From the UHGV virus genome UHGV-0224761: a stretch of 41,003 nucleotides of DNA. One strand, given 5' to 3'. How positions within the stretch are numbered: position 1 is the stretch's first letter; every line of letters starts with the position of its first letter. Shown here one piece after another: positions 1 to 41,003 of the stretch. This DNA comes from a virus. The notes under the pieces are model-generated. The model made no database searches and had not been told where the DNA came from. It saw only the letters and a list, made by a program, of their open reading frames with translations. The translations under genes were made by a program, and so were the position numbers.

Positions 1-555
1 GCCGCCCTGTGTCAGCAGGGTAATTGCGTCATCCACCGGATGCATCAGGTACCAGGTTTTATTGCTCTGCTTGGTGATCTTAAATACACCCTCTGACAAC
101 TGAATTCCGCCATTCTTAATGCTCCAGCCCTGCGCAGCAGCGTCTCCGGCTGTCGGCAACAGGGAGATTGTGCGTACGGATGCATCTTCAGACGGCCCCG
201 ATGGCGTGTCGCCACCGGGCGAGGGTTTGATTTCCGGTGCCTTACCACTGATGAAGGCTGAGGTGCGCCCGGCTGCGTTCAGAATAGCGGTTGCCATACG
301 ATCCGGAATAATGCTCCTGCGCGCCCATGAACTGAAATGTGTCGGGCGGTTTGATGATACCTGGTTTCCATTCGTTCTCGATGCCGCACCGTAATATCCT
401 GATGCCGGAATATCCGGATCTTCTGCCGGTGCGTTAGTGGCGGTATTGACGCCGTTACCGTCTGTCATGAAGGGCACAAAATAAACGCCCTCACTCTCCC
501 TGTTTTTATACCCGCCGTACACGGTGTCGTACTGGGTAGCGTATGTATTTTTCCA
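1..555 (-). pseudogene. 3' fragment of a host SGNH/sialate-O-acetylesterase-like gene cut by the prophage; continues past the left edge of the window
   Basis: Minus-strand frame with no start codon reads ...WKNTYATQYDTVYGGYK...FVPFMTDGNG...HFSSWARR..., collinear with the C-terminal half of the 684-aa paralogue at 35366..37420. It joins in frame with the 5' fragment at 39779..40631 once the prophage is removed. Confidence 0.7.
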
Positions 556-560
556 GTAAT
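556..560. repeat. Left copy of a putative 5-bp target-site duplication (GTAAT)
   Basis: Lies immediately outside the TG-initiated prophage end; matches ATAAT at 39774..39778 in 4 of 5 positions, and either copy restores the codons TAT-TAC/TAT-TGG of the interrupted gene. Confidence 0.55.
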
Positions 561-740
561 TGTAACCAGGTGAATCATTTGATACCGACAAGGGTTTTAG
601 TGAAAGGAGGTGAAATCACCTGTAAGATGCTGAAATAAAACAGGTGATGTATACTTCGGACGGAAAACTCTTTTTGATACCGACTGCTCAACAAATAGTC
701 AAAAGATCAAAAAACGGCGACACATTTGATACTGCTAATT
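561..740 (+). repeat. Left end (attL) with three putative transposase-binding repeats
   Basis: Direct copies of TTTGATACCGA at 578..588 and 673..683 and a degenerate TTTGATACTGC at 726..736; the same motif occurs inverted at the right end. Confidence 0.6.
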
Positions 741-916
741 TACCCTTAAAATCTTCTTCAAAACATCTTCAAACTGCCAAAATGCTCACATAATCGATCT
801 AACTATAATCAGTATGATAATCATCATGAATTACTATTCAATAGCGTGATTATCTTGGGATGAGTCATATGATCTCTATATGTATTTACAGCACCACCTC
901 ATGATAGCGATGGCGC

Positions 917-1528
917 TTAACCAACAACATTTTTCTTTACTGTCACTGCCCCTGATTCCTGGGTGGCGTTATTGCTCGAGTTGTACTTCTCAATAACGCG
1001 CAAAATCTCTTTGTCTGTTTCTTCACTTCCCGCCATTCCTATCTTTATTGCATTTTTTAGTACGGGACGTAATGGCAAGGCATCAATGATGCTTTCTACC
1101 GCATCCTGGCTGATTGTAGATGTATTCATTGCTGCCAGCCTGACAAGGTTGTTAGTACCTTCTCGCCTGATGAATGTAAGGATTAATTGCTTCTCTTGGG
1201 GGCTTAGAGAGCTAAGCGCCTGATCAATACCCGAACCTGAATCGCAATTTTTTCCGATTTTTCCGCATTCATCTTCGTTCTTGCCTGTGGCCAACCAGTC
1301 GAGTGAACAATTACAGGCTTTAGCTATTAAGGCCAGTTTATCCAAAGGAGGGAAGTTTTTCCCCTTCCTGTAATTTCTTACTGTGGCTTCAGATAGTCCA
1401 CAAAGGGTCGCCAGTTCGACGTTTGTCATGTTTCCCATAGCCATAGCTAAGCGTTCTGAAAATCGGTTTATTCCTTCCATATCAATAAACCGTTCCGCAC
1501 TGGATACGGTTTTTTCTGCCTTATCCAT
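917..1528 (-). CDS. c: Mu-type repressor (c-like), helix-turn-helix
   Basis: 203-aa ORF divergent from ner at the left end, as in Mu; HTH-like segment ...NVELATLCGLSEATVRNYRKG.... Confidence 0.6.
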   Translation of the reverse strand: MDKAEKTVSSAERFIDMEGINRFSERLAMAMGNMTNVELATLCGLSEATVRNYRKGKNFPPLDKLALIAKACNCSLDWLATGKNEDECGKIGKNCDSGSGIDQALSSLSPQEKQLILTFIRREGTNNLVRLAAMNTSTISQDAVESIIDALPLRPVLKNAIKIGMAGSEETDKEILRVIEKYNSSNNATQESGAVTVKKNVVG

Positions 1529-1684
1529 ATAACCCCCTATAAAACAAAGAAATTATCGACATCGCATTTAATTTCGATATGCTCGCAAAAAACCGTTGAT
1601 ATCGAATTATTTTGCGATTATGATTTACCTAAATCGATAACCGGTTTTGATTATCGGTTCAGGTAAACATGAGAGGATCACACA
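1529..1684. promoter_or_regulatory. Divergent c/ner operator-promoter region with repeated TCGATA/TATCGA motifs
   Basis: 156-bp AT-rich intergenic region between divergent c and ner, with at least five copies of ATCGA(T/A)A-like half-sites (ttatcgacatcg, ttcgatatg, gatatcgaa, aatcgataac, gattatcgg). Confidence 0.5.
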
Positions 1685-1951
1685 ATGAGGGTATCCAGAC
1701 AAGCATCGAATAATTTGTTTGTTCGAGAGGGGTGTGACTGGTCTGCTAAAGCGGTATATGCAGCCCTTGAAAACAAAGGCACAGACCTCCCTGAACTGGA
1801 AAGGGAGTTAGGATTAAAAAGCGGATCAATGCGCAATGTGTTTTACCGCCAGTGCCGTAAATACGAAGCCGCCATCGCCGAAAAAATAGGGGTTGAACCT
1901 GCTGTAATCTGGCCCAGCAGATACCAGGTGGACGCCAGAGAAGTGGCTTGA
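1685..1951 (+). CDS. ner: Ner-like DNA-binding regulator
   Basis: C-terminal ...PAVIWPSRYQ... matches the conserved Ner/Nlp signature; sits between the repressor and the transposase; RBS agagga upstream. Confidence 0.85.
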   Translation: MRVSRQASNNLFVREGCDWSAKAVYAALENKGTDLPELERELGLKSGSMRNVFYRQCRKYEAAIAEKIGVEPAVIWPSRYQVDAREVA

Positions 1952-1961
1952 TGGGGGATGT

Positions 1962-4052
1962 ATGTGGGTAACAGCAAAAGAATGTGTTGGTCTTCCTGAT
2001 TTACCAATGATGGAACATAACATTCGCCATCGACTCACAAAAGCAGCTGCGGGAAATGCAGCCATGTTACGCAAACGTAAGGGGACAAAAGCAATCGAAT
2101 TTAATATCGATTGTTTGCCTTCTGGCGCGCAACAAGTATTGCGTGAACGTTATGCCCTTCAACTGATGACGCAAAAAGCTGATGAATCACCGGCTCCGGT
2201 GGTGACAAAGGCCAGACGCTCATCTGCCGTGGTTGATGCGGTGGAGGCATATCGCGGATCACCACAACTGATGCTCGAACGCCTCAATGCCCTGACTGAA
2301 AACCAGCGCCAGGTGGCTGATGCACGAATCGCGATCGTCAGCGAAGTTCTGAAAGTCGCGCAACAACCTGGTTTCAGCTGTGCGAAGGCTATCCGGTTTA
2401 TCGTTGACAACCTGGCACGTTCGCAACTGGACGAGCGCATTGTGGCAATGGTTGAGACGGCGAACGCCAAAAAGGGAAACAGCCGTGCGTTGAGTGAAAT
2501 CACGCTGAAACGCTGGATTGCGGCCTTTAACAAGGCACAGAACGCCGCTGAACGCCTGCTTTTACTGGCACCGGGTAAACGCCAGGAAATAAAAGCCGAA
2601 GATATTAACTGGCTGCCCGAATTTCTGGCGCAGTATCGCCAGTCAAACGGCCGACCAATGACCGAGGCTTACGAGGATTTTGTTGCTGAATGGCAGCACC
2701 GGCACGCTGATGAGCCTTATATGCTCGATATCATGCCCTCTTATGACACCATTCGCCGCGCAATGAAGAAACTGCCGGAAGTGGTGAAACAAAAAGGCCG
2801 GGTAACTGGCAGTGAATACCGTCAGCTTGAGGGATTCACGCGCCGCGACTGGTCCAGAATGCCGGTGAATTATGTCTGGATTGGTGACGGTCACGGCATG
2901 AAGCTGAAATGCGCGCACCCGGTTCACGGGCGGCCATTCGCACCGGAAGTGACCTTTGTTATCGACGGTGGCACGCGCTTTGTGGTGGGCTGGAGCCTTG
3001 ACCTGGCTGAAAATGTTTTCGCCGTAGCCGGTGCCATACAGCACGGTATTCGCCATCATGGCAAACCGTTTCTGTATTACTCGGATAATGGCTCCGGGGA
3101 AACCGCCGACGTCCTGGATAAGGAGATTGTGGGGATACTGCCACGACTGGGGATTAATCACCCGACAGGGATTGCCGGTAATCCGCAGGGACGGGGCATT
3201 ATCGAACGGCTTAACCGCACATTACCGATGCGCATAGCCCGTAAATACCGCACCTATTTCGGGAAAGGAGCAGATCGCGAGACGTTACGTAAAACCAACC
3301 GCGATTTACGCTCGGCATTCAGTGCCCTGCAACAGGGCAAACGGCTGAACGCCCGGCAGCAGTCAGCGATGCGTGATTTACCGTCCTGGTCTGAACTGAT
3401 TGATGCCATTCGTGACGGTGTTGAGTGGTACAACAACCGGCCGCACGATGAATTACCCATGAAGCCGAACGGTAAACATTACAGCCCGGCGGAGTTCAGA
3501 AAAAAACGCCTGGCGGAAGAGGACACGGAAATTGAATGGCTGTCCGATGTTGAACTGCGGGATATGTTCCGGCCGATGGTGGAGCGCCCTGTAAGACGCT
3601 GTGAAATACGCTGGCTGAATAATATTTACTACGCGCCCGAGCTGCGTGACGAGCATGGCCGTAAGGTACTTATCAGCTATGACATTCATGATGCCGAACG
3701 AATTACCGTGCGCCGCCCGGATGGCAGCGTGATTTGCGAGGCGGTATGGGACGGCAATAAACGCGAAGCCTTCCCTGTCAGCGCGGAATACTACAAACAG
3801 CAGCAGCGCCTTAAAGGCATGCGTAAACGCGCAGAGGAAAAAATCCGTGATGCCGAGGATGAGGTTGTCAACGTGCTGGAGCACAAGCCGCAGGAGCCCT
3901 GGCTGGAAAACATATACCGCCCTGTGGGTAATACGGTGACCGTTCAGCAACCGGTCGCTGACGATGAACCTGATGAAGAATACGAGCGTAATTTCCAGCG
4001 GGGATTGCAACTGCTCGAAGCGAAATTAAAAGAAAGTGATCCGCTGGCCTGA
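1962..4052 (+). CDS. A: MuA-type DDE transposase
   Basis: 696 aa; N-terminus MWVTAKECVGLPDLP resembles the MuA N-terminus; central ...WIGDGHGMKL... DDE-core-like region; Mu position. Confidence 0.9.
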   Translation: MWVTAKECVGLPDLPMMEHNIRHRLTKAAAGNAAMLRKRKGTKAIEFNIDCLPSGAQQVLRERYALQLMTQKADESPAPVVTKARRSSAVVDAVEAYRGSPQLMLERLNALTENQRQVADARIAIVSEVLKVAQQPGFSCAKAIRFIVDNLARSQLDERIVAMVETANAKKGNSRALSEITLKRWIAAFNKAQNAAERLLLLAPGKRQEIKAEDINWLPEFLAQYRQSNGRPMTEAYEDFVAEWQHRHADEPYMLDIMPSYDTIRRAMKKLPEVVKQKGRVTGSEYRQLEGFTRRDWSRMPVNYVWIGDGHGMKLKCAHPVHGRPFAPEVTFVIDGGTRFVVGWSLDLAENVFAVAGAIQHGIRHHGKPFLYYSDNGSGETADVLDKEIVGILPRLGINHPTGIAGNPQGRGIIERLNRTLPMRIARKYRTYFGKGADRETLRKTNRDLRSAFSALQQGKRLNARQQSAMRDLPSWSELIDAIRDGVEWYNNRPHDELPMKPNGKHYSPAEFRKKRLAEEDTEIEWLSDVELRDMFRPMVERPVRRCEIRWLNNIYYAPELRDEHGRKVLISYDIHDAERITVRRPDGSVICEAVWDGNKREAFPVSAEYYKQQQRLKGMRKRAEEKIRDAEDEVVNVLEHKPQEPWLENIYRPVGNTVTVQQPVADDEPDEEYERNFQRGLQLLEAKLKESDPLA

Positions 4053-4125
4053 AATAAAAAAATAACCCGAGGGGTGACTCAGGTTATTTGAGGTTTCAGT
4101 CTCGGAGAATGCTGTCTCAAGCGAG

Positions 4126-5067
4126 GTGAATAATATGACCGATATTAACGATGTAATCAAGACCATTGATGAACTTATTGATGGCGGCGTACTGACGCAG
4201 TATGCCATCGCCAGAGAGGCGGGAATTTCCGACGGCACATTATCGGCTTTCCGTAAGGGAAAATATAAAGGCGATAACGCTGCTGTGGCTGCTTCCCTGC
4301 GCTCCTGGTATGAGAACTGGAATAAACAAAGCGCACTGCCGGAACCGCCGCAGTTTGTGGAAACTCAGACAGTCCAGGAGCTGCGCGCACTGTTTCAGGC
4401 GGTTCGCCTGATGGGCTGTATTAACGTTATTGTGGGCGTACCGGGTGTGGGTAAAACGGCCACTGCCCGTAATTACTGCCAGGAGCAACCAAACACCTGG
4501 ATGATCACCCTGTCACCCGCGCACTCCAGCGTCACGGAGTGTCTGCTGGAGCTGGCCGATGCGCTGGGGATTGATTACACCCGCGCGAACAAAGGGGCAT
4601 TATCCCGCGCCATCCGCCGTCGCCTGATGGGAACGCGTGGACTGGTGATTGTGGATGAGGCGGATCATCTTGGTATTGACGGTCTGGAGCAACTCCGGGC
4701 AATTCAGGACGCCACGGGGATCGGGATGGTGCTTATTGGTAACCCGCGCGGATTGTTTAAAGGTGGACGCCGCGCCTTTGATGATTTATCGCGCCTGTTC
4801 AGCCGTCTTGCCCGTACAAAACAACTTCGCAAGGCCAAAAAGGCGGATGTGCTGGCCATTGCCATGGCGTGGGGGATCAGTGGTGAGGCTGAGCTGGCCG
4901 TCATGCAGGCTATCGCTGAAAAGCCGGGAGCGTTACGCGTTCTGACACATACGCTTAACCAGGCGTGGCTCACCGCCAGCGGTGAAGGCGCGGCGCTGAC
5001 AGAAAAACATATTAATGCGGCCTTTAAAGAGGTTTATACCAACCCTGAATTACTCTCACAGGTGTGA
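4126..5067 (+). CDS. B: MuB-type AAA+ transposition target-DNA activator
   Basis: 313 aa; N-terminal HTH (ISDGTLSAFRKGKYKGDN), Walker A GVPGVGKT, Walker B VIVDEADHL; collinear with Mu B. Confidence 0.9.
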   Translation: MNNMTDINDVIKTIDELIDGGVLTQYAIAREAGISDGTLSAFRKGKYKGDNAAVAASLRSWYENWNKQSALPEPPQFVETQTVQELRALFQAVRLMGCINVIVGVPGVGKTATARNYCQEQPNTWMITLSPAHSSVTECLLELADALGIDYTRANKGALSRAIRRRLMGTRGLVIVDEADHLGIDGLEQLRAIQDATGIGMVLIGNPRGLFKGGRRAFDDLSRLFSRLARTKQLRKAKKADVLAIAMAWGISGEAELAVMQAIAEKPGALRVLTHTLNQAWLTASGEGAALTEKHINAAFKEVYTNPELLSQV

Positions 5068-5069
5068 TT

Positions 5070-5291
5070 ATGGCGGTATTTAATATTCCTGATATTTACG
5101 GACGCTTTTACCTGGTTAATTTCGATAACGTGAAGGTGATTTCACTGGCCGAAAATAAAGAATGTGGCGATTTACTTTTTGAATTTAATGACCGCACACG
5201 AATGGTGATATCTGCCGGACTTGATCGCGAAGGTGCGACAGAAGTTTACAGCGGAATATGCCGTTCTGTTGGTGCGAAACAAGTCAGCTAA
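5070..5291 (+). CDS. Hypothetical small early protein (kil position)
   Basis: ORF overlapping the B stop codon; assigned by position only. Confidence 0.4.
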   Translation: MAVFNIPDIYGRFYLVNFDNVKVISLAENKECGDLLFEFNDRTRMVISAGLDREGATEVYSGICRSVGAKQVS

Positions 5292-5303
5292 ATGAGGTGT
5301 TAT

Positions 5304-5558
5304 ATGAATATGCAATCCTGCGGTAACAAAATGAATTTATTCGACTCCCTGAACAGCGCGCGCCGTCTGACCGAACTTGCCGGTGCGGTACTGGAACGCA
5401 GTAAGCGCTATCCGCAACGTTTTGCACTGAAAACCACGCCGCCGGTAGGCAACGTGCAGGGAACCGGTGAAATTGAAATCACCATACAGACCAACGGCCT
5501 GCGCCGCCGTGTGAAGGCCACCCGCATCAGCGGCTGCACGGTTTACTGGGAGGTGTGA
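5304..5558 (+). CDS. Hypothetical early protein
   Basis: ORF with RBS gaggtg; compact early operon. Confidence 0.4.
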   Translation: MNMQSCGNKMNLFDSLNSARRLTELAGAVLERSKRYPQRFALKTTPPVGNVQGTGEIEITIQTNGLRRRVKATRISGCTVYWEV

Positions 5559-5559
5559 G

Positions 5560-5841
5560 GTGAAAAAAAATCTCATTGCATGGGCGTGGTCGAGTGGTCT
5601 TATTGAGTTTGGTTACGTCCTGCCGGAAGGTGCATTGCCGATAGTTGCCGGAAAGCCTGCCACGGTACGGCATGTGATTGAGGTTATGGCGCGTCATGGA
5701 CGTGATGAACAGGAGCAGTTACTGGTTCCGGGGATACCGGAAGCGGTGACGGAGGAAGAAGCCTTTAATGCCATGATTCGGTTCTGCCGTGAGGTTAGAC
5801 GCCGGGTCAGTTATCCAAACAGAACGAGGACCAGAGGATGA
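5560..5841 (+). CDS. Hypothetical early protein (GTG start)
   Basis: ORF with RBS ggaggtg; start codon overlaps the upstream stop. Confidence 0.4.
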   Translation: MKKNLIAWAWSSGLIEFGYVLPEGALPIVAGKPATVRHVIEVMARHGRDEQEQLLVPGIPEAVTEEEAFNAMIRFCREVRRRVSYPNRTRTRG

Positions 5842-6110
5842 GTAAAGTCGTACGCATTATTTTCGAATATAAGGAGCACGTTATCCATAAAAACGCTGAT
5901 GGAACAGTGCGCATGGGGGTAAGTCTGGACATACGTTCAACCGGGATAAAGCAGAAAGGTGATGGACCCGCCATGATTTTTGGGGTGGTTATGCTGGCAG
6001 AAAGCAGAAACTTCGCAGAGTTTGTGGCAATGAAAGCCAGTGCATTCATGAAAGACAGAGGCATGACTTCCGGGGTTATTAACGGTAATGAATTTAATCA
6101 ACAGGGGTAA
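5838..6110 (+). CDS. Hypothetical early protein, paralogue 1 (MSKVVRIIFEY...)
   Basis: ORF with RBS agagg; N-terminus similar to the next gene. Confidence 0.45.
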   Translation: MSKVVRIIFEYKEHVIHKNADGTVRMGVSLDIRSTGIKQKGDGPAMIFGVVMLAESRNFAEFVAMKASAFMKDRGMTSGVINGNEFNQQG

Positions 6111-6114
6111 TTCC

Positions 6115-6408
6115 ATGAGCAAAGTACGCGTTATTTTTGAATTTAATCATGTTTCGCATGACGAAAAGTTGGCAGGCAATGACTGTGTTGAAGTGCATGA
6201 AAAGATTGGAGTGGATGTGAAAACAGAACGTGATACGGATAACAGGCCGACGTCACTCTGTGACGTTTATGCAAGTATTCTCCAGTATCACAGTCCTGCA
6301 ATTATTCAGTTTCTCTCAGCGGAATTTCAGGCATCTGCACAGTCTTTTGGAGCGGATGCCATCATTAAACGCCACCGCGTGCATAAAGCATCAGGCACAC
6401 TGCAATAA
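6115..6408 (+). CDS. Hypothetical early protein, paralogue 2 (MSKVRVIFEF...)
   Basis: Internal ATG of the 6088 ORF gives an N-terminus paralogous to the preceding gene. Confidence 0.45.
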   Translation: MSKVRVIFEFNHVSHDEKLAGNDCVEVHEKIGVDVKTERDTDNRPTSLCDVYASILQYHSPAIIQFLSAEFQASAQSFGADAIIKRHRVHKASGTLQ

Positions 6409-6419
6409 GGAAAAACAAA

Positions 6420-6950
6420 ATGGCTAAACGCGTTACAAAATTAAAGGCCGCAGCCGAGGCGGCACCGCAGACCCGGGAAGAAGTCAGCCGTGATATCCGC
6501 ACCCTGGGAGATATTCAGCGAGAGGCGCTGCGCCTGGAAACGGCGATGAATGACGAAGTGGCAGAAATCACCGCCCGTTATACGCCGCAGATTGAAAATC
6601 TTAAAAAGCAAATCAAAGTGCTTTTTAAAGGGATTCAGGACTGGTGCAAAACCAACCGTGATGAGCTGACGAACGGCGGCAAAACCAAAACAGCCAATCT
6701 GACCACCGGAACGGTGTCATGGCGGCTGGGAACGCCATCATGCAGCGTCAGCCGTGATGTGGAAGGTGTGATTGAAATGCTGCGCCGTATGGGGCTTGAG
6801 CGTTTCATCCGCACGAAAGAGGAAGTGAACAAGGAAGCCGTCCTGGCGGAGCCGGATGCTGTGAAAGGCATTGCCGGTATCAAGGTGAATAAAGGCGCTG
6901 AAAGTTTTTATGTCGAGCCTTTTGAACAGGACGCCGGACTGAATAAATAA
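6420..6950 (+). CDS. gam: Gam host-nuclease inhibitor (Ku-like DNA-end-binding)
   Basis: 176 aa; ...GDIQREALRLETAMNDEVAEIT... and ...NRDELTNGGKTKTANLTTGTVSWR...RFIRTKEEVNKEA... closely parallel Mu Gam. Confidence 0.9.
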   Translation: MAKRVTKLKAAAEAAPQTREEVSRDIRTLGDIQREALRLETAMNDEVAEITARYTPQIENLKKQIKVLFKGIQDWCKTNRDELTNGGKTKTANLTTGTVSWRLGTPSCSVSRDVEGVIEMLRRMGLERFIRTKEEVNKEAVLAEPDAVKGIAGIKVNKGAESFYVEPFEQDAGLNK

Positions 6951-7095
6951 CACCGCATTAATCAATTAAATATCACTTCATTTTAATTATGGCGCTCGCG
7001 TCAGGGGACTGCTTGCGCCTGAAAACAGAAAATAAGGGTTAAGAAATATGAAATACGTTTATATCGTCATTAATAATGTGGTGGGGAAATAAATC

Positions 7096-7629
7096 ATGAT
7101 TGATGCAAAAGTGCTTGAAGGGGTTAAAAACTGGCTGCGTATTTATGGCCGCCTGACCTGCGGTGTACTGGCTGAAAAAATGAATATGCCGCCATCCTCC
7201 ATGGTTTATTTTCTGCGTGATGCGGTTGATGCAGGCGTGCTGACGGAATGTAACGGTTTTTATGATATTCCGCGCCCCCGCCCGGTGCAGCCGGTTCGTC
7301 GCAAATGCAGCCAGGAATCTGCGGCTGATGATGTTCAGTGGTGCAGCTTCAGAAAATCCCTGCCATGGATTGAGGGGCATGATATTCCGTCGATGGCGTG
7401 GGAATTTGCTCAGGGCGTTCTGACCTGTGAAACCGTTTATGTGGTGGCTGAAGTTGATGAGCAGGCCATGAAAGAAGGCGTGCCCCAGTTTGTGATGGCG
7501 TATATCGACATACGCCTGGGCGTCATTATCTGCGGTTTAAGCGGCTGGAATATCACTGAACATGTTCTGCGCTACCTGATTGTTGACCGGACAGCAGCGC
7601 CTGCCGGGATATCTGCGGAGGTGGCGTAA
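7096..7629 (+). CDS. Hypothetical early protein
   Basis: 177-aa ORF with RBS. Confidence 0.4.
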   Translation: MIDAKVLEGVKNWLRIYGRLTCGVLAEKMNMPPSSMVYFLRDAVDAGVLTECNGFYDIPRPRPVQPVRRKCSQESAADDVQWCSFRKSLPWIEGHDIPSMAWEFAQGVLTCETVYVVAEVDEQAMKEGVPQFVMAYIDIRLGVIICGLSGWNITEHVLRYLIVDRTAAPAGISAEVA

Positions 7630-8144
7630 TGTTCTTTAAAACATCAAACCCTTCCGCGCTGGCTGCGTGGCAAAAATACCAGCAGGACTGCCAGAAAGTT
7701 AAGGATGAGGCAAAACGCCTTGAGGCCGTGCTGAATGTTGCGTGCCGGTCGGTATTTGTATCCGGTATCAGTGGATTTTGCTTTAAGGGACTGCGTTTTA
7801 CGGAGGACAAATATCCTTTTCATCGCGACTTATGGCGAAAACCGACTGCGTCGAATGGCTGGAGCTGCACACCGCGCACATCACGTATCCCTAAAACCCT
7901 GCGTGTTGCCTCTGATGAACTGAACAGTCTGTGGCGTGAATATTCGCCCGTCACGTATGCCAGAACCGATGCGCTGTTGTTCTGGCTGGGTATTGATTTC
8001 TCGGCAATCCTGTTTGGCCCTGTGAAGTGGTTCTGCGTTGACGATGTGATTTACCTTCAGTGCGGCGTAAAACCCGCAAAACAGAAAATGACCGAAATAC
8101 TGTCTGATGAGTTTTATGCTGCTGAAAAGCGAGTCAGGGGGTGA
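7629..8144 (+). CDS. Hypothetical early protein
   Basis: 171-aa ORF, translationally coupled (start overlaps upstream stop). Confidence 0.4.
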   Translation: MFFKTSNPSALAAWQKYQQDCQKVKDEAKRLEAVLNVACRSVFVSGISGFCFKGLRFTEDKYPFHRDLWRKPTASNGWSCTPRTSRIPKTLRVASDELNSLWREYSPVTYARTDALLFWLGIDFSAILFGPVKWFCVDDVIYLQCGVKPAKQKMTEILSDEFYAAEKRVRG

Positions 8145-8147
8145 TGT

Positions 8148-8699
8148 ATGATGATTTTACAACCCATGGGGCGAAAAGGTCGCGCCCCCGCTCATGTCCG
8201 TCCGTGGACACCTGAAGAAGATGCGCTGCTGATTGCGCTTTATTCATCCCCCCCGGTTAAGGATATTGCTGCCAGAATAAAAAGAACTGTCTGGGCTGTA
8301 TATAACCGGACTGGTGTATTGCGCAGTTCATACCCGGAGTTACTGAAATATAAACACCCAAGATTTACACCTGATGAAGATAAGTTTATTCGAAAAAATG
8401 CCAGAGCAATGACCTGCCAGCAAATGGGAGAATATCTCGGACGTAATAAAGATTCTGTCAGATGTCGGGCAGGAATGATTGGTGCTGGATTAACAAAGTG
8501 CGGAGAGTTACGCCCCGGCACGCGCATATCTGATGATGATGTACGTCTTATACGTGCGCTGCGTGATTCCGATTACCCACGCCGTCTGTCATTCCGGGAA
8601 ATTGGCGAAAAGTTTGGAATATCTGAACATTCTGCTCACGCAGTTTATTACCGTCGCCGGACTGCCGAGGACGCTGTATTACGGGAGTTAACGCCATGA
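8148..8699 (+). CDS. Hypothetical protein with three tandem HTH-like repeats
   Basis: Three roughly 45-aa modules begin WTPEEDALL..., FTPDEDKFI..., ISDDDVRLI..., each followed by a helix-turn-helix-like stretch. Confidence 0.45.
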   Translation: MMILQPMGRKGRAPAHVRPWTPEEDALLIALYSSPPVKDIAARIKRTVWAVYNRTGVLRSSYPELLKYKHPRFTPDEDKFIRKNARAMTCQQMGEYLGRNKDSVRCRAGMIGAGLTKCGELRPGTRISDDDVRLIRALRDSDYPRRLSFREIGEKFGISEHSAHAVYYRRRTAEDAVLRELTP

Positions 8700-9025
8700 T
8701 AACGACCTTATTTGTTGAATCAGATGAACCTCTTGTGTGTGCCGCCGGAATGCCGCTCTGTGGCGGAACGCTGACCGGTGTTTATTTCGGGGATTTACGC
8801 GGTTATCCCTGGCATTCACTGAATGATGCTTTCCCACCTGATATGGAGGCTGTCGTGCTGATTGTTCAGTATGGTCACCGTCAGGAGCTGCGCATCGGCC
8901 ATATGGGGTATGAAGGCTTTTTTGTTGATGAAGAAACCGGAGCCTGCCTTGAAGATGAAGACGGACAGGTGACGCACTGGTGTCATATTTCGGCTTTACC
9001 GGAATTACGGGAGGTGAATGCGTGA
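8696..9025 (+). CDS. Hypothetical early protein
   Basis: 109-aa ORF, coupled start. Confidence 0.4.
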   Translation: MITTLFVESDEPLVCAAGMPLCGGTLTGVYFGDLRGYPWHSLNDAFPPDMEAVVLIVQYGHRQELRIGHMGYEGFFVDEETGACLEDEDGQVTHWCHISALPELREVNA

Positions 9026-9372
9026 GAAGTTATATTGATAATGAAAAGCTGGAGACAATAAGCGACTGTCTTAGCTTGCTGGCAAAAATCAAAGAAACTA
9101 TTGAAGAGATTAAATTTCAGCTTGAATACGCACCATGTGGCGATGATGCATGGCGTAATGCTGCCAGAAAAGCACTGGCTGTCTTTCAGAAACAACGCCG
9201 GGCTGTTGAATACCGCCTTGCTGTATTGCGCCAGGAGGAAAAGGAAAGAAATATAAGACGTCATGAACGCGTTAATGACTTCCTTGTTCGTGAATTAAAA
9301 GGGCGCGTGCCGGAGTCGGTATTTTTTGAATGTGAGGCTATAGCCCGTAGCAAAGCACTGGAAACAGATTAA
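9022..9372 (+). CDS. Hypothetical coiled-coil protein (GTG start)
   Basis: GTG start preceded by gggagg, overlapping the upstream stop; the track ORF 8980..9372 shares this frame. Confidence 0.4.
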   Translation: MRSYIDNEKLETISDCLSLLAKIKETIEEIKFQLEYAPCGDDAWRNAARKALAVFQKQRRAVEYRLAVLRQEEKERNIRRHERVNDFLVRELKGRVPESVFFECEAIARSKALETD

Positions 9373-9387
9373 GCAGGCTGGTGAATA

Positions 9388-9696
9388 ATGAGTATTGAAT
9401 TAAGATCGTCTTATGAATATCGCAAAATCCTTATCGCCGGAGGCATGAAACCGGAAGATGCAGAGAAATTCGTTTCTTTTATGGATAAAGAATGTGACAA
9501 GCGGGATATGCCAGAAATTATTATGGATGACATGATTCTGGATTCAGCCGTGGCGTTAAGTCCGTTATGGATTGTGCATACTCTTGCGGAAATAGCTAAA
9601 AGAAGTGACAAGCAGGCGGCTGTCGCCGCCCTGCGATTACTGGCTGAATTAAGTTGTTCAGTCAATCCCAATACGTTCTTTGACGAACCTGGTTAA
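9388..9696 (+). CDS. Hypothetical early protein
   Basis: 102-aa ORF with RBS. Confidence 0.4.
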   Translation: MSIELRSSYEYRKILIAGGMKPEDAEKFVSFMDKECDKRDMPEIIMDDMILDSAVALSPLWIVHTLAEIAKRSDKQAAVAALRLLAELSCSVNPNTFFDEPG

Positions 9697-10068
9697 CATT
9701 GATTTGGTAACTTCTTTAATTAGATCAAATGGTGCGTCTGTAAACTCCTTTTTGATTCTTTCAAGGATTGGTTTTTTTCTCAGGGCGTTAGCTAAATCAT
9801 GCCCCTGCTGGGTAAGCATAATGGGCGTGTTTCTGAAACCAACGCCCAGAGAATGGAAAAAGAAACCAATATATTTGGGTGTTTCTGACTGCATATCACC
9901 ATTAACAATTGAGCCATTATCAGCGAGAAGCATAAGATGAAAAACTTTTTTATCCTTTTCCTCTCCTTCTGCCTCAGCCATGCCCAGATCCTGTAGTGTA
10001 AGGAAAGGTGTTTCAGCATCCTGAAAAGTTGTGAGAATACTTAATACTTCATCGTAATCTATTTTCAT
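9658..10068 (-). CDS. Reverse-oriented hypothetical protein (moron candidate)
   Basis: 136-aa ORF on the opposite strand inside the otherwise unidirectional early operon; the locus is visibly AT-rich compared with its flanks; converges on the upstream gene with a 39-bp overlap. Confidence 0.5.
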   Translation of the reverse strand: MKIDYDEVLSILTTFQDAETPFLTLQDLGMAEAEGEEKDKKVFHLMLLADNGSIVNGDMQSETPKYIGFFFHSLGVGFRNTPIMLTQQGHDLANALRKKPILERIKKEFTDAPFDLIKEVTKSMLTRFVKERIGID

Positions 10069-10132
10069 ATCGATACCTTTAGTTTTATCCGGGCGGCGTT
10101 GCCATGCCGCCTGTTGTTACGGAGACACGATA

Positions 10133-10645
10133 ATGAATCGCGCTTCCCTGATTACCTTAATACATGTCGCAAAACGCGATCTACAGCTTGACCATGAGAC
10201 CTACACATCCGTACTACTGGCAGCCACCGGCAAACCCAGTTGCCGGGATATGTCACCGGATGAGTTATCCCGCGTGCTGGATGTTTTCAAAAAACGCGGT
10301 TTTAAAGTGCGTCAGAAGCCGGTTAACCGGGCCTTAAAACCGGGTACGGTGACCGCCAAAATTCGCGCCATCTGGAAGGTGATGCACCGGCAGGGCTTTA
10401 TCTCTGATGGCGGGGAAACAGCCCTTAACCGCTGGGTGAAATCGCAGACGGCCGCTCAGAACGGCGGCGAAGGTGTGGCTAACTGGCAGTGGCTGGAACA
10501 ACACCCCGCGCTGGCCTCTGATGTGCTGGAGCGTCTCAAACGCTGGCACCGCCGCAAGATGCTGGATGTGCTGGGGATGCCAGCGCGTACAGTGATGAGT
10601 TATGAGCGCGTTTGCAGGCTGTATGAAGAATCCTCCCCCTTTTAA
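10133..10645 (+). CDS. gemA: GemA-like protein (Mu gp16 / DUF1018-like)
   Basis: N-terminus MNRASLITLIHVAKRDLQLDHETY is typical of GemA/gp16-family proteins; sits just upstream of the Mor/C-family gene. Confidence 0.65.
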   Translation: MNRASLITLIHVAKRDLQLDHETYTSVLLAATGKPSCRDMSPDELSRVLDVFKKRGFKVRQKPVNRALKPGTVTAKIRAIWKVMHRQGFISDGGETALNRWVKSQTAAQNGGEGVANWQWLEQHPALASDVLERLKRWHRRKMLDVLGMPARTVMSYERVCRLYEESSPF

Positions 10646-10652
10646 CCCCAAA

Positions 10653-10680
10653 CCCCGCCACAGCGCGGGATTTTTATTTT
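10653..10680 (+). terminator. Rho-independent terminator after gemA
   Basis: GC stem cccgc...gcggg followed by atttttatttt. Confidence 0.6.
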
Positions 10681-10715
10681 AAACTTGCCCTGTGTAATGA
10701 TGACCGGAGGCGGGT

Positions 10716-11138
10716 ATGGCTGAAACACAGATGAGCATGTTTGGTGACAGCGAACAGCTGCACGCGCTGATTGACCGTCTGGATGATATTCCTGATGATG
10801 AGCTGAAAAAGAACTGGCCCGGCACGCTGCGGGACCTGGTTGATGTGATCAGTGCTGAACTGCACCGTCAGGGGATTGAACCTGCTCAGGCGGGAATGCT
10901 TGCCCGTAAGGTTGCAGCCGCACAGGCCGGGTACATGGGCGGGCGTGGTTATTATCTCCCGGTCGGTGAATCCCTTTTCACCGAACTGCGCAATAATGAA
11001 ATTTTTTCCCGCTGGAGCCAGGGCGAAAAAATTGAAACCCTGCGCCGCCACTACCAGATGTCAGAGACGCAGATTTACTCCGTTATCCGCAACCAGCGTC
11101 GCCTGCATCAGGAACGCACGCAGCCACGGCTTTTCTGA
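10716..11138 (+). CDS. mor: Mor/C-family transcriptional activator
   Basis: 140 aa; acidic N-terminus and C-terminal HTH (...ETLRRHYQMSETQIYSVIRNQRR...) resemble Mu Mor/C; sits between gemA and lys. Whether it is the Mor or the C equivalent cannot be resolved. Confidence 0.7.
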   Translation: MAETQMSMFGDSEQLHALIDRLDDIPDDELKKNWPGTLRDLVDVISAELHRQGIEPAQAGMLARKVAAAQAGYMGGRGYYLPVGESLFTELRNNEIFSRWSQGEKIETLRRHYQMSETQIYSVIRNQRRLHQERTQPRLF

Positions 11139-11209
11139 TATTCCGCAAATCCTGCCCACTTTTTCCCACGGTTACGCTGACTCAGAGAACACCATGAGAC
11201 AGCGTAACA

Positions 11210-11710
11210 ATGCCAAAACTCCCCGCACCCCTGCGTAAAAAGCTGATTGCCCTTGTTCTGGCCGGAGCCGGGACGTTCACCATTGCCACGCACTACACCG
11301 GCTACTGGGAAGGGAAAGAAAACACCACGTACATTGATCCCACCGGCACCCCCACCATCTGTTACGGCCATACCGGCCCGGATGTGAAACCGGGGATGAC
11401 AAAAACTGATGAAGAGTGTCTGGAGCTGCTGGAAAAGGACATGAAATGGGCCTTTGCGGCTATCGATCGTCATGTTCAGGTGCCGCTTACCCGTGGCCAG
11501 ACGGTGGCGCTGGCCTCCTGGATTTTCTGGGCCGGTGAAACGAACTTTCGCAACTCCACGCTCCTGCGCCTTATCAATGCCGGGCAGATGCCCGCGTCCT
11601 GTAAGCAGTATATCCGCTGGATTTATTCAAAGGGGGTAAAACTCCCCGGTCTTGAGGCCCGCCGTTCGGCGGATGAATGGTTATGTCGTTACGATTTGCC
11701 GAAAGTCTGA
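11210..11710 (+). CDS. lys: SAR endolysin (T4-lysozyme-like glycoside hydrolase)
   Basis: N-terminal weakly hydrophobic signal-anchor (LIALVLAGAGTFTIATHY) followed by a lysozyme catalytic E...D...T spacing (YWEGKENTTYIDPTGTPTICYGHT). Confidence 0.8.
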   Translation: MPKLPAPLRKKLIALVLAGAGTFTIATHYTGYWEGKENTTYIDPTGTPTICYGHTGPDVKPGMTKTDEECLELLEKDMKWAFAAIDRHVQVPLTRGQTVALASWIFWAGETNFRNSTLLRLINAGQMPASCKQYIRWIYSKGVKLPGLEARRSADEWLCRYDLPKV

Positions 11711-11822
11711 ACCGCTTCTGGCGACCGCTCATGATTGCGCTGCTGTGTGCCGTTGTGCTGCTGCGGGGTGTGCTGTGTCTGCGGTGAACAATCCCTTACC
11801 GGCCCTGATTGCCGGAGGCTGT

Positions 11823-12173
11823 ATGGCGGCGCTGGGGGTGATGAGCGTGCTGGCTGCCGTGGTATGGGGAATGCACCAGAAGACGCAGCGCCTTGAGGAC
11901 AATAATCATGTGCTTGTGCGTGAACGGGACGAAGCCCGTCTGGTGCTGGCAAACCAGCAACGCACCCTGCAACTCATTTCACAAATCAGCAAGGCGGCCA
12001 CGAATGAAAAACAGCAGAACATGCAGCACAGCGAGGAACAGCAGAGCATTGTCCGCCGGTCGCTGGCAACGGTGCCTGCGGCCTCTGTTCCTGTGCCTGA
12101 TGATGTGGCTGACCGGGTGCGGCGGGCCGTCTGTGAAATACGTGCCGGTGAAGCCGGTGCCGATCCCCGCTGA
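11823..12173 (+). CDS. Putative i-spanin (Rz-like)
   Basis: N-terminal transmembrane segment (MAALGVMSVLAAVVWG) then a charged coiled-coil-like periplasmic domain, immediately after the endolysin; start could instead be the GTG at 11784. Confidence 0.5.
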   Translation: MAALGVMSVLAAVVWGMHQKTQRLEDNNHVLVRERDEARLVLANQQRTLQLISQISKAATNEKQQNMQHSEEQQSIVRRSLATVPAASVPVPDDVADRVRRAVCEIRAGEAGADPR

Positions 12174-12375
12174 ATGGCTGGCTGACTGTCTGGTCCCTCC
12201 TGTGCCGCAGCCGTTCACATTTGGCGCATCGGTCACTTACAACCTGCAACTGCTGGCGGTGATTAAAAACTGCAACGTGGACAAGGCCAGCATCCGCCGT
12301 CTGGAGGCACAGCGACAGCATGAATTTACTGATATGGCCGGAACGACTGCTGTTCCGGCAGGAAAGACGAAGTAA
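12004..12375 (+). CDS. Putative o-spanin (Rz1-like lipoprotein) in the +1 frame over the i-spanin
   Basis: Lipobox LTG|C after a hydrophobic stretch, then a proline-rich mature region (GGPSVKYVPVKPVPIPAEW...PPVPQP); start codon uncertain. Confidence 0.5.
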   Translation: MKNSRTCSTARNSRALSAGRWQRCLRPLFLCLMMWLTGCGGPSVKYVPVKPVPIPAEWLADCLVPPVPQPFTFGASVTYNLQLLAVIKNCNVDKASIRRLEAQRQHEFTDMAGTTAVPAGKTK

Positions 12376-12385
12376 GGAAAAAGGT

Positions 12386-12613
12386 ATGGATGATTCAGAT
12401 TGTGCTCAGGCAGTCGTGGAGCGGGCAACAGAACGCGCCCTTTGTGACCGGCTGACACGTAAGCGCCGGGTGGCGGAGACACCGGGCAGGCGTGCATGCG
12501 CGGACTGCGGGGGTGACATTCCGGCCGCCCGTCTGGTTGCCGTGCCGGATGCCATCCGTTGTGTGAACTGCCAGAACATCATGGAGGCCGGTCATGTGGG
12601 TCAGTATCGTTAA
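12386..12613 (+). CDS. TraR/DksA-family C4 zinc-finger protein
   Basis: CADCGGDIPAARL...IRCVNCQ four-cysteine motif; internal ATG with RBS aggaaaaaggt. Confidence 0.7.
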   Translation: MDDSDCAQAVVERATERALCDRLTRKRRVAETPGRRACADCGGDIPAARLVAVPDAIRCVNCQNIMEAGHVGQYR

Positions 12614-12902
12614 AGATTATGTCGTGCCGATCCTGTCGGCCACGGCCACGGCCGGGGGGATCTTTATGGCGCTGATGCGCAAAACCTTTGTCCCCCGCGA
12701 GGCCTTTGAAAAACTCTCCGACCGGGTTGAGCGGGTGGAGAGCCGGATTTCCGGCCTGCCCACGCAGCAGGAGGTGAACAGACTCAATATCGAAATCACC
12801 ACCCTGCGCGGTGAGCTTAAGGCCACCAATGCCACCCTGAAATCCGTCTCCCACCAGAACGAACTGCTGCTGGAGCAGGCTGTAAGGAAAAAAACACAAT
12901 GA
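12594..12902 (+). CDS. Small membrane protein, possibly the Mu gp25 (releasin) equivalent
   Basis: Single N-terminal transmembrane helix then a coiled-coil region; located in the lysis/late-leader cluster. The releasin assignment is by position and topology only. Confidence 0.4.
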   Translation: MWVSIVKDYVVPILSATATAGGIFMALMRKTFVPREAFEKLSDRVERVESRISGLPTQQEVNRLNIEITTLRGELKATNATLKSVSHQNELLLEQAVRKKTQ

Positions 12903-13189
12903 GTGATTTCATTACTGAAGATCAGCGTCTTGTCATTCTGCGGTCGCTGGCGGATTACAACGGCGAACTGGGCGAATCCGTGCTTCAGGACTGCCTGGAT
13001 GATTACGGCCACCGTGTGTCCCGCGACACCGTTCACACCCACATTGCCTGGCTTGCCGAGCAGGGACTGGTGCGTAAGCGCACGCTTGTTAACGGTTATT
13101 TCATCGCTGAACTGACCGGCCGGGGTCAGGATGTGGCGGAAGGTCGTGCCACTGTTCCGGGTGTGAAGAAACCACGCGCAAGGGGGTAA
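12899..13189 (+). CDS. Hypothetical protein with winged-helix-like segment
   Basis: 96-aa ORF, coupled; ...SRDTVHTHIAWLAEQGLVRK.... Confidence 0.4.
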   Translation: MSDFITEDQRLVILRSLADYNGELGESVLQDCLDDYGHRVSRDTVHTHIAWLAEQGLVRKRTLVNGYFIAELTGRGQDVAEGRATVPGVKKPRARG

Positions 13190-13191
13190 CG

Positions 13192-13773
13192 ATGGATAAG
13201 CCAACGCGTGGCCGTGTACGCAAGGTGGATTTGCTCCCCGACAGCATCCGTAAGCCGCTGCTGGAAATGCTGCGTGAAAAACGCCTGACGCAGGTCCAGA
13301 TCCGCGAGGAAATCAACCGTCTGATCCGTGAAGCAGGTCTGCCGGAAGAGCAGCAGCTCTCACCGGCGGCCATCAGCCGGGAAGCCTCCCGTAATGAGCT
13401 GATTGCCCGTAATCTGCGTGATTTACGCGAGCAGACAAAAGCCATGATGGCCGAACTGGGGGATAAGCCGACCGGTGAAACCACGGCACTGATTCTGGAG
13501 ATGTCCCGTGCCCTGATGTACCGCCGTCTGCGTGCCGCCACCGAATCCCTGAACAGCGACAGCGATGTGGATATGCGCCTTATTAAGGACATCCTCCTGT
13601 CGGCACAGCGTGCAGAAAGTGCCGCCGAGCGCAGCATTAAGCGTGAAAAAGAAATCCGGGCCGCATTTGCTGAAGAGATGGCGAATGCGGTCACCGATGA
13701 GTTGCGCGGCGTGGATGGCATGAGCGAGCAGATCGAATTCCGTATCAGGCAGATGCTGCTGGGTAAGGCGTAG
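13192..13773 (+). CDS. Putative terminase small subunit (Mu gp27 / DUF3486-like)
   Basis: 193 aa, N-terminal ...RKVDLLPDSIRKPLLEML... resembles Mu-like gp27 proteins; lies upstream of the large terminase. Confidence 0.5.
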   Translation: MDKPTRGRVRKVDLLPDSIRKPLLEMLREKRLTQVQIREEINRLIREAGLPEEQQLSPAAISREASRNELIARNLRDLREQTKAMMAELGDKPTGETTALILEMSRALMYRRLRAATESLNSDSDVDMRLIKDILLSAQRAESAAERSIKREKEIRAAFAEEMANAVTDELRGVDGMSEQIEFRIRQMLLGKA

Positions 13774-13783
13774 GAGGTGAATC

Positions 13784-14032
13784 ATGGCAACAGATAACCG
13801 CTCACTGATGAGCAGTGCCCATCAGAAAGCATTCAGTCTTGCAACACAGTTACCTCCTGAAACCATAAAGGTATGTCGTGAGTTGACTGAACTCAGCATT
13901 GCCGGGGAAATATCCCTGGAACAACTGCATTCGCTGCTGGCAGAGGCTGCCACTGATGAGTTGAGCGGCGTGGACGTGATGACTGAAGAGCTTGAGTCCC
14001 GAATCAAAAGCATTCTGACAGGTAAAGCATGA
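13784..14032 (+). CDS. Hypothetical protein whose C-terminus repeats that of the preceding gene
   Basis: C-terminal ...ATDELSGVDVMTEELESRIKSILTGKA parallels ...AVTDELRGVDGMSEQIEFRIRQMLLGKA of 13192..13773. Confidence 0.45.
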   Translation: MATDNRSLMSSAHQKAFSLATQLPPETIKVCRELTELSIAGEISLEQLHSLLAEAATDELSGVDVMTEELESRIKSILTGKA

Positions 14033-15696
14033 TGAACAAAGCCAGAGAAACGTCGCCTTCACTGATGCAAATGACGCCTCCCCGCAAAATTGATCTGTCA
14101 GGTGAAAAAGCCCTGCTGGGCGTGGATGTGCCGGACAGCCTTGATTTGCCCGGTGATATGCCGGTGTTTCTGGATTATCAGGCCCGCTGGTTTGCAGATG
14201 AAAGTCAGGTCTGCATCGCGGAGAAATCCCGCCGCACCGGTCTTACCTGGGCGGAAGCCGGGCGTAACGTCATTACTGCTGCAAAACCGAAGCGTCGTGG
14301 TGGCCGCAATGTGTTTTATGTGGGATCAAAGCAGGAGATGGCGCTGGAATATATTTCTGCCTGCGCGCTGTTCTCCCGTGCCTTTAACCAGCTGGCAGAT
14401 GCTGATGTGTATGAGCAGACATTCTGGGATCGGGATAAAAAAGAAGAAATTTTGACCTACATGATCCGCTTTCCGAACAGTGGATTCAAAATTCAGGCAT
14501 TGTCTTCCCGTCCGTCAAACCTGCGCGGCCTTCAGGGGGATGTGGTGATTGATGAAGCCGCGTTCCACGAGTCACTGGATGAGCTTCTCAAGGCGGCAAT
14601 GGCGCTCACTATGTGGGGCGCGCGCGTGCGTATTATCTCCACGCATAACGGCGTCGATAATCTGTTTAATCAGTACATTCAGGAAGCCCGCGAGGGGCGC
14701 AAGGATTACAGCGTCCACCGCATAACCCTGGATGATGCCATTGCGGACGGGCTGTACCGTCGTATCTGTTACGTCACCGATCAGGAATGGTCACCGGAAA
14801 GCGAGCAGAAATGGCGTGATGTTCTCTACAAAAACGCCCCGACCCGTGAGGATGCCGACGAGGAATACGGCTGTATCCCGAAAAAATCCGGCGGTGCCTA
14901 TATCCCCCACGCGCTTATTGAAATGGCGATGATCCGCGACATCCCGATTCTGACGTTTGAAGCCCCGGACAACTTCATCAGCCGTGCCGCATGGCTGCGT
15001 GAATCGGAAGTTTTAACCTGGTGTGAAGAACATTTAAAACCGCTTTTAGAGAAATTAAATCCCCGTTCCCGCTTCAGCTTCGGGGAAGACTTTGCCCGCA
15101 CCGGTGACCTGTCCTGCTTTGTGCTGCTGGAAATCACCGAATCCCTGGCAAAGCGCGAGGTGTTTCGCGTGGAGCTGCGCAACCTGCCGTATGCCCAGCA
15201 GGAACAGGTGATGATGTACATCCTGACCCGCGTTCCGGCGCTGGTCGGTGCGGCGTTCGACGCCACCGGTAACGGCGGCTATCTGGCAGAGGCCGCACTG
15301 CTGGCCTTTGGCCCGGATATCATCGACTGCGTGATGTTGTCGCCGAAGTGGTACGGCGAGTGGATGCCAAAACTGAAAGCCGAGTTTGAAGATCAGAATA
15401 TCCTCGTCGCCCGCCATCAGACCACGCTTGATGATTTGCGCCATGTGAAGGTAGTGAATGGTATCCCGCAAATCGACAAGGGGCGCACGAAGGACCAGAA
15501 CGCAACGGCTGCGAACGCCCGCCGCCATGGTGATTTTGCCGTGGCGCTCTGTATGGCAAACCGGGCGTCATACATGGAGGGCTTCATCCTGGATGAATCA
15601 GCCTGTCAGGCGCTACCGGAGCGGTCGCGGGCAATGGAGGGCGGTTATCGTGATGACGATGAGGCATATCATGAATTTGATCGGGGGGGCTGGTAG
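14029..15696 (+). CDS. Terminase large subunit (Mu-like)
   Basis: 555-aa ORF immediately upstream of the portal gene; Walker-B-like VVIDEAAFHE; size and position match the Mu large terminase. Confidence 0.65.
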   Translation: MMNKARETSPSLMQMTPPRKIDLSGEKALLGVDVPDSLDLPGDMPVFLDYQARWFADESQVCIAEKSRRTGLTWAEAGRNVITAAKPKRRGGRNVFYVGSKQEMALEYISACALFSRAFNQLADADVYEQTFWDRDKKEEILTYMIRFPNSGFKIQALSSRPSNLRGLQGDVVIDEAAFHESLDELLKAAMALTMWGARVRIISTHNGVDNLFNQYIQEAREGRKDYSVHRITLDDAIADGLYRRICYVTDQEWSPESEQKWRDVLYKNAPTREDADEEYGCIPKKSGGAYIPHALIEMAMIRDIPILTFEAPDNFISRAAWLRESEVLTWCEEHLKPLLEKLNPRSRFSFGEDFARTGDLSCFVLLEITESLAKREVFRVELRNLPYAQQEQVMMYILTRVPALVGAAFDATGNGGYLAEAALLAFGPDIIDCVMLSPKWYGEWMPKLKAEFEDQNILVARHQTTLDDLRHVKVVNGIPQIDKGRTKDQNATAANARRHGDFAVALCMANRASYMEGFILDESACQALPERSRAMEGGYRDDDEAYHEFDRGGW

Positions 15697-17285
15697 TGGG
15701 ACGCATCATTGATACTGACGGAAAACCTTTCTCCTTTGACCCGGAGATGCAGAGTGCCGCGCTGGATATTCCGCAGATTGCCAGCCGTTATATTGAACAT
15801 CCGGCTTCGGGTATCACCCCGAACCGGGCGGCGCAGTGCCTTCGCGGGGCTGAACGTGGCGATCTGATTGCCCAGTCCGATCTGGCCGCTGATATTGAAG
15901 AAAAGGACACCCACCTTTTTGCGGAGCTGGGCAAGCGACGTCTTGCCATTCAGGGGGTGCCATGGAGTATTGAGCCGCCACCGAACGCCAGCGCGAATGA
16001 GAAAAAGGACGCGGAAATGCTCGACGAATATCTGCATTCCGCAGACTGGTTTGATGCCATGCTGTTTGACGCCACGGATGCCATCCTGAAGGGCTATTCC
16101 TGCATGGAAATTGAGCACGGGATGCTCGGTAAAATGCACATCATCCGCGCCATCCGCTGGCGTGACAGCGGGCATTTCTGCCTTAACCCGGATGATTTGA
16201 GCGAACTGCGGCTGCGTGACGGCAGCCATGCCGGGGTGGCGTTTCAGCCTTTTGGCTGGATAGTGCATCAGTCACGTTCACGGACCGGTTACGGTGGCGC
16301 AACGGGGCTTGTCAGGACGCTTGTCTGGCCGTTCATTTTCAAAAACTATTCCGTGCGCGATCTGGCCGAATTTCTGGAGGTGTACGGACTGCCGATGAAG
16401 GTCGGGAAATACCCGTCCGGGGCAACACCGGAGCAGAAAAGCGCCCTGATGCGGGCGGTGATGGATATCGGGCGACGTACAGGCGGGATCATCCCGGCCG
16501 GGATGTCGCTGGAATTTCAGGCGGCAGCAAACGGTCAGGCCGATCCATTTGAAACCATGATTTCGTGGGGGGAGCGTTCCATCTCCAAAGCAATACTCGG
16601 CGGCACGCTGACCACGGAAGCCGGAGACAAAGGCGCGCGCTCGCTGGGTGAGGTGCATAACGAGGTGCGCCGGGAAATCAGGGATTCTGATTTACGGCAG
16701 CTGGCTGCAACCCTGAACCGCGATCTGGTGTATCCGCTGTACGCCCTGAACACCACGCACACTATTGATATCCGCCGTCTGCCACGTATCTGCTTCCAGA
16801 CCAAAGAACCAGGTGATATCACCAAAATCACCAGTGCGGTGATGCAGCTCAGTACGGGGATGGATATTTCTGATCCCTGGATACGGGAGCAGACCGGTAT
16901 TCCGCAGCCCACGCCCGGTGAAGCCATATTCCGTGTCCGTCAGAGTGGCAATGAACCGGCTCAGACCGACAGGGAAACACCACCGGAAAAACAGGAAAAA
17001 ACAGAGCAGACGGCGCTGTCAGCCAGACTGCCGGAAGCGAAAAGCACGCCGCGTGATGAACTGGATGATATGGGGGACGCGGTGCCTGCCCGCCGCTTAC
17101 AGGAGGCCATCGACCCGGTACTGGAGCCGGTCATTGATGCCATCAGAACGCGGGGGCTGGCGGATGCGCTGGCAGACCTGCCTGCCCTTTATCGTGAAAT
17201 GGATGATTCCCGCCTGATGACGCTGCTCAGTGATGCCATGTTTGCTGCGGAAATGAAGGGGATGCTGGATGACACAGGGGATTGA
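15696..17285 (+). CDS. H: Portal protein (Mu gp29/H-like)
   Basis: 529 aa; position between terminase and the F-like protein. Confidence 0.7.
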   Translation: MGRIIDTDGKPFSFDPEMQSAALDIPQIASRYIEHPASGITPNRAAQCLRGAERGDLIAQSDLAADIEEKDTHLFAELGKRRLAIQGVPWSIEPPPNASANEKKDAEMLDEYLHSADWFDAMLFDATDAILKGYSCMEIEHGMLGKMHIIRAIRWRDSGHFCLNPDDLSELRLRDGSHAGVAFQPFGWIVHQSRSRTGYGGATGLVRTLVWPFIFKNYSVRDLAEFLEVYGLPMKVGKYPSGATPEQKSALMRAVMDIGRRTGGIIPAGMSLEFQAAANGQADPFETMISWGERSISKAILGGTLTTEAGDKGARSLGEVHNEVRREIRDSDLRQLAATLNRDLVYPLYALNTTHTIDIRRLPRICFQTKEPGDITKITSAVMQLSTGMDISDPWIREQTGIPQPTPGEAIFRVRQSGNEPAQTDRETPPEKQEKTEQTALSARLPEAKSTPRDELDDMGDAVPARRLQEAIDPVLEPVIDAIRTRGLADALADLPALYREMDDSRLMTLLSDAMFAAEMKGMLDDTGD

Positions 17286-18600
17286 TTTAGGTTATGCCGC
17301 CACGCTTCCCTCAAAAGAGGCGGTAGCATACTTCCGTGTCAAAGGGGCGCATATCAGCTGGAACTGGTTCGAAACAGCCGCGGATGTTCATGCCCGCTCA
17401 TTCACGGCAGCAAAAGCGGCACGCCTGGATGTGGTGACCACGTTACAGGCCGAAGTGCAGCGGGCCATTGATGAGGGAATTTCACAGAAAGCATTTATCC
17501 GCACGCTGACGCCACGCCTGCAAAAGCTGGGATGGTGGGGAAAGCAGATTGTGGTGGACAGCGACGGTAACGCGGAAGAAGTGCAACTGGGCAGTCCCCG
17601 TCGTCTGGCGCTGATTTACAACGTGAACACCCGTGTGGCTTACAATGCCGGGCGTTACACGCAGATGATGAACAACACGGACACGCATCCGTTCTGGCAG
17701 TATGTGGCGGTCATGGACAGCCGTACCCGCCCGTCGCATTCCGCCCTTAACGGTCTGGTATTCCGCTATGACGATCCGTTCTGGAAAACACACTACCCAC
17801 CTAATGGCTGGAACTGCCGCTGCCGTGTGCGGCCATTGTCTCAGGCTCGTCTGGATGCAATGGGGTTATCCGTTTCATCCGGTGAGGATCATCTCTCCAC
17901 CCGCAATGTTGAGGCTGGCGTGGATAAACAGACCGGAGAAGTCAGAGAAATGCCGGTGACCACATATTCAGATGGCACCAGAACCATGACACCGGATGTG
18001 GGCTGGTCATATAACCCCGGCTCGGCAGCGTTCGGCACAGACCAGGCGCTGATCCGCAAACTGATCGAGGTGAAAAGCCCGGCGTTACGGGAAATGGTGG
18101 TTCAGGAGATGAACAACAGCCCGGAGCGGCAGCTGGCGTTCCGCATCTGGGCAAAAAACATCATGCAGACCCGGCGAGGTGGTAACGATATCCGCACGCT
18201 GGGCTTTATGACTGAAAGCATTGCGCAGGCAGTGGAAAGCCGGACGGGAACGCCACCGGCCCGCCTGCTGGCGATGAGCGGTAAAAATGTGCTCCATGCA
18301 GACAGTGTGAAACATCAGAATGACGGCATCGCCCTGATGCCAGAGGACTTCGGGCGCTTACCGGCAATGCTGGCAAAGCCAAAAGCGGTGCTGTGGGACA
18401 AACGGCACAAAAATCTGATGTATATCGTGGAAAATAAGGATGGCAGTGTGCAGATTGCCGTTAATGCACCGTACAGTCTGAAACGTCAGCCCGACAAACT
18501 GGATGTGATTGTGAATGCTTACCGGGTTATCAATATGGATAAGCTGAAATCGGATATCCGGGGCGGAATGCTTGAGGTGCTGGAAGGACAAATTGATTAA
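17269..18600 (+). CDS. F: Mu F-like head morphogenesis protein
   Basis: Conserved ...YPPNGWNCRCRVRP... motif typical of the Phage_Mu_F family. Confidence 0.8.
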   Translation: MTQGIDLGYAATLPSKEAVAYFRVKGAHISWNWFETAADVHARSFTAAKAARLDVVTTLQAEVQRAIDEGISQKAFIRTLTPRLQKLGWWGKQIVVDSDGNAEEVQLGSPRRLALIYNVNTRVAYNAGRYTQMMNNTDTHPFWQYVAVMDSRTRPSHSALNGLVFRYDDPFWKTHYPPNGWNCRCRVRPLSQARLDAMGLSVSSGEDHLSTRNVEAGVDKQTGEVREMPVTTYSDGTRTMTPDVGWSYNPGSAAFGTDQALIRKLIEVKSPALREMVVQEMNNSPERQLAFRIWAKNIMQTRRGGNDIRTLGFMTESIAQAVESRTGTPPARLLAMSGKNVLHADSVKHQNDGIALMPEDFGRLPAMLAKPKAVLWDKRHKNLMYIVENKDGSVQIAVNAPYSLKRQPDKLDVIVNAYRVINMDKLKSDIRGGMLEVLEGQID

Positions 18601-18683
18601 CGGTCAGTGGCGGGGGTCGAACCCGCATACATGATCCACCCGGAGGCAGGCACCGACTTTACCAGTTAAGCGTACACTGACCG
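18601..18683 (-). other. tRNA-like hairpin element (not a canonical tRNA)
   Basis: Perfect 9-bp terminal inverted repeat (CGGTCAGTG/CACTGACCG) enclosing a T-arm-like GCGGG-TTCGACC-CCCGC when read on the minus strand; no convincing anticodon arm and no CCA. Confidence 0.3.
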
Positions 18684-18721
18684 CCTGTTTATTTTATATT
18701 CATCCTTTATGCGGAGGCAAT

Positions 18722-19195
18722 ATGTCATCCATTGATGCCGCTGTCGTTGTTGACGTTACGCGTCTCCAGCGGGTGTTTGCCCGGCTTCAGTTTGTGGGCG
18801 GCGGAAAAGACCTGGCCCGCAGTGTGGCGGAGAGTCTTCTGTCATCGTCAGAAATGGCGTTTGAACAGGAAAAAGAGCCGGACGGCGAACGCTGGCATGA
18901 CTGGTCAGATCCTTACCGCAAGTGGCGTACCCGTAAGGGATACACGCCCGGCAAAATCCTGACACTGAACGGCGATCTGGCCCGCCGCCTGACCACGGAT
19001 TATGGCGATACCTGGGCGCTGATTGGATCAAATGAACCTTATGCGGCCATTCATCAGTGGGGTGGCCTGCCTGGTATGCCACCGGGACCGGCGGCCATTG
19101 GCGCACGTCCGTATATGGGCTTTGATCAGGTGGCAGAACAGGAGATCATGGACGAAATCAGAAAACGCTTTAAAAAGGCCACAGAAACGCCGTAA
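18722..19195 (+). CDS. G: Mu G-like virion morphogenesis protein
   Basis: 157-aa ORF at the Mu G position between F and I. Confidence 0.5.
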   Translation: MSSIDAAVVVDVTRLQRVFARLQFVGGGKDLARSVAESLLSSSEMAFEQEKEPDGERWHDWSDPYRKWRTRKGYTPGKILTLNGDLARRLTTDYGDTWALIGSNEPYAAIHQWGGLPGMPPGPAAIGARPYMGFDQVAEQEIMDEIRKRFKKATETP

Positions 19196-19372
19196 TGGTT
19201 TAAGGTATACAAACGCATTACCTTACCCTCTTCAGGCGCGTGTCGTGATTTTCTAACCTGTATTTAACGGGCTTTAAAATCTGCGTGAAGCGCCTTTCTC
19301 ATTTTCCCCCTGTCAGCACTTTCTGAAGTCCCGCAAAACCGGCCCCGAAAAACACCGGCTTATGCTGCCGGA

Positions 19373-20497
19373 ATGAAGACGAAAAACACGCCCAAACTTG
19401 CTTATGCCATTCTGAATGCCATCAGCCTGTCCGCAGACGGGGACGGTGACTGGTGTCAGATCATGCCAGCCGGTCGGGTAAAGGCCCGTGACGGTCGCCC
19501 GGAAAAACCGGCGGAAGGCTGGCTGATTAACCATGCGGCCGTTGAGCGCATGGTATCCCGGGTTGTGGCGCTCAATCAGCCGGTAAAAATTGACTACAAC
19601 CACCAGACCCTGATTAAGGGGCATCCGGCACCGGCTGCCGGTTTTGTCATGGCCTCACCGGAAAACTTCCGCTTCAGTGAAGAGCGGGGTTTTGAAGTGC
19701 GTCCGGACTGGAACCCTCCGGCCATTGAACACCTGCGCAATAACGAATTTCCCTGGTTTTCCCCGGTGATTGGTTATGACGAAATCACCGGTGAACCTGT
19801 TGAGCTTCGGATGCTGGCTATTACCGGTGACCCCGGTCTGACTGGCATGAATCCTGTCGCCGCACTGTCGGCGGATGACCTTTATAACGCCTTAAACCCT
19901 CCTTTAAAGGACACCTCCATGAATGAGCAATTACGCCAGTTGCTGACGGCGCTCGGTCTGACCGTGGCCGACGGTGACGAATTTACACCGGAACTGGGCA
20001 CGGCGGCGCTGTCTGCCCTTACCGGGATCAAAACCCGTGCGGATGCGCACGACACCCTGAAAACGCAGGTTGCCAGCCTGTCGGCAGAGCTGGAAACCGC
20101 AAAAGGCACACCAACTGGCGGCACTATTGATCTGACGAAATACGTGCCCGTTGAGACGTATAACGCCCTGCGTACCGAATATGTCGCGTTGTCGGCACAA
20201 CACGGCAGCACCACGCTGGAGCAGTTGCTGGATAAGGCCGAGTCCGAAGGACGCATTTTCAAAAGCGAACGCGGATACATGGAAGGACTCGGACAACAGA
20301 TTGGTGTTGCGGCACTTTCTGCACAGCTTGACGCCCGCCAGCCGGTTGCGGCTCTGACCACTCTTCAGACCGACACCGTAACCGTGCCGGATAAAAAGAC
20401 CGCCACCGCTGCGCTGTCGGCTGAAGATATCGCCGCCGCCCATCTGCTGGGTAAAACCGAAGCCGAGTTCCTGAAAATGAAAGAGGAAATGCAATAA
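19373..20497 (+). CDS. I: Mu I-like prohead protease / scaffold
   Basis: 374 aa; N-terminal ...LSADGDGDWCQIMPAGRVKARDGR... region typical of Mu I; immediately upstream of the major head gene. Confidence 0.75.
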   Translation: MKTKNTPKLAYAILNAISLSADGDGDWCQIMPAGRVKARDGRPEKPAEGWLINHAAVERMVSRVVALNQPVKIDYNHQTLIKGHPAPAAGFVMASPENFRFSEERGFEVRPDWNPPAIEHLRNNEFPWFSPVIGYDEITGEPVELRMLAITGDPGLTGMNPVAALSADDLYNALNPPLKDTSMNEQLRQLLTALGLTVADGDEFTPELGTAALSALTGIKTRADAHDTLKTQVASLSAELETAKGTPTGGTIDLTKYVPVETYNALRTEYVALSAQHGSTTLEQLLDKAESEGRIFKSERGYMEGLGQQIGVAALSAQLDARQPVAALTTLQTDTVTVPDKKTATAALSAEDIAAAHLLGKTEAEFLKMKEEMQ

Positions 20498-21444
20498 TGC
20501 CTACCCCGATCACACCGGCGATGATCACCGCCCTGATGACGGGCTACCGTTCTGATTTTCAGGCCGGGATGTCCATGGCTCCGTCTCAGTACCAGAAAAT
20601 TGCGATGACCGTACCGTCCACGTCGAAATCCAACACCTACGGCTGGCTGGGGCAGTTCCCGCAGTTCCGTGAGTGGATCGGCTCCCGCGTCATCGAGAAG
20701 ATGAAAGCCTATGGCTACGCCATCGTGAACAAAACCTTTGAAGGCACCGTTGCCATTAGCCGCGATGACTTTGAAGACGACAATCTTGGCATCTACTCCC
20801 CGTTGTTCCAGGAGATGGGGCGCGCTGCGGCGGCACAACCGGATGAACTGGTCTTTGCTGCACTGCGTGATGGTCTGAATGCGGCCTGCTATGACGGCCA
20901 GAACTTCTTTGATACCGAACACCCTGTTTACCCCAAAGTGGATGGCTCCGGTGATGCACAGATGGTCAGCAATATGTTTGTGGCAAAAACCGGCTCTGTC
21001 GGTGCACAGGCGGATTACAGCGGCCCGGCCTGGTATCTGCTTGACTGCTCCCGCGCGGTAAAACCGCTGATTTATCAGGATCGCCGCAAGGCCGAACTGG
21101 TTGTCCAGACAAAAGTCGATGAAGGCCGTGCGTTTACTGATAACGAGTTTGTGTTCGGTGCTTCCGCCCGTCGCAATGTGGGCTACGGCTTCTGGCAGAT
21201 GGCCTACATGATGCAGTCACCGCTGACGCTGGATGCGCTGTGGCACGGCTGGTCAGCCATGCGTGACTTTAAGGCTGACGGTGGCCGCAAACTCGGCATC
21301 AAACCCACCCATATTGTTGTCCCCACCTCGCTGGAAAAACAGGCGGTGCAGCTGCTGGAGCGCGAGCTGTTCGCGGACGGTAACACCACCGTCTCTAACG
21401 AGATGAAGGGCAAGCTGGAGCTGGTTGTCGCGGATTATCTGTAA
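20497..21444 (+). CDS. T: Major head subunit (Mu T-like)
   Basis: 315 aa; position and size match Mu T; followed by a strong hairpin. Confidence 0.7.
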   Translation: MPTPITPAMITALMTGYRSDFQAGMSMAPSQYQKIAMTVPSTSKSNTYGWLGQFPQFREWIGSRVIEKMKAYGYAIVNKTFEGTVAISRDDFEDDNLGIYSPLFQEMGRAAAAQPDELVFAALRDGLNAACYDGQNFFDTEHPVYPKVDGSGDAQMVSNMFVAKTGSVGAQADYSGPAWYLLDCSRAVKPLIYQDRRKAELVVQTKVDEGRAFTDNEFVFGASARRNVGYGFWQMAYMMQSPLTLDALWHGWSAMRDFKADGGRKLGIKPTHIVVPTSLEKQAVQLLERELFADGNTTVSNEMKGKLELVVADYL

Positions 21445-21451
21445 ACGGTGA

Positions 21452-21470
21452 GCCGGGCTTACGGCCCGGC
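21452..21470 (+). promoter_or_regulatory. GC-rich hairpin after the major head gene
   Basis: gccgggc-ttacg-gcccggc, a 7-bp perfect stem without a T-run. Confidence 0.5.
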
Positions 21471-21487
21471 CCCTGCGGAGGGCAAAT

Positions 21488-21841
21488 ATGAATGAACATC
21501 ACACTGTGGCAGCAACAGATGATTCAGGCCTTCAGGTCAGTGGTGACAGTCCTGTCACGGTACTGGCAGAAGTGCGTTGCAGTCGTGCGCAGTTTCGTCG
21601 TGCGGGGTTCCTGTTCATGCGGGGACGCCAGCAGGTTGACGTCACCCCGGAGCAGCTTGCCCGACTGGAAGCGGAGCCATGCCTCACTGTACGAATACTA
21701 CAGACGCCTGGTGATGATGCGGGAGCCGTGGCGGGTGTGGTTCATGCAGAGACCGGTGCAGATTTAGCCGAAGCCGGACAGGATGCTCCCCGGAAAAAGA
21801 CCGGCAATAACGCCAGACAGGCGAAAAAGGCTCGCGCATGA
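21488..21841 (+). CDS. Hypothetical head-associated protein
   Basis: 117-aa ORF coupled to the next gene (ATGA overlap); the alternative frame 21492..21767 is less likely. Confidence 0.4.
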   Translation: MNEHHTVAATDDSGLQVSGDSPVTVLAEVRCSRAQFRRAGFLFMRGRQQVDVTPEQLARLEAEPCLTVRILQTPGDDAGAVAGVVHAETGADLAEAGQDAPRKKTGNNARQAKKARA

Positions 21842-22257
21842 ATTACGCCACCGAAACCGATATGCGGGCACGTTACCGCGAGGATTTGCTCAGGCCATTA
21901 CTGGCCGTGCCCCGTTCGGATGAGCCGGACGCGCGCAAGCTGAACCGGGCACTGACGGACGCGTCTGCCCTTATCGACAGTTACCTGTCTGCCCGTTACA
22001 CGCTGCCGCTGGCGGTGGTTCCGGCGGTCCTTGTTCAGCATTGCTGCACGATTGCCTTTTATTACCTGTGCGATCAGCGGGCATCCGATCAGGCGCGTGA
22101 CCGTTACCGTGAGGCGCTGGCCTGGCTGAAAGATGTCATGAACGGTAACGTGCCGGTCGGCGTGGATACAGACGGTGCGGCCCCTGAATCCGGGGATTTA
22201 CCGCAGGTGCAGTCTGATGCGGCGGTGTTCGGGCGCAACCAGAAGGGCTTTATATGA
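21838..22257 (+). CDS. Mu gp36-like protein
   Basis: 139 aa; position between the head and tail gene blocks. Confidence 0.5.
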   Translation: MNYATETDMRARYREDLLRPLLAVPRSDEPDARKLNRALTDASALIDSYLSARYTLPLAVVPAVLVQHCCTIAFYYLCDQRASDQARDRYREALAWLKDVMNGNVPVGVDTDGAAPESGDLPQVQSDAAVFGRNQKGFI

Positions 22258-22817
22258 TTACGGAAACCGAGCAAGCGTACATCGCCCGTATCCGTGAGTA
22301 TTTCGGGAATGAACTGGTGTCAGTTGACACGCATCCCGGCGACTGGAGCGACAGTGTGCTGCGCACCATGCTGATTAGCGCCCCGGCGATCTACGTTGCC
22401 TGGCTGGGTGCCGGTGAAGGCCGTACCCGTGGGCGTCTGGTCAGCCACTGGGTGTTCTACGTCATCGGCGACATGCTCAATGGCCGTGAGGTCAGCCGTC
22501 CCGGGCTTTATCAGATTGTGGCCCGCCTGATTACCGTGCTGGACGGCTTCAGAACCGAAAAAACCTCACCGCTTTACTTTGAAAAGGCGGTCAACGGTTA
22601 CACCGAAACGCAGGCCGACAGTGGCGCGGTGATGTATGCGCTTTATTTCTCCTGCGAGGAAATGATCGCACCGCTGACTGATATCAGCTCGCTGGATGAT
22701 TTCCTGCGCCATTACGAAACCTTCACCGAACCGGAAGGCACACCGGAATTTAAGGCGCACATCAGCCTGCCAGGTGCAACCGCCGCCGGTGAAAAAGCCG
22801 GACCGTCAGAGGAATAA
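22254..22817 (+). CDS. Mu gp37-like protein
   Basis: 187 aa; coupled; position. Confidence 0.5.
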   Translation: MITETEQAYIARIREYFGNELVSVDTHPGDWSDSVLRTMLISAPAIYVAWLGAGEGRTRGRLVSHWVFYVIGDMLNGREVSRPGLYQIVARLITVLDGFRTEKTSPLYFEKAVNGYTETQADSGAVMYALYFSCEEMIAPLTDISSLDDFLRHYETFTEPEGTPEFKAHISLPGATAAGEKAGPSEE

Positions 22818-22820
22818 CAG

Positions 22821-23108
22821 ATGACAACCATTTTTATCAAACCCGCGCCGGGATGCCTGATCCGCGATCCGGACACCATGAAACCGCTGGCGCAGGAGGG
22901 AGAGGAAAAACCCTTCACCCCGTTCTGGTGCCGCCGTCTTAATGACGGGGACGTCATTGTGGTGGAAAAAGCGGCTGAAGCAGCACCGGCAGCAGCGTCT
23001 GCAACGACTGATGCCGCCGGAAAACCCGCGGGAGCGGCAGCAGAAAAACCTGCGACTGAAAAAACCGCGACTGAAAAACCCGCAGCATCAGACAAGGGGA
23101 CGTCCTGA
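22821..23108 (+). CDS. Small protein with Ala/Thr/Glu/Lys-rich repetitive C-terminus (gp38 position)
   Basis: C-terminal ...AAEKPATEKTATEKPAASDKG... encoded by short direct DNA repeats. Confidence 0.45.
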   Translation: MTTIFIKPAPGCLIRDPDTMKPLAQEGEEKPFTPFWCRRLNDGDVIVVEKAAEAAPAAASATTDAAGKPAGAAAEKPATEKTATEKPAASDKGTS

Positions 23109-24610
23109 TGATTAACTTTGATTATATCGGCGATAACAATCGCATTCCGCTGGTACAGATTGAAATCAATAATTCAATGGCCGTGACCGGCACTCCACCA
23201 CAGCGTCAGGCGGTACTGTTGTTTGGTCAGGCTGCAATGAAAGACACCACCATTCAGGGGCGCGGTCAGCTTGATGTACCAGTACGTATTACCCGAGCTT
23301 CACAAGCAAGAGAACTCTGGGGGCGAGGTTCCATGATTGCACTGATGGTAGAGGAATTTATCGCCATTAACCCTGACACAGAGTTATATGCCATTGCACA
23401 GGGGGCTGGAACAGGTCAGTCCAGGGCATGCGTGATGAATATCATTGGAACAGCATTGGCAGACGGGGTGTTAAGTGTTTACATCGGCGGTCGCCGTTAC
23501 CTCCTGCCCGTCAGTAAGGGGAAAAAAGGTAAAGAGCTTGTGGAAGAGCTGGCTAAGGTCATTAACGCTGACACTGATGCGCCATTCACTGCTATCGCAG
23601 CTGAAGTCAGTGGTGATAATGCTGAAGGACTTAAAGGGAGCATGGGGGTTAACGCCCGCTTTATCGGTGAATGCTCAGCTCATGATTTACGGGTGAACTA
23701 TTATGACGGTGAAACTACACCGGCCGGTCTTACGCTGGAGCTCGTCGCGCCAACACAGAAGGCAACAAACCCCGATATCACCCGTAGCGTCTCAGGGATG
23801 GGGAATCGTCAGTACAACTACATCGTCATGCCCTATAAGGATGCGGCAAATCTCAAAATTCTGGCGGATGAACTGCTGAAACGCTGGGGACCGGTAAAAA
23901 TGTCGGACGGTATGGTCTGGATGGCGCATACCGGCACCTTCGGTACGGCAACCAGTTTTGGTGAATCCCGTAATGACTTCCTGTTTACCTGCACTTCTAT
24001 TCCTAAAGCACCAGAGCCGGATTATGTCTGGGCGGCCTCCATTTGTGCGGTCTGTGCGCCCTCCCTGTCAACGGATCCGGCCCGACCATTACAGACACTG
24101 GCGCTGCCTGCCCGTATGGCACCTGAAGCACCGGCTCGTCTGACGCGGGAAGAGCGAAACAGCCTGCTTTATACCGGCATGTCCACGGTGACCGTTGCGG
24201 CCGCTGATGTGGTGCAGATTGAACGTCAGGTGACGATGTACCGTCAGAATGCATACGGCGAAAGCGATCCCAGCTATCTGGATGTAGAAACCATCTACAC
24301 CCTGTCATATCTGCGTTATTCCCTGCGCACCTTTATCACGCAGCGTTTCCCGCGCCACAAACTGGCCGATAACGGTACTCCCGTCCGGCCCGGTCAGAAT
24401 ATCGTGACGCCGGAGATTATGACGCTCCAGCTGATTGCACTGGGGGAAGAATGGGTGGAACTCGGGCTGGTCGAAAATCTGGACACCTTTAAAAAGAATC
24501 TGCTCGTGGAGCGCAACACAAAAGACCGTAACCGTCTGGATGTGATGTGTACACCGGATCTGGTTAACCAGTTCCGCTTCATGGCCGCGCAGATCCGTTT
24601 CATTTTGTGA
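23108..24610 (+). CDS. L: Contractile tail sheath protein (Mu L-like)
   Basis: 500 aa; size and position match Mu L. Confidence 0.75.
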   Translation: MINFDYIGDNNRIPLVQIEINNSMAVTGTPPQRQAVLLFGQAAMKDTTIQGRGQLDVPVRITRASQARELWGRGSMIALMVEEFIAINPDTELYAIAQGAGTGQSRACVMNIIGTALADGVLSVYIGGRRYLLPVSKGKKGKELVEELAKVINADTDAPFTAIAAEVSGDNAEGLKGSMGVNARFIGECSAHDLRVNYYDGETTPAGLTLELVAPTQKATNPDITRSVSGMGNRQYNYIVMPYKDAANLKILADELLKRWGPVKMSDGMVWMAHTGTFGTATSFGESRNDFLFTCTSIPKAPEPDYVWAASICAVCAPSLSTDPARPLQTLALPARMAPEAPARLTREERNSLLYTGMSTVTVAAADVVQIERQVTMYRQNAYGESDPSYLDVETIYTLSYLRYSLRTFITQRFPRHKLADNGTPVRPGQNIVTPEIMTLQLIALGEEWVELGLVENLDTFKKNLLVERNTKDRNRLDVMCTPDLVNQFRFMAAQIRFIL

Positions 24611-24618
24611 GGTAAGGC

Positions 24619-24984
24619 ATGAGCGGAAAACAGCATCAGGGCACGGCCACCATCCGTGTGAACGGACAGGAGTACGCCACCCTTGAGGGAGCCACGTTCT
24701 CCCCGTCCGGCTTTGAGCGTGAAGTGGTGAAAGGCGCGAAAGTCTATGGCTATCGTGAGAAACCCCGTGAGGCGACGCTGGACTGTAAATTTCCGGCTGG
24801 CGGAGAAGGTTCACCGGCTGCCGATGAAATCAACACCTGGACTGCGGTCACGATTGAGTTCGTGGCCGATACCGGTGAAGTCCATATGATGACGAAGGCC
24901 TGGAGCAGTGAACCGGCCTCGCTTGACGGTGGCGGTGATATCTCCGCGAAGTTCGCCAGCGCCACCAGTACCCGTGTCCAGTAA
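24619..24984 (+). CDS. M: Tail tube protein (Mu M-like)
   Basis: 121 aa, immediately after the sheath gene. Confidence 0.65.
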   Translation: MSGKQHQGTATIRVNGQEYATLEGATFSPSGFEREVVKGAKVYGYREKPREATLDCKFPAGGEGSPAADEINTWTAVTIEFVADTGEVHMMTKAWSSEPASLDGGGDISAKFASATSTRVQ

Positions 24985-24998
24985 TCAGGAAAAATGCA

Positions 24999-25478
24999 AT
25001 GACCACACGTAAGAAAAAAACGGCGGTTTCTGACGAGGCCGTGATGGAGGCTATCCGGGATGTACTTGAAGACGGCGATCCCCGCACCGCCGGGCTGGCT
25101 GAACAGCTGGCGAACGGCTATGTGGATCTGCTCGACGGTCTGCCGTTCGGGGAATCCCGTGAATACCGCGTCACCTTCCGCGAACTGACGGCGAAAGACA
25201 GCATTGACGCGGAAACCGAGGCCGAGCGTCTTATGGAAACCCGAAATGGCGGCCCGGTTCTGATAGCCTCGCCGGCACTGCGCGGCATTGCACTGCTGCG
25301 CCGTCAGATTGCCGCTGTTGGCCAGATTGAGGGGCCATTGTCTCCGCGTCAGATCGGACAGCTCAGCGAGCGCGATCTCTCCCGTCTGATGGCGGCGGTA
25401 AGCCTGCTTGATTCCGCGATGGCCGGAAAGCTGGTCGTTGAACGGGGGCGACCAGATGCAGTGCCGGGATCAGATTGA
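24999..25478 (+). CDS. Putative tail assembly chaperone
   Basis: 159-aa ORF between tube and tape measure; its 3' end overlaps a +1-frame ORF. Confidence 0.5.
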   Translation: MTTRKKKTAVSDEAVMEAIRDVLEDGDPRTAGLAEQLANGYVDLLDGLPFGESREYRVTFRELTAKDSIDAETEAERLMETRNGGPVLIASPALRGIALLRRQIAAVGQIEGPLSPRQIGQLSERDLSRLMAAVSLLDSAMAGKLVVERGRPDAVPGSD

Positions 25479-25602
25479 AGAAGCCGCAATTGTGCTGGGG
25501 ATGGTGACAAAAAGCGGCCCGGAGTGGGCGCTTAACCTCCCCTTATCGCAGCTTTACCGGCACTGCCGACAGACCGAAAAAATTCTCAGAACGAAGCAGT
25601 AA
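25456..25602 (+). CDS. Small overlapping ORF before the tape measure gene (possible chaperone frameshift extension)
   Basis: +1-frame ORF overlapping the end of 24999..25478 and ending 4 nt before the tape measure start; has its own ATG with RBS gggggc. Confidence 0.35.
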   Translation: MQCRDQIEEAAIVLGMVTKSGPEWALNLPLSQLYRHCRQTEKILRTKQ

Positions 25603-25605
25603 CCC

Positions 25606-27663
25606 ATGGCAAAAAACCTGAAAGCCTCCCTGATTGTCGATTTACTCGGCAATATTTCTGCCAAATCCCGCCAGTGGTCACAGGAGCTGGGGGCATTCTC
25701 CCGTTCCGGCAGGACGGGGCTGGGTGGTCTTGGAAATGCAGCACGTCGTGCCGGTCAGGAGACAGAACTTGTCGGCTCCCGTATGCAGCGAACGCTTGCC
25801 GGTGTTCGTGGCAGTATCCGCACGGTGACGTCAGATTTTGACCGCCTTCAGGGCAGCATTACCGGCACCATCGGGCGGATAAGCAACCTTTACGGGATGC
25901 TGGCGGGAGGGGCTGCGGTCTACGGGTTTAATAAAGCCTTTATCCGCCCGGCCGCAGAGATGGAGAACTATATTCTGCGTCTCAACGCCATTAATCATGG
26001 CGATACGGCAAAAACGGAAGCAGTGAAAGCCTGGGCGGTACAGAACGCCAAAGACACCACCTGGGGGCTGGCGGGGGTTATGCAGGAATACGCCTCCAGT
26101 CGCGGGTTCGGTATGAGTGACAGGGAAGCCCGTCGCTTTATTACCATGCTTCAGGATCAGGGCGGCTATCACGGCTGGTCACTGTCAGATGCACAGGGTG
26201 CGTCCCTGCAACTCAAACAGATGTTTGCCCGCCAGAGTATCCAGGCAGCGGACGCCAATATTCTGACCGGATACGGGATTAACGTTTACCAGTTGCTGGC
26301 CGATAAGCTGGGTGTAAACCAGAAGATCATCCGTGAGAAAGGCGAGAAAGGAAAACTGGGACCGGACAGCATTCGCCTGTTATTTCAGGTGATGGCCGAA
26401 CAGGCAAAAGGTGCCCAGAAAAACGCCATGAATTCCTGGACGGGAATGACGTCCATGATGGGCGATGTCTGGGACGGATTTGCCCGCGAGGTGATGGCAA
26501 AGGGACCGTTTGACAGCCTGAAAAAGAGCCTGAAAGGCTTTCTGGATTATACTGATGCGGCACAGAAAAGCGGCTTACAGGATAAGCTGGCCACACAGAC
26601 GGCCTCAGCCCTGAATCAGGGATTCGAGTATGCCAGAGACGCTGCAACCGGCTTTTACCGGGCCATTCAGAAAGTCAGGGAAACGCTTCAGGCACTGCGC
26701 GACGCCGGTTATGGCGATGCACTGGATCGTATTGGTCAGGGTGCGCAGACCGCCGCAAAGTACCTGATGTATATGTATCTCGCCTCCCGTGCGCTGAAGG
26801 TGCTCAGGTTTGCGGGGACGGGGGCATTACGTCTCGGCGCAACCCCCTTACGCTATGGCATGGCGATGACCTCCGTGCTGACGTCGCCCTTCCGCAAACC
26901 GCAGACCACTGTACCGGGAACGCAGCCCGGACGCGCTGGCCGGTTCCTGAATTTCCTTACCGGGGTAAATCCGGCTGCCGTTCAGCCCGTGCTGGTCACC
27001 AACTGGCCTGCGGGTGGCCTGGCCTCAGGTGGCGGGGATGTGGTGGTCAGCGGTGACGGCAAAACCGTGCGCGGCCGTAAAAAACGCGGCCCCGGACGTG
27101 GACGGGGTGTCACGACCGTCGTGACTGCCGGTGAGCAACTGGCGGAGAGTGCCGGTAAACAGGGCTTCTTCGGTCGTATGATGAGCCGTGCCGGTGGTCT
27201 GCTAACGGCGGCCGGAAACCGCATGGGGCTGGGGCGTTTTGCCGGGCTGTTCCGTGGTGCCGGTCGGCTGGGTGGTGGTGCCCTGTGGGCCGGTGCCATG
27301 GCGGCTCCTGTACTGCTGGACAGCAGCGCCAGTGCAGCCGATAAAGCCGGTGCCGTGGGTTCTCTTGCCGGAAGTATCGCCGGTGGCGCGCTGGGGGCGG
27401 CTGCCGGTCCGGTCGGGGTTGCCATTGGTTCCACGGTGGGCAGCTATCTCGGTGATTATCTGGGGGGCTGGCTGACGCAGGCCTGGCAGAAACTGCGTGG
27501 CGGCAGTGACGAAAACGGCGGACAGGCCACCGCGAAAACCGCCGCACGGGTGGAGCTTGTGGCCCCTGAAGGCTGGCGGGCGCGCAGTATTGATGTGGAT
27601 GATACCGCACAGCATGGCCTGGATGTGAACGTCTGGAACGGAGGGAACTATGGCCTCTACTGA
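25606..27663 (+). CDS. Tail tape measure protein
   Basis: 685 aa; Gly/Ala-rich C-terminal region (...GAAAGPVGVAIGSTVGSYLGDYLGG...); lies between chaperone and baseplate genes. Confidence 0.8.
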   Translation: MAKNLKASLIVDLLGNISAKSRQWSQELGAFSRSGRTGLGGLGNAARRAGQETELVGSRMQRTLAGVRGSIRTVTSDFDRLQGSITGTIGRISNLYGMLAGGAAVYGFNKAFIRPAAEMENYILRLNAINHGDTAKTEAVKAWAVQNAKDTTWGLAGVMQEYASSRGFGMSDREARRFITMLQDQGGYHGWSLSDAQGASLQLKQMFARQSIQAADANILTGYGINVYQLLADKLGVNQKIIREKGEKGKLGPDSIRLLFQVMAEQAKGAQKNAMNSWTGMTSMMGDVWDGFAREVMAKGPFDSLKKSLKGFLDYTDAAQKSGLQDKLATQTASALNQGFEYARDAATGFYRAIQKVRETLQALRDAGYGDALDRIGQGAQTAAKYLMYMYLASRALKVLRFAGTGALRLGATPLRYGMAMTSVLTSPFRKPQTTVPGTQPGRAGRFLNFLTGVNPAAVQPVLVTNWPAGGLASGGGDVVVSGDGKTVRGRKKRGPGRGRGVTTVVTAGEQLAESAGKQGFFGRMMSRAGGLLTAAGNRMGLGRFAGLFRGAGRLGGGALWAGAMAAPVLLDSSASAADKAGAVGSLAGSIAGGALGAAAGPVGVAIGSTVGSYLGDYLGGWLTQAWQKLRGGSDENGGQATAKTAARVELVAPEGWRARSIDVDDTAQHGLDVNVWNGGNYGLY

Positions 27664-29008
27664 CACGCCGGGGCGTGGCTCCTTTCGTGGTGTACCGTTC
27701 CTGGTTTATCAGGAGCAGCGGGAACGGGGCGGACGTAACATTGTGCGCCGTGAATACCCACTGCGTGAAAGCGGCGGTGCGGATGATCTGGGGCCAAAAC
27801 TCCCGGAGTTCACATTCACGGTTCTGGTGACCGGAGACGATCTTCAGACACAGCGAAGCCGCCTGCGTGATGCGCTGCGTGCACCCGGTGCCGGTGAACT
27901 GATGCACCCGGATTACGGCACGTTAAACGTGCTGATAAACAGCTTTGAAAGCCGTTATAACGCCAGCGAGCAGGGAACGGTTGAGTTCACGATCAACGTG
28001 ATCCCCGCCAGTGACGATACCGCCCCTGCGGTGGCAGAAGATACGGCAGCTGCGCTGGAGCAGAAAAGCGGCTCAGCAATGAATCAGCTGTTTAACACGC
28101 TTTCAGACGGCTGGACGGTGATTTCAGACGGTCTGCATGATGTACAGGCCATGACCGACACCATCAGCGATAAGATTGATGCACTGGAGAATGCCGTTTC
28201 GGGGATGGGGATTGTGCAGGATATCAGTGCCTTTACGGCCAGTTTTACTGCCCTGAAAGGCAATGCCGCCGCCCTGATTAATGCGCCCCGTCGCATGGCT
28301 GAATCGCTGGCCGGAATGTTTGCCGTGCTGACCGGGCTGCCCGGCGATCCTTCCCTGTCTCTGACCGGAAAAGCCGGAACGCCGTCCGGCAGCCTGACCA
28401 CAAACCGTGACAGCATGGCAGAGCAGGCCATGCCGCAGCTGTACCGCACACTTTCCTCCCTGCGTTACACCCTCAGCGAACAGGATGATCCACAGCGCCT
28501 GATTGGCCTGACGCCTGCGGCACAGAAAAATATCCGTCTGCTGCGGAGCGTGATGCAGAGTGCAACCCTGGTGTCGCAGGCACAGACGCTCGGAAAACTG
28601 CTGGATCAGGTCATCCGGCAGAATACGACGCACGTTCAGGATACTGACCGTTCGGGCGGACTGGCCTGGCTGGAAAGTTCTGCTGATGTGCAGCGTATCA
28701 ACCGGGATTTGAGCGATGCCATGGAACAACAGGTGCTGGATCTGTCCGCACAGGGCTATACCGGGACTGCCCTTGCATTACGTGATGCAGGGCTTGCGCT
28801 GACAGAAGATTTAACCACACGGAGCGTGCATCTTCCCGGTGCTTTTCAGGTCATGGTTCGCACCACCGAACCGGCACTGGTCACGCTGTACCGTGCCACC
28901 GGCAACAGCAGTCGCTGGCAGTATTTTGTCCGCAGAAACAATATCCCCGATCCGGTTTTTGTTCCGGGTGGCCGCAGCGTGGAGGTGATCAGTGAGCAGC
29001 AGGATTGA
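27650..29008 (+). CDS. N: Mu N-like DNA circularisation protein
   Basis: 452 aa; N-terminal ...FRGVPFLV... ; directly after the tape measure gene. Confidence 0.65.
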   Translation: MASTDTPGRGSFRGVPFLVYQEQRERGGRNIVRREYPLRESGGADDLGPKLPEFTFTVLVTGDDLQTQRSRLRDALRAPGAGELMHPDYGTLNVLINSFESRYNASEQGTVEFTINVIPASDDTAPAVAEDTAAALEQKSGSAMNQLFNTLSDGWTVISDGLHDVQAMTDTISDKIDALENAVSGMGIVQDISAFTASFTALKGNAAALINAPRRMAESLAGMFAVLTGLPGDPSLSLTGKAGTPSGSLTTNRDSMAEQAMPQLYRTLSSLRYTLSEQDDPQRLIGLTPAAQKNIRLLRSVMQSATLVSQAQTLGKLLDQVIRQNTTHVQDTDRSGGLAWLESSADVQRINRDLSDAMEQQVLDLSAQGYTGTALALRDAGLALTEDLTTRSVHLPGAFQVMVRTTEPALVTLYRATGNSSRWQYFVRRNNIPDPVFVPGGRSVEVISEQQD

Positions 29009-30116
29009 ACTGTATATCGGTGGCAGTATTTTTTCCGGCTGGCTGACGGTCAGCGTCCGTCGCTCGCTGGAGCATCTGGCCGGGTCGTTTGAACTGGGGC
29101 TGATGCTGCCCGGTGAGCGCATCCCCTCAGCCCTGCGAACCGGTCAGTCCCTGACGCTCAGAATTAACGGGCAGACGGTCATCAGTGGCTGGCTGGATCA
29201 GGTCAGTCAGCGGATCAGTGCAACCCGTCATCAGATCAGCATCAGCGGTCGGGATAAAACCGGCGACCTGGTGGACTGTGCCGCCATCCATCCCGGCAGC
29301 CAGTGGCGCAACCGGACGCTGGCACAGATTGCCGCAGATTTATGTGCGCCCTTCGGGATAGCCGTGCGCTGGCAGGTTAACGACGACACGGCTGCACGCC
29401 CCTTCAGCTCTTTTACGCTGGAAAACTCAGAAACCGTGGCGGATGCGCTGACCCGTGCTGCCCGGCATCGCGGGGTGCTGGTGACCAGTAATGCTGACGG
29501 CGATCTGGTGTTCACCCAGGCAGGAAGCCAGCAGACGGACAGACTGGTGCTGGGAGATAACCTGCTTGATGCCGATTACAACACGGACTGGCGAGGACGA
29601 TACAGCGAATACCGTGTCCGGGGACACGGGCGCGGTGGTGGCAAACGGGGAGACAGCGAATCCGCCGCCCGTCTGGCAGCACCTGTGGGCGTCATCAGTG
29701 ATGAGCAGATCGGCCGCTACCGGCCGAAAATCATCCTCGCCGATCAACAGACAGACACCACCGGTGCACGGCAGCGTGCCCTGCGTGAAATGCGCCGTGC
29801 GATTGCCCGTTCAGAACGGTTTTCTGCCACCGTGCGTGGCTGGTTCCGGGATGATGGTCGGTTATGGGATGTCAATCTGCTGACCGGTGTTTCAGCCCTG
29901 CGTTTCGGTATAGAACAGACTGAACTGCTGGTCTGTCAGGTGGAGTTTTTACTTGATGAACATAACGGGGAAGTCACCCGGCTGGTACTGGCACCGCGTG
30001 ACGGCTTTATCGTTCCGGCAGAGCCGGACAGTAAGGGCCGGGGTGGTTCCGGTGACGATGTTGATGCCTTTATTCGCCAGCAGATGAAAAAACAGGGGAT
30101 CAGCTTTGATGAATGA
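28992..30116 (+). CDS. P: Mu P-like tail/baseplate hub protein
   Basis: 374 aa; position and size. Confidence 0.6.
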   Translation: MSSRIELYIGGSIFSGWLTVSVRRSLEHLAGSFELGLMLPGERIPSALRTGQSLTLRINGQTVISGWLDQVSQRISATRHQISISGRDKTGDLVDCAAIHPGSQWRNRTLAQIAADLCAPFGIAVRWQVNDDTAARPFSSFTLENSETVADALTRAARHRGVLVTSNADGDLVFTQAGSQQTDRLVLGDNLLDADYNTDWRGRYSEYRVRGHGRGGGKRGDSESAARLAAPVGVISDEQIGRYRPKIILADQQTDTTGARQRALREMRRAIARSERFSATVRGWFRDDGRLWDVNLLTGVSALRFGIEQTELLVCQVEFLLDEHNGEVTRLVLAPRDGFIVPAEPDSKGRGGSGDDVDAFIRQQMKKQGISFDE

Positions 30117-30720
30117 TGAAGTGTTCAGCCGCCTGATTGCCCCGGTAACGCGCGGTATTCGCCTGTTGTTTGGCCGGGGCGTTCTGACCGGCACACATGA
30201 CGAACTGAAAATGCAGAATGTGCAGCTCACCGGCATGGACGGCGAAACCTTTGATGATGTGGAGCGTCCCCAGCAGTACGGGCAGATCAGCGTTCCCCTG
30301 CCGGGTGCGGAAACCTTTTTTGCCTGTCTGGGCGGACAGCGGGATCAGACTGTGGTGCTTGTGGTGGAAGACCGGCGCAGCCGCCCGACCGGACTCACAG
30401 CCGGAGATACGGGGGTGTATCACCATGAGGGGCACCGGATACGGTTAACAAAGGATGGTCGCATTATTGTGACATGCAAAATGCTGGAGATTTACGCCGA
30501 TGAGGGGATGCGGGTGGATACGCCGGAGGCCACCTTTACGGGCAATGTGACGGTGGATAAGAACCTGCATGTTAAGGGTAATTTCGCGCTTGAGGGCACG
30601 GGGAAATCTCAGGGACTGTTCACAATGTCGGATGCCGTTATTGCAGGGATACGGTATTCCGGCCATGTGCATCATGATAACGGCGAAGGCAGTAAGACAG
30701 GAGTGCCGGAGAATGGCTGA
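30106..30720 (+). CDS. Q: Mu Q-like baseplate spike protein
   Basis: 204 aa; position. Confidence 0.55.
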   Translation: MMNDEVFSRLIAPVTRGIRLLFGRGVLTGTHDELKMQNVQLTGMDGETFDDVERPQQYGQISVPLPGAETFFACLGGQRDQTVVLVVEDRRSRPTGLTAGDTGVYHHEGHRIRLTKDGRIIVTCKMLEIYADEGMRVDTPEATFTGNVTVDKNLHVKGNFALEGTGKSQGLFTMSDAVIAGIRYSGHVHHDNGEGSKTGVPENG

Positions 30721-31150
30721 TATTGCAATTGTGTGGGATCAGGGATGCGGTTCGCTGCAACTGAACGGTGCCGACCTGCTGACGGATGACAGTCTGCTGA
30801 CGGCCGTTCTGATTTCGCTGTTTACTGACCGCCGGGCGCTGGCATCGGATGAAATCCCTGACGGTACGCGTGACCGCCGGGGATGGTGGGGAGACAGTTT
30901 TCGCCCGCGTCCCATTGGCTCCCGTCTGTGGCTTCTCCGCCGGGAAAAAACGCTGGCCTCCGTGATAAGCCGTGCCCGTGCCTATGCGGATGAGGCGCTG
31001 GGCTGGCTCAGTCAGGATGGCGTGGCGTCATCCGTGGTCTGTCATGCAGAACGTGTGGGGCACGCGCGGCTGGCGCTTTCGGTGCGCATAACCCTGCCTG
31101 ATGGTTCAGTGAGGCCCATGATTTTTTATGCTGATCTTAAGGGGGAGTAA
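30713..31150 (+). CDS. V: Mu gp46/V-like baseplate protein
   Basis: Internal ATG (MADIAIVWDQG...) overlapping the Q stop as ATGGCTGA; about 145 aa. Confidence 0.55.
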   Translation: MADIAIVWDQGCGSLQLNGADLLTDDSLLTAVLISLFTDRRALASDEIPDGTRDRRGWWGDSFRPRPIGSRLWLLRREKTLASVISRARAYADEALGWLSQDGVASSVVCHAERVGHARLALSVRITLPDGSVRPMIFYADLKGE

Positions 31151-32232
31151 TGCCTTATCAGCCTTTACCGCTGGCACAGTTAATCACGCAGACACAGCAG
31201 GATATCAGCCAGCGCCTGCCCGGCTCGCAGCCGGGTGTGAATGAAACCACCCTGAATGCCATTGCTTACGCTCAGGCAGGGTTATCTGCTCAGGAGCATG
31301 AGCATCTGGCCTGGATTGCGCGTCAGATCATCCCGACCGAAGCCGATGAAGCCGAACTGCTGAAACACTGTGCATTCTGGGGCGTCATGCGTAAGCCTGC
31401 CTCTCGGGGGGACGGGCCGGTTCAGCTGATGCTGACCACGGATGCGGGGATCAAGGAAGGTGTGCTTCTCCAGCGAAGTGATGGCGTGGTTTACCGTATC
31501 ACCACCTCCCTGACCGGTAAGGCCGGTACGCTGAATGTCAGTGTGGAAGCCGAAAGTGCCGGTCGTGCGGGGAATGCCCCGGCAGGGACAAAACTGACAT
31601 TTATCACACCGCAGGCGGGGATCAACCAGACGGCCACGGTGACCGGAACGGGGATCACCGGTGGTGCGGATGTGGAAACCGTGCCGGAGCTGCTTTCCCG
31701 TCTGGTTTTCCGGGTGCAGAATCCACCGTCCGGCGGCACGCAGTATGATTTTGAACGCTGGGCGCGTGAAGTGCCGGGCGTGACGCGGGCATGGTGCCGC
31801 CCGGAATGGCCGCAGGCGGGCAGCGTGGGGGTAACGTTTGTTCAGGATAATAACCCGGATATTTTCCCCGGTGACGGTGATGTTCAGCGGGTGGCGGATT
31901 ATATCCGCAGTCATGATGATCCGGCGACCGGCCAGCCTGTCGGACAGCCTCTGGGGCCGACGGTGACCGTGTTTAAACTGACCAATAAGCCGGTGCCCTT
32001 CAGCATCAGGATCATCCCGAAAACACCGGAGAATCAGGCGGCCGTAAAACAGGCGCTGACCGACCTGTTGTATAACGAATCCCGGCCCGGCGGTCTGGTT
32101 CTGCCGTCGTCTTTCTGGCGGGCGGTGGCAGGGGTGAAAAATCTGGAGGATTTTGAAGTGCGCAGTCCGCTGACGTCAGTTCAGGCGGGAGACAGTGAGC
32201 TGCTGACGGTAGGAGAAATCACATGGCTGTAA
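31150..32232 (+). CDS. W: Baseplate J-like protein (Mu W-like)
   Basis: 360 aa; position. Confidence 0.65.
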   Translation: MPYQPLPLAQLITQTQQDISQRLPGSQPGVNETTLNAIAYAQAGLSAQEHEHLAWIARQIIPTEADEAELLKHCAFWGVMRKPASRGDGPVQLMLTTDAGIKEGVLLQRSDGVVYRITTSLTGKAGTLNVSVEAESAGRAGNAPAGTKLTFITPQAGINQTATVTGTGITGGADVETVPELLSRLVFRVQNPPSGGTQYDFERWAREVPGVTRAWCRPEWPQAGSVGVTFVQDNNPDIFPGDGDVQRVADYIRSHDDPATGQPVGQPLGPTVTVFKLTNKPVPFSIRIIPKTPENQAAVKQALTDLLYNESRPGGLVLPSSFWRAVAGVKNLEDFEVRSPLTSVQAGDSELLTVGEITWL

Positions 32233-32783
32233 CCCTGACCCCGCATCAGCGCGCCCTGTTGCAGTTACTGCCTGACGGGCTGGCATGGGACAAGCGTCCG
32301 TCATCCGTACTGGCATCATTATGTCTGGGCCTCAGTCATTCGACAGCGCGTGTATCCTGGACGGGTAAACAGCTGCTTGCCGAGCGTTTCCCTGACACGT
32401 CGCGCCTGCTGCTGGAAGACTGGGAGCGTTATCTCGGGCTTCCCGAGTGTGATATGGCCGGAGCCACCCTCACGGAGCGACAGCGTTATGCCGGAAATAA
32501 ATACCGGATGAAGCCCTCGCTGAACCGTGAATTTTATATCCGGTTTGCGGCGGAGTTTGGTTATCAGATTGACATTCAGCCCTCACCGGATTCGCAGTGG
32601 GTCAGTATTGTCACGATTAACAGTGAAACCGGCTACCGGAATATGAATGTGCTGGATGATATTCTCACGCCGCTGCGTATTTATGAAGGCGGTGCGCTGG
32701 AATGTATTCTGAACCGTTATAAGCCTGCATGGCAGACGTTTATTTACGTTTATGCAAACAGCCATGAAGAGGAGACTATTTAA
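32223..32783 (+). CDS. R: Mu R/gp48-like tail protein
   Basis: 186 aa; position immediately before the tail fibre gene. Confidence 0.55.
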
Positions 32784-33673
32784 TGTTTCATGTTGATAAT
32801 AATTCCGGCGTGGCGAATATGCCTGCGCTGGCACCGGCGCAGAGTAATACCACCACCTGGTTTACCGAAGGTGACGGACAAAAAGGTATCAGCTGGATTG
32901 GTCAGGACTGGCTGAATATTCTCCAGGCCGAACTGCTGAATATTCTGGCTGAAGCCAGTATTCAGCCGGATAAGGCGCAGTTAAACCAGCTTACGCTGTC
33001 CATTAAAGCCATTATCGCTGCGAATGCCTTTTCCCGGAAAAATAACCTGAAAGAAATTGCTGATGCCGGTGCGGAGGCCCAGCGTCTGGCCCGTGGTTAT
33101 CTTGGTCTGGGGACGCTTGCCACAAAAAACAGTCTTGGTCCCGCTGACGTTAATGCCCTGGCGAAGGATCAGAATCTCGCCGACCTGGAGAATAAGGGAA
33201 CCGCCCGTAATAATCTGGATGTTTACAGCAAAAGCGAAGGTGATAACCGTTACCTGCGCAGGGAGCAGAACGGCGCAGACATTCCGGATAAAGGGGCTTT
33301 TATCGATAACGTCGGTTTACGGGAAACGGTAAACAGGGCGGCGAATGCTCTGCCATCGGACGGCACCGCCGTTGCCGCGAATAGACTCGCCACCCCAAGA
33401 AATATTAATGGGGTTCCCTTTGACGGGACGCAGGACATAAACATCACTTCTGGTATAACACAGCAGGATGCGGATTCCCGATATATCCAGGATATCAGGC
33501 TGGGAGCAGAGAACAGGCAGGTAATGTACGGTGGGGCATATTACTCTGCGTACGGTAATGTTATGGCAGGCCTGCAGATTGACAGTAAAGTTGATGCTTC
33601 AAACGATTTTATAGCATTCAGACCCCTGCAAAAATTAGTCGGAGGTACATGGATTACGGTATCTCAGTTATAA
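32783..33673 (+). CDS. S: Tail fibre protein S: constant part fused to the variable part Sv in the present orientation
   Basis: 296 aa; the gix crossover site lies at about codon 177; the C-terminus ...[18 protein letters not shown] is paralogous to the alternative Sv' tip. Confidence 0.7.
33300..33325. promoter_or_regulatory. gix-like recombination site, left (TTATCGATAACG-TC-GGTTTACGGGAA)
   Basis: 26-bp site with dyad symmetry matching the Gin/Hin crossover-site pattern; an inverted copy lies at 34617..34642. Confidence 0.7.
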
Positions 33674-33724
33674 ATAGTCAGTAAATAATATATTTTAAAA
33701 CAGATTTATTTCCAGGAGGATTTT

Positions 33725-34246
33725 ATGGAACTAAAAAATATAACCCGTTATTATCCTGAAAATATGCCATATGGTAATAATGTTCAGTATTTCCAGAGTG
33801 AAGATGGTAAGGATTTCTACGAATCCCTGCCATTATTCACCAAAAAATATAAACTTTGCATAACACCTGACAGCGGCGTTATCTGCTCAATATCACAGGA
33901 CGCCTCGGCGCTGTATCCTGCGGGGTTTTCTGTGGTTGAGGTCGATGAACTCCCTGAAGGCACGGATATTTCAGGAAACTGGAAGTTTGATAATGGCATA
34001 ATCTCCCGTATTCCGGTTAACTACGCAAGAAAACTGGAAGCAATGCGCCAGTCATATCTTAATCAGGCATATGAAAAAATTAATGACTGGAGAACGGAGC
34101 TACAACTGGGCACCATCAGCGATGAAGACAGAGCAGCACTTACCCAATGGATGGCATACATCAGTCAGGTGAAGAAAATGGAACTACCCGCCATTAAAAC
34201 AGAAGCTGAATTTAACGCCATTAAATGGCCTGAGCAGCCACAGTAA
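33725..34246 (+). CDS. U: Tail fibre assembly protein (U-like)
   Basis: 173-aa ORF immediately after S with RBS aggagg. Confidence 0.6.
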   Translation: MELKNITRYYPENMPYGNNVQYFQSEDGKDFYESLPLFTKKYKLCITPDSGVICSISQDASALYPAGFSVVEVDELPEGTDISGNWKFDNGIISRIPVNYARKLEAMRQSYLNQAYEKINDWRTELQLGTISDEDRAALTQWMAYISQVKKMELPAIKTEAEFNAIKWPEQPQ

Positions 34247-34250
34247 TAAA

Positions 34251-34268
34251 GAAGGCCGGAAGGCCTTC
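34251..34268. terminator. Hairpin between convergent U and Sv'
   Basis: gaaggcc-ggaa-ggccttc, a 7-bp perfect stem, flanked by A/T-rich sequence. Confidence 0.5.
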
Positions 34269-34277
34269 TGAATATCA

Positions 34278-34628
34278 TTATATACTTGCAGCCGTCACCC
34301 ATGCTCCATTTAACAGATACTGCAACGGCCGGTAATACACGCCGCCGACGTTATCTGCCGTATTCTTACCGACATCCTGTACTTTAATTCCGGTAAGAAC
34401 ATTGCCGCCCCCCAGATTCAGATCCCAGCTTTCCCATGTTCCGGGCATATGTGCGGTCACCGACCCCAGTCTTATGGCGGTTACTGTTCCTGATGAGATA
34501 GTGATATCCTGCGTCCCGTCAAAGGGAACACCATTAATTGTGTGGGCATTTGCCAGCCTGTTCGCGGCAACGGCGGTGCCGTCCGATGGCAGGGCATTCG
34601 CCGCCCTGTTTACCGTTTCCCGTAAACC
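34278..34628 (-). CDS. Alternative tail fibre variable part Sv' (no own start; expressed after inversion as an Sc-Sv' fusion)
   Basis: Minus-strand frame open from the gix site to the stop at 34278, reading ...[41 protein letters not shown]...YYRPLQYLLNGAWVTAASI, collinear with Sv. Confidence 0.6.
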   Translation of the reverse strand, partial: GLRETVNRAANALPSDGTAVAANRLANAHTINGVPFDGTQDITISSGTVTAIRLGSVTAHMPGTWESWDLNLGGGNVLTGIKVQDVGKNTADNVGGVYYRPLQYLLNGAWVTAASI

Positions 34629-34642
34629 GAGGTTTTCAGGAA
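34617..34642. promoter_or_regulatory. gix-like recombination site, right (TTCCCGTAAACC-GA-GGTTTTCAGGAA)
   Basis: Close match to the Gin crossover-site pattern; inverted relative to 33300..33325. Confidence 0.7.
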
Positions 34643-34707
34643 AGCCAGGATTAACTCTGTTTTATTCCTCATGCGACAATTCCGGCTTTTTATAATAAGG
34701 AAATCGT

Positions 34708-35280
34708 ATGCTGATTGGGTATATCAGGGTGTCAACAAATGACCAGAATACGGCGCTACAAAGAAATGCGCTGGAATGTGCAGGATGTGAGCTGTTTTTC
34801 GAAGACAGAATAAGCGGTAAGACAAGGGAGCGTCCCGGACTTAAACGCGCATTAAAGCGACTCCGGCCAGGGGATACCCTGCTGGTCTGGAAACTGGATC
34901 GCCTTGGACGCAGTATGCAGCACCTTGTCCTTTTAACAGAAGAACTCCGGCAACGCGGCGTTAACTTCCGCAGCATTACGGACAATATTGATACATCCAC
35001 TCCCATGGGACGTTTCTTTTTCCATATAATGGGCGCGCTGGCGGAAATGGAGCGGGAACTCATTATTGAACGTACACGCGCGGGTCTTGCTGCTGCCCGT
35101 GCTCAGGGGCGTCATGGCGGCAGACCTCAGAAACTGACAGAGAAAGAGCGGGAGCAAATCGCCCGTTTGCTGGCTAATGGCGAGTCCCGTAAACAAATCG
35201 CACTGATATTTGATATTGGCCTTTCCACCCTTTATCGTTATTTTCCTGCCTCACCAGCTCCGTCACCAAAAGTACCGTGA
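34708..35280 (+). CDS. gin: Gin/Hin-family serine DNA invertase
   Basis: 190 aa; MLIGYIRVSTNDQ... with the catalytic serine in the RVST motif and a C-terminal HTH (...GESRKQIALIFDIGLSTLYRY...). Confidence 0.95.
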   Translation: MLIGYIRVSTNDQNTALQRNALECAGCELFFEDRISGKTRERPGLKRALKRLRPGDTLLVWKLDRLGRSMQHLVLLTEELRQRGVNFRSITDNIDTSTPMGRFFFHIMGALAEMERELIIERTRAGLAAARAQGRHGGRPQKLTEKEREQIARLLANGESRKQIALIFDIGLSTLYRYFPASPAPSPKVP

Positions 35281-35365
35281 CACTTTTTTGAATTTCCGCA
35301 AAACACATATTTTTCAGCGGTCGCTATTCTGACTCTGTTTAATTCAGAAACAGGCAGAAAAGACG

Positions 35366-37420
35366 ATGTCAGACTCCAAGTGGAAAATGCTCTCCGCCAT
35401 GCCCGGAGAGTTTTCAGTCAAGGTTGCCGGTGGCACGGTGGCATTTATTGAAAGCCCTTTCCGCCCTTCGGGTAATAAAGGGGGGATCACCTTCGCAGAC
35501 TGCGTGATCCGCTTCAGCACGAAAGAGCCATTATGGGTAATGCCGGTATCCGGTAATCCCAGTGCAGAAATCACCAGTTCAGGCGTGACTGGCATCATTC
35601 CAATCACATCTGACGTGGCCGGAACGCTCACGCCCTCCGACTGGAATGCACCGGATAACGCCGGGCCTTCCGGTAGCACGAATGGCAGCAGTTCAGAGCC
35701 GGAATATTACTTTGTTGTCATTCTCGCGGGTCAGTCAAATGGCATGGCCTACGGCGAGGGGCTGCCGTTACCGGATTCGTTTGACCGCCCGGACCCACGC
35801 ATTAAGCAACTGGCACGCCGCAGTACGGTAACGCCCAACGGTACGTCGTGTACATACAACGACATCATTCCGGCAGACCACTGCCTGCATGATGTTCAGG
35901 ATATGAGCGGGATAAACCACCCGAAAGCTGATCTGGCAAAAGGCCAGTACGGGACTGTCGGTCAGGGGTTGCATATTGCCAAAAAACTGCTTCCCTATAT
36001 CCCACAGAATGCCGGGATACTTCTGGTGCCCTGTTGTCGTGGCGGGTCAGCATTCACCACTGGAGCCGACGGCTCATTCAGTGAGGCCAGCGGTGCTTCC
36101 GCTGATTCTTCACGCTGGGGGGCCGGTAAACCTCTGTATCAGGACCTGGTAAGCCGCACCAAAGTCGCGCTGGCGAAAAACCCGAAAAACAAACTTCTGG
36201 CTGTGGTCTGGATGCAGGGAGAGGCAGACCTTGCCTCAGGAAGCCAGCAGCATAATAGTTTATTCACGGCCATGGTTCAGCAGTTCAGAACTGACCTGGC
36301 TCCGCTTGCTGCGCAGTGCGTGAGTGGAAATGCCACCACGGTGCCGTGGATTTGCGGTGATACCACGTATTACTGGAAAAACGCTGGCACCGATAAATAT
36401 GAGGCAGTATACGGTGGCTACAAAGGCAAGGAAGCACAGAAAATTTTCTTTGTACCGTTCCTGACGGATGAGAATGGACAGAGCACGCCAACGAATGCTC
36501 CGGCGGAAGACCCGGATATTGTGGCTGTCGGGTATTACGGTGCAGCATCCCGAACCCAGGGCAGTTTTGTTTCGACACAGCGTGACAGCCATTTCAGCTC
36601 ATGGGCACGCAGGGGCGTCATTTCAGACCGTCTGGCCTCAGCTATTATGCTCCATGCAGGGCGCACGGCTGAACTGATGCGCGGGCAGACCGTGACACCA
36701 CCGGATGAGAAGCCGTCACCTGATACACCATCAAAACCGTCCACGCCACCCGCAGACACCACGACGATGAGTACGCTATTTGCTTACCGGGCATCTGAGT
36801 CTGAAGGACGGTTGACACCACAGGGTTGGGCTGCCGGAGGTGGCAAGGCTCAAATCGTGGATGATGCCGGAGCCAGCGGGGGTAAGGCAATGAAACTGAC
36901 CAAGGAAACAGGAAGAGCCCCCTGGTACCTTGAGCATGATGCTGGTAATGGTGCGGACCTGCTGGGTAAAGGTGGTCTTGTCAGTTGTCGTTTTAAACTC
37001 GATGGCGCGCTTACGGCTAATCAGTACGCACTGGCGCTGTACTGGCCGGTTTCTGCCCTGCCGCAAGGGGTTACTCTGGAAGGAAATGCCGGTCATAACC
37101 TGCTGGCATCGTTCTACGTACAGAGCGATGCCACAGACCTTAACGTGATGTATCACAAAGGAAACACGGCGCAGAACACGAAGCTGGGGTCATTCGGCGC
37201 ATTTAATAACGAATGGCATACGCTGGGCTTCCGTTTTGCCGGTAACAACAGTATTGAGGTGACGCCGGTCATTGATGGTAAGGACGGGACACCATTCATG
37301 CTGTCGCAGTCTCCGGTCGGCACGTTTACGGCAGACAAGTTGCGCGTGACCGATATCACTAAAAATGCGACTTACCCGGTACTGATTGACAGTATCGTGG
37401 TGGAAGTGAATAACGCGTAA
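35366..37420 (+). CDS. SGNH-hydrolase / sialate-O-acetylesterase-like protein (NanS-p-like) with a long C-terminal domain; prophage cargo
   Basis: 684 aa; SGNH block I ...VVILAGQSNGMAYGEG...; paralogous to the host gene fragments at both prophage junctions. Confidence 0.7.
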   Translation: MSDSKWKMLSAMPGEFSVKVAGGTVAFIESPFRPSGNKGGITFADCVIRFSTKEPLWVMPVSGNPSAEITSSGVTGIIPITSDVAGTLTPSDWNAPDNAGPSGSTNGSSSEPEYYFVVILAGQSNGMAYGEGLPLPDSFDRPDPRIKQLARRSTVTPNGTSCTYNDIIPADHCLHDVQDMSGINHPKADLAKGQYGTVGQGLHIAKKLLPYIPQNAGILLVPCCRGGSAFTTGADGSFSEASGASADSSRWGAGKPLYQDLVSRTKVALAKNPKNKLLAVVWMQGEADLASGSQQHNSLFTAMVQQFRTDLAPLAAQCVSGNATTVPWICGDTTYYWKNAGTDKYEAVYGGYKGKEAQKIFFVPFLTDENGQSTPTNAPAEDPDIVAVGYYGAASRTQGSFVSTQRDSHFSSWARRGVISDRLASAIMLHAGRTAELMRGQTVTPPDEKPSPDTPSKPSTPPADTTTMSTLFAYRASESEGRLTPQGWAAGGGKAQIVDDAGASGGKAMKLTKETGRAPWYLEHDAGNGADLLGKGGLVSCRFKLDGALTANQYALALYWPVSALPQGVTLEGNAGHNLLASFYVQSDATDLNVMYHKGNTAQNTKLGSFGAFNNEWHTLGFRFAGNNSIEVTPVIDGKDGTPFMLSQSPVGTFTADKLRVTDITKNATYPVLIDSIVVEVNNA

Positions 37421-37428
37421 GCAGGATA

Positions 37429-37467
37429 AAAAAATGCCGCCGGTAAGGGAAAACAAGAAACCGGCGG
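37429..37467. terminator. Hairpin after the esterase gene (T-run on the minus strand)
   Basis: 9-bp stem gccgccggt...accggcggc preceded by an A7 run on the plus strand, which is a T-run on the minus strand. Confidence 0.45.
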
Positions 37468-37552
37468 CAAAAAGATCGTTATATCCAAAGCAAAAAATGC
37501 AGTGCACCTTTTTACCTAACAGATATTACCGGTGTCAACACCATGTCAATAA

Positions 37553-37747
37553 TTGGGAGGGATAATGACATTTTTACAGCTTATTTTATTGTATTTCTGC
37601 ACGGCAGTATGTGCGTTATATCTGGTGAGTGGTGGTTATAAGGCCATCAGAAATTATGTTCGCCGCAAAATTGAGGACGCAGCAGCTGAAAAACTCAGTA
37701 AAACAGCGCAGGTAACTCCGCTCCCAAAAGACCCGACCCAGCCCTGA
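37553..37747 (+). CDS. Small single-pass membrane protein (cargo)
   Basis: 64 aa; N-terminal hydrophobic helix FLQLILLYFCTAVCALYLV; strong RBS gggaggg. Confidence 0.5.
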   Translation: MGGIMTFLQLILLYFCTAVCALYLVSGGYKAIRNYVRRKIEDAAAEKLSKTAQVTPLPKDPTQP

Positions 37748-37782
37748 TTGCAGGGCTTTATTCCCGCATAAGGAGGATATAC

Positions 37783-38037
37783 ATGCCAGAAATTAAAGGC
37801 ACCGTCACTGAAGACCTGGTAAAACAGGCACTGTATTCCGGTGAAGTAAATAAGTTGCTGAAAGCGCAGGTCCGCAAGGATTTTGAGGCACAAATCGACA
37901 CTTACGTTGATGAAGTGCTGGCAAAACTTATTGGGCCAGCAGTTGCGGCCAGTGATGCTGATAATGAGCCGAAAACCGACGCGCAGCCAGAGCAACCAGA
38001 CCCGGCTCAGCCCGGAACTGACAGTACCATGATGTAA
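37783..38037 (+). CDS. Small acidic protein with a disordered Pro/Asp/Glu-rich tail (cargo)
   Basis: 84 aa; strong RBS aggagg. Confidence 0.5.
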   Translation: MPEIKGTVTEDLVKQALYSGEVNKLLKAQVRKDFEAQIDTYVDEVLAKLIGPAVAASDADNEPKTDAQPEQPDPAQPGTDSTMM

Positions 38038-38204
38038 CAATACAAACCGGTGGTGTCCTCTGCCGGTTTGACACTAATGAAAACATCTTTGCCGCTATCC
38101 AGCCATATGTAATCGCTGGATAGTATTTCGTATTCAGAAATATAGCTGCTTATGGAGCAGTCAATCCTGCTTCCCCATCCGGGCAGGCAAATGAACCGGT
38201 ATCA

Positions 38205-38498
38205 TTAGTCCGATTCACGCTTTTGTAGAATCGTTCCCAGAATGCTATACAGCTCATTAGCCTGTTGCTCCATCATTGAGACGGAGGCTATACGGTGCAA
38301 AGTGATTTCAGGAGGTGGCACACCTCCATCTTCTTGCTGTGGAGGAAAAACATAAGATTTAATAAAAAAGTTGAAGCATATGAACTCTCCCGCACTCGAA
38401 CTGTATTTGCAGGCATCTGAATAATCGGAAAAATAATCATTATAGATTTCCGCATTTTCAATCATTTTTCGATTTCTCGTCGTTACATGATTGTCCAT
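38205..38498 (-). CDS. Hypothetical protein in an AT-rich island (cargo, reverse orientation)
   Basis: 97-aa ORF on the minus strand; the surrounding 38040..38710 region is AT-rich compared with the rest of the prophage. Confidence 0.45.
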   Translation of the reverse strand: MDNHVTTRNRKMIENAEIYNDYFSDYSDACKYSSSAGEFICFNFFIKSYVFPPQQEDGGVPPPEITLHRIASVSMMEQQANELYSILGTILQKRESD

Positions 38499-38686
38499 AG
38501 CAGCCTCTTACGCTGGCAATTAACCAATTGACTTCTATAAATTAGTTGATTTGTTTGCTTTGCGGTATTCAAATGTACAATCATTCAGCACTTATGCGTT
38601 ACAGCACCGTTTAAAATTAGTGATCAAACTCATAAATTTTCGCTAATGACATTTCGTGTTATTTGTTGTATCAATTAAATAAATCA

Positions 38687-38711
38687 AATCGATCGTTTTT
38701 GTCGATCGATT
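38687..38711. promoter_or_regulatory. Perfect palindrome AATCGATCG-N7-CGATCGATT with two GATC sites upstream of com
   Basis: 9-bp inverted repeat with GATC at 38691..38694 and 38705..38708. Confidence 0.5.
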
Positions 38712-38754
38712 GAGTGATAAAGATATCAACAACAAAGCAGGAGGTTATGCGGCC

Positions 38755-38955
38755 ATGTATCGAAACATACGGTGCCGACATTGTAACAAGCTACTGGCAC
38801 GAGCCAGCTTCAGTTATCTGGAAGTTAAATGTCCGCGCTGTAAAACCCTCAATCAAATCACATCTCAGAGCGCCACAGAGCACCCCACATACACAAGGAA
38901 ATCCTGTCGTGGGGAACAGAAAGCAAGTTACATCCCGTATCATCAGCACGCCTGA
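38755..38955 (+). CDS. com: Com zinc-finger translational activator of mom
   Basis: ...[30 protein letters not shown]...EHPT parallels the Mu Com Cys4 zinc finger; the track ORF begins upstream at 38710 with a non-ATG start. Confidence 0.8.
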
Positions 38956-39646
38956 ACTTATTCACTATAACGACAATATCGTCGGTTATGGCTCCCGTGA
39001 GTTACGGGTTGAGACAATAAGTTGCTGGCTGGCCCGGCTGGTCGTCGTCAATAAACATTACAGCCATCGTTTCGTAAATAATTCCTACCTTCATCTGGGC
39101 ATATTTTCAGAACGGGAGCTGGTTGGCGTAATGCAATGGGGTTATGCCCTTAATCCAAACAATGGTGCACGCGTCGTAACTGGCACGCAGAACCGCGAAT
39201 ATATGGAGCTTAACCGGTTATGGCTGCATGACTGTATGCCGAGAAACTCCGAATCAAGGGCAATCAGTTACGCGCTCAAACTAATCAGACAACTTTATCC
39301 GCAGGTGCAGTGGGTTCAGTCGTTTGCAGATGAGCGTTGTGGCTGTCTTGGTGTCGTGTACCAGGCAAGCAATTTTGATTATGTAGGCAGTCATGAAACA
39401 ACATTCTATGAACTTGATGGCGAGTGGTATCACGAGATTTGCAAGAATGCAATCAAACGAGGAGGACAGCGAGGTGAACATCTGCGGGCTAATATCGACA
39501 GAGCCAGTGTTCATAAATTCCGTCAGTTTCGTTACATCCGGTTTCTGGACAAGAGAGCCAGAAAACGCCTTAACACAAAGCTATTCAAAGTCCAGCCTTA
39601 CCCAAAACCACAAACAGTTAAAACTGGTTTGAAAGAGAGTGAATGA
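38909..39646 (+). CDS. mom: Mom-like DNA modification protein
   Basis: Start overlaps the 3' end of com and it is the last gene before the right end, as in Mu; GTG start after RBS aagga lying inside a palindrome aggaaatcct. Start is approximate (the track ORF extends upstream to 38714). Confidence 0.55.
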
Positions 39647-39689
39647 ACGCTTAAAAACTCATTCTAAAACTCAAAAGAAAAGCGCCGAT

Positions 39690-39773
39690 TTAGTATCAAA
39701 TAAGTTGCGTATCGGCGTTTTTCAGCGGTATCAAATGAAATGCAAATCGGTATCAAAAAAATCGCCGCGCTAT
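39690..39773 (+). repeat. Right end (attR) with three inverted transposase-binding repeats
   Basis: Reverse complements of TTTGATACCGA at 39748..39758, TTTGATACCGC at 39725..39735 and TTTGATACT at 39692..39700; the terminus ...CGCCGCGCTAT resembles the Mu right end. Confidence 0.6.
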
Positions 39774-39778
39774 ATAAT
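39774..39778. repeat. Right copy of the putative 5-bp target-site duplication (ATAAT)
   Basis: Pairs with GTAAT at 556..560. Confidence 0.55.
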
Positions 39779-40631
39779 ACGTCGTGTCACCACAAATCCA
39801 CGGCACATTTACAGCACTGCCACCATGACACTGCGCGTTAAACACAGTGAGGTCAGCACGAAACTGCTTCAGCATGGCTGTAAACAGCGCAGGTTGCTGT
39901 GCGTAGGTGGCGGCGCTCATGTCAAACTCTCCCTGCATCCAGCACACCGCCAGCAACACATTTTTCGGGTTCTTCTGTAATGCAGCTTTAGTGCGCGCAA
40001 TCAGGTCCTGATATAACGGTTTACCCACCCCCCAGCGCGCCGAATCCTGGCTGGCCCCCGCGTCCGCACTGAATGTCCCCTCCGCGCCCCGGGTGAATGC
40101 CGAACCACCACGACAGCATGGTACCAGCAGGATCCCCGCGTTATTCGGGATATACGGGAGCAGTTTTTTGGCAATATGTAAGCCCTGGCCGACACAGCCG
40201 TACTGCCCTTTGCTCAGGTCTGCCTTCGGATGATTCAGCGTACTCATATCCTGCACATCATGCAGACAGTGGTCAGCCGGGATGATGTCGTTATACGTAC
40301 AACTCTCTCCACCCGGAGTTACCGTGCTGCGGCGCGCCAGCTGTTTAATGCGCGGATCCGGAGCATCGTAAGAATCCGGTAACGGAAGCCCTTCACCGTA
40401 GGCCATGCCGTTGGACTGTCCGGCAAGCACAACCACGTAGAACCAGTCCGGCTCAGATGAAGGGCCGACCTGTGGATCTCCTTCAATAGCCACCGCCTGC
40501 ATCAGTGTGTACGGCGTAATGGCAACCGGTCCGCCATATGGCTGCCAGCCCTCTTTCAGTTTGTGTGTCAGCTTTTCCGCAAGGTCTGACGGCGACGCCG
40601 CCCTGACAACATCATAGTGTTTAAATGCCAT
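39779..40631 (-). pseudogene. 5' fragment of the host SGNH/sialate-O-acetylesterase-like gene cut by the prophage
   Basis: N-terminal about 285 aa ending ...VNVPWICGDTTYY; in the track ORF (39753..40631) the last six codons (IARRFF-stop) are read from prophage-end sequence; SGNH motif VVVLAGQSNGMAYGEG. Confidence 0.7.
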
Positions 40632-40825
40632 GAATCCTCCCGGCCGGGATAATATTGTGAGTAAAATGAGGAGCGGGCTGAAGTCCGGAAGTTACAGGAC
40701 AATGGCAGAAGAGAGACAATAGCCCGCAATACGAAAAAGGCCGCGCTATTGCGCAGAGTGATTACTGTCGGATATTATTCGCCAGCTGAAATATTACTTC
40801 ACGTTTTGTTGTTTATTCCTTGCCG

Positions 40826-40857
40826 CCCGCGTCTCCCTGCGCGGGATTTTTTTGTCC
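40826..40857 (+). terminator. Rho-independent terminator-like hairpin on the plus strand
   Basis: cccgcg-tctccctg-cgcggg followed by attttttt; no convincing plus-strand CDS upstream within the window. Confidence 0.45.
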
Positions 40858-41003
40858 ATAAGAAAGCCCCTCCGGAGAGGGGCTGGAGAGTGGCGCTATG
40901 TGCCATTGCATGGTGCCGGGTGCCTCCCGGTGAATTCAGTACCAGCACCTGAATCCGCGATTATCCCATATACCTACTCGCTGATTGCCCCTCCGCACAG
41001 GGG

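What the first reader, a model, noticed from the sequence alone, without database searches (positions are those of the whole stretch)
556..39778. Mu-like prophage inserted in frame inside an SGNH-esterase gene, with a near-perfect 5-bp target duplication
The minus-strand gene fragments at 39779..40631 (5' part, ending ...GDTTYY) and 1..555 (3' part, beginning WKNTYATQYD...) are collinear with adjacent parts of the intact paralogue at 35366..37420. Deleting 561..39773 plus one copy of the flanking pentamer (GTAAT / ATAAT) rejoins them as ...ACG ACG TAT TA(C/T) TGG AAA..., i.e. GDTTYYWKN. This fixes both prophage ends to the base, shows a Mu-type 5-bp duplication with one mismatch, and shows the insertion is a relatively recent disruptive event.
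Basis: seen in the sequence. Interest (0 to 1): 0.6.

Follow-up and report, generated by a model that had tools for sequence, protein, structure and literature searches.

The report
Mu-like prophage splitting a prophage esterase gene

Summary
The core observation holds. The minus-strand pieces 39779..40631 and 1..560 are two halves of one NanS-p-type esterase gene (DUF1737 + SASA domains). Joining them in silico gives a sequence found uninterrupted in 1,344 complete E. coli genomes, best match 99.1% in a single piece. There it lies in the late region of a lambdoid prophage.

The insert is an apparently intact Sp18-like transposable prophage. It has a MuA-like transposase, MuB, Gam, Mor, a Gin invertible segment, Com/Mom and Mu-type arrays of end-binding sites.

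Two corrections:
- The right end is 39774, not 39773. Ten independent insertions of this phage family all keep the terminal ...GCGCTATA. Nine of them have an exact 4-bp duplication, here TAAT at 557-560 and 39775-39778.
- The "intact paralogue" at 35366..37420 is standard cargo of this phage family, not a host gene.

Sp18-like phages nested in other prophages, including Stx phages, are already published. The only mildly novel point is a family property: TG...TA termini and a 4-bp duplication. The papers I could search describe only 5 or 6 bp for transposable phages. Overall this is ordinary and already known.

The parts
1..560 (-). 3' part of the interrupted NanS-p-type esterase gene. It runs off the window start and holds the predicted catalytic His (residue 359 of the rejoined protein).
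   Evidence: Translation. Alignment to NanS structure 3PT5. Bases 58..560 differ at 1 position from the intact allele in L001.
557..560 (.). Left copy of the 4-bp target-site duplication, TAAT.
   Evidence: The 4-bp rule was checked on 9 other insertions.
561..39774 (+). Sp18-like transposable (Mu-like) prophage, 39,214 bp. Termini are 5'-TGTAACC... and ...GCGCTATA-3'.
   Evidence: Independent insertions start at 561 and end at 39774. The gene order equals that of Sakai Sp18.
578..735 (+). Left-end array of three putative transposase-binding sites (TTTGATACCGA-like) at 578-588, 673-683 and 725-735.
   Evidence: The first site begins 20 nt from the terminus, the same distance as at the right end.
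917..1528 (-). Repressor (CI-type HTH).
   Evidence: Pfam Phage_CI_repr and HTH_3.
1962..4052 (+). DDE transposase, a distant MuA relative (23% identity). Inferred catalytic residues are D309, D375 and E415.
   Evidence: Pfam Mu-transpos_C and HTH_Tnp_Mu_1. PHROG 310. BLASTP against MuA.
4126..5067 (+). MuB-like AAA+ transposition ATPase.
   Evidence: Pfam Phage-MuB_C and AAA_22.
33305..34637 (.). Invertible tail-fibre segment bounded by 86-nt inverted repeats (33305-33390 / 34552-34637).
   Evidence: The segment is found in the opposite orientation in Sakai Sp18.
34708..35280 (+). Gin-type serine DNA invertase.
   Evidence: Pfam Resolvase and HTH_7.
35366..37420 (+). Phage-borne esterase paralogue (SASA + DUF6645). 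Its 106-aa N-terminus is unrelated to DUF1737. It is cargo of the Mu-like phage.
   Evidence: Pfam. 63% aa identity to the interrupted gene. Present at the same position in Sp18 and five other prophages.
37553..38037 (+). DUF1378 and DUF826 small genes. They belong to PHROG phage families and lie next to the esterase in every Sp18-like prophage examined.
   Evidence: Pfam. PHROGs 494 and 311. Same position in the other Sp18-like prophages.
38710..39646 (+). com and mom (DNA modification module).
   Evidence: Pfam Zn_ribbon_Com and Mom.
39690..39774 (-). Right-end array of three binding sites (39747-39757, 39725-39735, 39690-39700) and the terminal ...TATA.
39775..39778 (.). Right copy of the 4-bp target-site duplication, TAAT.
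39779..40631 (-). 5' part of the interrupted esterase gene (DUF1737 domain plus the N-terminal part of SASA, with nucleophile Ser73). The ORF reads 7 codons into the phage end and stops at 39753.
   Evidence: 99.6% identical to the intact allele.
40854..41003 (-). STnc100 sRNA in the leader upstream of the esterase gene, cut by the window end. It fits a lambdoid late-region context.
   Evidence: Rfam RF02076, 97.5 bits. Context in L001.

Best explanation
Bases 561..39774 are an apparently intact Sp18-like transposable prophage, a distant relative of phage Mu. It integrated by DDE transposition into codon 286 of a 617-codon nanS-p-type 9-O-acetyl-sialate esterase gene. That gene belongs to the late region of a resident lambdoid prophage.

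Inferred mechanism: the transposase binds three sites at each phage end and joins the phage 3' ends (left strand ...ACA-3', right strand ...TATA-3') to target phosphates 4 bp apart. Gap repair then produced the perfect TAAT duplication.

Inferred consequences: the insertion separates the esterase's nucleophile Ser73 (5' fragment) from His359 (3' fragment), so this esterase copy is dead. It also places 39.2 kb between the lambdoid late promoter region and that phage's lysis and morphogenesis genes. This probably makes the carrier prophage too long to package.

The esterase paralogue inside the Mu-like phage is normal cargo of that phage family and has no demonstrated link to the choice of target.
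For: - Empty site: it is present full-length in one piece in 1,344 E. coli genomes and reads CCAGTAATACGTCG.
- Location of the intact allele: it lies between the Q antiterminator/tRNA genes and the holin, lysozyme and terminase genes of a lambdoid prophage.
- Left end: it is fixed at 561 by about 25 insertions at unrelated loci.
- Right end: it is fixed at 39774.
- Duplication: exact 4-bp repeats occur in 9 of 10 independent insertions. Depositors annotated 4-bp repeats.
- Transposition machinery and Mu-like modules come from Pfam and PHROGs.
- Binding-site arrays are symmetric at both ends, each starting 20 nt from the tip.
- The gene set and gene sizes equal those of Sakai Sp18.
- Sp18 is packaged and not circularised (PMC2669165).
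- Sp18-like phages inserted in other prophages and in Stx phages are reported (PMC10132054).
- NanS homology: E = 6e-121 to 3PT5 across the break point.
Against: - One of the ten insertions (AST198, yghD) has only a 3-bp repeat, in a run of G. The stagger may therefore not be strictly 4 bp, or that assembly lost one G.
- The carrier lambdoid prophage is inferred from intact alleles elsewhere. The window holds only 0.56 kb and 1.2 kb of flank.
- Activity of the phage, loss of esterase function and loss of packaging of the carrier prophage are inferred, not shown.
Confidence: 0.93

Rival explanations
1. One reading: the phage spans 561..39773 and made a Mu-type 5-bp duplication, GTAAT/ATAAT, one copy of which has since mutated.
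For: Phage Mu itself makes 5-bp duplications (established knowledge; PMC8705779). The two pentamers differ at one base only.
Against: The A at 39774 is present at the right end of every independent insertion examined. The base before the left copy was G, G, C, T, T, T, T, G and C in the nine cases, never A. Nine independent G/C/T-to-A mutations at the same position are not credible. GenBank annotates 4 bp.
Confidence: 0.02
2. The two esterase fragments come from different paralogous copies and were brought together by recombination, inversion or misassembly. E. coli genomes hold up to 15 such genes.
For: The copies are numerous and mosaic (median 2, maximum 15 places per genome). Ten of the 11 left-flank mismatches to L001 cluster in bases 1..57.
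Against: Both flanks next to the junction match one intact allele at 99.6-99.8%. The join is collinear in one alignment piece. The junctions coincide exactly with the phage termini and carry a perfect 4-bp duplication. The same junction ORF occurs in a metagenome assembly, though whether that assembly is independent of the window's source is unknown.
Confidence: 0.02
3. The insert is composite: a Mu-like phage plus a separately acquired esterase/DUF1378/DUF826 island of host or lambdoid origin at its right side. The true phage would then end near 35300.
For: The esterase module is about 70% identical in DNA to nanS-p genes of Stx and lambdoid phages. It lies near the right end.
Against: The module lies inside the phage, between gin and com/mom. 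It is present at the same place in Sp18 and in every other family member examined, at unrelated insertion sites. The right-end binding sites and terminus lie beyond it.
Confidence: 0.02

Closest known systems
Prophage Sp18 of E. coli O157:H7 Sakai and its relatives (e.g. Phi804-3 of FRIK804)
   Same: Same gene order, gene sizes and termini (TGTAACCAGG... / ...GCGCTATA). Same esterase-DUF1378-DUF826-com-mom right arm. 4-bp duplication (TAAA in sorM). Left-end DNA is 98.7% identical in O157:H7 copies and up to 99.8% in other E. coli.
   Different: Different insertion site. The esterase allele, the orientation of the invertible segment and a few early genes differ. This window's phage is 39,214 bp, against 38,755 bp by my reading of the Sp18 ends.
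Mu-like phages inserted in Stx prophages (LC727881, LC727895; CC119 STEC, PMC10132054)
   Same: The same phage family nested inside a lambdoid prophage, with an annotated 4-bp duplication.
   Different: Other target genes. About 92% DNA identity over the left 24 kb. It is unknown whether the carrier prophage here encodes Stx.
Bacteriophage Mu (Muvirus mu)
   Same: MuA/MuB-type transposition genes, L1-L3/R1-R3-like end-site arrays, Gam, Mor, Gin-inverted tail-fibre segment, Com/Mom, and insertion at many different sites.
   Different: The transposase is only 23% identical. The duplication is 4 bp rather than 5 bp. The right terminus is TA rather than CA. The repressor is of CI type. There is an extra esterase cargo module.
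NanS-p prophage esterases (z1466 of 933W, phi24B gp84/vb_24B_21) and chromosomal NanS (PDB 3PT5)
   Same: The interrupted gene has a DUF1737 N-domain and a SASA esterase core homologous to NanS (E = 6e-121). It occupies the lambdoid late-region position.
   Different: Here the gene is split and presumably inactive. The Mu-borne paralogue lacks DUF1737 and has an uncharacterised N-terminus.
Leptospira transposable prophages with TA-TA ends (PMC8705779)
   Same: A non-canonical TA terminus in a MuA-like transposable prophage.
   Different: Those have TA at both ends and 6-bp duplications. Here only the right end is TA and the duplication is 4 bp.

Membership tests
Mu-like transposable phages | MuA-type DDE transposase | tested here: met
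   Pfam Mu-transpos_C (63 bits) and HTH_Tnp_Mu_1. PHROG 310 transposase, E = 5e-209. Collinear with MuA at 23% identity.
Mu-like transposable phages | MuB-type AAA+ target-delivery ATPase next to the transposase | tested here: met
   Pfam Phage-MuB_C (87 bits) and AAA_22 at 4126..5067.
Mu-like transposable phages | Insertion at many unrelated sites in different strains | tested here: met
   Left ends abut bglJ, yghD, cho, melA, betT, glrR, siiEA and phage portal/terminase genes, among others.
Mu-like transposable phages | Arrays of transposase-binding repeats at both ends | tested here: met
   Three TTTGATACCGA-like sites at each end in inverted orientation, the first starting 20 nt from each tip. 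Binding itself was not tested.
Mu-like transposable phages | 5'-TG...CA-3' termini | tested here: not met
   The left end is TG. The right end is TA (...GCGCTATA) in all ten insertions read.
Mu-like transposable phages | 5-bp (Mu) or 6-bp (B3) target duplication | tested here: not met
   4 bp in 9 of 10 insertions and 3 bp in one.
Mu-like transposable phages | Replicative transposition, no circular excised form, headful packaging with host flanks | not testable with these tools
   Reported for Sp18: packaged, not circularised (PMC2669165). Not testable for this copy.
NanS-p prophage esterases (the interrupted gene) | SASA/SGNH esterase core homologous to NanS | tested here: met
   Pfam SASA. 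3PT5 match E = 6e-121 over residues 60-379 of the rejoined protein.
NanS-p prophage esterases (the interrupted gene) | N-terminal DUF1737 domain | tested here: met
   Pfam DUF1737, 58 bits, residues 3-49.
NanS-p prophage esterases (the interrupted gene) | Location in the late region of a lambdoid prophage | tested here: inconclusive
   True for the 99.1%-identical intact allele in L001. The window's own flanks are too short, although they include the upstream STnc100 leader.
NanS-p prophage esterases (the interrupted gene) | 9-O-acetyl sialate esterase activity | not testable with these tools
   Activity is shown for homologues in the literature (PMC8065619). It is expected to be lost here because Ser73 and His359 are on separate fragments (inference).

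The most novel reading that the evidence does not exclude
Sp18-like phages are a separate lineage of transposable phages. Their transposase (23% identical to MuA) works on asymmetric TG...TA termini and attacks the target with a 4-bp stagger rather than the 5 bp (Mu) or 6 bp (B3, Leptospira) described so far. That would give a natural variant for studying how the Mu-type transposase complex on the phage ends sets its target spacing. This is a property of the whole phage family, visible in this window. It is implicit in two GenBank annotations but was not discussed in any paper I could search.
Probability: 0.8. Interest if true: 0.35.

Novelty: already known. Interest (0 to 1): 0.15.

Why it matters
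Little is new for biology at large. Sp18-like Mu-like prophages are common in E. coli and are known to land inside other prophages, including Stx phages.

This case is a clean worked example. A transposable phage knocks out one copy of a multi-copy sialic-acid esterase gene. It probably also immobilises the lambdoid prophage that carries the gene, by adding 39 kb between the late promoter and the lysis and head genes.

The practical lesson concerns annotation. The ends of this phage family should be set with a 4-bp duplication and a ...TATA right terminus, not by analogy with Mu. The Sakai reference annotation of Sp18 is itself a few bases off at both ends. The 4-bp stagger and the TA terminus may interest people who study Mu-type transposition.

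Tried and rejected
- I searched 5,426 complete E. coli genomes for this exact insertion across both junctions and found none. An exact-protein look-up of the junction ORF found one 6.3-kb metagenome contig.
- I tested alternative end assignments: phage start at 562, phage end at 39772 or 39773, and a 5-bp repeat shifted by one base. None gives direct repeats across the ten insertions.
- The AST198 (yghD) insertion did not fit the 4-bp rule. I recovered its empty site, CTGGCGGGGCG. The repeat there is CGG. Either one G was lost from a G-run or the stagger was 3 bp. This remains unresolved.
- Literature searches for a 4-bp duplication in Mu-like phages returned nothing relevant. PMC10132054 does not mention duplications in its text.
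- I considered that the phage targets its own esterase paralogue. None of the other 25 listed left-end junctions lies in a SASA gene, so this is best treated as coincidence.
- Five of those 25 junctions lie in prophage genes. That is roughly the prophage share of STEC genomes, so the table gives no clear evidence of a bias towards prophages.
- ARAGORN found no tRNA in the window.
- Several fetched loci did not appear in the Python sandbox, so I read their ends with get_sequence instead.
Full report
**The observation.** On the minus strand, 39753..40631 translates to a 292-aa product. It starts MAFKHYDVV... and ends ...VPWICGDTTYY, followed by seven codons and a stop read from the insert (IARRFF*). 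Bases 1..558 translate without a stop as YWKNTYATQYDTVYGGYK... and run off the window. The 684-aa ORF at 35366..37420 contains ...VPWICGDTTYYWKNAGTDKYEAVYGGYK.... BLASTP of the rejoined fragments against it gives 63% identity over 434 residues, with no gap at the junction.

**The empty site.** I joined 1..560 to 39779..41003 and searched 5,426 complete E. coli genomes.
- 1,344 genomes hold a place covering at least 80% of the 1,785-bp join.
- The best hits are single-piece, full-length alignments at 99.0-99.1% identity, annotated 'SASA family carbohydrate esterase'.
- In the best hit (L001) the site reads ...TTTTTCCAGTAATACGTCGTGTC....
- Against that allele, bases 58..560 differ at 1 position and 39779..41003 at 5. 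Ten further mismatches cluster in bases 1..57, a mosaic boundary far from the junction.

The two fragments therefore belong to one gene.

**The interrupted gene.**
- Pfam finds DUF1737 (residues 3-49) and SASA.
- The rejoined protein matches the solved structure of E. coli NanS, a 9-O-acetyl-N-acetylneuraminate esterase (3PT5), with E = 6e-121 over residues 60-379.
- In L001 the intact 617-codon gene lies in a lambdoid prophage. The Q antiterminator and tRNA genes are on one side; the holin, lysozyme and terminase genes are on the other.
- This is the position and architecture of the NanS-p esterases of Stx and other lambdoid phages (PMC8065619). In phi24B the DUF1737 domain was recently reported to dock the protein on the capsid (bioRxiv 10.64898/2026.04.10.717836).
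- An STnc100 sRNA match at 40854..41003 fits the same late-region leader.

The 'host' gene is thus itself prophage DNA, which makes this a phage within a phage. The window's flanks (0.56 and 1.2 kb) are too short to show this directly.

**The insert.**
- Pfam and PHROGs identify a CI-type repressor (917..1528, minus strand), a MuA-like transposase (1962..4052), a MuB-like ATPase (4126..5067), a Gin-type invertase (34708..35280), Com and Mom.
- 86-nt inverted repeats at 33305-33390 and 34552-34637 bound an invertible tail-fibre segment.
- The order and sizes of the ORFs equal those annotated for prophage Sp18 of O157:H7 Sakai. I saw no truncated genes.
- The left 1.9 kb is 98.7-99.8% identical, and the right 2.3 kb up to 100% identical, to prophages scattered through E. 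coli genomes.
- Sp18 is described as an apparently intact, efficiently packaged, non-circularising Mu-like phage (PMC2669165).
- Sp18-like phages sit at variable loci. In one STEC lineage 6 of 10 were inside other mobile elements, including Stx phages (PMC10132054).
- The transposase is only 23% identical to MuA but collinear with it. By motif, the DDE residues are D309, D375 and E415 (inference).

**The ends.**
- About 25 insertions at unrelated loci (bglJ, yghD, cho, melA, betT, glrR, siiEA, phage genes) all begin their match at base 561.
- At the right end, independent insertions match through 39774. A few extend one to three bases further by chance. Matches to the intact esterase gene start at 39775.
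- TTTGATACCGA-like sites occur three times at each end, in inverted orientation: 578, 673 and 725 on the left; 39757, 39735 and 39700 on the right. The first GATACCG core begins exactly 20 nt from 561 and 20 nt from 39774.
- The phage is therefore 561..39774, with termini TGTAACC... and ...GCGCTATA.

**The duplication.** With these ends, the window carries a perfect 4-bp repeat, TAAT, at 557-560 and 39775-39778. I read both junctions of nine other independent insertions:

| Insertion site | Repeat |
|---|---|
| cho | AGAG |
| bglJ | GTAC |
| a Stx2c phage | CATC |
| a Stx1a phage | AGAG |
| Sakai Sp18 in sorM | TAAA |
| melA | CGTT |
| betT | CAAC |
| glrR | CGTA |
| yghD (AST198) | CGG only |

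- In every case the phage ends ...CTATA.
- The depositors of LC727881 and LC727895 annotated 4-bp 'duplication due to insertion of Mu'.
- For the yghD exception, the empty site is CTGGCGGGGCG. Either one G of a G-run was lost or the stagger there was 3 bp. I could not decide between these.

**The paralogue.** The esterase at 35366..37420, followed by DUF1378 and DUF826 genes, lies between gin and com/mom in Sp18 and in every family member I looked at, at unrelated insertion sites. It is phage cargo.
- It has the SASA core and a DUF6645 C-terminal domain. In place of DUF1737 it has a 106-residue N-terminus with no Pfam or PHROG match.
- Its DNA is about 70% identical to nanS-p genes of Stx and lambdoid phages. 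It is also only 70.6% identical to the allele in the LC727881 Mu-like phage, so the module is polymorphic within the family.
- None of the other listed insertions is in a SASA gene. The phage landing in a relative of its own cargo gene is best read as coincidence.

**Consequences (inferred).**
- The break falls in codon 286. Aligned to NanS, the nucleophile serine of GQSN (Ser73) stays on the 5' fragment. The histidine aligned with chain residue 312 of 3PT5 (His359 here) is on the 3' fragment. That NanS uses a Ser-His dyad is from my memory of the NanS structure paper. This esterase copy should be inactive.
- The 39.2 kb of Mu-like DNA now lies between the late-promoter side of the carrier prophage and its lysis and morphogenesis genes (context). 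This probably makes the carrier too long to package. The deposited 93-kb 'Stx phage' records with the same kind of insert illustrate the size problem.
- The event looks recent. The repeat is perfect, the 471 rejoined codons hold no stop, and the phage ORFs are intact. No complete E. coli genome in the collection has this insertion. The exact 292-aa junction ORF occurs in one metagenome contig.

**Comparison and novelty.** The element is a member of the known Sp18-like group, and insertion into another prophage is a published pattern. It works like Mu, but it fails two textbook Mu features that I tested: the CA right terminus and the 5-bp duplication. The papers I could search describe 5 bp for Mu, 6 bp for B3 and Leptospira prophages, and TA-TA ends only in Leptospira (PMC8705779). 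Searches for a 4-bp duplication in Mu-like phages found nothing. This family-level detail is the only mildly new point, and it is already implicit in GenBank annotation.

**Verdict.** The finding is real and largely correct, and it is ordinary. The right boundary and the nature of the duplication need correcting.

Noticed in passing
window 18602..18681 (-): A tRNA-like element lies between the head-morphogenesis and gpG-like genes. It scores 31 bits on Rfam tRNA (gathering score 29) in a small-region scan. ARAGORN does not call it. NCBI's PGAP annotation pipeline marks 'tRNA-OTHER' at the same place in other Sp18-like prophages. Its function is unknown.
   Followed up: partly
window 40854..41003 (-): STnc100 sRNA (RF02076, 97.5 bits), cut by the window end, upstream of the interrupted esterase gene. 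It lies in the leader region of the carrier lambdoid prophage.
   Followed up: no
window 35366..35683 (+), residues 1-106 of the phage-borne esterase: The Mu-borne NanS-p paralogue replaces the DUF1737 domain (reported as capsid-binding in phi24B) with an N-terminus that has no Pfam or PHROG match. It might anchor the esterase to the Mu-like virion. The allele is only 70.6% identical in DNA to that of another Sp18-like phage.
   Followed up: partly
L002 (E. coli AST198, NZ_AP043606.1) 567-570 and 37627-37630: This Sp18-like insertion in yghD has only a 3-bp repeat (CGG) at an empty site CTGGCGGGGCG, unlike the 4 bp seen in nine other insertions. It could be a homopolymer error, a 1-nt loss or a variable stagger. 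The same prophage also has a deletion in its head protease region.
   Followed up: partly
L007 (Sakai NC_002695.2) 471..39225: The reference annotation of Sp18 (locus 472..39230) is off by one base at the left and five at the right, compared with the termini and 4-bp TAAA repeat read here.
   Followed up: yes
L003 (E. coli HCP4S3_I4, NZ_CM149872.1) 1076..11087: A 10-kb deletion derivative of the same phage sits in cho. It retains both ends, the transposition genes, an IS1 and the esterase-com-mom arm, and still has the 4-bp repeat.
   Followed up: no
window 33305..34637: The Gin-type invertible tail-fibre segment is in the opposite orientation to that in Sakai Sp18. The tail-fibre assembly gene is on + here and on - there.
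   Followed up: no

What the first reader, a model, noticed from the sequence alone, without database searches (positions are those of the whole stretch)
8148..8699. Early protein built from three tandem HTH-like modules
The 183-aa protein contains three repeats of roughly 45 aa (WTPEEDALL..., FTPDEDKFI..., ISDDDVRLI...), each followed by a helix-turn-helix-like stretch. A triple DNA-binding-module protein in the semi-essential early region could be a host-takeover or anti-defence regulator; I do not recognise the family.
Basis: seen in the sequence. Interest (0 to 1): 0.4.

Follow-up and report, generated by a model that had tools for sequence, protein, structure and literature searches.

The report
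Triple Myb-like DNA-binding phage protein
This early gene of a Mu-like E. coli prophage encodes a small basic protein made of three helix-turn-helix DNA-binding modules; it belongs to an already catalogued phage family that includes the DNA-binding protein D5 of phage T5 and gp9 of phage Mu, so it is a real but fairly ordinary find whose exact role is still untested.

Summary
The 183-aa ORF at 8148-8699 (+) is real. It lies in the early region of a Mu-like E. coli prophage, between gam and gemA/mor, and is translationally coupled to its neighbours.

The family is not unknown:
- It is PHROG 323, "transcriptional regulator, D5-like".
- NCBI names it SANT/Myb-like, or wrongly "AsnC family".
- It aligns colinearly with phage T5 protein D5, a DNA-binding protein needed for replication and late transcription.
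- It also aligns with the two-module Mu gp9.

Close relatives all sit in Mu-like prophages. Relatives at 35-47% identity sit in P2-like early operons, often next to DNA methylases.

The third, recognition helix of each module is the most variable part. Two old alleles of the gene core segregate among nearly identical prophages.

Best reading: an accessory early dsDNA-binding regulator of the D5-like kind. A host-takeover or anti-defence role is untested. I class it as a new member of a known kind, of modest interest.

The parts
8137..8141 (+). Shine-Dalgarno-like GGGGG, 6 nt upstream of the ATG at 8148. The stop of the upstream gp12-like gene (TGA 8142-8144) lies between them.
   Evidence: Sequence read.
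8148..8699 (+). CDS of the 183-aa, basic (pI 10.0, 35 K+R vs 22 D+E) triple-HTH protein, a D5-like / SANT-Myb-like family member.
8148..8198 (+). N-terminal arm (res 1-17). It is predicted disordered, but the sequence is conserved across Mu-like and P2-like members (consensus MILxPMGxPGKCPAH). Inferred to be a groove- or backbone-contacting arm.
   Evidence: Low pLDDT for residues 1-20. Invariant or near-invariant G11, P14, H16, P6, P10.
8199..8345 (+). Module 1 (res 18-66): Myb/GcrA-like three-helix HTH, with helices 22-31, 37-44 and 48-61.
8346..8507 (+). Module 2 (res 67-120): a repeat of module 1, with helices 75-84, 90-97 and 101-110. It ends in the conserved KCGD linker.
8508..8696 (+). 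Module 3 (res 121-183): a diverged homeodomain-like HTH, with helices 129-140, 149-156 and 160-169 plus a C-terminal helix 173-181. It is the most conserved part of the family and its signature.
8238..8640 (+). Core of the gene that exists as two old alleles. Nucleotide identity is 57-85% here against 92-100% in the flanks.
8696..8699 (+). ATGA overlap of this gene's stop with the start of the next early gene (109 aa, 8696-9025). This indicates translational coupling.
7629..8144 (+). Upstream neighbour, a Mu gp12-like protein (PHROG 2314). It is the constant left neighbour of the gene in the Mu-like loci whose fetched stretch reaches upstream of the gene.

Best explanation
**Shown.** The gene encodes a small, strongly basic protein made of three consecutive three-helix HTH domains of the homeodomain-like (Myb/SANT/GcrA-DBD) kind, preceded by a conserved N-terminal arm. 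It belongs to the phage family PHROG 323, which also holds T5 D5 (three modules plus an extra N-terminal part) and Mu gp9 (two modules). It sits inside the early operon of a Mu-like prophage and is translationally coupled to its neighbours.

**Inferred mechanism.** After induction the protein is made with the other early proteins and binds double-stranded DNA. Helix 3 of each module enters successive stretches of the major groove, as in c-Myb R2R3 and the GcrA DNA-binding domain. A conserved Arg at the turn before helix 3 and another in mid-helix 3 of modules 1-2 hold the backbone (R46/R54 and R99/R107). In module 3 the conserved residues lie at the end of helix 3 and just after it (Y167, R170). 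The N-terminal arm adds contacts. Three modules would cover roughly 15-20 bp.

The helix-3 positions between the conserved arginines are the most variable in the family, and two old alleles persist. I therefore think binding is sequence-selective and differs between variants.

**Inferred role, by analogy with T5 D5.** The protein is an accessory modulator of the phage's own programme: replicative transposition, or the early-to-middle transcription switch and early shut-off. I do not think it is an essential factor. Its position in the region that is dispensable in Mu, and its absence from Mu itself, fit that view.
For: **Fold and repeats**
- hhalign between modules: 99%, 94.7% and 87.5%, with clean reversed-profile controls.
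- AF2 mean pLDDT 86.3, three helix triplets.
- Family profile against PDB sequences: c-Myb 4.8e-6, B-Myb 2.7e-5, v-Myb R2R3 5.2e-5 over profile positions 18-103.
- hhalign of modules 1 and 2 against the GcrA DBD: 94% and 95%.

**Family**
- PHROG 323: this protein E 7e-51, T5 D5 1.2e-71, Mu gp9 5e-29.
- hhalign of the family against T5 D5: 96.7%, E 3.6e-10, 144 columns spanning all three modules.
- Plain tblastn of T5 D5 against the window hits 8202-8657, E 3e-5.
- hhalign of the family against Mu gp9: 98.3%, E 2.4e-14.
- The T5 GenBank note calls D5 a DNA-binding protein required for replication and late transcription and involved in shut-off. The 1979 J Virol title is cited in PMC12630848.

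**Charge.** pI 10.0, net about +13.

**Early-operon position**
-.
- No promoter or terminator signal above chance.
- Every locus fetched lies in an early operon of a temperate phage: 42 Mu-like and 24 P2-like (20 from the viral-contig scan, 4).

**Recognition-helix variability.** Mean column entropy is 2.5-2.8 bits for helix 3 of each module against 1.0-1.7 for helix 1. R46, R54, R99, R107, Y167 and R170 are invariant or nearly so.

**Selection.** dN/dS is about 0.2 in modules 2-3.
Against: - No DNA-binding, expression or phenotype data exist for this protein or for Mu gp9 (no papers found).
- T5 D5 shares only about 25% identity, is near-neutral (pI 6.3 against 10.0) and has an extra N-terminal region. 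Transfer of function from it is weak.
- High variability of helix 3 could simply reflect surface exposure.
- SANT-type domains can mediate protein-protein rather than DNA contacts.
- The Pfam Myb score of this protein is below the gathering threshold (20.4 against 24.4 bits).
- No candidate binding site was identified.
Confidence: 0.6

Rival explanations
1. Host-takeover or anti-defence factor. The protein binds host DNA or a host or defence protein, to reprogramme host transcription or block an immunity system. The allelic diversity would then reflect an arms race.
For: - It lies in the accessory early region, where Mu keeps host-directed functions such as kil and gam.
- Two old alleles of the gene core segregate among otherwise 92-100% identical prophages.
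- Module 1 shows dN/dS 0.5-0.8 with flank-like dS.
- The gene has moved between unrelated temperate phage types, Mu-like and P2-like.
Against: - No PADLOC match, although PADLOC covers defence systems, not anti-defence proteins.
- The only characterised relative acts on phage replication and transcription.
- dN/dS in modules 2-3 is about 0.2, which means purifying rather than diversifying selection. The high dS (about 1) points to exchange of old alleles, not rapid adaptive change.
Confidence: 0.17
2. Reader of methylated DNA in the manner of GcrA. The modules recognise Dam- or other methylase-marked sites and couple phage gene expression or replication to the methylation state.
For: - hhalign of modules 1 and 2 against the GcrA DBD gives 94-95%.
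- In the P2-like prophages that carry a Dam-like methylase next to the gene, the methylase lies directly upstream in 6 loci (overlapping the gene in four of them) and directly downstream in one. A Dcm-like methylase or a PAPS reductase follows the gene in others.
- GcrA reads m6A through pockets in helix 3 (PMC5887438).
Against: - The GcrA residues that read bases and methyl groups (R33, N34, I37, G38, R42) align to V48/W49/Y52/N53/V57 in module 1 and K101/D102/R105/C106/M110 in module 2. They are not kept. Only the backbone contact K39 is matched, by R54/R107.
- Those positions are the most variable in the family.
- In Mu-like prophages the gene has no methylase neighbour.
- The GcrA sigma-interacting domain is absent.
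Confidence: 0.08
3. RNA-polymerase- or protein-binding adaptor. The HTH-like bundles act as SANT-type or sigma-region-4-like protein interaction modules, for example competing with sigma-70 region 4, rather than binding DNA.
For: - Weak Pfam cross-hits to Sigma70_r4, HTH_23 and related families in module 3 of this protein and in relatives.
- Helices 1-2 of module 3 and the C-terminal helix are the most conserved parts, as expected for a fixed partner surface.
Against: - The matches to sigma factors are generic HTH cross-hits with high rmsd.
- The strongly basic charge and the conserved Arg residues at HTH positions that contact phosphates in GcrA fit DNA binding.
- T5 D5 is annotated as a DNA-binding protein.
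Confidence: 0.07

Closest known systems
Phage T5 protein D5 (T5.118, 255 aa), namesake of PHROG 323
   Same: Same PHROG family. It aligns colinearly over all three modules (hhalign 96.7%, E 3.6e-10; tblastn E 3e-5). Both are early phage genes. D5 is annotated as a DNA-binding protein needed for replication and late transcription.
   Different: About 25% identity. D5 has about 70 extra N-terminal residues and a C-terminal Ala/Lys tail. It is near-neutral (pI 6.3 against 10.0). It is essential in a virulent phage, whereas this gene sits in a dispensable region of a temperate transposable phage. Whether this protein has any of D5's functions is untested.
Phage Mu gp9 (Mup09, formerly E8, 99 aa)
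   Same: Same PHROG family. It aligns to modules 2 and 3, including the linker (hhalign 98.3%, E 2.4e-14). It also lies in the Mu early region and is also basic (pI 9.3).
   Different: Two modules rather than three, and no N-terminal arm. It sits before gam, not after gp12. Mu has gp13 and gp14 where this gene sits, and the window phage has no gp9-like ORF. No study of gp9 was found in the library.
Eukaryotic Myb R2R3 DNA-binding domains (c-Myb, B-Myb, v-Myb; Pfam PF00249)
   Different: Only the first of the three signature tryptophans is kept (W20; F73 and I126 in modules 2 and 3). The Pfam score of this protein is below threshold. It is a bacterial or phage lineage. The third module is of the Hin/Tc3-like kind.
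GcrA DNA-binding domain (Caulobacter; PDB 5yiu)
   Different: There is no sigma-interacting domain, and the m6A- and base-reading residues are not conserved. This protein has three modules where GcrA has one. No Pfam GcrA hit.
Archaeal CRISPR-repeat-binding protein Cbp2 (PDB 2lvs)
   Same: A small protein made only of tandem HTH modules joined by a linker. Profile hit 9.4e-5 over profile positions 29-112. The GcrA DBD also hits it.
   Different: Two modules, an archaeal chromosomal gene, and a target (CRISPR repeats) that has nothing to do with this setting.

Membership tests
PHROG 323 (T5 D5-like transcriptional regulators) | Significant full-length match to the family profile | tested here: met
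   E 7e-51, residues 2-182 on profile positions 80-256 of 319. T5 D5 scores 1.2e-71 and Mu gp9 5e-29 against the same profile.
PHROG 323 (T5 D5-like transcriptional regulators) | Colinear homology to T5 D5 itself across the HTH modules | tested here: met
   hhalign 96.7%, E 3.6e-10, query 18-171 against D5 72-232. tblastn E 3e-5.
PHROG 323 (T5 D5-like transcriptional regulators) | N-terminal region of D5 (about 70 aa, profile positions 1-79) | tested here: not met
   The match starts at profile position 80. This protein has only a 17-aa arm before module 1.
PHROG 323 (T5 D5-like transcriptional regulators) | Binds double-stranded DNA and affects phage replication and late transcription | not testable with these tools
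   Known only for T5 D5, from its GenBank note and the reference cited in PMC12630848.
Myb/SANT domain (Pfam PF00249 / PF13921) | Score above Pfam's gathering threshold | tested here: not met
   20.4 bits against 24.4 for PF00249, and 16.2 against 22.9 for PF13921. Many relatives at 42-62% identity carry precomputed PF00249 hits. Multi-copy relatives score 140 bits.
Myb/SANT domain (Pfam PF00249 / PF13921) | Three-helix bundle of about 50 aa with an HTH formed by helices 2-3, in tandem copies | tested here: met
Myb/SANT domain (Pfam PF00249 / PF13921) | Three regularly spaced tryptophans forming the core of each repeat | tested here: not met
   Only W20 is kept in module 1. In the alignment to c-Myb the second and third Trp positions are aliphatic. 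Modules 2 and 3 start with F73 and I126.
GcrA family (Pfam PF07750) | N-terminal DNA-binding domain fold | tested here: met
GcrA family (Pfam PF07750) | Base- and m6A-reading residues R33, N34, I37, G38, R42 | tested here: not met
   They align to V48/W49/Y52/N53/V57 (module 1) and K101/D102/R105/C106/M110 (module 2).
GcrA family (Pfam PF07750) | C-terminal sigma-70-interacting domain with a CCCH zinc motif | tested here: not met
   No Pfam GcrA hit at E up to 10. The protein ends after module 3 and is all-helical.
AsnC/Lrp family (the name NCBI gives the 73%-identical relatives) | AsnC-type HTH above threshold, plus a C-terminal RAM/AsnC ligand-binding domain | tested here: not met
   HTH_AsnC-type scores 17.7 bits against a cutoff of 27. 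No C-terminal AsnC domain is hit. The model has no beta strands. The name is a misnomer derived from a weak HTH cross-hit.

The most novel reading that the evidence does not exclude
The two old alleles, and the variable recognition helices, could encode different DNA specificities used for discrimination between related prophages or against host defence. For example, an allele-specific factor might mark or protect the phage's own DNA, or silence a competitor. Alternatively, the protein could read phage-specific DNA modification, given its methylase neighbours in P2-like phages. Either reading would make the D5-like family a programmable three-module DNA-recognition system of temperate phages rather than a generic regulator.
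Probability: 0.1. Interest if true: 0.6.

Novelty: new member of a known kind. Interest (0 to 1): 0.3.

Why it matters
It ties together three poorly understood phage proteins as one family of tandem Myb/GcrA-like HTH arrays: T5 D5 (classic genetics, and none of the PDB searches here returned it), Mu gp9 (no study found), and this widespread enterobacterial prophage protein. That yields a testable structural model for how D5-type proteins bind DNA. It also corrects the misleading 'AsnC family' label carried by relatives that stand for at least about 1,700 database sequences (157 + 1,547 in the two largest clusters). And it flags a naturally dimorphic gene in Mu-like prophages that would suit allele-swap experiments. 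It does not reveal a new kind of system.

Tried and rejected
- **Single-sequence self-alignment.** Not significant. Profiles were needed.
- **NCBIfam.** No hit.
- **PADLOC.** No hit for the gene or for six neighbours.
- **PHROGs for the neighbours.** All are families of unknown function.
- **Genome-contig scan.** One irrelevant Verrucomicrobia locus only.
- **Literature.** Nothing found on this protein, on Mu gp9 or on PHROG 323. The 1979 T5 D5 paper and the Davison review are not held.
- **Own promoter or terminator.** Counts are at or below the shuffle expectation.
- **GcrA-type m6A reading.** Rejected on residue conservation.
- **AsnC/Lrp membership.** Rejected.
- **Second D5/gp9-like gene in the window.** None.
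- **Antisense ORFs inside the gene** (for example 8240-8527, minus strand). Treated as spurious, because codon-level selection fits the + frame.
- **Search for a distal DNA site that co-varies with the allele.** Not attempted. Mor and gp16 identities track the allele class only loosely.

Full report
**1. The observation**

A GGGGG stretch at 8137-8141 lies 6 nt before the ATG. The upstream gene stops at 8142-8144. The stop codon of this gene overlaps the ATG of the next one (ATGA, 8696-8699). Simple promoter and terminator scans of 5000-11500 find no more sites than shuffles do. The gene therefore looks like an internal, translationally coupled member of a long operon.

The repeats are not statistically visible in the single sequence. 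The best off-diagonal local alignment scores 28, against 25.1 +/- 3.9 in shuffles (p about 0.2). Only the short WTPEEDALL/FTPDEDKFI motif reaches p about 0.01. With profiles cut from a 55-sequence family alignment the picture changes:
- module 1 (14-66) vs module 2 (67-120): hhalign probability 99.0%, E 3.8e-18
- module 2 vs module 3 (121-183): 94.7%, E 6e-8
- module 1 vs module 3: 87.5%
- six reversed-profile controls: P 0.14-0.77

HMMs of modules 1 and 2 detect each other (i-E 9e-8 and 3e-5) but not module 3.

AlphaFold2 on a 39-sequence alignment gives mean pLDDT 86.3. It predicts three helix triplets (22-31/37-44/48-61, 75-84/90-97/101-110, 129-140/149-156/160-169) and a last helix at 173-181.

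The period is 53 aa. The acidic motif is helix 1 of each module. Module 3 is a distant relative of the other two.

**2. Where it sits**

The window is a Mu-like prophage of E. coli. Window 2128-21402 is 99.2% identical to a prophage in E. coli AF39. That prophage is annotated with transposase, AAA ATPase (MuB), Kil, Gam, Mu-gp12 family, this protein, gp16 (GemA-like), Mor, lysis and head genes. Further on come tail genes, an invertase, com and mom. The gene therefore lies in the equivalent of Mu's semi-essential early region, between gam (6420-6950) and gemA/mor.

The region occurs in 232 of 5426 complete E. coli genomes. PGAP calls the 98%-identical protein WP_000977058.1 'SANT/Myb-like DNA-binding domain-containing protein'. 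It calls the 73%-identical allele 'AsnC family protein'.

**3. What family it is**

- *Pfam.* Only sub-threshold hits: Myb_DNA-binding 20.4 bits against a cutoff of 24.4 at residues 19-32, and several HTH families at 130-165.
- *NCBIfam.* Nothing.
- *PHROGs.* A strong match to phrog_323, 'transcriptional regulator, D5-like' (E 7e-51).
- *T5 D5.* The name comes from phage T5 protein D5. T5.118 matches the same PHROG at 1.2e-71. It aligns with this family over 144 columns covering all three modules (hhalign 96.7%, E 3.6e-10). Plain tblastn of D5 against the window hits 8202-8657 at E 3e-5. The T5 record describes D5 as a DNA-binding protein required for DNA replication and late transcription and involved in shut-off. 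The 1979 J Virol paper on it is cited in PMC12630848, but I could not read it.
- *Mu gp9.* Mu gp9 (Mup09, E8, 99 aa) also belongs to PHROG 323 (5e-29) and aligns to modules 2-3 (98.3%, E 2.4e-14). Mu has no three-module gene after gp12; it has gp13 and gp14 there. Conversely, the window phage has no gp9-like ORF.

**4. Fold**

- The family profile hits c-Myb (4.8e-6), B-Myb (2.7e-5), v-Myb R2R3 (5.2e-5, profile 18-103) and the tandem-HTH CRISPR-repeat-binding protein 2lvs (9.4e-5) by sequence.
- Whole-chain Foldseek against the PDB is not significant, which is expected for linked small domains.
- Against predicted viral structures there are 28 matches at E <= 1e-3. They include Goslar proteins, a 'D5 protein' of a Vibrio phage, and endonuclease fusions.
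- An exhaustive HMM search finds 9752 proteins at E <= 1e-3. Many are long proteins with 4-9 tandem copies of the module 1-2 unit. One example is a helicase followed by nine near-identical copies, which scores 140 bits on Pfam Myb.

The modules are thus the bacterial and phage branch of the Myb/SANT/GcrA-DBD homeodomain-like fold.

**5. Membership limits**

- *Canonical Myb.* It is not one. Only the first of the three signature tryptophans is kept, and the Pfam score is below threshold.
- *GcrA.* It is not GcrA. The sigma-interacting domain is missing. The residues that read bases and the m6A methyl groups (R33, N34, I37, G38, R42; PMC5887438) align to V48/W49/Y52/N53/V57 and K101/D102/R105/C106/M110. 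Only the phosphate contact K39 is matched, by the invariant R54 and R107.
- *AsnC/Lrp.* It is not a member. There is no RAM domain and no beta structure.

**6. Distribution and evolution**

Among the 63 loci returned by a viral-contig scan, the 42 whose copy is at least 58% identical are all Mu-like. Wherever the fetched stretch reaches upstream, the gp12-like gene is the left neighbour. The 20 loci whose copy is 35-47% identical are all P2-like, with the gene upstream of the replication gene A. One further locus matched only 43 residues and was not classified.

Look-ups of two more distant homologues gave four more P2-like loci, with the gene between cox and gpA. In six of these P2-like loci a Dam-like methylase lies directly upstream, overlapping the gene in four of them. 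In one a Dam-like methylase lies downstream, in one a Dcm-like methylase, and in two a PAPS reductase.

Within the Mu-like prophages the gene exists as two alleles (about 96-99% and about 70-74% protein identity to the window). The flanking genes stay 92-100% identical, while nucleotide identity drops to 57-85% between about 8238 and 8640.
- In modules 2-3, dS is about 0.9-1.3, against 0.07-0.26 in the flanks, with dN/dS about 0.2. These are old alleles moved by recombination and kept under purifying selection.
- Module 1 has flank-like dS but dN/dS of 0.5-0.8.

Across the family, helix 3 of every module is the most variable element (mean entropy 2.5-2.8 bits). Helix 1 (1.0-1.7 bits), helices 1-2 of module 3, the KCGD linker and the C-terminal helix are conserved. 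The N-terminal arm is conserved too.

**7. Most likely mechanism**

*Shown:* a basic (pI 10.0) three-module HTH protein of the D5-like family, encoded in an early operon.

*Inferred:*
- It binds dsDNA with the third helix of each module in the major groove.
- The conserved Arg residues and the N-terminal arm hold the backbone.
- The variable helix-3 positions give sequence preference that differs between variants.
- By analogy with T5 D5, it modulates the phage's own replication or the early-to-later transcription switch, as an accessory function.

I put about 0.6 on this composite. The DNA-binding part alone I would put near 0.85, and the specific role nearer 0.4.

*Rivals:*
- a host-directed or anti-defence factor (0.17)
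- a methyl-DNA reader (0.08, weakened)
- a protein-binding adaptor (0.07)

**8. Verdict**

The family is already catalogued and has one classic characterised relative. The finding is therefore a new member of a known kind, with modest interest (0.3). What this analysis adds is the link between T5 D5, Mu gp9 and this protein as tandem Myb/GcrA-like arrays, the correction of the 'AsnC' label, and the allele dimorphism.

Noticed in passing
window 8238-8640: The core of the gene occurs as two old alleles among otherwise near-identical Mu-like prophages. Nucleotide identity is 57-85% here against 92-100% in the flanks. dS is about 1 against 0.07-0.26, with dN/dS about 0.2.
   Followed up: partly
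window 8187-8345 (module 1): Between the two allele classes, module 1 has flank-like dS (0.16-0.26) but raised dN (0.12-0.15), giving dN/dS 0.5-0.8. This could be relaxed or adaptive change next to the recombination boundary.
   Followed up: no
window 1-2128: The repressor/ner end does not match the prophage that is 99.2% identical over 2128-21402. It encodes a 203-aa HTH repressor-like ORF (917-1528, minus strand) and a Ner-like ORF (1685-1951). It looks like a swapped immunity module.
   Followed up: no
window 9658-10068 (-): A minus-strand gene (DUF2513 by PGAP, PHROG 585) sits inside the plus-strand early operon.
   Followed up: no
window ~18600-18679 (= L001 23001-23080, -): PGAP annotates a 'tRNA-OTHER' here in the near-identical prophage, but ARAGORN finds no tRNA or tmRNA anywhere in the window.
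   Followed up: partly
L004 7045-9547; L005; L049-L053: In P2-like prophages the homologue is flanked by DNA-modification genes. A Dam-like methylase lies directly upstream (overlapping the gene in L004, L005, L051 and L052). A Dcm-like methylase follows in L050, and a PAPS reductase follows in L004 and L051.
   Followed up: partly
P0126 and other long hits; T5.108 in L072 4546-7332: Proteins of 258-1115 aa carry 3-9 tandem copies of the same module. One example is a helicase followed by nine near-identical copies. The T5 'replication origin binding' protein is likewise annotated with a SANT/Myb domain plus a helicase domain. In mycobacteriophages the tblastn matches to the module fall on or next to genes annotated as HNH endonuclease and DNA methylase.
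   Followed up: no
PMC8624392 (Yersinia phage phiR2-01): The D5 homologue of a T5-like phage was among the most abundant proteins in virion preparations, unlike in T5. This is consistent with an abundant DNA-bound protein.
   Followed up: no
L002/L003 8531-9163 and 17 other P2-like loci: An ORF of about 205 aa with odd composition directly follows the homologue in 18 of the 22 P2-like loci examined. It was called as a Phage_ASH gene in one record and not called in another. It may be a miscalled frame or a non-coding element upstream of gpA.
   Followed up: no

What the first reader, a model, noticed from the sequence alone, without database searches (positions are those of the whole stretch)
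9658..10132. Reverse-oriented AT-rich moron inside the early operon
The 136-aa minus-strand ORF at 9658..10068 interrupts an otherwise strictly rightward early operon, is markedly AT-rich relative to its neighbours, and converges on the upstream gene with a 39-bp overlap, so it needs its own promoter in 10069..10132. An independently transcribed foreign insert in the Mu semi-essential region is a typical location for lysogen-expressed defence or fitness factors.
Basis: seen in the sequence. Interest (0 to 1): 0.5.

Follow-up and report, generated by a model that had tools for sequence, protein, structure and literature searches.

The report
Reverse winged-helix gene in Mu-like prophage
The backward-facing ORF is a real gene for a small acidic winged-helix protein of unknown function (DUF2513), and it travels with the gene it overlaps as an optional, AT-rich two-gene cassette that always sits antisense to a prophage's lytic operon.

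Summary
ORF 9658..10068(-) is a real, conserved gene, and RefSeq already annotates it as a "DUF2513 domain-containing protein". Its GC is 0.387 against 0.537 for the window. It overlaps the upstream + strand gene by exactly 39 bp.

The gene is not a lone insert. It is half of a conserved convergent pair, with 9388..9696(+) (phrog_1988) facing the DUF2513 gene (phrog_585). The pair recurs in about 28 distinct lineages. It occupies three unrelated positions: upstream of gemA, between gemA and mor, and inside a baseplate operon of non-Mu prophages. The DUF2513 gene is always antisense to the phage operon.

Only 6 of 5426 complete E. coli genomes carry it. Sister prophages fill the same mosaic hotspot with other genes.

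The protein models confidently (pLDDT 97) as a MarR/PadR/TubR-like winged helix plus three C-terminal helices. The family is acidic, and this copy lacks its near-invariant wing arginine. It matches no known defence model.

No convincing sigma-70 promoter lies in 10069..10132. That spacer is dominated by a + strand terminator-like hairpin.

Best reading: a portable accessory (moron-type) cassette expressed when the lytic operon is silent. Its function is untested.

The parts
9658..10068 (-). Gene for a 136-aa acidic winged-helix protein of the DUF2513 / phrog_585 family
9388..9696 (+). Convergent partner gene (102 aa, phrog_1988), a five-helix protein with a disordered C-terminal tail
9658..9696 (.). 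39-bp codon-aligned antisense overlap of the two 3' ends
   Evidence: Coordinates. The same 39-bp overlap occurs in L006, L007, L008, L018, L024, L033 and others. Overlaps of 30, 29 and 18 bp, or a gap of 0-3 nt, occur in other clades. The partner's overlap-encoded tail is missing in non-overlapping clades and is predicted disordered.
10069..10132 (.). Divergent spacer between the DUF2513 start and the gemA start; proposed promoter region
   Evidence: No consensus promoter. Best minus-strand position-weight-matrix score is 4.86. The spacer is only 30 nt in relatives L021-L040.
10090..10113 (+). GC-rich hairpin (10-bp stem, 4-nt loop) followed by TTGTT, immediately 5' of the gemA Shine-Dalgarno; terminator-like on the early-operon strand
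   Evidence: RNAfold of 10066..10135 gives -21.8 kcal/mol. Equivalent hairpins followed by T-rich runs (six to eight consecutive T in L005, L018 and L024) sit at the same place in L005, L006, L018, L024 and L063. The two G.U wobbles pair only in + strand RNA (read from the sequence).
9362..10159 (.). Extent of the swappable segment relative to E. coli M18 prophage (L066), covering both cassette genes, the spacer and the first 27 nt of gemA
   Evidence: blastn breakpoints: versus L066 at 9361/10160, versus L003 at 9632/10160, versus L005 at 9011/10114, versus L067 at 9013/10160.
10133..10645 (+). gemA (gp16 family), the divergent right-hand neighbour (context)
   Evidence: Pfam GemA E 2.8e-28.

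Best explanation
ORF 9658..10068(-) encodes a stand-alone, acidic winged-helix protein of the uncharacterised DUF2513 family. Together with the convergent gene 9388..9696(+) it forms an AT-rich, optional two-gene cassette. The cassette has been planted in several places in the lytic operons of temperate phages of Enterobacterales.

The cassette is always oriented the same way. The small helical partner is read with the phage operon, and the DUF2513 gene is antisense to it.

The most likely logic, which is inferred and not shown, runs as follows. In the lysogen the early operon is repressed and the DUF2513 gene can be transcribed from a weak promoter of its own. That promoter would lie in or beyond the 64-bp spacer, probably reaching into gemA. 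On induction, early transcription must cross the whole DUF2513 gene to reach gemA and mor. This silences the gene by collision and by full-length antisense RNA, while the partner protein is made at the same time.

The protein itself probably acts by binding a nucleic acid or another protein, through its winged-helix domain and basic C-terminal helices. It does not look like an enzyme.

Shown: the gene is real, the fold, the pairing, the orientation rule, the presence/absence pattern and the composition. Inferred: expression in lysogeny, antisense shut-off, and any benefit to the host or prophage such as exclusion or defence.
For: Real gene and fold.

Conserved convergent pair:
- The pair is found starting from the DUF2513 side and starting from the partner side.
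- Pairwise identities of the two proteins co-vary (Mantel r 0.81, 0 of 5000 permutations reach it).

Three independent insertion contexts:
- Upstream of gemA: E. coli, Citrobacter, Edwardsiella, Klebsiella.
- Between gemA and mor: L041, L048, Kluyvera L079/L080.
- Between the spike and sheath-initiator genes of a non-Mu baseplate operon: Providencia L060-62, and L042/44/46.

Orientation rule: in every paired locus with flanking ORFs to count, most flanking coding sequence is on the strand opposite the DUF2513 gene.

Optional status and hotspot: 6 of 5426 E. coli genomes carry it, and alternative fillings have sharp breakpoints.

Composition: the pair is 3-12 GC points (DUF2513 gene 5-12) below its locus in nine lineages.

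Autonomy of the DUF2513 gene: it occurs as single-gene integron cassettes in Vibrio.

Own promoter plausible for the family: TTGATA-17-GATATT lies 43 nt upstream of the gene in the baseplate context.

Precedent: lysogen-expressed genes that overlap early-operon genes in antisense and give superinfection exclusion exist in the Pseudomonas transposable phage Fc02 (PMC9936078).
Against: - No convincing promoter upstream of the gene in this window, and no terminator downstream of it.
- No expression data of any kind.
- No match to any PADLOC defence model, and no literature on DUF2513 function.
- The partner gene survives without the DUF2513 gene in more than 200 O157/O103-type prophages.
- The DUF2513 gene occurs without the partner in L030-32, in a Klebsiella lambdoid phage and in Vibrio. 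The two are therefore not strictly interdependent.
- The near-invariant wing arginine (R84, 111 of 116 members) is methionine here.
Confidence: 0.55

Rival explanations
1. The protein is part of the phage's own regulatory circuit. It would be a MarR/PadR-style winged-helix regulator, transcribed divergently from its target, that binds the GC-rich palindrome in the 64-bp spacer and controls gemA-mor, and with them the early-to-middle switch.
For: The fold is closest to TubR, PadR, MarR and HxlR DNA-binding proteins. The gene is divergent from gemA across a short spacer that contains a 10-bp inverted repeat. This gene-target arrangement is typical of MarR/PadR regulators (established knowledge).
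Against: - The same gene pair sits in a baseplate operon of non-Mu prophages and between gemA and mor in others, away from any gemA leader.
- It is absent from most otherwise near-identical E. coli Mu-like prophages.
- The palindrome is followed by a T-run in relatives and has G.U wobbles that only work on the + strand, so it reads as a terminator rather than an operator.
- Relatives with a 30-nt spacer lack the palindrome.
- The family is acidic: 89% of members are net negative, and the N-terminal domain here is -8. Most of the conserved positions of the 'recognition helix' are hydrophobic, and the wing arginine is lost here.
- There is no Pfam MarR or PadR hit.
Confidence: 0.15
2. The two genes are a functional two-component module. 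The DUF2513 protein would be an effector or sensor active in the lysogen (exclusion, abortive infection or toxin-like). The operon-encoded partner would be its antidote, made only when the prophage's own lytic programme runs, so the phage escapes its own weapon.
For: The convergent pairing, the fixed orientation and the co-divergence hold across three insertion contexts. The overlap keeps the two genes physically inseparable.
Against: Each gene occurs without the other. There is no toxin-like or enzymatic domain. There is no PADLOC hit. Interaction between the two proteins could not be tested. Co-divergence is expected for any two adjacent genes.
Confidence: 0.15
3. It is an anti-defence or host-takeover protein used during infection, for example a small acidic protein acting as a nucleic-acid mimic or inhibitor.
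For: It is small and acidic, with net charge -5. The Mu semi-essential early region is known to hold host-modulating genes (established knowledge).
Against: It is antisense to the early operon, so it would be the last gene expressed on infection. Homologues are chromosomal integron cassettes in Vibrio, where a phage counter-defence gene makes little sense. The fold is a winged helix, which is not a known mimic fold.
Confidence: 0.07
4. It is a chance ORF on the antisense strand of AT-rich DNA and not a gene.
For: AT-rich sequence produces long spurious ORFs, and no promoter or terminator was found.
Against: See the observation check. The frame is conserved at 30-55% identity, the synonymous-to-non-synonymous pattern indicates selection, there is a family-level HMM match, and the model has pLDDT 97.
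Confidence: 0.01

Closest known systems
Morons of temperate phages (lambdoid/HK97 sense; definition as quoted in PMC4378225)
   Same: It is optional between conserved neighbours in sister phages, deviates in nucleotide composition, and is oriented so that it can be expressed independently of the lytic operon.
   Different: It is a two-gene convergent unit, not a single promoter-gene-terminator unit. No recognisable own promoter or terminator is present in this window. One of the two genes is read with the host operon.
Pfam PF10711 DUF2513 / PHROG 585 (related family: PF09639 YjcQ of the B. subtilis skin element)
   Same: Homologous by profile, of the same length, a single-domain winged-helix architecture, and associated with prophages.
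   Different: The window protein on its own scores below Pfam's gathering threshold (23.6 against 29.6 bits). It replaces the near-invariant R84 with methionine. No member of the family has a known function.
MarR / PadR / HxlR / TubR winged-helix DNA-binding proteins
   Different: There is no sequence-family membership. The protein has an acidic surface charge. Few conserved polar or basic residues lie on the 'recognition helix'. Helix 2 of the helix-turn-helix is replaced by a loop in the model. The gene is portable between unrelated operons.
olg1 / gene 10 of Pseudomonas transposable phage Fc02 (PMC9936078)
   Same: A gene on the lysogenic strand overlaps an early-operon gene in antisense in a Mu-type phage. 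There it is shown to be transcribed in the lysogen and to exclude superinfecting phages.
   Different: The Fc02 genes lie next to the repressor, not next to gemA. They have no sequence similarity to this gene and are of different sizes. Here neither expression nor exclusion has been tested.

Membership tests
Pfam DUF2513 (PF10711) | HMM score at or above the curated gathering threshold (29.6 bits) | tested here: not met
   23.6 bits, E 6.6e-5, aligned over 96 of 100 model positions.
Pfam DUF2513 (PF10711) | Transitive homology: close homologues of the protein are members | tested here: met
   89 of 116 aligned homologues hit DUF2513, best E 9e-15. The 50%-identical P0002 carries PF10711. RefSeq names WP_000687317.1 'DUF2513 domain-containing'. 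phrog_585 matches at E 7e-18 over the full length.
Pfam DUF2513 (PF10711) | Winged-helix fold (the family sits among HTH-type folds; its relative YjcQ is a winged helix, stated from memory) | tested here: met
Moron | Present or absent between the same neighbours in closely related phages | tested here: met
   6 of 5426 E. coli genomes carry it, and flanks are retained at 86-97% identity with sharp breakpoints.
Moron | Nucleotide composition differs from adjacent genes | tested here: met
   GC is 0.387 against 0.556 for gemA and 0.537 for the window. The partner and the next gene upstream are also low, at 0.424 and 0.438.
Moron | Own promoter | tested here: inconclusive
   The consensus scan finds none. 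The best position-weight-matrix hit in or near the spacer is 4.86, the 99.65th percentile of about 410,000 scored positions. Good candidates exist upstream of homologues in other contexts.
Moron | Own terminator | tested here: not met
   No minus-strand terminator-like site lies in 9300..10500, and the 3' end runs into the partner gene.
Moron | Expressed from the repressed prophage | not testable with these tools
   This needs strand-specific RNA-seq or 5' RACE of a lysogen.
MarR/PadR-type transcription regulators | Sequence membership (Pfam MarR, MarR_2, PadR) | tested here: not met
   No such hit at E <= 0.1. No PDB sequence hit.
MarR/PadR-type transcription regulators | Basic DNA-binding surface with a conserved wing arginine | tested here: not met
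   The N-terminal domain has net charge -8 (family mean -4.7). R84 is methionine in this protein.
MarR/PadR-type transcription regulators | Palindromic operator in the divergent spacer | tested here: inconclusive
   A GC-rich inverted repeat exists at 10090-10113. It behaves as a + strand terminator hairpin, and it is absent in relatives with 30-nt spacers.
Known anti-phage defence systems (PADLOC-DB 2.0) | HMM match to a component of a described system | tested here: not met
   No family at E <= 1 for the DUF2513 protein. Only a chance-level hit (E 0.068) for the partner.
Type II toxin-antitoxin modules | Two small co-directional, co-transcribed genes with a recognisable toxin or antitoxin fold | tested here: not met
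   The genes are convergent, not co-directional. No toxin or antitoxin family hit was found.

The most novel reading that the evidence does not exclude
The phrog_1988 / DUF2513 convergent pair is an undescribed prophage-borne exclusion or abortive-infection module with built-in self-immunity. The winged-helix protein would be made only in the lysogen and would block incoming phages or a step of lytic development. Its partner, read from the lytic operon, together with antisense transcription across the gene, would switch it off when the resident prophage itself is induced. The stand-alone integron-cassette versions in Vibrio would be the same effector without the phage-specific antidote.
Probability: 0.15. 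Interest if true: 0.65.

Novelty: new member of a known kind. Interest (0 to 1): 0.38.

Why it matters
The finding gives a concrete, testable handle on an uncharacterised protein family. The exhaustive search found 256 cluster representatives for it. Members occur in prophages of E. coli, Shigella, Klebsiella, Citrobacter and Providencia, and in Vibrio integron cassettes.

The fixed antisense orientation, the conserved convergent partner and the three independent insertion sites indicate selection for expression that is uncoupled from, and probably shut off by, lytic transcription.

If the module proves to be an exclusion or defence device, it would add a very small non-enzymatic system with an unusual convergent design. 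If it proves to be a regulator, it would reveal an optional control layer on the Mu gemA-mor switch.

As it stands, this is an ordinary accessory gene of unknown function whose existence is already annotated.

Tried and rejected
- **Chance ORF:** rejected.
- **Single-gene foreign insert:** rejected in favour of a two-gene cassette.
- **Promoter in 10069..10132:** the consensus scan and the position-weight-matrix scan found nothing above background.
- **Known defence system:** no PADLOC hit.
- **NCBIfam:** only noise.
- **Known RNA element in 9000..10800:** only a sub-threshold snoRNA hit, taken as chance.
- **Sequence relatives with solved structures:** none. Foldseek against PDB gave only weak MarR-like hits.
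- **Domain fusions of DUF2513 homologues:** none informative. The longer proteins look like mis-called starts.
- **Flanking direct or inverted repeats that could mark an insertion mechanism:** none.
- **Literature:**
  - 'DUF2513' occurs in one unrelated paper.
  - The PF10711, YjcQ and phrog_585 searches gave nothing on function.
  - The supplements of an integron-cassette survey are not held.
- **Viral-contig scan with the 116-sequence alignment:** failed because the alignment had no conserved stretch to search with. It was repeated with 10 close sequences.
- **A co-fold of the two proteins** could not be run.

Full report
**1. The observation**

The window is a Mu-like prophage. Gp11_C, GemA (10133..10645) and Mor (10716..11138) are recognised by Pfam. 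The region is 99.9% identical to a prophage of E. coli 102651.

The minus-strand ORF 9658..10068 exists. It has an ATG start and encodes 136 aa. An AAGG Shine-Dalgarno lies 7 nt upstream. It overlaps + strand ORF 9388..9696 by 39 bp. Reading the sequence shows that the two frames are codon-aligned antisense.

In the RefSeq annotation of the identical locus, 22 of 23 CDS are rightward. The one leftward CDS is this ORF, already named 'DUF2513 domain-containing protein'.

Its GC is 0.387, the 2nd percentile of 411-nt windows, against a window mean of 0.537. gemA is 0.556. The two genes to its left are also AT-rich, at 0.424 and 0.438. 'Markedly AT-rich relative to its neighbours' is therefore true only towards the right.

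**2. It is a gene**

- phrog_585 matches end to end at E 7e-18.
- An exhaustive HMMER search found 256 cluster representatives, nearly all 130-146 aa long.
- 89 of 116 aligned homologues hit Pfam DUF2513. The window protein itself is below the gathering score, at 23.6 against 29.6 bits.
- The frame stays open at 30-55% identity in dozens of loci.
- A near-identical allele differs by five third-position synonymous changes, one non-synonymous change and one change inside the stop codon.
- AlphaFold2 gives pLDDT 97.

**3. What the protein looks like**

The model has, in order, helix 5-17, a loop, helix 35-50, an extended beta wing at 54-85 and three further helices at 87-133.

The family is unusual for DNA binders:
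- 89% of members are net negative. The N-terminal domain averages -4.7 and is -8 here.
- Most of the conserved positions of the 'recognition' helix are hydrophobic core residues.
- The one near-invariant basic residue of the wing, R84 (111 of 116 members), is methionine in this protein and in the L018/L024 lineage.

There is no hit in PADLOC or NCBIfam. There are no informative domain fusions. There is no literature on function.

**4. The surroundings change the picture**

The two 50%-identical database homologues sit in the same arrangement: a divergent gemA homologue on one side, and a convergent gene of about 100 aa overlapping by exactly 39 bp on the other.

A scan of viral contigs and one of species-representative genomes, followed by profile searches of all ORFs, gave 50 distinct DUF2513 proteins of this clade. 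About 28 of them have a convergent homologue of 9388..9696 (phrog_1988). The overlap is 39, 30, 29 or 18 bp, or there is a gap of 0-3 nt.

Searching from the partner's side recovers the same pairs.

The pair occupies three unrelated places:
- Upstream of gemA: E. coli/Shigella, Citrobacter, Edwardsiella, Klebsiella.
- Between gemA and mor: L041, L048, Kluyvera.
- Between the spike and sheath-initiator genes in the baseplate operon of non-Mu prophages: Providencia L060-62, and L042/44/46.

In every paired locus with flanking ORFs to count, the partner runs with the surrounding operon and the DUF2513 gene runs against it.

Pairwise identities of the two proteins co-vary (Mantel r 0.81, 0 of 5000 permutations reach it). 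In nine lineages the DUF2513 gene is 5-12 and its partner 1-14 GC points below their locus.

**5. It is optional, and the site is a hotspot**

Of 5426 complete E. coli genomes, 231 match the flanks but only 6 hold the gene.

The alternatives at this site are:
- O157/O103-type prophages keep the partner gene with a different C-terminus and have two small forward ORFs instead.
- Strain M18 has a single forward ORF in place of both genes.
- Strain 600029 has another reverse ORF of 79 aa.
- Strain CP55 has a reverse 140-aa ORF between gemA and mor.

Breakpoints are sharp, at window positions 9011, 9361 or 9632 on the left and 10114 or 10160 on the right. No flanking repeats mark a mechanism.

The two genes are not strictly interdependent. 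The partner persists alone in the O157 type. The DUF2513 gene stands alone in another phage type (L030-32), between the lysis and terminase genes of a Klebsiella lambdoid phage, and in marine gammaproteobacteria. In Vibrio its homologues are single-gene cassettes bounded by VCR/attC-like repeats of chromosomal integrons.

**6. Transcription signals**

- The consensus scan finds none.
- The best position-weight-matrix candidate, -10 TATCGT at 10132..10127, is ordinary for this window.
- In relatives whose spacer is only 30 nt, any promoter must lie inside gemA.
- In other contexts good candidates do exist, for example TTGATA-17-GATATT 43 nt upstream of the gene in the baseplate loci. Independent transcription is therefore plausible for the family but unproven here.
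- No terminator follows the gene.

The spacer is dominated by a GC hairpin at 10090-10113 followed by TTGTT and then the gemA Shine-Dalgarno. Clearer versions, a stem followed by a T-rich run (six to eight consecutive T in L005, L018 and L024), sit at the same spot in L005, L006, L018, L024 and L063. G.U wobbles make the stem pair only in rightward RNA. The hairpin is absent where no reverse gene precedes gemA. It reads as a rightward terminator or attenuator in front of gemA. Its role is unexplained.

No Rfam family matches the region.

**7. Most likely mechanism**

In Mu, mor is the last gene of the early operon (established knowledge, from memory). Rightward early transcription must therefore traverse the whole DUF2513 gene in antisense.

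The fixed orientation in three independent contexts indicates selection for exactly this arrangement. The gene can be expressed only when the lytic operon is silent. It is shut off by collision and antisense RNA when the operon fires, at the moment its partner is made.

This is the logic of a moron or lysogenic-conversion gene. It has an experimentally supported parallel in the Pseudomonas transposable phage Fc02. There, lysogen-transcribed genes overlap an early gene in antisense and exclude superinfecting phages (PMC9936078).

What the protein does is not known. I favour binding of a nucleic acid or a protein through the winged helix and the basic C-terminal helices, in the service of the lysogen. 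I put this at about 0.55 overall. I put 'defence or exclusion' specifically at about 0.25.

The rivals are:
- An optional regulator of gemA-mor (0.15). The other insertion contexts, the acidity and the terminator-like nature of the palindrome weaken it.
- A two-component effector/antidote module (0.15).
- An infection-phase anti-defence protein (0.07).

**8. Comparison and novelty**

By the moron definition quoted in PMC4378225:
- Presence/absence is met.
- Deviant composition is met.
- An own promoter is inconclusive.
- An own terminator is not met.
- Expression from the repressed prophage is untestable here.

The unit is also two genes, not one. The protein belongs to DUF2513 by transitive homology and by fold, but not by the Pfam threshold. 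It is not a member of MarR/PadR, of any PADLOC system or of a type II toxin-antitoxin module.

The gene is already annotated, so its existence is not new. The findings that appear undescribed in the searched literature are the conserved convergent pairing, the orientation rule, the three insertion sites and the integron-cassette relatives.

I rate it a new member of a known kind, namely a prophage accessory gene of unknown function, of moderate interest.

Noticed in passing
window 10090-10113 (+); also L005 ~2976-2996, L006, L018, L024, L063 spacers: A GC-rich hairpin with a T-rich tail sits immediately 5' of the gemA Shine-Dalgarno, on the early-operon strand. It is present in the gemA-adjacent loci folded whose spacer is 64-78 nt (W, L005, L006, L018, L024, L063) but not in the 30-nt (L021) or L039 spacers. 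It is absent where a forward ORF is coupled to gemA. It looks like a terminator or attenuator in front of gemA-mor, and its purpose is unexplained.
   Followed up: partly
window ~9012-10160: This is a mosaic hotspot. Sister E. coli Mu-like prophages share flanks at 86-98% identity but carry at least four alternative gene sets here. Recurrent breakpoints lie at 9011/9013, 9361 and 9632 on the left and 10114 and 10160 on the right.
   Followed up: yes
L005 2710-2949 (-) and L067 3510-3932 (-): Two other E. coli Mu-like prophages carry unrelated reverse-oriented ORFs. One is 79 aa upstream of gemA and the other is 140 aa between gemA and mor. Neither has a Pfam match. Reverse accessory genes around gemA appear to be a recurring theme.
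   Followed up: partly
L076 4487-4954 and 7178-7684; L084 3622-4107: In Vibrio genomes, DUF2513 homologues (29-38% identity) are single-gene cassettes bounded by arrays of ~120-nt VCR/attC-like repeats that end in GCGTTAG or GCGTTAT. They are chromosomal integron cassettes. L076 holds two copies.
   Followed up: partly
L060-L062 2841-3191 (-): The Providencia prophage baseplate operon that hosts the gene pair also contains a second reverse-oriented gene. It has a Pfam PF03526 ('Microcin') hit and may be another moron.
   Followed up: no
window 9909-9938 (+): The best promoter-like site in the area, TTGAGC-18-TAAGAT, scores 8.56 (99.98th percentile). It lies inside the DUF2513 gene on the rightward strand and points at gemA.
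   Followed up: no
window residue 84 of the 136-aa protein (codon at ~9817-9819): The family's near-invariant wing arginine (111 of 116 members) is methionine in this protein and in the 52%-identical L018/L024 lineage. This marks a sub-clade with an altered wing.
   Followed up: partly
L016 1731-2140: One IMG/VR contig carries the same gene with a 1-nt deletion in an A7 run, which frameshifts the last third. This is either a pseudogene allele or a homopolymer assembly error.
   Followed up: no
window 381-1931, 6021-6451, 6861-7271, 33361-34131, 38061-39851: These are further stretches with GC <= 0.43 in a window that averages 0.537. They are candidates for other acquired or regulatory segments.
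   Followed up: no
window 8980-9372 (+): The next gene upstream (130 aa, phrog_6158) is also AT-rich (GC 0.438). It is missing from L005 and L067, so it too is variable, but it does not travel with the pair in other contexts.
   Followed up: partly

What the first reader, a model, noticed from the sequence alone, without database searches (positions are those of the whole stretch)
18601..18683. tRNA-like structured element between F and G
Read on the minus strand, the F-G intergenic region has a perfect 9-bp terminal helix (CGGTCAGTG...CACTGACCG), U8-A9-like residues, a D-loop-like ...CTGGTAAA..., and a textbook T-arm GCGGG-TTCGACC-CCCGC, but no convincing anticodon stem and no encoded CCA. 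It could be a degenerate tRNA, a tRNA-like RNA-processing or stability element, or a large structured terminator. Mu itself has no tRNA here as far as I recall.
Basis: seen in the sequence. Interest (0 to 1): 0.45.

Follow-up and report, generated by a model that had tools for sequence, protein, structure and literature searches.

The report
tRNA-shaped RNA partnering phage head RNase
Between two head genes of this Mu-like prophage lies a real, conserved gene for a tRNA-shaped RNA with no anticodon; it is found beside a predicted RNA-cutting domain of the head protein F whenever that domain's conserved motif is intact, and most likely acts as an RNA decoy that keeps the domain in check.

Summary
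Window 18601-18683, minus strand, encodes a tRNA-like RNA with a 9-bp terminal helix, D arm and textbook T arm. A UCCG-capped hairpin replaces the anticodon arm, and no CCA is encoded. It is not a relic. About 100 homologous loci hold it at the same place and orientation, even where F is 33-50% identical. Compensatory changes support the helices (93-97% of cells paired, against 37-59% in slid controls). G.U pairs favour the minus strand 32:4, and a -10 promoter box is conserved upstream. NCBI annotates it 'tRNA-OTHER'. I found no Rfam family or paper describing it.

The new point is its partner. F ends in a MuF-C domain, a predicted BECR-fold RNase. Every F with the motif H-A-(D/N)-S-x-K-H intact, or largely so, is followed by this RNA. 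Three independent lineages that lost the motif (Mu itself, L187, Shewanella phage MuM16-1) lack the RNA. The F C-terminus and the RNA are exchanged together as a cassette and persist as a pair in decayed prophages. Satellite-like islands carry arrays of two or three different alleles.

Best reading, inferred and not shown: a non-cleavable tRNA mimic that neutralises MuF-C, acting as an RNA immunity factor or antitoxin.

The parts
18601..18683 (-). Gene for the tRNA-like RNA, including its 9-bp terminal helix. The core called by Rfam, by model R1 and by PGAP ('tRNA-OTHER') is 18602-18681.
   Evidence: (R1 88.3 bits; the only copy in the window).
18675..18683 (-). 5' strand of the terminal (acceptor-like) helix, CGGTCAGTG. 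U-A-C follows at 18674-18672.
   Evidence: six of the seven acceptor pairs covary, and the two outer pairs (-1:73, -2:74) also covary.
18656..18671 (-). D arm, GCTT-AACTGGTA-AAGT, with the conserved GG of the D loop.
18632..18655 (-). Variable hairpin in place of the anticodon arm (CUGCC-UCCG-GGUGG on a GUG/CAU base). There is no 7-nt loop. In the family this arm varies in length and sequence, and its predicted fold usually ends in a four-base loop, often of UNCG or GNRA type.
18610..18626 (-). T arm, GCGGG-TTCGACC-CCCGC. The variable loop TGTAT lies at 18631-18627.
18601..18609 (-). 3' strand of the terminal helix, CACTGACCG. It starts at the base next to the F stop codon (18598-18600). No CCA is encoded.
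18691..18720 (-). Sigma-70-type promoter for the RNA: -35 TTGCCT (18720-18715) and -10 TAAAAT (18696-18691). The predicted start lies 2-3 nt before the helix. The -35 overlaps the reverse complement of the G ribosome-binding site.
   Evidence: a -10 box matching at least 5 of 6 positions is found in 23 of 32 distinct upstream regions, against 4.5 expected.
17269..18600 (+). Gene F (443 aa): Phage_Mu_F domain (aa 58-187) plus MuF_C domain (aa 347-429, nt 18307-18555).
   Evidence: PMC5512222 assigns MuF-C to the PBECR predicted RNases.
18295..18315 (+). F residues 343-349, HADSVKH. This is the conserved His/Ser/His motif of MuF-C, and its presence tracks the presence of the RNA. A second conserved motif, NAYR, lies at 18514-18525.
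18327..18739 (.). Exchangeable cassette: the C-terminal ~90 codons of F, the RNA gene and its promoter. It is 57-82% identical to L018, while the flanks are ~96% identical.
   Evidence: Four further phage pairs show the same block, and the pair table agrees.
18722..19195 (+). Gene G (virion morphogenesis / neck protein). It is a neighbour only; its start marks the right-hand boundary of the cassette.

Best explanation
The element is an independently transcribed gene for a tRNA-shaped non-coding RNA of about 83 nt, on the strand opposite the late operon. It works together with the C-terminal MuF-C domain of the head protein F.

Shown here:
- The RNA keeps a tRNA core: a T loop, the GG of the D loop, U8, and covarying acceptor-like, D and T helices.
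- It has a stable hairpin instead of an anticodon loop.
- Its 3' end is paired into a helix of at least 9 bp, and it has no CCA.
- It has its own conserved -10 box.
- It accompanies every MuF-C that retains its conserved His...Ser motif. It is absent where that motif has been lost.

Inferred:
- MuF-C is a BECR-fold RNase of the colicin D/E5 kind, enzymes that usually cut tRNA.
- The RNA is a non-cleavable substrate mimic that binds this domain and keeps it inactive in the lysogen and in the producing cell. That would make it an RNA immunity factor, or a type-III-like antitoxin.
- F that is packaged into the head and ejected with the DNA can then act in the next host.
- The F C-terminus and the RNA are swapped together, like the toxin-immunity cassettes of polymorphic toxins.
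- Satellite-like islands carry arrays of different alleles, much like orphan immunity genes.
For: Structure and strand:
- Covariation supports the helices.
- G.U pairs favour the minus strand 32:4.
- Rfam tRNA scores 31-47 bits across members.
- ARAGORN finds no normal anticodon in 60 loci.
- The anticodon-arm replacement is a variable hairpin whose predicted fold usually ends in a four-base loop, often of UNCG or GNRA type.

Expression signal:
- A -10 box is conserved. The predicted start coincides with the base of the helix even where the helix is 7-8 bp longer.

Coupling to MuF-C:
- F is Phage_Mu_F plus MuF_C. MuF-C is a PBECR domain, predicted inactive in Mu and active in its orthologues (PMC5512222).
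- The motif K-x-L-x-H-A-(D/N)-S-x-K-H is present in all 14 RNA-bearing phages aligned and deleted in Mu.
- In protein-anchored scans, 39 of 58 loci and then 28 of 28 loci have the RNA just downstream of the F stop codon.
- Of the 19 loci without the RNA, 17 belong to the Mu clade, which lacks the motif, and one is L187, which has lost it. The last, L133, has a disrupted F gene.
- L187 has a close relative, L159, that keeps both motif and RNA.
- Shewanella phage MuM16-1 is a third independent lineage lacking both.

Cassette and persistence:
- In five pairs of otherwise ~96%-identical phages, a divergent block runs from inside MuF-C through the RNA and stops at the G start.
- The pair persists alone in decayed prophages: a solo 149-aa MuF-C plus RNA in Mergibacter, and an F fragment plus RNA between host genes.
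- Satellite arrays hold copies that resemble different phage alleles.

From my own knowledge: the protein inhibitors of colicin D and E5 are described as tRNA mimics.
Against: - No RNA expression, binding or toxicity data exist for this element or domain.
- There is no simple code between MuF-C sequence type and RNA class. The RNAs of L134 and the window are 97% identical while their MuF-C domains are 76% identical.
- Co-transfer of adjacent DNA is expected to some degree from linkage alone.
- The hairpin tip is not conserved, so if the RNA blocks an active site it probably does so through its core or acceptor end. I cannot test this.
- The same data fit the RNA being a substrate, cofactor or virion cargo of MuF-C rather than an inhibitor.
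- Sampling is biased towards Gammaproteobacteria.
Confidence: 0.45

Rival explanations
1. The RNA is a partner of MuF-C but not an inhibitor. It could be a specific substrate, a cofactor, or cargo that the domain binds (and perhaps trims), carries into the capsid and delivers with the DNA to the next host.
For: The same coupling data apply. F is a virion protein thought to be ejected with the DNA (PMC5512222). The paper suggests an RNA-binding role even for the inactive Mu domain.
Against: Mu keeps the domain but has no RNA. The pair persists in prophage remnants that can no longer build virions. Satellite arrays of several alleles fit protection better than cargo.
Confidence: 0.22
2. The RNA is a free-standing accessory gene ('moron') unrelated to F. 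For example, it could be a decoy for host or rival tRNA-targeting nucleases, or a histidine-accepting tRNA-like RNA descended from tRNA-His.
For: It has its own promoter and is the only minus-strand gene in the late region. It occurs in islands and a defence-gene hotspot without F. In my pattern searches the closest real tRNAs by D and T arm were phage tRNA-His. G-1:C73, the tRNA-His hallmark, is the commonest state of the extra pair (18 of 38).
Against: Three independent co-absences with the MuF-C motif and the strict adjacency to F are unexplained by this reading. The -1:73 pair also occurs as A:U, U:A and G.U, so there is no fixed identity element. No CCA is encoded, and the 3' end is base-paired.
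Confidence: 0.15
3. The RNA is an antisense regulator. Transcription from the minus-strand promoter runs into the 3' end of F and tunes F/G expression or blocks leaky late transcription. The tRNA-like fold would only stabilise the 5' end.
For: The gene converges on the late operon. No minus-strand terminator was found just downstream.
Against: Copies in satellites have no F opposite them. The conserved T-loop and D-loop tertiary motifs and the elbow are not needed for a stabilising hairpin. I found no complementarity beyond chance elsewhere in the phage.
Confidence: 0.07
4. It is a degenerate tRNA pseudogene or a real decoding tRNA.
For: Rfam tRNA scores lie above the gathering score. PGAP labels it 'tRNA-OTHER', and one satellite copy 'tRNA-Tyr'.
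Against: No member has a 7-nt anticodon loop with a 3-base anticodon. The arm varies widely in length. The helix is at least 9 bp, the discriminator is paired, and there is no CCA. The deep conservation of structure, promoter and position rules out neutral decay.
Confidence: 0.04
5. It is a plus-strand element of the late mRNA, such as a terminator, stability element or processing signal between F and G.
For: The reverse complement also folds (-28.8 kcal/mol) and is followed by a T-rich stretch.
Against: The strand test gives 32 G.U cells on the minus strand against 4 on the plus strand. The T-rich stretch is the complement of the -10 box. In other members that box is TATACT or TATAAT, whose complement is not U-rich. 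No plus-strand terminator was called here.
Confidence: 0.03

Closest known systems
Polymorphic toxin / immunity cassettes, in particular MuF-domain phage toxins and colicin D/E5 with their immunity proteins
   Same: F has an N-terminal MuF head-targeting domain and a variable C-terminal predicted BECR RNase domain. The partner gene lies immediately downstream, and domain plus partner are exchanged as a cassette. Orphan-like arrays of partner alleles occur in other mobile elements. From my own knowledge, the colicin D and E5 immunity proteins are described as tRNA mimics.
   Different: The partner here is an RNA gene on the opposite strand with its own promoter, not a small co-oriented protein gene. 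Neither toxicity nor immunity has been shown.
Type III toxin-antitoxin systems (ToxIN, CptIN, TenpIN)
   Same: A protein endoribonuclease would be neutralised by a structured non-coding RNA encoded next to it. The modules are associated with phages.
   Different: Type III antitoxins are tandem short repeats upstream of, and co-transcribed with, a ToxN/AbiQ-family toxin that processes them. Here there is a single tRNA-shaped RNA, convergent and downstream, and the protein is a domain of a virion protein from a different fold family.
Canonical tRNA (Rfam RF00005), and tRNA-His in particular
   Same: The cloverleaf core, the T loop TTCGA, the D-loop GG and U8 are shared, and scores reach 31-47 bits. 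An extra G-1:C73 pair is present in most members, as in tRNA-His.
   Different: There is no anticodon loop and no CCA. The terminal helix is 9 bp or longer with a paired discriminator, and an extra base lies between A9 and the D stem.
Other bacterial tRNA mimics: the tmRNA tRNA-like domain and YrlA (bacterial Y RNA)
   Same: These are non-decoding RNAs that keep the acceptor/T-arm/elbow part of tRNA to engage tRNA-binding proteins. One member's 3' half matches the Rfam tmRNA model at 24.9 bits, below its threshold.
   Different: This RNA has no mRNA-like part, and there is no SmpB or Ro context. In YrlA the RNA ends lie at the opposite end of the fold (from my own knowledge). ARAGORN finds no tmRNA.
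Phage immunity RNAs processed by RNase P (P1/P7 C4, P4 CI)
   Same: These are small stable phage or satellite RNAs expressed in lysogens, with tRNA-like processing.
   Different: Those RNAs act by base-pairing to phage transcripts. No complementary target exists in this phage, and Rfam finds no C4 match.

Membership tests
tRNA (decoding) | Covariance-model score at or above the Rfam gathering score | tested here: met
   The window scores 31.0 bits against a gathering score of 29. Other members score 35-46.8 bits. The hit is not reported in the whole-window gathering run.
tRNA (decoding) | 5-bp anticodon stem with a 7-nt loop carrying a 3-base anticodon | tested here: not met
   ARAGORN finds nothing in the window or in L001-L004. 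In 60 further loci it finds nothing in 57 and calls three 'tRNA-???' with 2- or 4-base anticodons. The arm is a hairpin of variable length.
tRNA (decoding) | 7-bp acceptor stem with an unpaired discriminator and a 3' CCA, encoded or added | tested here: not met
   Positions -1:73 and -2:74 are paired and covary, and the helix is 9-15 bp. No CCA is encoded. CCA addition in vivo cannot be tested here.
Type III toxin-antitoxin | Antitoxin is an array of short tandem repeats upstream of, and co-transcribed with, the toxin gene | tested here: not met
   There is a single copy, downstream of F and convergent with it, with its own promoter.
Type III toxin-antitoxin | The RNA binds and inhibits an endoribonuclease toxin | not testable with these tools
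   Only comparative coupling to the MuF-C motif is available.
MuF polymorphic toxin with immunity gene | N-terminal Phage_Mu_F domain fused to a variable C-terminal effector domain | tested here: met
   Pfam finds PF04233 plus PF18819. The C-terminal ~90 residues are exchanged between near-identical phages.
MuF polymorphic toxin with immunity gene | A small immunity protein gene immediately downstream | tested here: not met
   The 121-nt F-G gap holds no plausible ORF. It holds the RNA gene instead.
BECR-fold RNase (for the MuF-C domain) | BECR fold with a catalytic His in the N-terminal helix | tested here: inconclusive
P1 C4 / P4 CI antisense immunity RNAs | Loops complementary to target sites in phage transcripts | tested here: not met
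   The longest complementarity to the rest of the window is 11 nt, found twice, which is about the chance expectation. Rfam finds no match.
tmRNA | tRNA-like domain plus a tag reading frame | tested here: not met
   ARAGORN finds no tmRNA. The only hit is sub-threshold, 24.9 bits against 47, in one relative.

The most novel reading that the evidence does not exclude
This would be a previously unrecognised kind of toxin-immunity pair. A virion-delivered RNase effector domain (MuF-C of the Mu-type head protein F) would be neutralised by a dedicated tRNA-mimic RNA rather than by an immunity protein. Allelic protein-domain/RNA cassettes would circulate among transposable phages. Satellites would hoard arrays of 'orphan immunity RNAs' to blunt incoming or helper phages.
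Probability: 0.35. Interest if true: 0.88.

Novelty: new variant of a known kind. Interest (0 to 1): 0.74.

Why it matters
The C-terminal domain of Mu-type F proteins is predicted to be an RNase, but its role is unknown. I found no description of an immunity factor for it. This RNA gives that question a concrete, testable handle.

If the RNA is the domain's antidote, it would show three things. Phages can use a bespoke tRNA mimic as immunity. RNA antitoxins exist outside the three known type III families. And 'tRNA-OTHER' calls in prophages can mark functional non-coding genes rather than junk.

It would also explain why such phages, and islands that look like their satellites, carry and exchange these RNAs. 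It would add an RNA layer to phage-phage and phage-satellite conflict.

Even if the mechanism is wrong, this is a widespread covarying RNA family with no Rfam entry. About 4% of complete E. coli genomes carry it (229 of 5426), as do Salmonella, Edwardsiella, Pasteurellaceae and environmental phages.

Tried and rejected
1. Decoding tRNA or tmRNA. ARAGORN was negative in the window and in relatives.
2. Antisense or seed-pairing RNA. The longest complementarity to the 41-kb window is 11 nt, at chance level.
3. Plus-strand terminator or stability element. It was rejected by the G.U strand test and by promoter conservation.
4. Single-sequence thermodynamics as evidence. The z-score of -1.76 is not convincing alone.
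5. A simple code linking MuF-C sequence type to RNA class. None was found. RNA identity correlates about equally with F-C, F-N and G identity overall (Spearman 0.69, 0.66, 0.63). L134 and the window share the RNA at 97% with MuF-C at 76%.
I redid it with database homologues.
8. Literature. Eight searches found no description of this RNA or of a MuF/tRNA-like link. Two candidate papers were unrelated: one on Pas sRNAs and one on HnrS and prophage Sp18.
9. The genome-contig scan with protein G returned only 2 loci.
10. Ideas considered and dropped without support: a DNA packaging (pac) site, a gyrase site, an attachment site for integrases, a donor for Mom modification, and a link to tmRNA-dependent Mu induction.

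Full report
WHAT IS THERE. The window is a complete Mu-like prophage inserted in a fimbrial usher gene. Gene F (17269-18600, +) and gene G (18722-19195, +) are separated by 121 nt.
- a 9-bp helix, CGGTCAGTG/CACTGACCG;
- U-A-C after the helix;
- a D arm, GCTT-AACTGGTA-AAGT;
- a 24-nt hairpin with a UCCG loop where the anticodon arm should be;
- UGUAU, then the T arm GCGGG-TTCGACC-CCCGC;
- no CCA.

Rfam's tRNA model scores it 31.0 bits against a gathering score of 29, E 8e-5, in a 301-nt search. ARAGORN finds nothing. The hit drops out of a whole-window Rfam run. The fold energy alone is unremarkable, with z = -1.76. NCBI's pipeline labels the same 80 nt 'tRNA-OTHER' in many E. coli genomes. The sequence occurs in 229 of 5426 complete E. 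coli genomes. In Mu itself F and G overlap and nothing lies between them.

IT IS A CONSERVED, STRUCTURED, MINUS-STRAND RNA GENE. DNA-pattern scans of viral and metagenome contigs and E. coli genome hits gave 38 distinct relatives (alignment A1). On these, the acceptor, D and T helices are paired in 92.6% of cells, against 40-59% when partners are slid. Ten of 16 pairs show changes on both sides, and 0 of 500 shuffles reach this. A second set of 35 distinct sequences, found only through the neighbouring protein, gives 96.9% paired and 13 of 16 covarying pairs.

Position -1:73 is G:C 18, U:A 7, A:U 5, G.U 2 and U.G 1. Position -2:74 is paired in 29 of 38 sequences. Some members extend the helix by 5-8 more pairs.

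G.U pairs number 32 on the minus-strand reading, against 4 on the plus-strand reading. A -10 hexamer (TAAAAT, TATACT or TATAAT) lies upstream in 23 of 32 distinct upstream regions, against 4.5 expected. The start it predicts falls at the base of the helix, even where the helix is longer. Internal copies of tandem arrays lack it.

The arm that replaces the anticodon arm is a hairpin of varying length and sequence. Its predicted fold usually ends in a four-base loop, often of UNCG or GNRA type. None of 60 loci yields a normal anticodon. The RNA therefore keeps the tRNA body and elbow but has neither a decoding end nor a free acceptor end.

WHERE IT OCCURS. In phages it always sits immediately downstream of the F stop codon, antisense, before G. 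This holds even where F and G are only 29-50% identical to the window's. It also occurs in two other settings.
- An ~8-kb island integrated at a tRNA-Ile gene carries integrase, Ash, Icd-like, RepA helicase, SSB, PerC and a Mor-family activator. It holds arrays of two or three copies under one promoter at its far end.
- A small Mu-derived transposable element carries a repressor, an rve transposase, an AAA ATPase, Mor, the gpT head protein and two candidate defence genes.

The window holds only one copy.

THE PARTNER: THE C-TERMINAL DOMAIN OF F. The window and locus L018 are about 96% identical from the portal gene to the protease gene. They fall to 57-82% identity in 18327-18739. That block comprises the last ~90 codons of F, the RNA and its promoter, and ends at the G start. 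Four more phage pairs show the same block. In the pair table, whenever the flanks are at least 93% identical and the F C-terminus is below 80%, the RNA is also below 82%.

Pfam splits F into Phage_Mu_F (aa 58-187) and MuF_C (aa 347-429). Iyer et al. (PMC5512222, read) classify MuF-C as a 'PBECR' domain. [quoted passage not shown] They note that Mu's own copy looks catalytically dead, while its orthologues look active.

My alignment shows the same split. All 14 RNA-bearing phages have K-x-L-x-H-A-(D/N)-S-x-(K/R)-H (window H343, S346, H349) and D-x-x-x-N-x-Y-(R/K). Mu has a 7-residue deletion that removes the His-Ser-His stretch and has lost the N and Y.

THE CORRELATION. Protein-anchored scans with MuF-C alignments gave two sets of loci.
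- In the first set of 58 loci, 39 have the RNA just downstream of the F stop codon. Seventeen of the other 19 are the Mu clade. One is a disrupted F gene. One, L187, is about 83% identical to L159's domain but reads MDASSPTSL where L159 reads MHADSQKHQ. L187 lacks the RNA and L159 has it.
- In the second set, all 28 new loci have both the motif (Ser is Asn in three of them) and the RNA.

Among isolated phages, Pasteurella phage Pmp9 has both. Pasteurella phage AFS-2018a keeps the first His and the Ser and has a diverged tRNA-like sequence that I recognised only by eye. Shewanella phage MuM16-1 has lost the motif, has a 9-nt F-G gap and has no RNA.

That makes three independent lineages lacking both motif and RNA. 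I saw no discordant case. I did not check every close window-type locus individually.

The pair also outlives the phage. A solo 149-aa MuF-C gene in a decayed Mergibacter prophage is followed by the RNA. So is a 200-aa F fragment stranded between host genes.

Each copy in the island arrays resembles a different phage allele. The variable arm is 90% identical to the L003/L061 type, 81% to the window type and about 70% to the L004/L032 type.

HOW IT MOST LIKELY WORKS. The following is shown: a tRNA-shaped, promoter-bearing, minus-strand RNA gene that is genetically coupled to an intact MuF-C motif. The following is inferred: MuF-C is an RNase that recognises tRNA-like substrates, and the RNA is a mimic that cannot be cut. 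It has no anticodon loop, and its 3' end is buried in a long helix. It would therefore bind and silence the domain in lysogens and during virion production.

When the domain is inactivated the RNA becomes dispensable, or the reverse. Either order would explain the co-losses. Exchange as a cassette, persistence as a pair and arrays of alleles in other mobile elements are all habits of toxin-immunity modules.

I put 0.45 on this specific reading and about 0.7 on the broader claim that the RNA is a functional partner of MuF-C. The main rival (0.22) is that the RNA is a substrate, cofactor or virion cargo of the domain.

KNOWN OR NEW. Public annotation flags the locus as 'tRNA-OTHER'. The only Rfam family it matches is tRNA itself, so it has no family of its own. 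Eight literature searches found no description of it and no link between MuF and a tRNA-like RNA. It works most like a polymorphic-toxin immunity gene or a type III antitoxin but fails defining features of both: it is an RNA rather than a protein, and a single convergent gene rather than an upstream repeat array. I therefore rate it a new variant of a known kind, with a 0.35 chance that it is a genuinely new class of RNA immunity.

Noticed in passing
L112 (NZ_AP045176.1 744506-752667); also L097, L100, L104, L106: An ~8-kb integrative island sits at a tRNA-Ile gene next to mug. It carries integrase, an HTH regulator, Ash, two Icd-like genes, DUF4222, RepA helicase, SSB, PerC and a Mor-family activator, and ends in an array of 2-3 tRNA-like genes under one promoter. 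It looks like a satellite of Mu-like phages. PGAP calls one copy 'tRNA-Tyr'.
   Followed up: partly
L067 1-14830 (IMGVR_UViG_2919497567_000002, 19 kb); relatives L074, L076, L110: A small Mu-derived transposable element carries a CI-type repressor, an rve-family transposase, an AAA_22 ATPase, a 786-aa PDC-S06 candidate defence ATPase (600 bits), Mor, the gpT major head protein, a DUF2971/PDC-S31 gene, the tRNA-like gene and DUF2199. It may be a capsid-encoding transposable satellite with a defence hotspot.
   Followed up: partly
window 40854-41003 (-): There is an Rfam STnc100 sRNA match (97.5 bits, cut off by the window end) outside the right end of the prophage, in the fimbrial gene region.
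   Followed up: no
window 1-1900 and 39900-41003 (L113 1-1575 and 40821-41375): The prophage interrupts a fimbrial usher gene. PGAP annotates the two halves on either side as partial pseudogenes, as expected for random Mu-type transposition.
   Followed up: no
L079 1980-2053 (-), and L085: Two metagenomic contigs carry a canonical-looking tRNA with anticodon loop CUUUAAA (anticodon UUA, which would read the UAA stop). It also has the unusual extra C between A9 and the D stem that the family shows.
   Followed up: no
L093 1205-1278 (-) and about 1540-1620 (-): Two different tRNA-like alleles lie about 350 nt apart and flank a short fragment of the F 3' end. This suggests a local duplication of the cassette.
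   Followed up: no
L133 1501-1962: An F gene identical to the window's up to ...DVIVNAY then continues into unrelated sequence, with no RNA downstream. The cassette appears to have been disrupted by an insertion or rearrangement.
   Followed up: no
window 18602-18681: The Rfam tRNA hit (31 bits, above the gathering score of 29) appears when 301 nt are searched but not in the whole-window gathering run. This is probably a filter effect, and it shows how such elements are missed in routine scans. Likewise, O157 copies with one mismatch lose the PGAP 'tRNA-OTHER' label.
   Followed up: partly
L159 1884-1933 (-): The 3' half of one GC-rich family member matches the ends of the Rfam tmRNA model (24.9 bits, below the gathering score of 47). 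The family's T arm and acceptor 3' strand resemble those of the tmRNA tRNA-like domain.
   Followed up: no
window 38890-39782 (L113 39802-40693): A Com-family regulator gene is followed by a 245-aa ORF at the right end, in the position of Mu com-mom. An invertible tail-fibre segment with a recombinase lies at about window 33700-35280.
   Followed up: no

What the first reader, a model, noticed from the sequence alone, without database searches (positions are those of the whole stretch)
33300..34642. Asymmetric Gin-invertible tail-fibre segment: two alternative tips but only one assembly gene
Inverted gix-like sites (TTATCGATAACG-TC-GGTTTACGGGAA and TTCCCGTAAACC-GA-GGTTTTCAGGAA) bracket a 1.3-kb segment holding Sv (plus strand), U (plus strand) and an in-frame inverted Sv' (minus strand, 34278..34628). 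Unlike the Mu/P1 G segment, which is Sv-U / U'-Sv', there is no U' partner: after inversion the Sc-Sv' fusion would be followed by antisense U. Either Sv' folds without a dedicated chaperone, U is expressed independently, or the alternative orientation is defective.
Basis: partly seen in the sequence, partly recalled or inferred. Interest (0 to 1): 0.55.

Follow-up and report, generated by a model that had tools for sequence, protein, structure and literature searches.

The report
Mini Mu-type tail-fibre switch, one chaperone
A Mu-like prophage of E. coli carries a small DNA segment that a recombinase flips to swap the tip of the phage tail fibre, but unlike the textbook Mu and P1 switches it holds one fibre-assembly chaperone gene for two tips, which suggests that one chaperone serves both.

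Summary
Two gix-type 26-bp sites with matching inverted cores (33300-33325, 34617-34642) lie at the outer ends of a roughly 150-bp inverted repeat. They bracket 1319 bp holding Sv (+), one tail-fibre assembly gene U (+) and an in-frame Sv' (-), with gin next door. There is no U' anywhere in the 41-kb window.

This is the Sp18-type Mu-like prophage family of E. coli, Shigella and Citrobacter rodentium. All 23 related loci I examined keep the one-chaperone layout, across three Sv, three U and two Sv' allele classes. Both orientations occur in public assemblies, and the Sc-Sv' state with U antisense is the commoner (24 vs 6 complete E. coli genomes; 12 vs 4 viral contigs). The unique part of Sv' is under strong purifying selection (dN/dS 0.07-0.15), so the flipped state is not defective.

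Sv'-type tips in other phages are always followed by a chaperone gene, and the fibre-binding domain of U is closest to exactly those chaperones. U alleles are also shuffled against both tips. My best reading (about 0.5) is one generalist chaperone for both tips, expressed regardless of orientation. No promoter for U could be shown.

It is a new variant of a known kind, of moderate interest.

The parts
32783..33311 (+). Sc, the constant 5' part of tail-fibre gene S. It lies outside the invertible segment and supplies the start codon and the baseplate-proximal domain.
   Evidence: Residues 1-198 of S align with Mu S residues 1-191 (PDB 5yvq_A, E 4.9e-51 for the whole protein). Sc is 95-100% identical in most related loci.
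33300..33325 (+). Left crossover site (gixL-like), TTATCGATAACG-TC-GGTTTACGGGAA, with the core TC at 33312-33313.
   Evidence: The homology between the two repeat arms ends here. Its core matches the inverted core of the right site. Locus L055 carries TT here and AA at the right site, a change at both cores that keeps them matched.
33305..33453 (.). Left arm of the long inverted repeat. It encodes the roughly 45-aa linker shared by Sv and Sv'.
   Evidence: 86 nt at 93% plus 50 nt at 84%; the protein alignment is.
33314..33673 (+). Sv (T1, allele class a): a 119-aa variable tip, currently fused to Sc.
   Evidence: Residues 229-294 of S align with the distal domain of Mu S, residues 435-502. Three allele classes were found among the relatives.
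33674..33724 (+). AT-rich spacer of 51 nt (21.6% GC), with a strong Shine-Dalgarno sequence AGGAGG six bases before the U start codon.
   Evidence: The spacer is 51-121 nt in the relatives. In Mu the gap is 2 nt, and in other phages it is 1-17 nt.
33725..34246 (+). U, the only tail-fibre assembly (Tfa) chaperone gene, 173 aa.
   Evidence: Pfam Caudo_TAP at E 4.8e-19. Mu U (PDB 5yvq_B) at E 4.2e-16. phrog_136 at E 4.7e-56. It is the only such ORF in the window.
34250..34269 (.). Hairpin AGAAGGCC-GGAA-GGCCTTCT between the convergent U and Sv' genes. It looks like a two-way terminator and is scored as a terminator on the - strand.
   Evidence: Every allele class has a G+C-rich hairpin at this spot.
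34278..34628 (-). Sv' (T2, allele class x): a 116-aa alternative tip without its own start codon, expressed only after inversion.
   Evidence: Its distal domain is homologous to Mu S' (8ju3), Mu S (5yvq) and a short tail fibre (9cuy, E 3.7e-10). dN/dS is 0.085 against the L027 allele.
34489..34637 (.). Right arm of the long inverted repeat.
34617..34642 (+). Right crossover site (gixR-like), TTCCCGTAAACC-GA-GGTTTTCAGGAA, with the core GA at 34629-34630.
   Evidence: It matches Mu gixR at 21 of 26 positions.
34708..35280 (+). gin: a serine DNA invertase of 190 aa, preceded by a perfect TATAAT at 34691-34696.
   Evidence: Resolvase at E 1.6e-51 and HTH_7 at E 4.9e-15. It is 74% identical to Mu Gin. 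Its 5' coding region is about 80% identical in DNA to that of Mu gin.

Best explanation
This is a working, miniaturised version of the Mu G-segment host-range switch.

Gin cuts at the two gix-type sites and flips the 1319-bp segment. The constant part Sc is then joined in frame to either Sv or Sv'. Each of these is little more than a shared linker plus the roughly 70-aa distal knob that contacts the receptor.

The single chaperone U is a generalist that folds, and perhaps caps, both knobs. It therefore has to be made in both states. In the state seen in this window it is co-transcribed with S from the late promoter. In the flipped state it would come from a weak promoter that travels with the segment, in the AT-rich 3' end of Sv or the spacer. 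U has its own strong ribosome-binding site. The hairpin between U and Sv' would stop both convergent transcripts.

Shown: the site anatomy, the in-frame fusion, both states in nature, conservation of the one-chaperone layout, and selection on Sv'.

Inferred: that U acts on Sv', and how U is transcribed when it is antisense to the late operon.
For: 1. The switch parts are all present and Mu-like.

2. Both states exist in public assemblies.
- The in-silico Sc-Sv' junction is found in 24 complete E. coli genomes, at 100% identity in 8 of them. The junction seen in this window is found in 6.
- Of 16 Sp18-type viral contigs, 12 have U antisense and 4 have U sense.
- Two near-identical prophage copies in one genome carry a 100% identical segment in opposite orientations.

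3. The layout is selected rather than accidental.
- All 23 related loci have exactly one chaperone gene in a 1319-1428-bp segment, despite three Sv, three U and two Sv' allele classes that are only 45-60% identical.
- A Citrobacter braakii prophage with much longer tips has the same layout.

4. Sv' is a constrained coding sequence. Its unique part has dN/dS of 0.07-0.15 at dS of 0.75-1.9. It is intact in 21 of 23 loci, and the two broken ones also have a frameshifted gin.

5. U is not tied to the neighbouring tip. The combinations (a,alpha,x), (a,gamma,y), (b,alpha,y), (b,beta,y) and (c,beta,y) all occur. The N-terminal half of U, which is the fibre-binding domain in Mu Tfa (PMC9608196), is the conserved half.

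6. Sv'-type tips look like normal clients of U-like chaperones.
- Sv' classes x and y are 46-62% identical to the fibre tips of phage POP15, phage 19-1-2, a P2-like phage and the chaperone-linked tip in Citrobacter.
- Each of these tips is followed by a chaperone gene. The gap is 1-17 nt in the three phages and 69 nt in Citrobacter.
- The N-domain of U is closest to those chaperones: POP15 40% and Citrobacter 43%, against Mu U and U' at 35%.

7. All tips end at the same conserved motif, so there is no C-terminal extension that could act as a built-in chaperone.

8. The S-U spacer is 51-121 nt and AT-rich, against 2 nt in Mu.
Against: No convincing promoter for U was found.
- The consensus scan finds none on the U strand.
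- My weight-matrix scan gives only a moderate site inside Sv (TTGACA at 33579, 17-nt spacer, AACGAT), in the top 1.7% of 150-nt windows. The other two spacer classes score at background.
- A motif shared by three presumed late promoters of this prophage, YCCGCAAAWC, is absent from the segment.
- The three spacer classes share no clear conserved element.

The identity differences that link U to chaperones of Sv'-type tips are small (40-43% against 35%). A tail fibre that works without its chaperone has been described in another phage group (PMC10579305).
Confidence: 0.5

Rival explanations
1. Sv' fibres are made without the chaperone encoded in the segment. The knob either folds unaided or is helped in trans by chaperones of co-resident prophages. 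Inversion then swaps the tip and also switches the chaperone off. In Mu the chaperone stays on the fibre tip and helps bind lipopolysaccharide, so here the host-range switch would have two layers.
For: In the flipped state U is antisense to the late operon, with a terminator-like hairpin in between. No promoter for U could be shown. Mu Tfa stays on the fibre tip and contributes to lipopolysaccharide binding (PMC8174754, PMC10579305). An Alteromonas phage fibre functions without its chaperone (PMC10579305). A lambdoid prophage record, Rac-SA53, encodes a U-like protein that is 49% identical.
Against: Every Sv'-like tip I examined elsewhere has a chaperone gene directly downstream. The N-domain of U is most similar to those chaperones. 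[quoted passage not shown] Relying on other prophages would be an unreliable design for a layout conserved across many strain backgrounds.
Confidence: 0.3
2. The U-antisense state is an 'off' state. Particles made from it lack functional fibres, and the inversion acts as an on/off switch rather than a host-range switch.
For: No chaperone gene is co-oriented with Sc-Sv'. The absence of a chaperone would be expected to block fibre production by analogy with Mu (PMC8174754).
Against: The unique part of Sv' shows strong purifying selection at near-saturated synonymous divergence. It is intact wherever gin is intact. It exists in two diverged allele classes that are exchanged between lineages. This state is the majority one in assemblies, so most induced particles would be wasted.
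Confidence: 0.1
3. The segment is a decaying remnant of a Mu-type segment (Sv-U / U'-Sv') that lost U' by deletion and no longer matters to the phage.
For: The element resembles Mu with U' removed precisely, because the Sv' stop codon sits next to the U stop codon. Some copies are in degraded prophages with a frameshifted gin.
Against: The same layout recurs in 23 loci with very different alleles and in Citrobacter. Inversion is recent and ongoing. One locus has changed both crossover cores together, which keeps them matched. Sv' is under selection. DNA of the related prophage Sp18 is packaged into particles (PMC2669165).
Confidence: 0.05

Closest known systems
Phage Mu G segment with Gin (S-U / U'-S')
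   Same: The recombinase is 74% identical to Mu Gin. The crossover sites are nearly the same, with a GA/TC core. A constant Sc lies outside the segment and the alternative 3' parts are fused in frame. Sc is 47% identical to Mu Sc. The distal knob belongs to the same domain family as Mu S and Mu S'. U is a homologue of Mu U and U' at 28-32% identity. gin lies directly to the right.
   Different: The segment is 1.3 kb instead of 3 kb. The variable parts are about 119 aa, whereas in Mu the part of S that lies inside G is about 335 aa. There is one chaperone gene instead of two. A 51-nt AT-rich spacer separates S and U, where Mu has 2 nt. The inverted repeat is about 150 bp, against 34 bp in Mu (the 34-bp figure is from PMC4406740).
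Prophage Sp18 of E. coli O157:H7 Sakai and its relatives (Mu-like)
   Same: It belongs to the same prophage family, with the same one-chaperone segment. O157-type loci share Sc at 99% identity and gin at 78-81%. [quoted passage not shown]
   Different: This window carries other tip alleles (T1 class a and T2 class x) and U class alpha. O157-type loci carry c, y and beta. I found no published analysis of the single-chaperone layout.
Other Gin/Cin/Pin/Min tail-fibre inversion systems (P1 C segment, e14 P segment, p15B Min)
   Same: The principle is the same: a serine invertase, gix/cix-type sites, and alternative fibre 3' ends. That these named systems share it is from my own knowledge and was not tested here.
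   Different: As far as I recall, those systems pair each alternative tip with its own chaperone gene. Gin-linked segments with two chaperone genes were seen here among viral contigs, for example L036, L039, L062 and L069, and in E. coli FDAARGOS_1059.
Citrobacter braakii ATCC 51113 prophage (locus L008)
   Same: It has one chaperone gene between two convergent tips, next to a gin homologue. The chaperone-linked tip is 46-50% identical to Sv'.
   Different: Its fibre is longer (472 aa). Its chaperone is 229 aa and carries an extra DUF4376 domain. The chaperone sits beside the Sv'-like tip rather than the Sv-like one. A third gix-like site hints at more than two configurations.

Membership tests
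Gin/Hin/Cin/Pin DNA inversion systems | A small serine recombinase with an N-terminal catalytic domain and a C-terminal helix-turn-helix | tested here: met
   PF00239 at E 1.6e-51 and PF02796 at E 4.9e-15. The protein is 74% identical to Mu Gin. The catalytic-serine motif YIRVST is present.
Gin/Hin/Cin/Pin DNA inversion systems | Two 26-bp crossover sites in inverted orientation with identical 2-bp cores | tested here: met
   The sites are 33300-33325 (core TC) and 34617-34642 (core GA). The right site matches Mu gixR at 21 of 26 positions. Locus L055 carries a matched TT/AA change at both cores.
Gin/Hin/Cin/Pin DNA inversion systems | A Fis-dependent recombinational enhancer in cis (in Mu it lies in the 5' part of gin; this is from my own knowledge) | tested here: inconclusive
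   The 5' coding region of gin is about 80% identical in DNA to that of Mu. Fis sites were not mapped and cannot be proven from sequence.
Gin/Hin/Cin/Pin DNA inversion systems | Both orientations occur in populations | tested here: met
   24 against 6 complete E. coli genomes. 12 against 4 viral contigs. Opposite states in two prophage copies within one genome. Heterogeneity within a single culture was not tested.
Mu/P1-type tail-fibre segment (Sv-U / U'-Sv') | A constant 5' gene part outside the segment, with alternative 3' parts fused in frame by inversion | tested here: met
   In-silico inversion gives a 293-aa Sc-Sv' protein. The same protein is annotated in L001.
Mu/P1-type tail-fibre segment (Sv-U / U'-Sv') | Each alternative tip is followed by its own assembly gene (U and U') | tested here: not met
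   There is only one Caudo_TAP gene in the segment and in the whole window. The same holds in 23 related loci.
Tail-fibre assembly proteins (Pfam Caudo_TAP, Mu U / lambda Tfa type) | Sequence membership, and a two-part build with a variable fibre-binding N-domain and a helical C-domain | tested here: met
   PF02413 scores 69 bits against a cut-off of 22. Residues 18-153 align with residues 24-164 of Mu U (5yvq_B) at E 4.2e-16. The domain roles are taken from PMC9608196 and were not tested here.
Mu S-type tail fibre | An N-terminal baseplate-proximal domain and a C-terminal distal knob homologous to those of Mu S | tested here: met
   S residues 1-198 align with Mu S 1-191, and S 229-294 with Mu S 435-502. 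Sv' residues 50-121 align with Mu S' residues 423-488. The roughly 240-aa middle shaft of Mu S is absent.

The most novel reading that the evidence does not exclude
Flipping the segment changes two things at once: the receptor-binding knob, and whether the fibre carries a chaperone cap. Under this reading, Sc-Sv' fibres are assembled with no phage-encoded chaperone. A Mu-type knob could then fold unaided, and the chaperone, which in Mu itself binds lipopolysaccharide, would become a second, switchable host-range determinant.
Probability: 0.25. Interest if true: 0.65.

Novelty: new variant of a known kind. Interest (0 to 1): 0.45.

Why it matters
Tail-fibre chaperones are usually treated as partners dedicated to one fibre. 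That assumption complicates the engineering of phage and tailocin host range.

This is a natural, widespread switch in which one chaperone sits between two different knobs, and in which chaperone alleles are shuffled freely against at least five knob classes. It suggests that a roughly 70-aa knob can be exchanged while the chaperone is kept.

If the flipped state instead works without the chaperone, it would be a natural example of a Mu-type fibre tip that is independent of its chaperone.

The element is also common in pathogenic E. coli, including the O157 prophage Sp18 type, where it may shape which strains these transposable prophages can reach.

Tried and rejected
1. A hidden U' gene. It is absent from the ORF list and from an HMM search of all frames of the window.

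2. A sigma-70 promoter for U.
- The consensus scan finds none on the U strand.
- My own weight-matrix scan gives one moderate site in this allele class and one in Citrobacter, but only background scores in the two other spacer classes. This is inconclusive.

3. A late-activator promoter for U.
- My recalled Mu C-site pattern TTAT-N6-ATAA gave one irrelevant hit.
- A motif I derived from three presumed late promoters of this prophage, YCCGCAAAWC, is not in the segment.

4. A leftward promoter at the gin start that could read into the segment (TTGACA, 16-nt spacer, CAGCAT on the minus strand). It scores well, but it is forced by the coding sequence of the catalytic motif. It occurs equally in Gin loci with two chaperone genes, so it says nothing specific.

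5. A census of one-chaperone against two-chaperone segments among 80 Gin-linked viral contigs. My HMM missed divergent small chaperones; L036 proved to have two. The census is therefore reliable only for the Sp18-type loci.

6. The long-read-validated Mu-like inversion in Milman et al. 2023 (CP066032.1). It turned out to be a classical two-chaperone segment, so it is not a precedent.

7. The genome-contig scan with S returned only 11 loci, of which one (L008) was informative.

8. Modelling of fibre-chaperone complexes was not attempted, because the structure tool predicts one protein at a time.

9. Papers on carotovoricin inversion (PMC100113) and on Tfa surface binding (PMC7811200) are not held in the library.
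Full report
**Observation**

The window holds a complete Mu-like prophage, and the finding lies at the end of its tail-gene block. The baseplate genes match the Mu gp47 type (Pfam Baseplate_J) and the Mu gp48 family.

The inverted repeat is real. Arms 33305-33390 and 34552-34637 are 86 nt at 93% complementarity. They are continued by arms 33404-33453 and 34489-34538, 50 nt at 84%.

The homology stops outwards at two 26-bp sites. These are TTATCGATAACG-TC-GGTTTACGGGAA (33300-33325) and TTCCCGTAAACC-GA-GGTTTTCAGGAA (34617-34642). Their 2-bp cores are each other's complement, as an inversion reaction needs. The right site matches Mu gixR at 21 of 26 positions and has the same core.

Between the sites lie four features:
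- Sv, 33314-33673 on the + strand.
- A 51-nt spacer of 21.6% G+C.
- U, 33725-34246 on the + strand.
- A G+C-rich hairpin at 34250-34269, followed by Sv', 34278-34628 on the - strand.

Sv' has no start codon of its own. gin follows at 34708-35280. Inverting the segment in silico at the cores gives an open 293-aa Sc-Sv' protein.

A second chaperone gene does not exist. Nothing suitable is in the ORF list. An HMM built from seven chaperone proteins finds only U among all stop-to-stop frames of the 41-kb window.

**What the parts are**

S is a short relative of the Mu fibre. Residues 1-198 align with Mu S 1-191, and residues 229-294 align with the distal domain, Mu S 435-502 (PDB 5yvq_A, E 4.9e-51). 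The roughly 240-residue shaft of Mu S is missing.

Sv' carries the same kind of distal domain. It matches a short tail fibre (9cuy), Mu S' (8ju3) and Mu S. An alignment of all tip classes with Mu S, Mu S' and the two Citrobacter tips shows one domain pattern: SRYV..IRLG, then G.VLTG, then YYRP.Q..ING.W.T..S. Every tip ends at this motif with no extension.

U belongs to Pfam Caudo_TAP (E 4.8e-19). It aligns with Mu U in the fibre-chaperone crystal structure 5yvq_B (E 4.2e-16). Gin is 74% identical to Mu Gin.

The element is therefore a miniature G segment. Each variable part is a shared linker, encoded by the long inverted repeat, plus one knob.

**Related sequences**

The region matches 236 of 5426 complete E. 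coli genomes. This is the family of prophage Sp18 of E. coli O157:H7 Sakai. The literature notes only that Sp18 has an invertible host-specificity region whose genes differ from those of Mu, and that Sp18 DNA is packaged (PMC2669165).

I extracted the segment from 23 loci: the window, six E. coli genome loci and 16 IMG/VR viral contigs. All 23 have one chaperone gene in a segment of 1319-1428 bp. The order is always tip, spacer (51-121 nt), U, hairpin, convergent tip.

The alleles are diverse:
- The tip beside U (T1) has three classes: a, b and c.
- U has three classes: alpha, beta and gamma.
- The tip without a chaperone (T2, which is Sv' here) has two classes: x and y.
- The unique parts of different tip classes are about 40-60% identical in protein.

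A Citrobacter braakii prophage with a 472-aa fibre has the same one-chaperone layout. There the chaperone sits beside the Sv'-like tip.

A protein search shows both Sc-T1 and Sc-T2 fusion proteins in many public assemblies of E. coli and Shigella, and Sc-T2 also in Citrobacter rodentium. Among the best 120 cluster representatives, 44 are Sc-T2y, 8 are Sc-T2x and 23 are Sc-T1b.

**Does the segment invert?**

Yes.
- E. coli NCCP 13905 has flanks 99-100% identical to the window. Its internal 1.35 kb is 97% identical on the opposite strand. PGAP annotates a 293-aa tail protein there, followed by the chaperone gene on the other strand.
- A 701-nt query spanning the in-silico Sc-Sv' junction is covered to at least 80% in 24 complete genomes, eight of them at 100% identity. 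The junction seen in this window is covered in six.
- Of 16 viral contigs of this type, 12 have U antisense to Sc and 4 have it sense.
- Several genomes carry two copies of the prophage in opposite states. In one of them the flanks are 99.6-99.9% identical and the segment is 100% identical but flipped.
- One locus carries TT and AA at the two crossover cores in place of TC and GA, so both cores have changed and still match.
- A single-base variant just inside the core travels with the tip beside U, as expected if crossover happens at the core.

The excess of the U-antisense state (36 against 10 in all) may partly reflect shared ancestry of the genomes. I do not treat it as a rate.

**Is the flipped state functional?**

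The unique part of T2 is under strong purifying selection. dN/dS is 0.085 for the window against L027 at dS 1.8, and 0.07-0.15 among class y alleles at dS 0.75-1.9.

T2 is uninterrupted in 21 of 23 loci. The two exceptions also have a frameshifted gin, and one of them sits in a visibly degraded prophage.

A sequence that can only be translated after inversion would not be conserved in this way if the flipped state were useless. This argues against the 'defective orientation' reading and against the 'decaying remnant' reading.

**Which tip does U serve?**

Three lines of evidence point to both.

First, U alleles are not bound to the neighbouring tip. The observed combinations are (a,alpha,x), (a,gamma,y), (b,alpha,y), (b,beta,y) and (c,beta,y). 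One locus has a recombination breakpoint in the middle of U.

Second, the conserved half of U is the N-terminal half. By analogy with Mu Tfa, this is the fibre-binding domain, while the helical C-terminal half drives trimerisation (PMC9608196). Between classes alpha and beta, non-synonymous differences are 16% in residues 1-98 and 34% in residues 99-173.

Third, T2-type knobs are normal clients of U-like chaperones elsewhere.
- Classes x and y are 46-62% identical to the fibre tips of Pectobacterium phage POP15, Escherichia phage 19-1-2, a P2-like phage, and the chaperone-linked tip in Citrobacter.
- Each of these tips is followed by a Caudo_TAP gene. The gap is 1-17 nt in the three phages and 69 nt in Citrobacter.
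- The N-domain of U is closest to just those chaperones: POP15 40% and Citrobacter 43%, against 35% for Mu U and Mu U'.
- T1 class b, by contrast, is Mu-S-like at 59% identity.

In Mu, the chaperone is reported to be required for fibre production. It stays on the tip and helps bind lipopolysaccharide (PMC8174754, PMC10579305).

**The open step**

If U serves both tips, it must be made when it is antisense to the late operon. I could not show how.
- The consensus scan finds no sigma-70-type site on the U strand upstream of U.
- My weight-matrix scan finds a moderate site inside Sv (TTGACA at 33579, 17-nt spacer, AACGAT), in the top 1.7% of 150-nt windows.
- It finds a comparable site upstream of the Citrobacter chaperone gene, but only background scores for spacer classes b and c.
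- A motif shared by the regions upstream of the lysis gene, a head gene and the gene after gin (YCCGCAAAWC at 11142, 19330 and 35295) is absent from the segment.
- A leftward promoter-like site at the gin start is forced by the coding sequence. It is equally present in loci with two chaperone genes.

Some features are at least compatible with U being its own transcription unit. The spacer is long and AT-rich, against 2 nt between S and U in Mu. U has an independent AGGAGG ribosome-binding site. A hairpin sits between U and T2 in all classes.

**Verdict**

The other two remain.

I commit to a shared generalist chaperone that is expressed in both states, at about 0.5. The main rival, at about 0.3, is that Sv' fibres are made without the chaperone encoded in the segment, so that the switch also toggles a chaperone cap.

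The element is a member of the Gin-type inversion systems. It fails one defining feature of the Mu/P1 segment type, namely a chaperone gene for each tip. I therefore file it as a new variant of a known kind.

I found no published analysis of this layout. My search was limited to the held library.

Noticed in passing
window 35366-37420 (+): Where Mu has com and mom, directly after gin, this prophage encodes a 684-aa protein with a sialate-O-acetylesterase-type domain (SASA, E 1.5e-13) and a DUF6645 domain (E 7e-68). It matches phrog_143, a family of unknown function. It might modify a surface sugar or act at the tail.
   Followed up: partly
window 11142-11151, 19330-19339, 35295-35304 (also 8073 and 15465): The motif YCCGCAAAWC occurs upstream of the lysis gene (just after the Mor/C-type activator gene), upstream of a head-gene block, and upstream of the esterase gene after gin. 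It may be the late-activator site of this prophage. With one mismatch allowed the count (22) is only slightly above chance (14.3 expected).
   Followed up: partly
L055 4964-4965 and 6339-6340: Both crossover cores are changed together, TC to TT on the left and GA to AA on the right, so the two sites still match. This is what continued selection for inversion, or repair after a mismatched exchange, would produce.
   Followed up: partly
L008 5819-5852, 7780-7856 and 8190-8223: The Citrobacter braakii relative has a third gix-like repeat close to gin, so its segment may adopt more than two configurations, like a small shufflon.
   Followed up: no
E. coli genomes and IMG/VR loci: The state with U antisense to the fibre gene is about 3.6 times more frequent in assemblies than the state in this window (36 against 10). 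The genomes are not independent, and the cause is unknown. It could be unequal inversion rates, selection in lysogens, or sampling.
   Followed up: partly
E. coli DLI.5a, TOE17, AST46, CI5; IMG genome 2617271340 (L042 and L045): Several genomes carry two copies of this transposable prophage, and the two copies are in opposite orientations of the segment.
   Followed up: partly
L004 2443-2964 (U gene of E. coli STEC2018-553): A recombination breakpoint lies inside U at about codon 45. Upstream of it, the locus is identical to the window (Sv, spacer and the start of U). Downstream, the rest of U, the hairpin and Sv' come from another lineage.
   Followed up: partly
window 34708-34742 (- strand): The antisense strand of the gin start reads TTGACA, 16-nt spacer, CAGCAT, a promoter-like site pointing into the invertible segment. 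It is produced by the codons of the catalytic motif and is present in nearly all Gin-family genes examined. It is therefore either a coincidence or a general, undescribed feature.
   Followed up: partly
The constant part is evidently a widely reused adaptor.
   Followed up: no
window 33454-34246: The unique part of Sv, the spacer and U are markedly poorer in G+C (44.5%, 21.6% and 42.5%) than Sc, Sv' and gin (51-52%) and the baseplate genes (58%). This suggests that the Sv-U block was acquired from elsewhere.
   Followed up: no

What the first reader, a model, noticed from the sequence alone, without database searches (positions are those of the whole stretch)
35366..37420. The prophage carries its own paralogue of the esterase gene that it disrupted
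The cargo gene between gin and com-mom encodes a 684-aa SGNH/sialate-O-acetylesterase-like protein whose catalytic core is highly similar to the interrupted host gene (for example LAGQSNGMAYGEGLPLPDS, RIKQLARRSTVTP, CTYNDIIPADHCLHDVQDMS and ILLVPCCRGGSAFT are conserved), while the N-terminal and C-terminal regions differ. Mu-type transposition does not need homology, so insertion into a paralogue of cargo it already carries is unexpected. Possible explanations are functional replacement of the disrupted gene, cargo acquired from a neighbouring NanS-p-type prophage gene, or the target being a hot region in another prophage.
Basis: partly seen in the sequence, partly recalled or inferred. Interest (0 to 1): 0.7.

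Follow-up and report, generated by a model that had tools for sequence, protein, structure and literature searches.

The report
Mu-like prophage landed in esterase paralogue
A Mu-type transposable prophage that always carries its own sialic-acid esterase gene has, most likely by chance, jumped into a distantly related esterase gene of another prophage; the coincidence is real but ordinary, and the more interesting point is that the Mu-type esterase has a different front domain from the usual capsid-binding one.

Summary
Window 561-39774 is an intact Mu-like prophage of the Sp18 family. It is inserted by clean transposition into a NanS-p-type esterase gene of a lambdoid prophage. Between gin and com/mom it carries its own 684-aa NanS-p-like esterase, which is 63% aa and about 70% nt identical to the target over 434 residues.

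The suggestion that the coincidence means something is not supported.
- The esterase-DUF1378-DUF826 cassette is a standard part of this phage family, present in essentially all of about 232 complete E. coli genomes that hold the phage.
- The same phage with a 100% identical cassette sits at many unrelated sites (yghD, citF, ydcF, flgL and others).
- About 75 other insertion sites that I examined include no esterase gene.
- Synonymous sites between cargo and target are near saturation, and the longest high-identity stretches are too diverged for homology-guided events.

Chance, helped by tolerance of insertions in dispensable prophage genes, explains the event.

Two points are worth keeping. 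About 2 kb of the cargo (catalytic domain, lectin domain and part of DUF1378) is 92% identical to a different lambdoid cassette, so the Mu-type gene exchanges with the lambdoid pool. Its N-terminal domain is specific to the Mu lineage and replaces DUF1737, which was recently shown to be the capsid-binding domain of NanS-p.

The parts
1..560 (-). 3' portion of the disrupted lambdoid-prophage NanS-p-type esterase gene. It encodes ...YWKNTYATQYDTVYGG... through the start of the C-terminal domain, and the gene runs off the window's left edge.
   Evidence: Translation. 99.5-99.7% identical to 'SASA family carbohydrate esterase' genes in many E. coli prophages. Aligns colinearly with the intact gene of strain 15A.
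557..560 (.). Left copy of the apparent 4-bp target duplication, TAAT.
   Evidence: The intact site reads CCAGTAATACG, and TAAT is present on both sides of the prophage.
561..39774 (+). Mu-like (Sp18-family) transposable prophage of 39,214 bp. The left end reads TGTAACCAGG... and the right end ...CGCCGCGCTATA.
   Evidence: Matches to other genomes start and stop exactly at these positions. The gene content is annotated in the near-identical AST198 copy: repressor, Ner-like HTH protein, transposase, AAA ATPase, Gam, Mor, lysozyme, portal, sheath, tube, baseplate, Gin, Com, Mom. Colinear with that copy at 89-99.7% identity.
1962..4052 (+). MuA-type transposase (696 aa). The MuB-like AAA ATPase follows at 4126-5067.
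   Evidence: ORF list. PGAP annotates 'transposase' and 'AAA family ATPase' at the colinear positions of L001.
33305..34637 (.). Invertible G-like tail-fibre segment bounded by 86-nt inverted repeats (33305-33390 and 34552-34637).
   Evidence: the repeat finder. The segment is in the opposite orientation in the AST198 copy.
34708..35280 (+). gin-type DNA invertase.
   Evidence: Pfam Resolvase 1.6e-51 plus HTH_7.
35366..37420 (+). Mu-family NanS-p-like esterase, 684 aa. It has a lineage-specific N-domain (aa 1 to about 82), a disordered linker ending in SSSEPE (aa about 83-113), a NanS-type SGNH/SASA catalytic domain (aa 110-428; GQSN at aa 122, DSHF at aa 407), a Pro/Ser/Thr linker, and a lectin-like DUF6645 domain (aa 469-683).
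35366..35698 (+). N-terminal domain and linker specific to the Mu-like lineage. It has no similarity to lambdoid genes and is 55-65% nt identical to Sp18.
   Evidence: Three-way sliding identity. No Pfam family. Among 1.84 billion representative proteins, the only relatives are fragments and one divergent Mu-like prophage protein. The domain is nearly invariant among Mu-type variants whose remaining sequence varies 83-94%.
35699..37693 (+). A 2-kb patch shared with the lambdoid NanS-p pool. It is 91.8% identical to the esterase-DUF1378 cassette of a lambdoid prophage in strain 2017.17.03CC, but only about 65-70% identical to Sp18.
   Evidence: blastn and sliding-window identities. Lambdoid context: antiterminator, tRNAs, esterase, DUF1378, DUF826, holin.
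37553..37747 (+). DUF1378 small membrane protein, part of the cassette.
   Evidence: Pfam DUF1378 1.2e-31; phrog_494.
37783..38037 (+). DUF826 protein, part of the cassette.
   Evidence: Pfam DUF826 6.4e-16; phrog_311.
38205..38498 (-). Hypothetical 97-aa ORF with no family match.
   Evidence: No Pfam or PHROG hit. PGAP annotates a hypothetical protein here in AST198.
38755..39646 (+). com (38755-38955) and mom (38909-39646).
   Evidence: Pfam Zn_ribbon_Com and Mom. Gene limits transferred from the PGAP annotation of L001.
39775..40631 (-). 5' portion of the disrupted NanS-p-type gene (DUF1737 plus most of the SASA domain). The open frame runs 7 codons into the Mu right end (..TTYY|IARRFF*), stopping at 39753. 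The first 4 bases, 39775-39778, are the right copy of TAAT.
   Evidence: ORF and translation. Pfam DUF1737 4.7e-16 and SASA. Alignment to the intact gene.

Best explanation
An Sp18-family Mu-like phage transposed, without regard to homology, into the NanS-p-type esterase gene of a resident lambdoid prophage. That gene sits in the late region between the Q/tRNA region and the holin. The insertion split it after codon 285 (..GDTTYY|WKN..) and separated the Ser-containing and His-containing parts of the SGNH active site, so the target enzyme is dead. The esterase on the Mu-like phage was not picked up in connection with this event. An esterase-DUF1378-DUF826 cassette downstream of gin is a fixed part of this phage family. 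It consists of a Mu-lineage N-terminal domain fused to a NanS-type catalytic domain and a lectin-like DUF6645 domain. The catalytic and lectin part is exchanged from time to time with lambdoid NanS-p genes by homologous recombination. That the target is a paralogue of the cassette is best explained by chance. NanS-p genes make up roughly 0.04-0.3% of a prophage-rich E. coli genome, many independent Mu-like insertions are on record, and insertions in dispensable multi-copy prophage genes survive. Shown: the element's boundaries, the clean junction, the paralogy and its age, the family-wide presence of the cassette, the many unrelated insertion sites, and the mosaic patch. Inferred: that the choice of target was random, and that the cassette enzyme is an active sialate O-acetylesterase.
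For: Clean junction: the flanks rejoin on an intact gene with a TAAT overlap, and the Mu ends are defined by where matches in other genomes stop. The same phage with a 100% identical cassette is at unrelated sites: yghD/gspM, and citF, ydcF, a diguanylate cyclase gene, flgL, a JAB-domain gene and a DUF6531 gene. This junction occurs in 0 of 5426 complete genomes, and no Mu end lies within about 900 bp of a homologous esterase segment in the same orientation. Thirty-six further right-end flanks from metagenomes, IMG/VR and annotated loci include none in an esterase gene; the one exception, L006, is this same junction. The cassette is family-wide: Sp18 ECs_4993-4995 is 66% aa identical over the full length, including the N-domain. 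The mom/right end is in 232 genomes, against the Sp18-type N-domain in 205 plus the window type in 27. A far more divergent Mu-like prophage has the same arrangement. The paralogues are old: 70% nt identity and about 50% third-position identity. The mosaic patch is shown. Catalytic and lectin domain identities are shown.
Against: The per-insertion probability of hitting an NanS-p gene is small (order 1e-3), so for any single lysogen the event is unlikely. My sample of about 75 other sites only bounds a target preference to below roughly 4%. The survey of the 283 places in complete genomes is indirect, because it covers one orientation and about 900 bp only. Enzyme activity and expression of the cassette were not tested.
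Confidence: 0.85

Rival explanations
1. Selective retention (functional replacement): insertions into an NanS-p gene are tolerated, or even favoured, in this phage family because the incoming phage brings an intact esterase that compensates for the lost one. Such lysogens would then be over-represented among survivors.
For: The cargo is full length, with the GQSN and DSHF motifs intact. The target is split between these motifs. Roughly one in six sampled Mu-like insertions lies in prophage genes, consistent with survival of insertions in dispensable DNA.
Against: NanS-p genes are usually multi-copy and not essential (median 2 and up to 11 places per genome matched, though that query also contained the Mu left end, so the count includes Mu-like prophage copies), so no compensation is needed. 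No second insertion in an esterase gene was found among about 75 other sites. The two enzymes have different lectin domains and different N-domains, so they are not obviously equivalent.
Confidence: 0.1
2. Target preference or hot region: the lambdoid late region around nanS-p is a preferred target for this transposase/MuB pair, for example because of composition or transcription state.
For: Mu-like prophages of this family are repeatedly found inside lambdoid or Stx prophages. Two GenBank Stx phage records annotate an inserted Mu-like phage. Flanking genes in other genomes include tail, terminase, portal and lysis genes.
Against: Those prophage hits are spread over many different genes, and none is the esterase. 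No other Mu end lies next to an esterase gene in 283 places (indirect test) or in 36 extra flanks. The share of insertions in prophage DNA (about 8 of 44) is not far from the prophage share of STEC genomes (16% in Sakai, PMC2669165).
Confidence: 0.04
3. Homology-driven event: the prophage arrived or was rearranged by recombination or gene conversion between its esterase gene and the resident one.
For: Two paralogues lie 2.4 kb apart in inverted orientation (35366-37420 + and 39775-40631 -). The cargo does show a recombination patch with another lambdoid allele.
Against: The junctions are at the Mu termini, not inside the cargo gene, and they restore an intact target with a short duplication. 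Cargo and target are only about 70% nt identical, at most 79% in 90-nt windows, with near-saturated synonymous sites.
Confidence: 0.01
4. Assembly artefact: the prophage was joined to the esterase gene by mis-assembly across the shared esterase sequence.
For: The same junction was found in only one other record, a 6.3-kb metagenome scaffold.
Against: The joins are at the exact phage termini on both sides, with a target duplication. They are not in the region of similarity, which at 70% identity would not mislead an assembler. An independent scaffold is 100% identical across the right junction.
Confidence: 0.01

Closest known systems
NanS-p of Stx and lambdoid phages (933W L0105; phi24B vb_24B_21 / gp84; C-terminal domain PDB 6YP6)
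   Same: NanS-type SGNH/SASA catalytic domain followed by a lectin-like jelly-roll DUF6645 domain, and followed by DUF1378 and DUF826 genes as in some lambdoid late regions. Up to 91.8% nt identity over 2 kb to a lambdoid allele.
   Different: The N-terminal DUF1737 domain is replaced by an unrelated domain of about 80 aa with a cupin-like beta structure, plus a linker. DUF1737 was shown to be the capsid-binding domain in phi24B (bioRxiv 10.64898/2026.04.10.717836). The gene sits downstream of gin in a Mu-like myovirus-type genome rather than between Q/stx and the lysis genes.
ECs_4993-ECs_4995 of prophage Sp18 (Mu-like) in E. coli O157:H7 Sakai
   Same: Same position (gin, esterase, DUF1378, DUF826, com/mom), same three-part architecture including the N-domain, and 66% aa identity over the full length.
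   Different: Only about 65-70% nt identity in the esterase, against 94.7% in com/mom. The window's allele has had its catalytic and lectin part replaced from the lambdoid pool.
Chromosomal NanS (YjhS) of E. coli, PDB 3PT5
   Same: The catalytic domain aligns over about 320 residues with E 1.8e-117, and the GQSN and SHF motifs are conserved.
   Different: NanS has a single domain. The cargo has additional N- and C-terminal domains and is phage-borne.
Bacteriophage Mu, D108 and SfMu
   Same: Transposable phage organisation: c, ner, A, B, late genes, invertible tail-fibre segment, gin, com, mom, and essentially random insertion sites.
   Different: In SfMu the gin-mom region amplifies as 1.5 kb (PMC4406740), so there is no room for the 3.4-kb cassette carried by the Sp18 family. 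The right terminus reads ..TATA and the visible duplication is 4 bp rather than 5.

Membership tests
NanS-p (prophage-borne sialate O-acetylesterase): cargo gene 35366-37420 | NanS-like SGNH/SASA catalytic domain with the nucleophile and His motifs conserved | tested here: met
   Pfam SASA 1.5e-13. PDB 3PT5 NanS E 1.8e-117 over aa 110-428, with GQSN (aa 122) and DSHF (aa 407) aligned to the NanS motifs. Which residues are catalytic rests on my knowledge of the NanS structure paper, not on a test here.
NanS-p (prophage-borne sialate O-acetylesterase): cargo gene 35366-37420 | C-terminal lectin-like jelly-roll carbohydrate-binding domain | tested here: met
   Pfam DUF6645 7.4e-68. PDB 6YP6 'NanS-p' E 7e-98 over aa 469-683.
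NanS-p (prophage-borne sialate O-acetylesterase): cargo gene 35366-37420 | N-terminal DUF1737 domain | tested here: not met
   No DUF1737 or any other Pfam hit in aa 1-113, even at E<=1. The AF2 model is an all-beta cupin-like barrel, whereas DUF1737 is a helix plus three strands.
NanS-p (prophage-borne sialate O-acetylesterase): cargo gene 35366-37420 | Location in a lambdoid late region, downstream of Q/stx and upstream of the lysis genes | tested here: not met
   It lies between gin and com/mom of a Mu-like prophage.
NanS-p (prophage-borne sialate O-acetylesterase): cargo gene 35366-37420 | Esterase activity on 5-N-acetyl-9-O-acetyl-neuraminic acid | not testable with these tools
   Needs an enzyme assay.
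NanS-p: interrupted host gene (1-560 plus 39775-40631) | DUF1737 + SASA + DUF6645 architecture in a lambdoid late region | tested here: met
   DUF1737 and SASA in the window fragment. The intact 99.5%-identical orthologue has DUF1737, SASA and a divergent DUF6645 (E 3e-19), and lies between the tRNAs/antiterminator and the holin.
Mu-like transposable phage (Sp18 family) | Transposase A, ATPase B, repressor/Ner, Mor, Gam, gin with an invertible segment, com/mom | tested here: met
   ORFs. Pfam for gin, Com and Mom. PGAP annotation of the colinear AST198 copy. Inverted repeats. 94.7% identity to Sp18 in com/mom.
Mu-like transposable phage (Sp18 family) | Insertion by transposition: fixed termini, short target duplication, many unrelated sites | tested here: met
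   Termini are constant across genomes. A TAAT duplication and an intact empty site. More than 70 different flanks. The duplication appears to be 4 bp rather than Mu's 5 bp.
Site-specific or homology-targeted insertion into NanS-p genes | Recurrent use of the same target gene by independent insertions | tested here: not met
   0 of 5426 complete genomes share the junction. None of about 75 other flanks is an esterase gene.
Virion decoration protein of the gp84 (phi24B NanS-p) type | N-terminal domain that binds the capsid, with the enzyme displayed on the virion | not testable with these tools
   Only indirect evidence. The N-domain is lineage-specific and conserved while the enzyme part is exchanged, and a disordered linker ending in SSSEPE precedes the catalytic domain. 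Needs virion proteomics or cryo-EM.

The most novel reading that the evidence does not exclude
The Mu-family esterase may not be lysogenic-conversion cargo. It may be a modular virion-displayed enzyme. In this reading the conserved, lineage-specific N-terminal beta-barrel domain is the Mu-type counterpart of DUF1737, that is, the anchor that docks the protein on the Mu-like capsid or tail. The esterase-plus-lectin module is then a shared cassette that is swapped by recombination between unrelated phage types (lambdoid and Mu-like), with the break point at the inter-domain linker. The window would document an 'anchor swap' for a mucus-glycan-modifying decoration protein.
Probability: 0.35. Interest if true: 0.55.

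Novelty: new variant of a known kind. Interest (0 to 1): 0.3.

Why it matters
The headline coincidence, a prophage inserted in a paralogue of its own gene, does not point to a new mechanism and should not be followed up as one. The work does show that a widespread family of E. coli Mu-like prophages, present in about 4% of complete genomes, carries a NanS-p-type sialate O-acetylesterase cassette as a fixed component. This adds to the count of such esterases in EHEC and other E. coli, which matters for studies of growth on mucin-derived Neu5,9Ac2 that count only lambdoid copies. It also shows that the enzyme module moves between lambdoid and Mu-like phages, while the N-terminal domain stays lineage-specific. 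Given the recent finding that DUF1737 anchors NanS-p to the phi24B capsid, this gives a testable prediction about how different phages display the same enzyme.

Tried and rejected
1. Recent gene conversion between cargo and target: rejected. Identity is 70% nt, at most 79% per 90-nt window, and third-position identity is about 50%.
2. Cargo captured from the neighbouring target gene: rejected. The nearest lambdoid relative is a different allele with a different downstream gene set, and the cassette is family-wide.
3. Looking for the same junction elsewhere: none in 5426 complete E. coli genomes, and one 6.3-kb ENA metagenome scaffold that is 100% identical.
5. The afdb50 fold library was not available.
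6. The promoter and terminator scan around the cassette found nothing above shuffled expectation, so the transcription unit is unresolved.
7. Literature: no paper in the searchable library links NanS-p with Mu-like phages or mentions ECs4993 or DUF6645.
8. ARAGORN found no tRNA in the window.
Full report
WHAT IS IN THE WINDOW

The window holds one complete Mu-like prophage, 561-39774 (39,214 bp), flanked by the two halves of a single host gene. I set the phage limits from where matches in other genomes begin and end. Left-end matches start at window 561 (TGTAACCAGG...), and right-end matches stop at 39774 (...CGCCGCGCTATA).

The gene order is that of Mu. A repressor lies on the minus strand (917-1528). 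It is followed by a Ner-like protein, a 696-aa transposase (1962-4052), a MuB-like ATPase (4126-5067), early genes, Mor, lysis genes, head and contractile-tail genes, and an invertible tail-fibre segment bounded by 86-nt inverted repeats (33305-33390 and 34552-34637). Then come gin (34708-35280), the cassette discussed here, and com and mom. RefSeq's annotation of a colinear copy in E. coli AST198, which is 89-99.7% identical, agrees with this. The com/mom end is 94.7% identical to prophage Sp18 of O157:H7 Sakai. Sp18 is a known, apparently intact and packaged Mu-like prophage (PMC2669165), and its relatives sit at strain-specific sites (PMC7430833).

THE INTERRUPTED GENE

On the minus strand, 39775-40631 encodes the first 285 residues of a protein with DUF1737 and SASA domains. 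The open frame then runs 7 codons into the phage end (..GDTTYY|IARRFF*). Also on the minus strand, 1-560 continues the same protein from ..WKNTYATQYDTVYGG.. and runs off the window.

Both flanks align end to end with an intact 617-aa 'SASA family carbohydrate esterase' gene of E. coli O111:H21 strain 15A. They overlap only by TAAT, and the empty site reads CCAGTAATACG. In strain 15A the gene lies in a lambdoid prophage between the antiterminator/tRNA region and the holin. It has DUF1737, SASA and a divergent DUF6645 domain, and it matches NanS (3PT5) and the NanS-p C-terminal domain (6YP6). The target is therefore an ordinary NanS-p-type gene of a lambdoid prophage, and it was hit by a clean transposition.

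THE CARGO

ORF 35366-37420 encodes 684 aa.
- Residues 110-428 match E. coli NanS (PDB 3PT5, E 1.8e-117). The GQSN (aa 122) and DSHF (aa 407) motifs are aligned.
- Residues 469-683 match the lectin-like C-terminal domain of phage NanS-p (PDB 6YP6, E 7e-98; Pfam DUF6645).
- Residues 1-113 match no Pfam or PHROG family.

Downstream lie a DUF1378 gene (37553-37747), a DUF826 gene (37783-38037) and an unassigned minus-strand ORF (38205-38498). The order esterase, DUF1378, DUF826 is the order found in some lambdoid late regions just before the holin.

CHECK OF THE OBSERVATION

Cargo against the reconstructed target gives 546 bits and 273/434 identical residues (63%), from just before the catalytic domain into the start of the C-terminal domain.

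HOW OLD IS THE PARALOGY?

A codon-aware alignment gives about 70% nucleotide identity, with a maximum of 79% in any 90-nt window. Third-position identity is only about 50% in codons that encode identical residues. These are long-diverged paralogues. The alignment shows no sign of recent conversion and no tract that could guide homologous recombination. The junctions are also at the phage termini, not inside the cargo gene.

IS THE CARGO SPECIAL TO THIS PROPHAGE?

It is not.
- Sp18 has the same cassette (ECs_4993-4995). Its esterase is 66% aa identical over the full length, including the N-terminal domain.
- In 5426 complete E. coli genomes, the family's mom/right end occurs in 232 genomes (283 places).
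- The Sp18-type N-domain DNA occurs in 205 genomes (246 places), and the window-type cassette at 80% coverage or more occurs in 27. Essentially every member of the family therefore carries it.
- A much more divergent Mu-like prophage, with an N-domain 30% identical, has the same fusion downstream of its invertase.
- In SfMu, by contrast, the gin-mom region amplifies as only 1.5 kb.

WHERE DOES THE FAMILY INSERT?

The same phage with a 100% identical cassette lies in yghD/gspM (AST198). It also lies next to citF, ydcF, a diguanylate cyclase gene, flgL, a JAB-domain gene and a DUF6531 gene. Across the family, the listed rows show about 44 different flanking genes. About 8 of these are prophage genes (tail tip, tail fibre, minor tail L, lysis, two terminase genes, portal, head completion), and none is an esterase.

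No place in any complete genome covers more than 52% of either junction query. This means no genome shares the junction, and no Mu end lies within about 900 bp of a homologous esterase segment in the same orientation.

I then pulled every exact match to the 26-nt right terminus from the metagenome and IMG/VR collections and compared the flanks with four esterase proteins. Of 36 usable flanks only one matched, L006. L006 is the same junction, 100% identical to the window over 4165 bp.

With NanS-p genes making up roughly 0.04-0.3% of a genome (my estimate, from 1-7 copies of about 1.9 kb in about 5.2 Mb), and with hundreds to thousands of independent insertions in public data, an occasional hit is expected. 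My sample only bounds any preference to below about 4%.

THE MOSAIC

I made a three-way comparison of the window, Sp18 and the closest lambdoid cassette (strain 2017.17.03CC; Q, tRNAs, esterase, DUF1378, DUF826, holin). It shows three segments.
- 35366-35698 (N-domain and linker) resembles only Sp18, at 55-65% nt identity.
- 35699-37693 (catalytic domain, lectin domain, intergenic spacer and two-thirds of DUF1378) is 91.8% identical to the lambdoid cassette, with 97-100% stretches, but only about 65-70% identical to Sp18.
- 37694-38100 (rest of DUF1378 and DUF826) is again closer to Sp18, at 80-85%.

The left break falls at codon 112, in the SSSEPE linker just before the catalytic domain. In line with this, the N-domain is almost invariant among Mu-type variants whose remaining sequence differs by 6-17%. 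The enzyme part of the Mu-family gene therefore exchanges with the lambdoid NanS-p pool. The donor is not the gene that was hit here.

THE N-TERMINAL DOMAIN

A 2026 preprint reports that phi24B NanS-p (gp84) is a capsid decoration protein. It identifies the N-terminal DUF1737 domain as the capsid-binding part, and reports that the protein is processed at linkers containing SSP-like motifs (bioRxiv 10.64898/2026.04.10.717836). This makes it reasonable, though unproven, that the Mu-family N-domain is the equivalent anchor for a different virion.

HOW IT MOST LIKELY WORKS

The disrupted target is inactive, because its Ser motif and His motif are now 39 kb apart. The Mu-borne gene is intact and should encode an active sialate O-acetylesterase with a carbohydrate-binding module. 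This rests on strong homology to characterised enzymes, not on an assay.

The scan found no promoter or terminator signal above background around the cassette. Whether it is read through from gin in lysogens or from a late promoter is therefore open.

The insertion also puts 39 kb between the lambdoid late promoter region and its lysis and morphogenesis genes. This may cripple that prophage, but I could not test it.

VERDICT

The event is best read as a chance Mu-type insertion, made possible by the tolerance of insertions in dispensable prophage genes. The lasting points are that the Sp18 family always carries an NanS-p-type cassette, that the cassette's enzyme module recombines with lambdoid alleles, and that the cassette has a lineage-specific N-terminal domain in place of DUF1737.

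Noticed in passing
window 557-560 and 39775-39778; L001 (AST198) both ends; L003 8511-8514: The target duplication made by this Mu-like family appears to be 4 bp, not the 5 bp of Mu. It is TAAT here, with the empty site reading CCAGTAATACG. It is CGGG in AST198, and the depositors of LC727895 also annotate a 4-bp duplication. The right terminus ends in ...TATA rather than ...CA, and its last A is constant in all genomes.
   Followed up: partly
window 33305-34637: The invertible tail-fibre (G-like) segment is bounded by 86-nt inverted repeats that are 93% complementary. It is in the opposite orientation in the otherwise colinear AST198 prophage, so Gin-mediated switching seems to be active in the family.
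   Followed up: partly
window 22389-33438 versus L001: The tail and baseplate region is only about 89-90% identical to the AST198 copy, while the early region is about 97% and the gin-to-right-end part 99.7%. Several short stretches (about 8705-9382, 9596-10163, 20162-22389, 26798-28430) have no match. The family is mosaic well beyond the esterase cassette.
   Followed up: no
window 39753-39774 (minus strand): The truncated target ORF reads through the junction into the phage right end and gains 7 foreign codons (IARRFF, then stop). The result is a 292-aa DUF1737-SASA fragment that gene callers report as a separate protein. The same 292-aa product is on record in one ENA metagenome scaffold.
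   Followed up: yes
window 38205-38498 (minus strand): A 97-aa ORF between DUF826 and com has no Pfam or PHROG match. Sp18 has a different, longer minus-strand ORF (ECs_4996, 154 aa) at the same place.
   Followed up: no
L007 (GCA_037428405.1 contig ABQUQB010000040.1) 4792-6461: A much more divergent Mu-like prophage has an invertase, two small ORFs, and then an esterase with a homologous N-domain (30% identity) fused to the same AGQSN catalytic start. The N-domain-esterase fusion is therefore old and not confined to the Sp18 family.
   Followed up: partly
L003 / LC727895.1 and LC727881.1: Two deposited 'Stx-converting phage' genomes of about 93 kb each contain a whole Sp18-family Mu-like phage inserted within them. 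Mu-like insertions inside lambdoid prophages recur and inflate the apparent size of Stx phage genomes.
   Followed up: no
L001 20632-20711 versus window: RefSeq annotates a 'tRNA-OTHER' inside the AST198 copy of the prophage, between the virion morphogenesis and minor head genes. ARAGORN finds no tRNA anywhere in the window.
   Followed up: no
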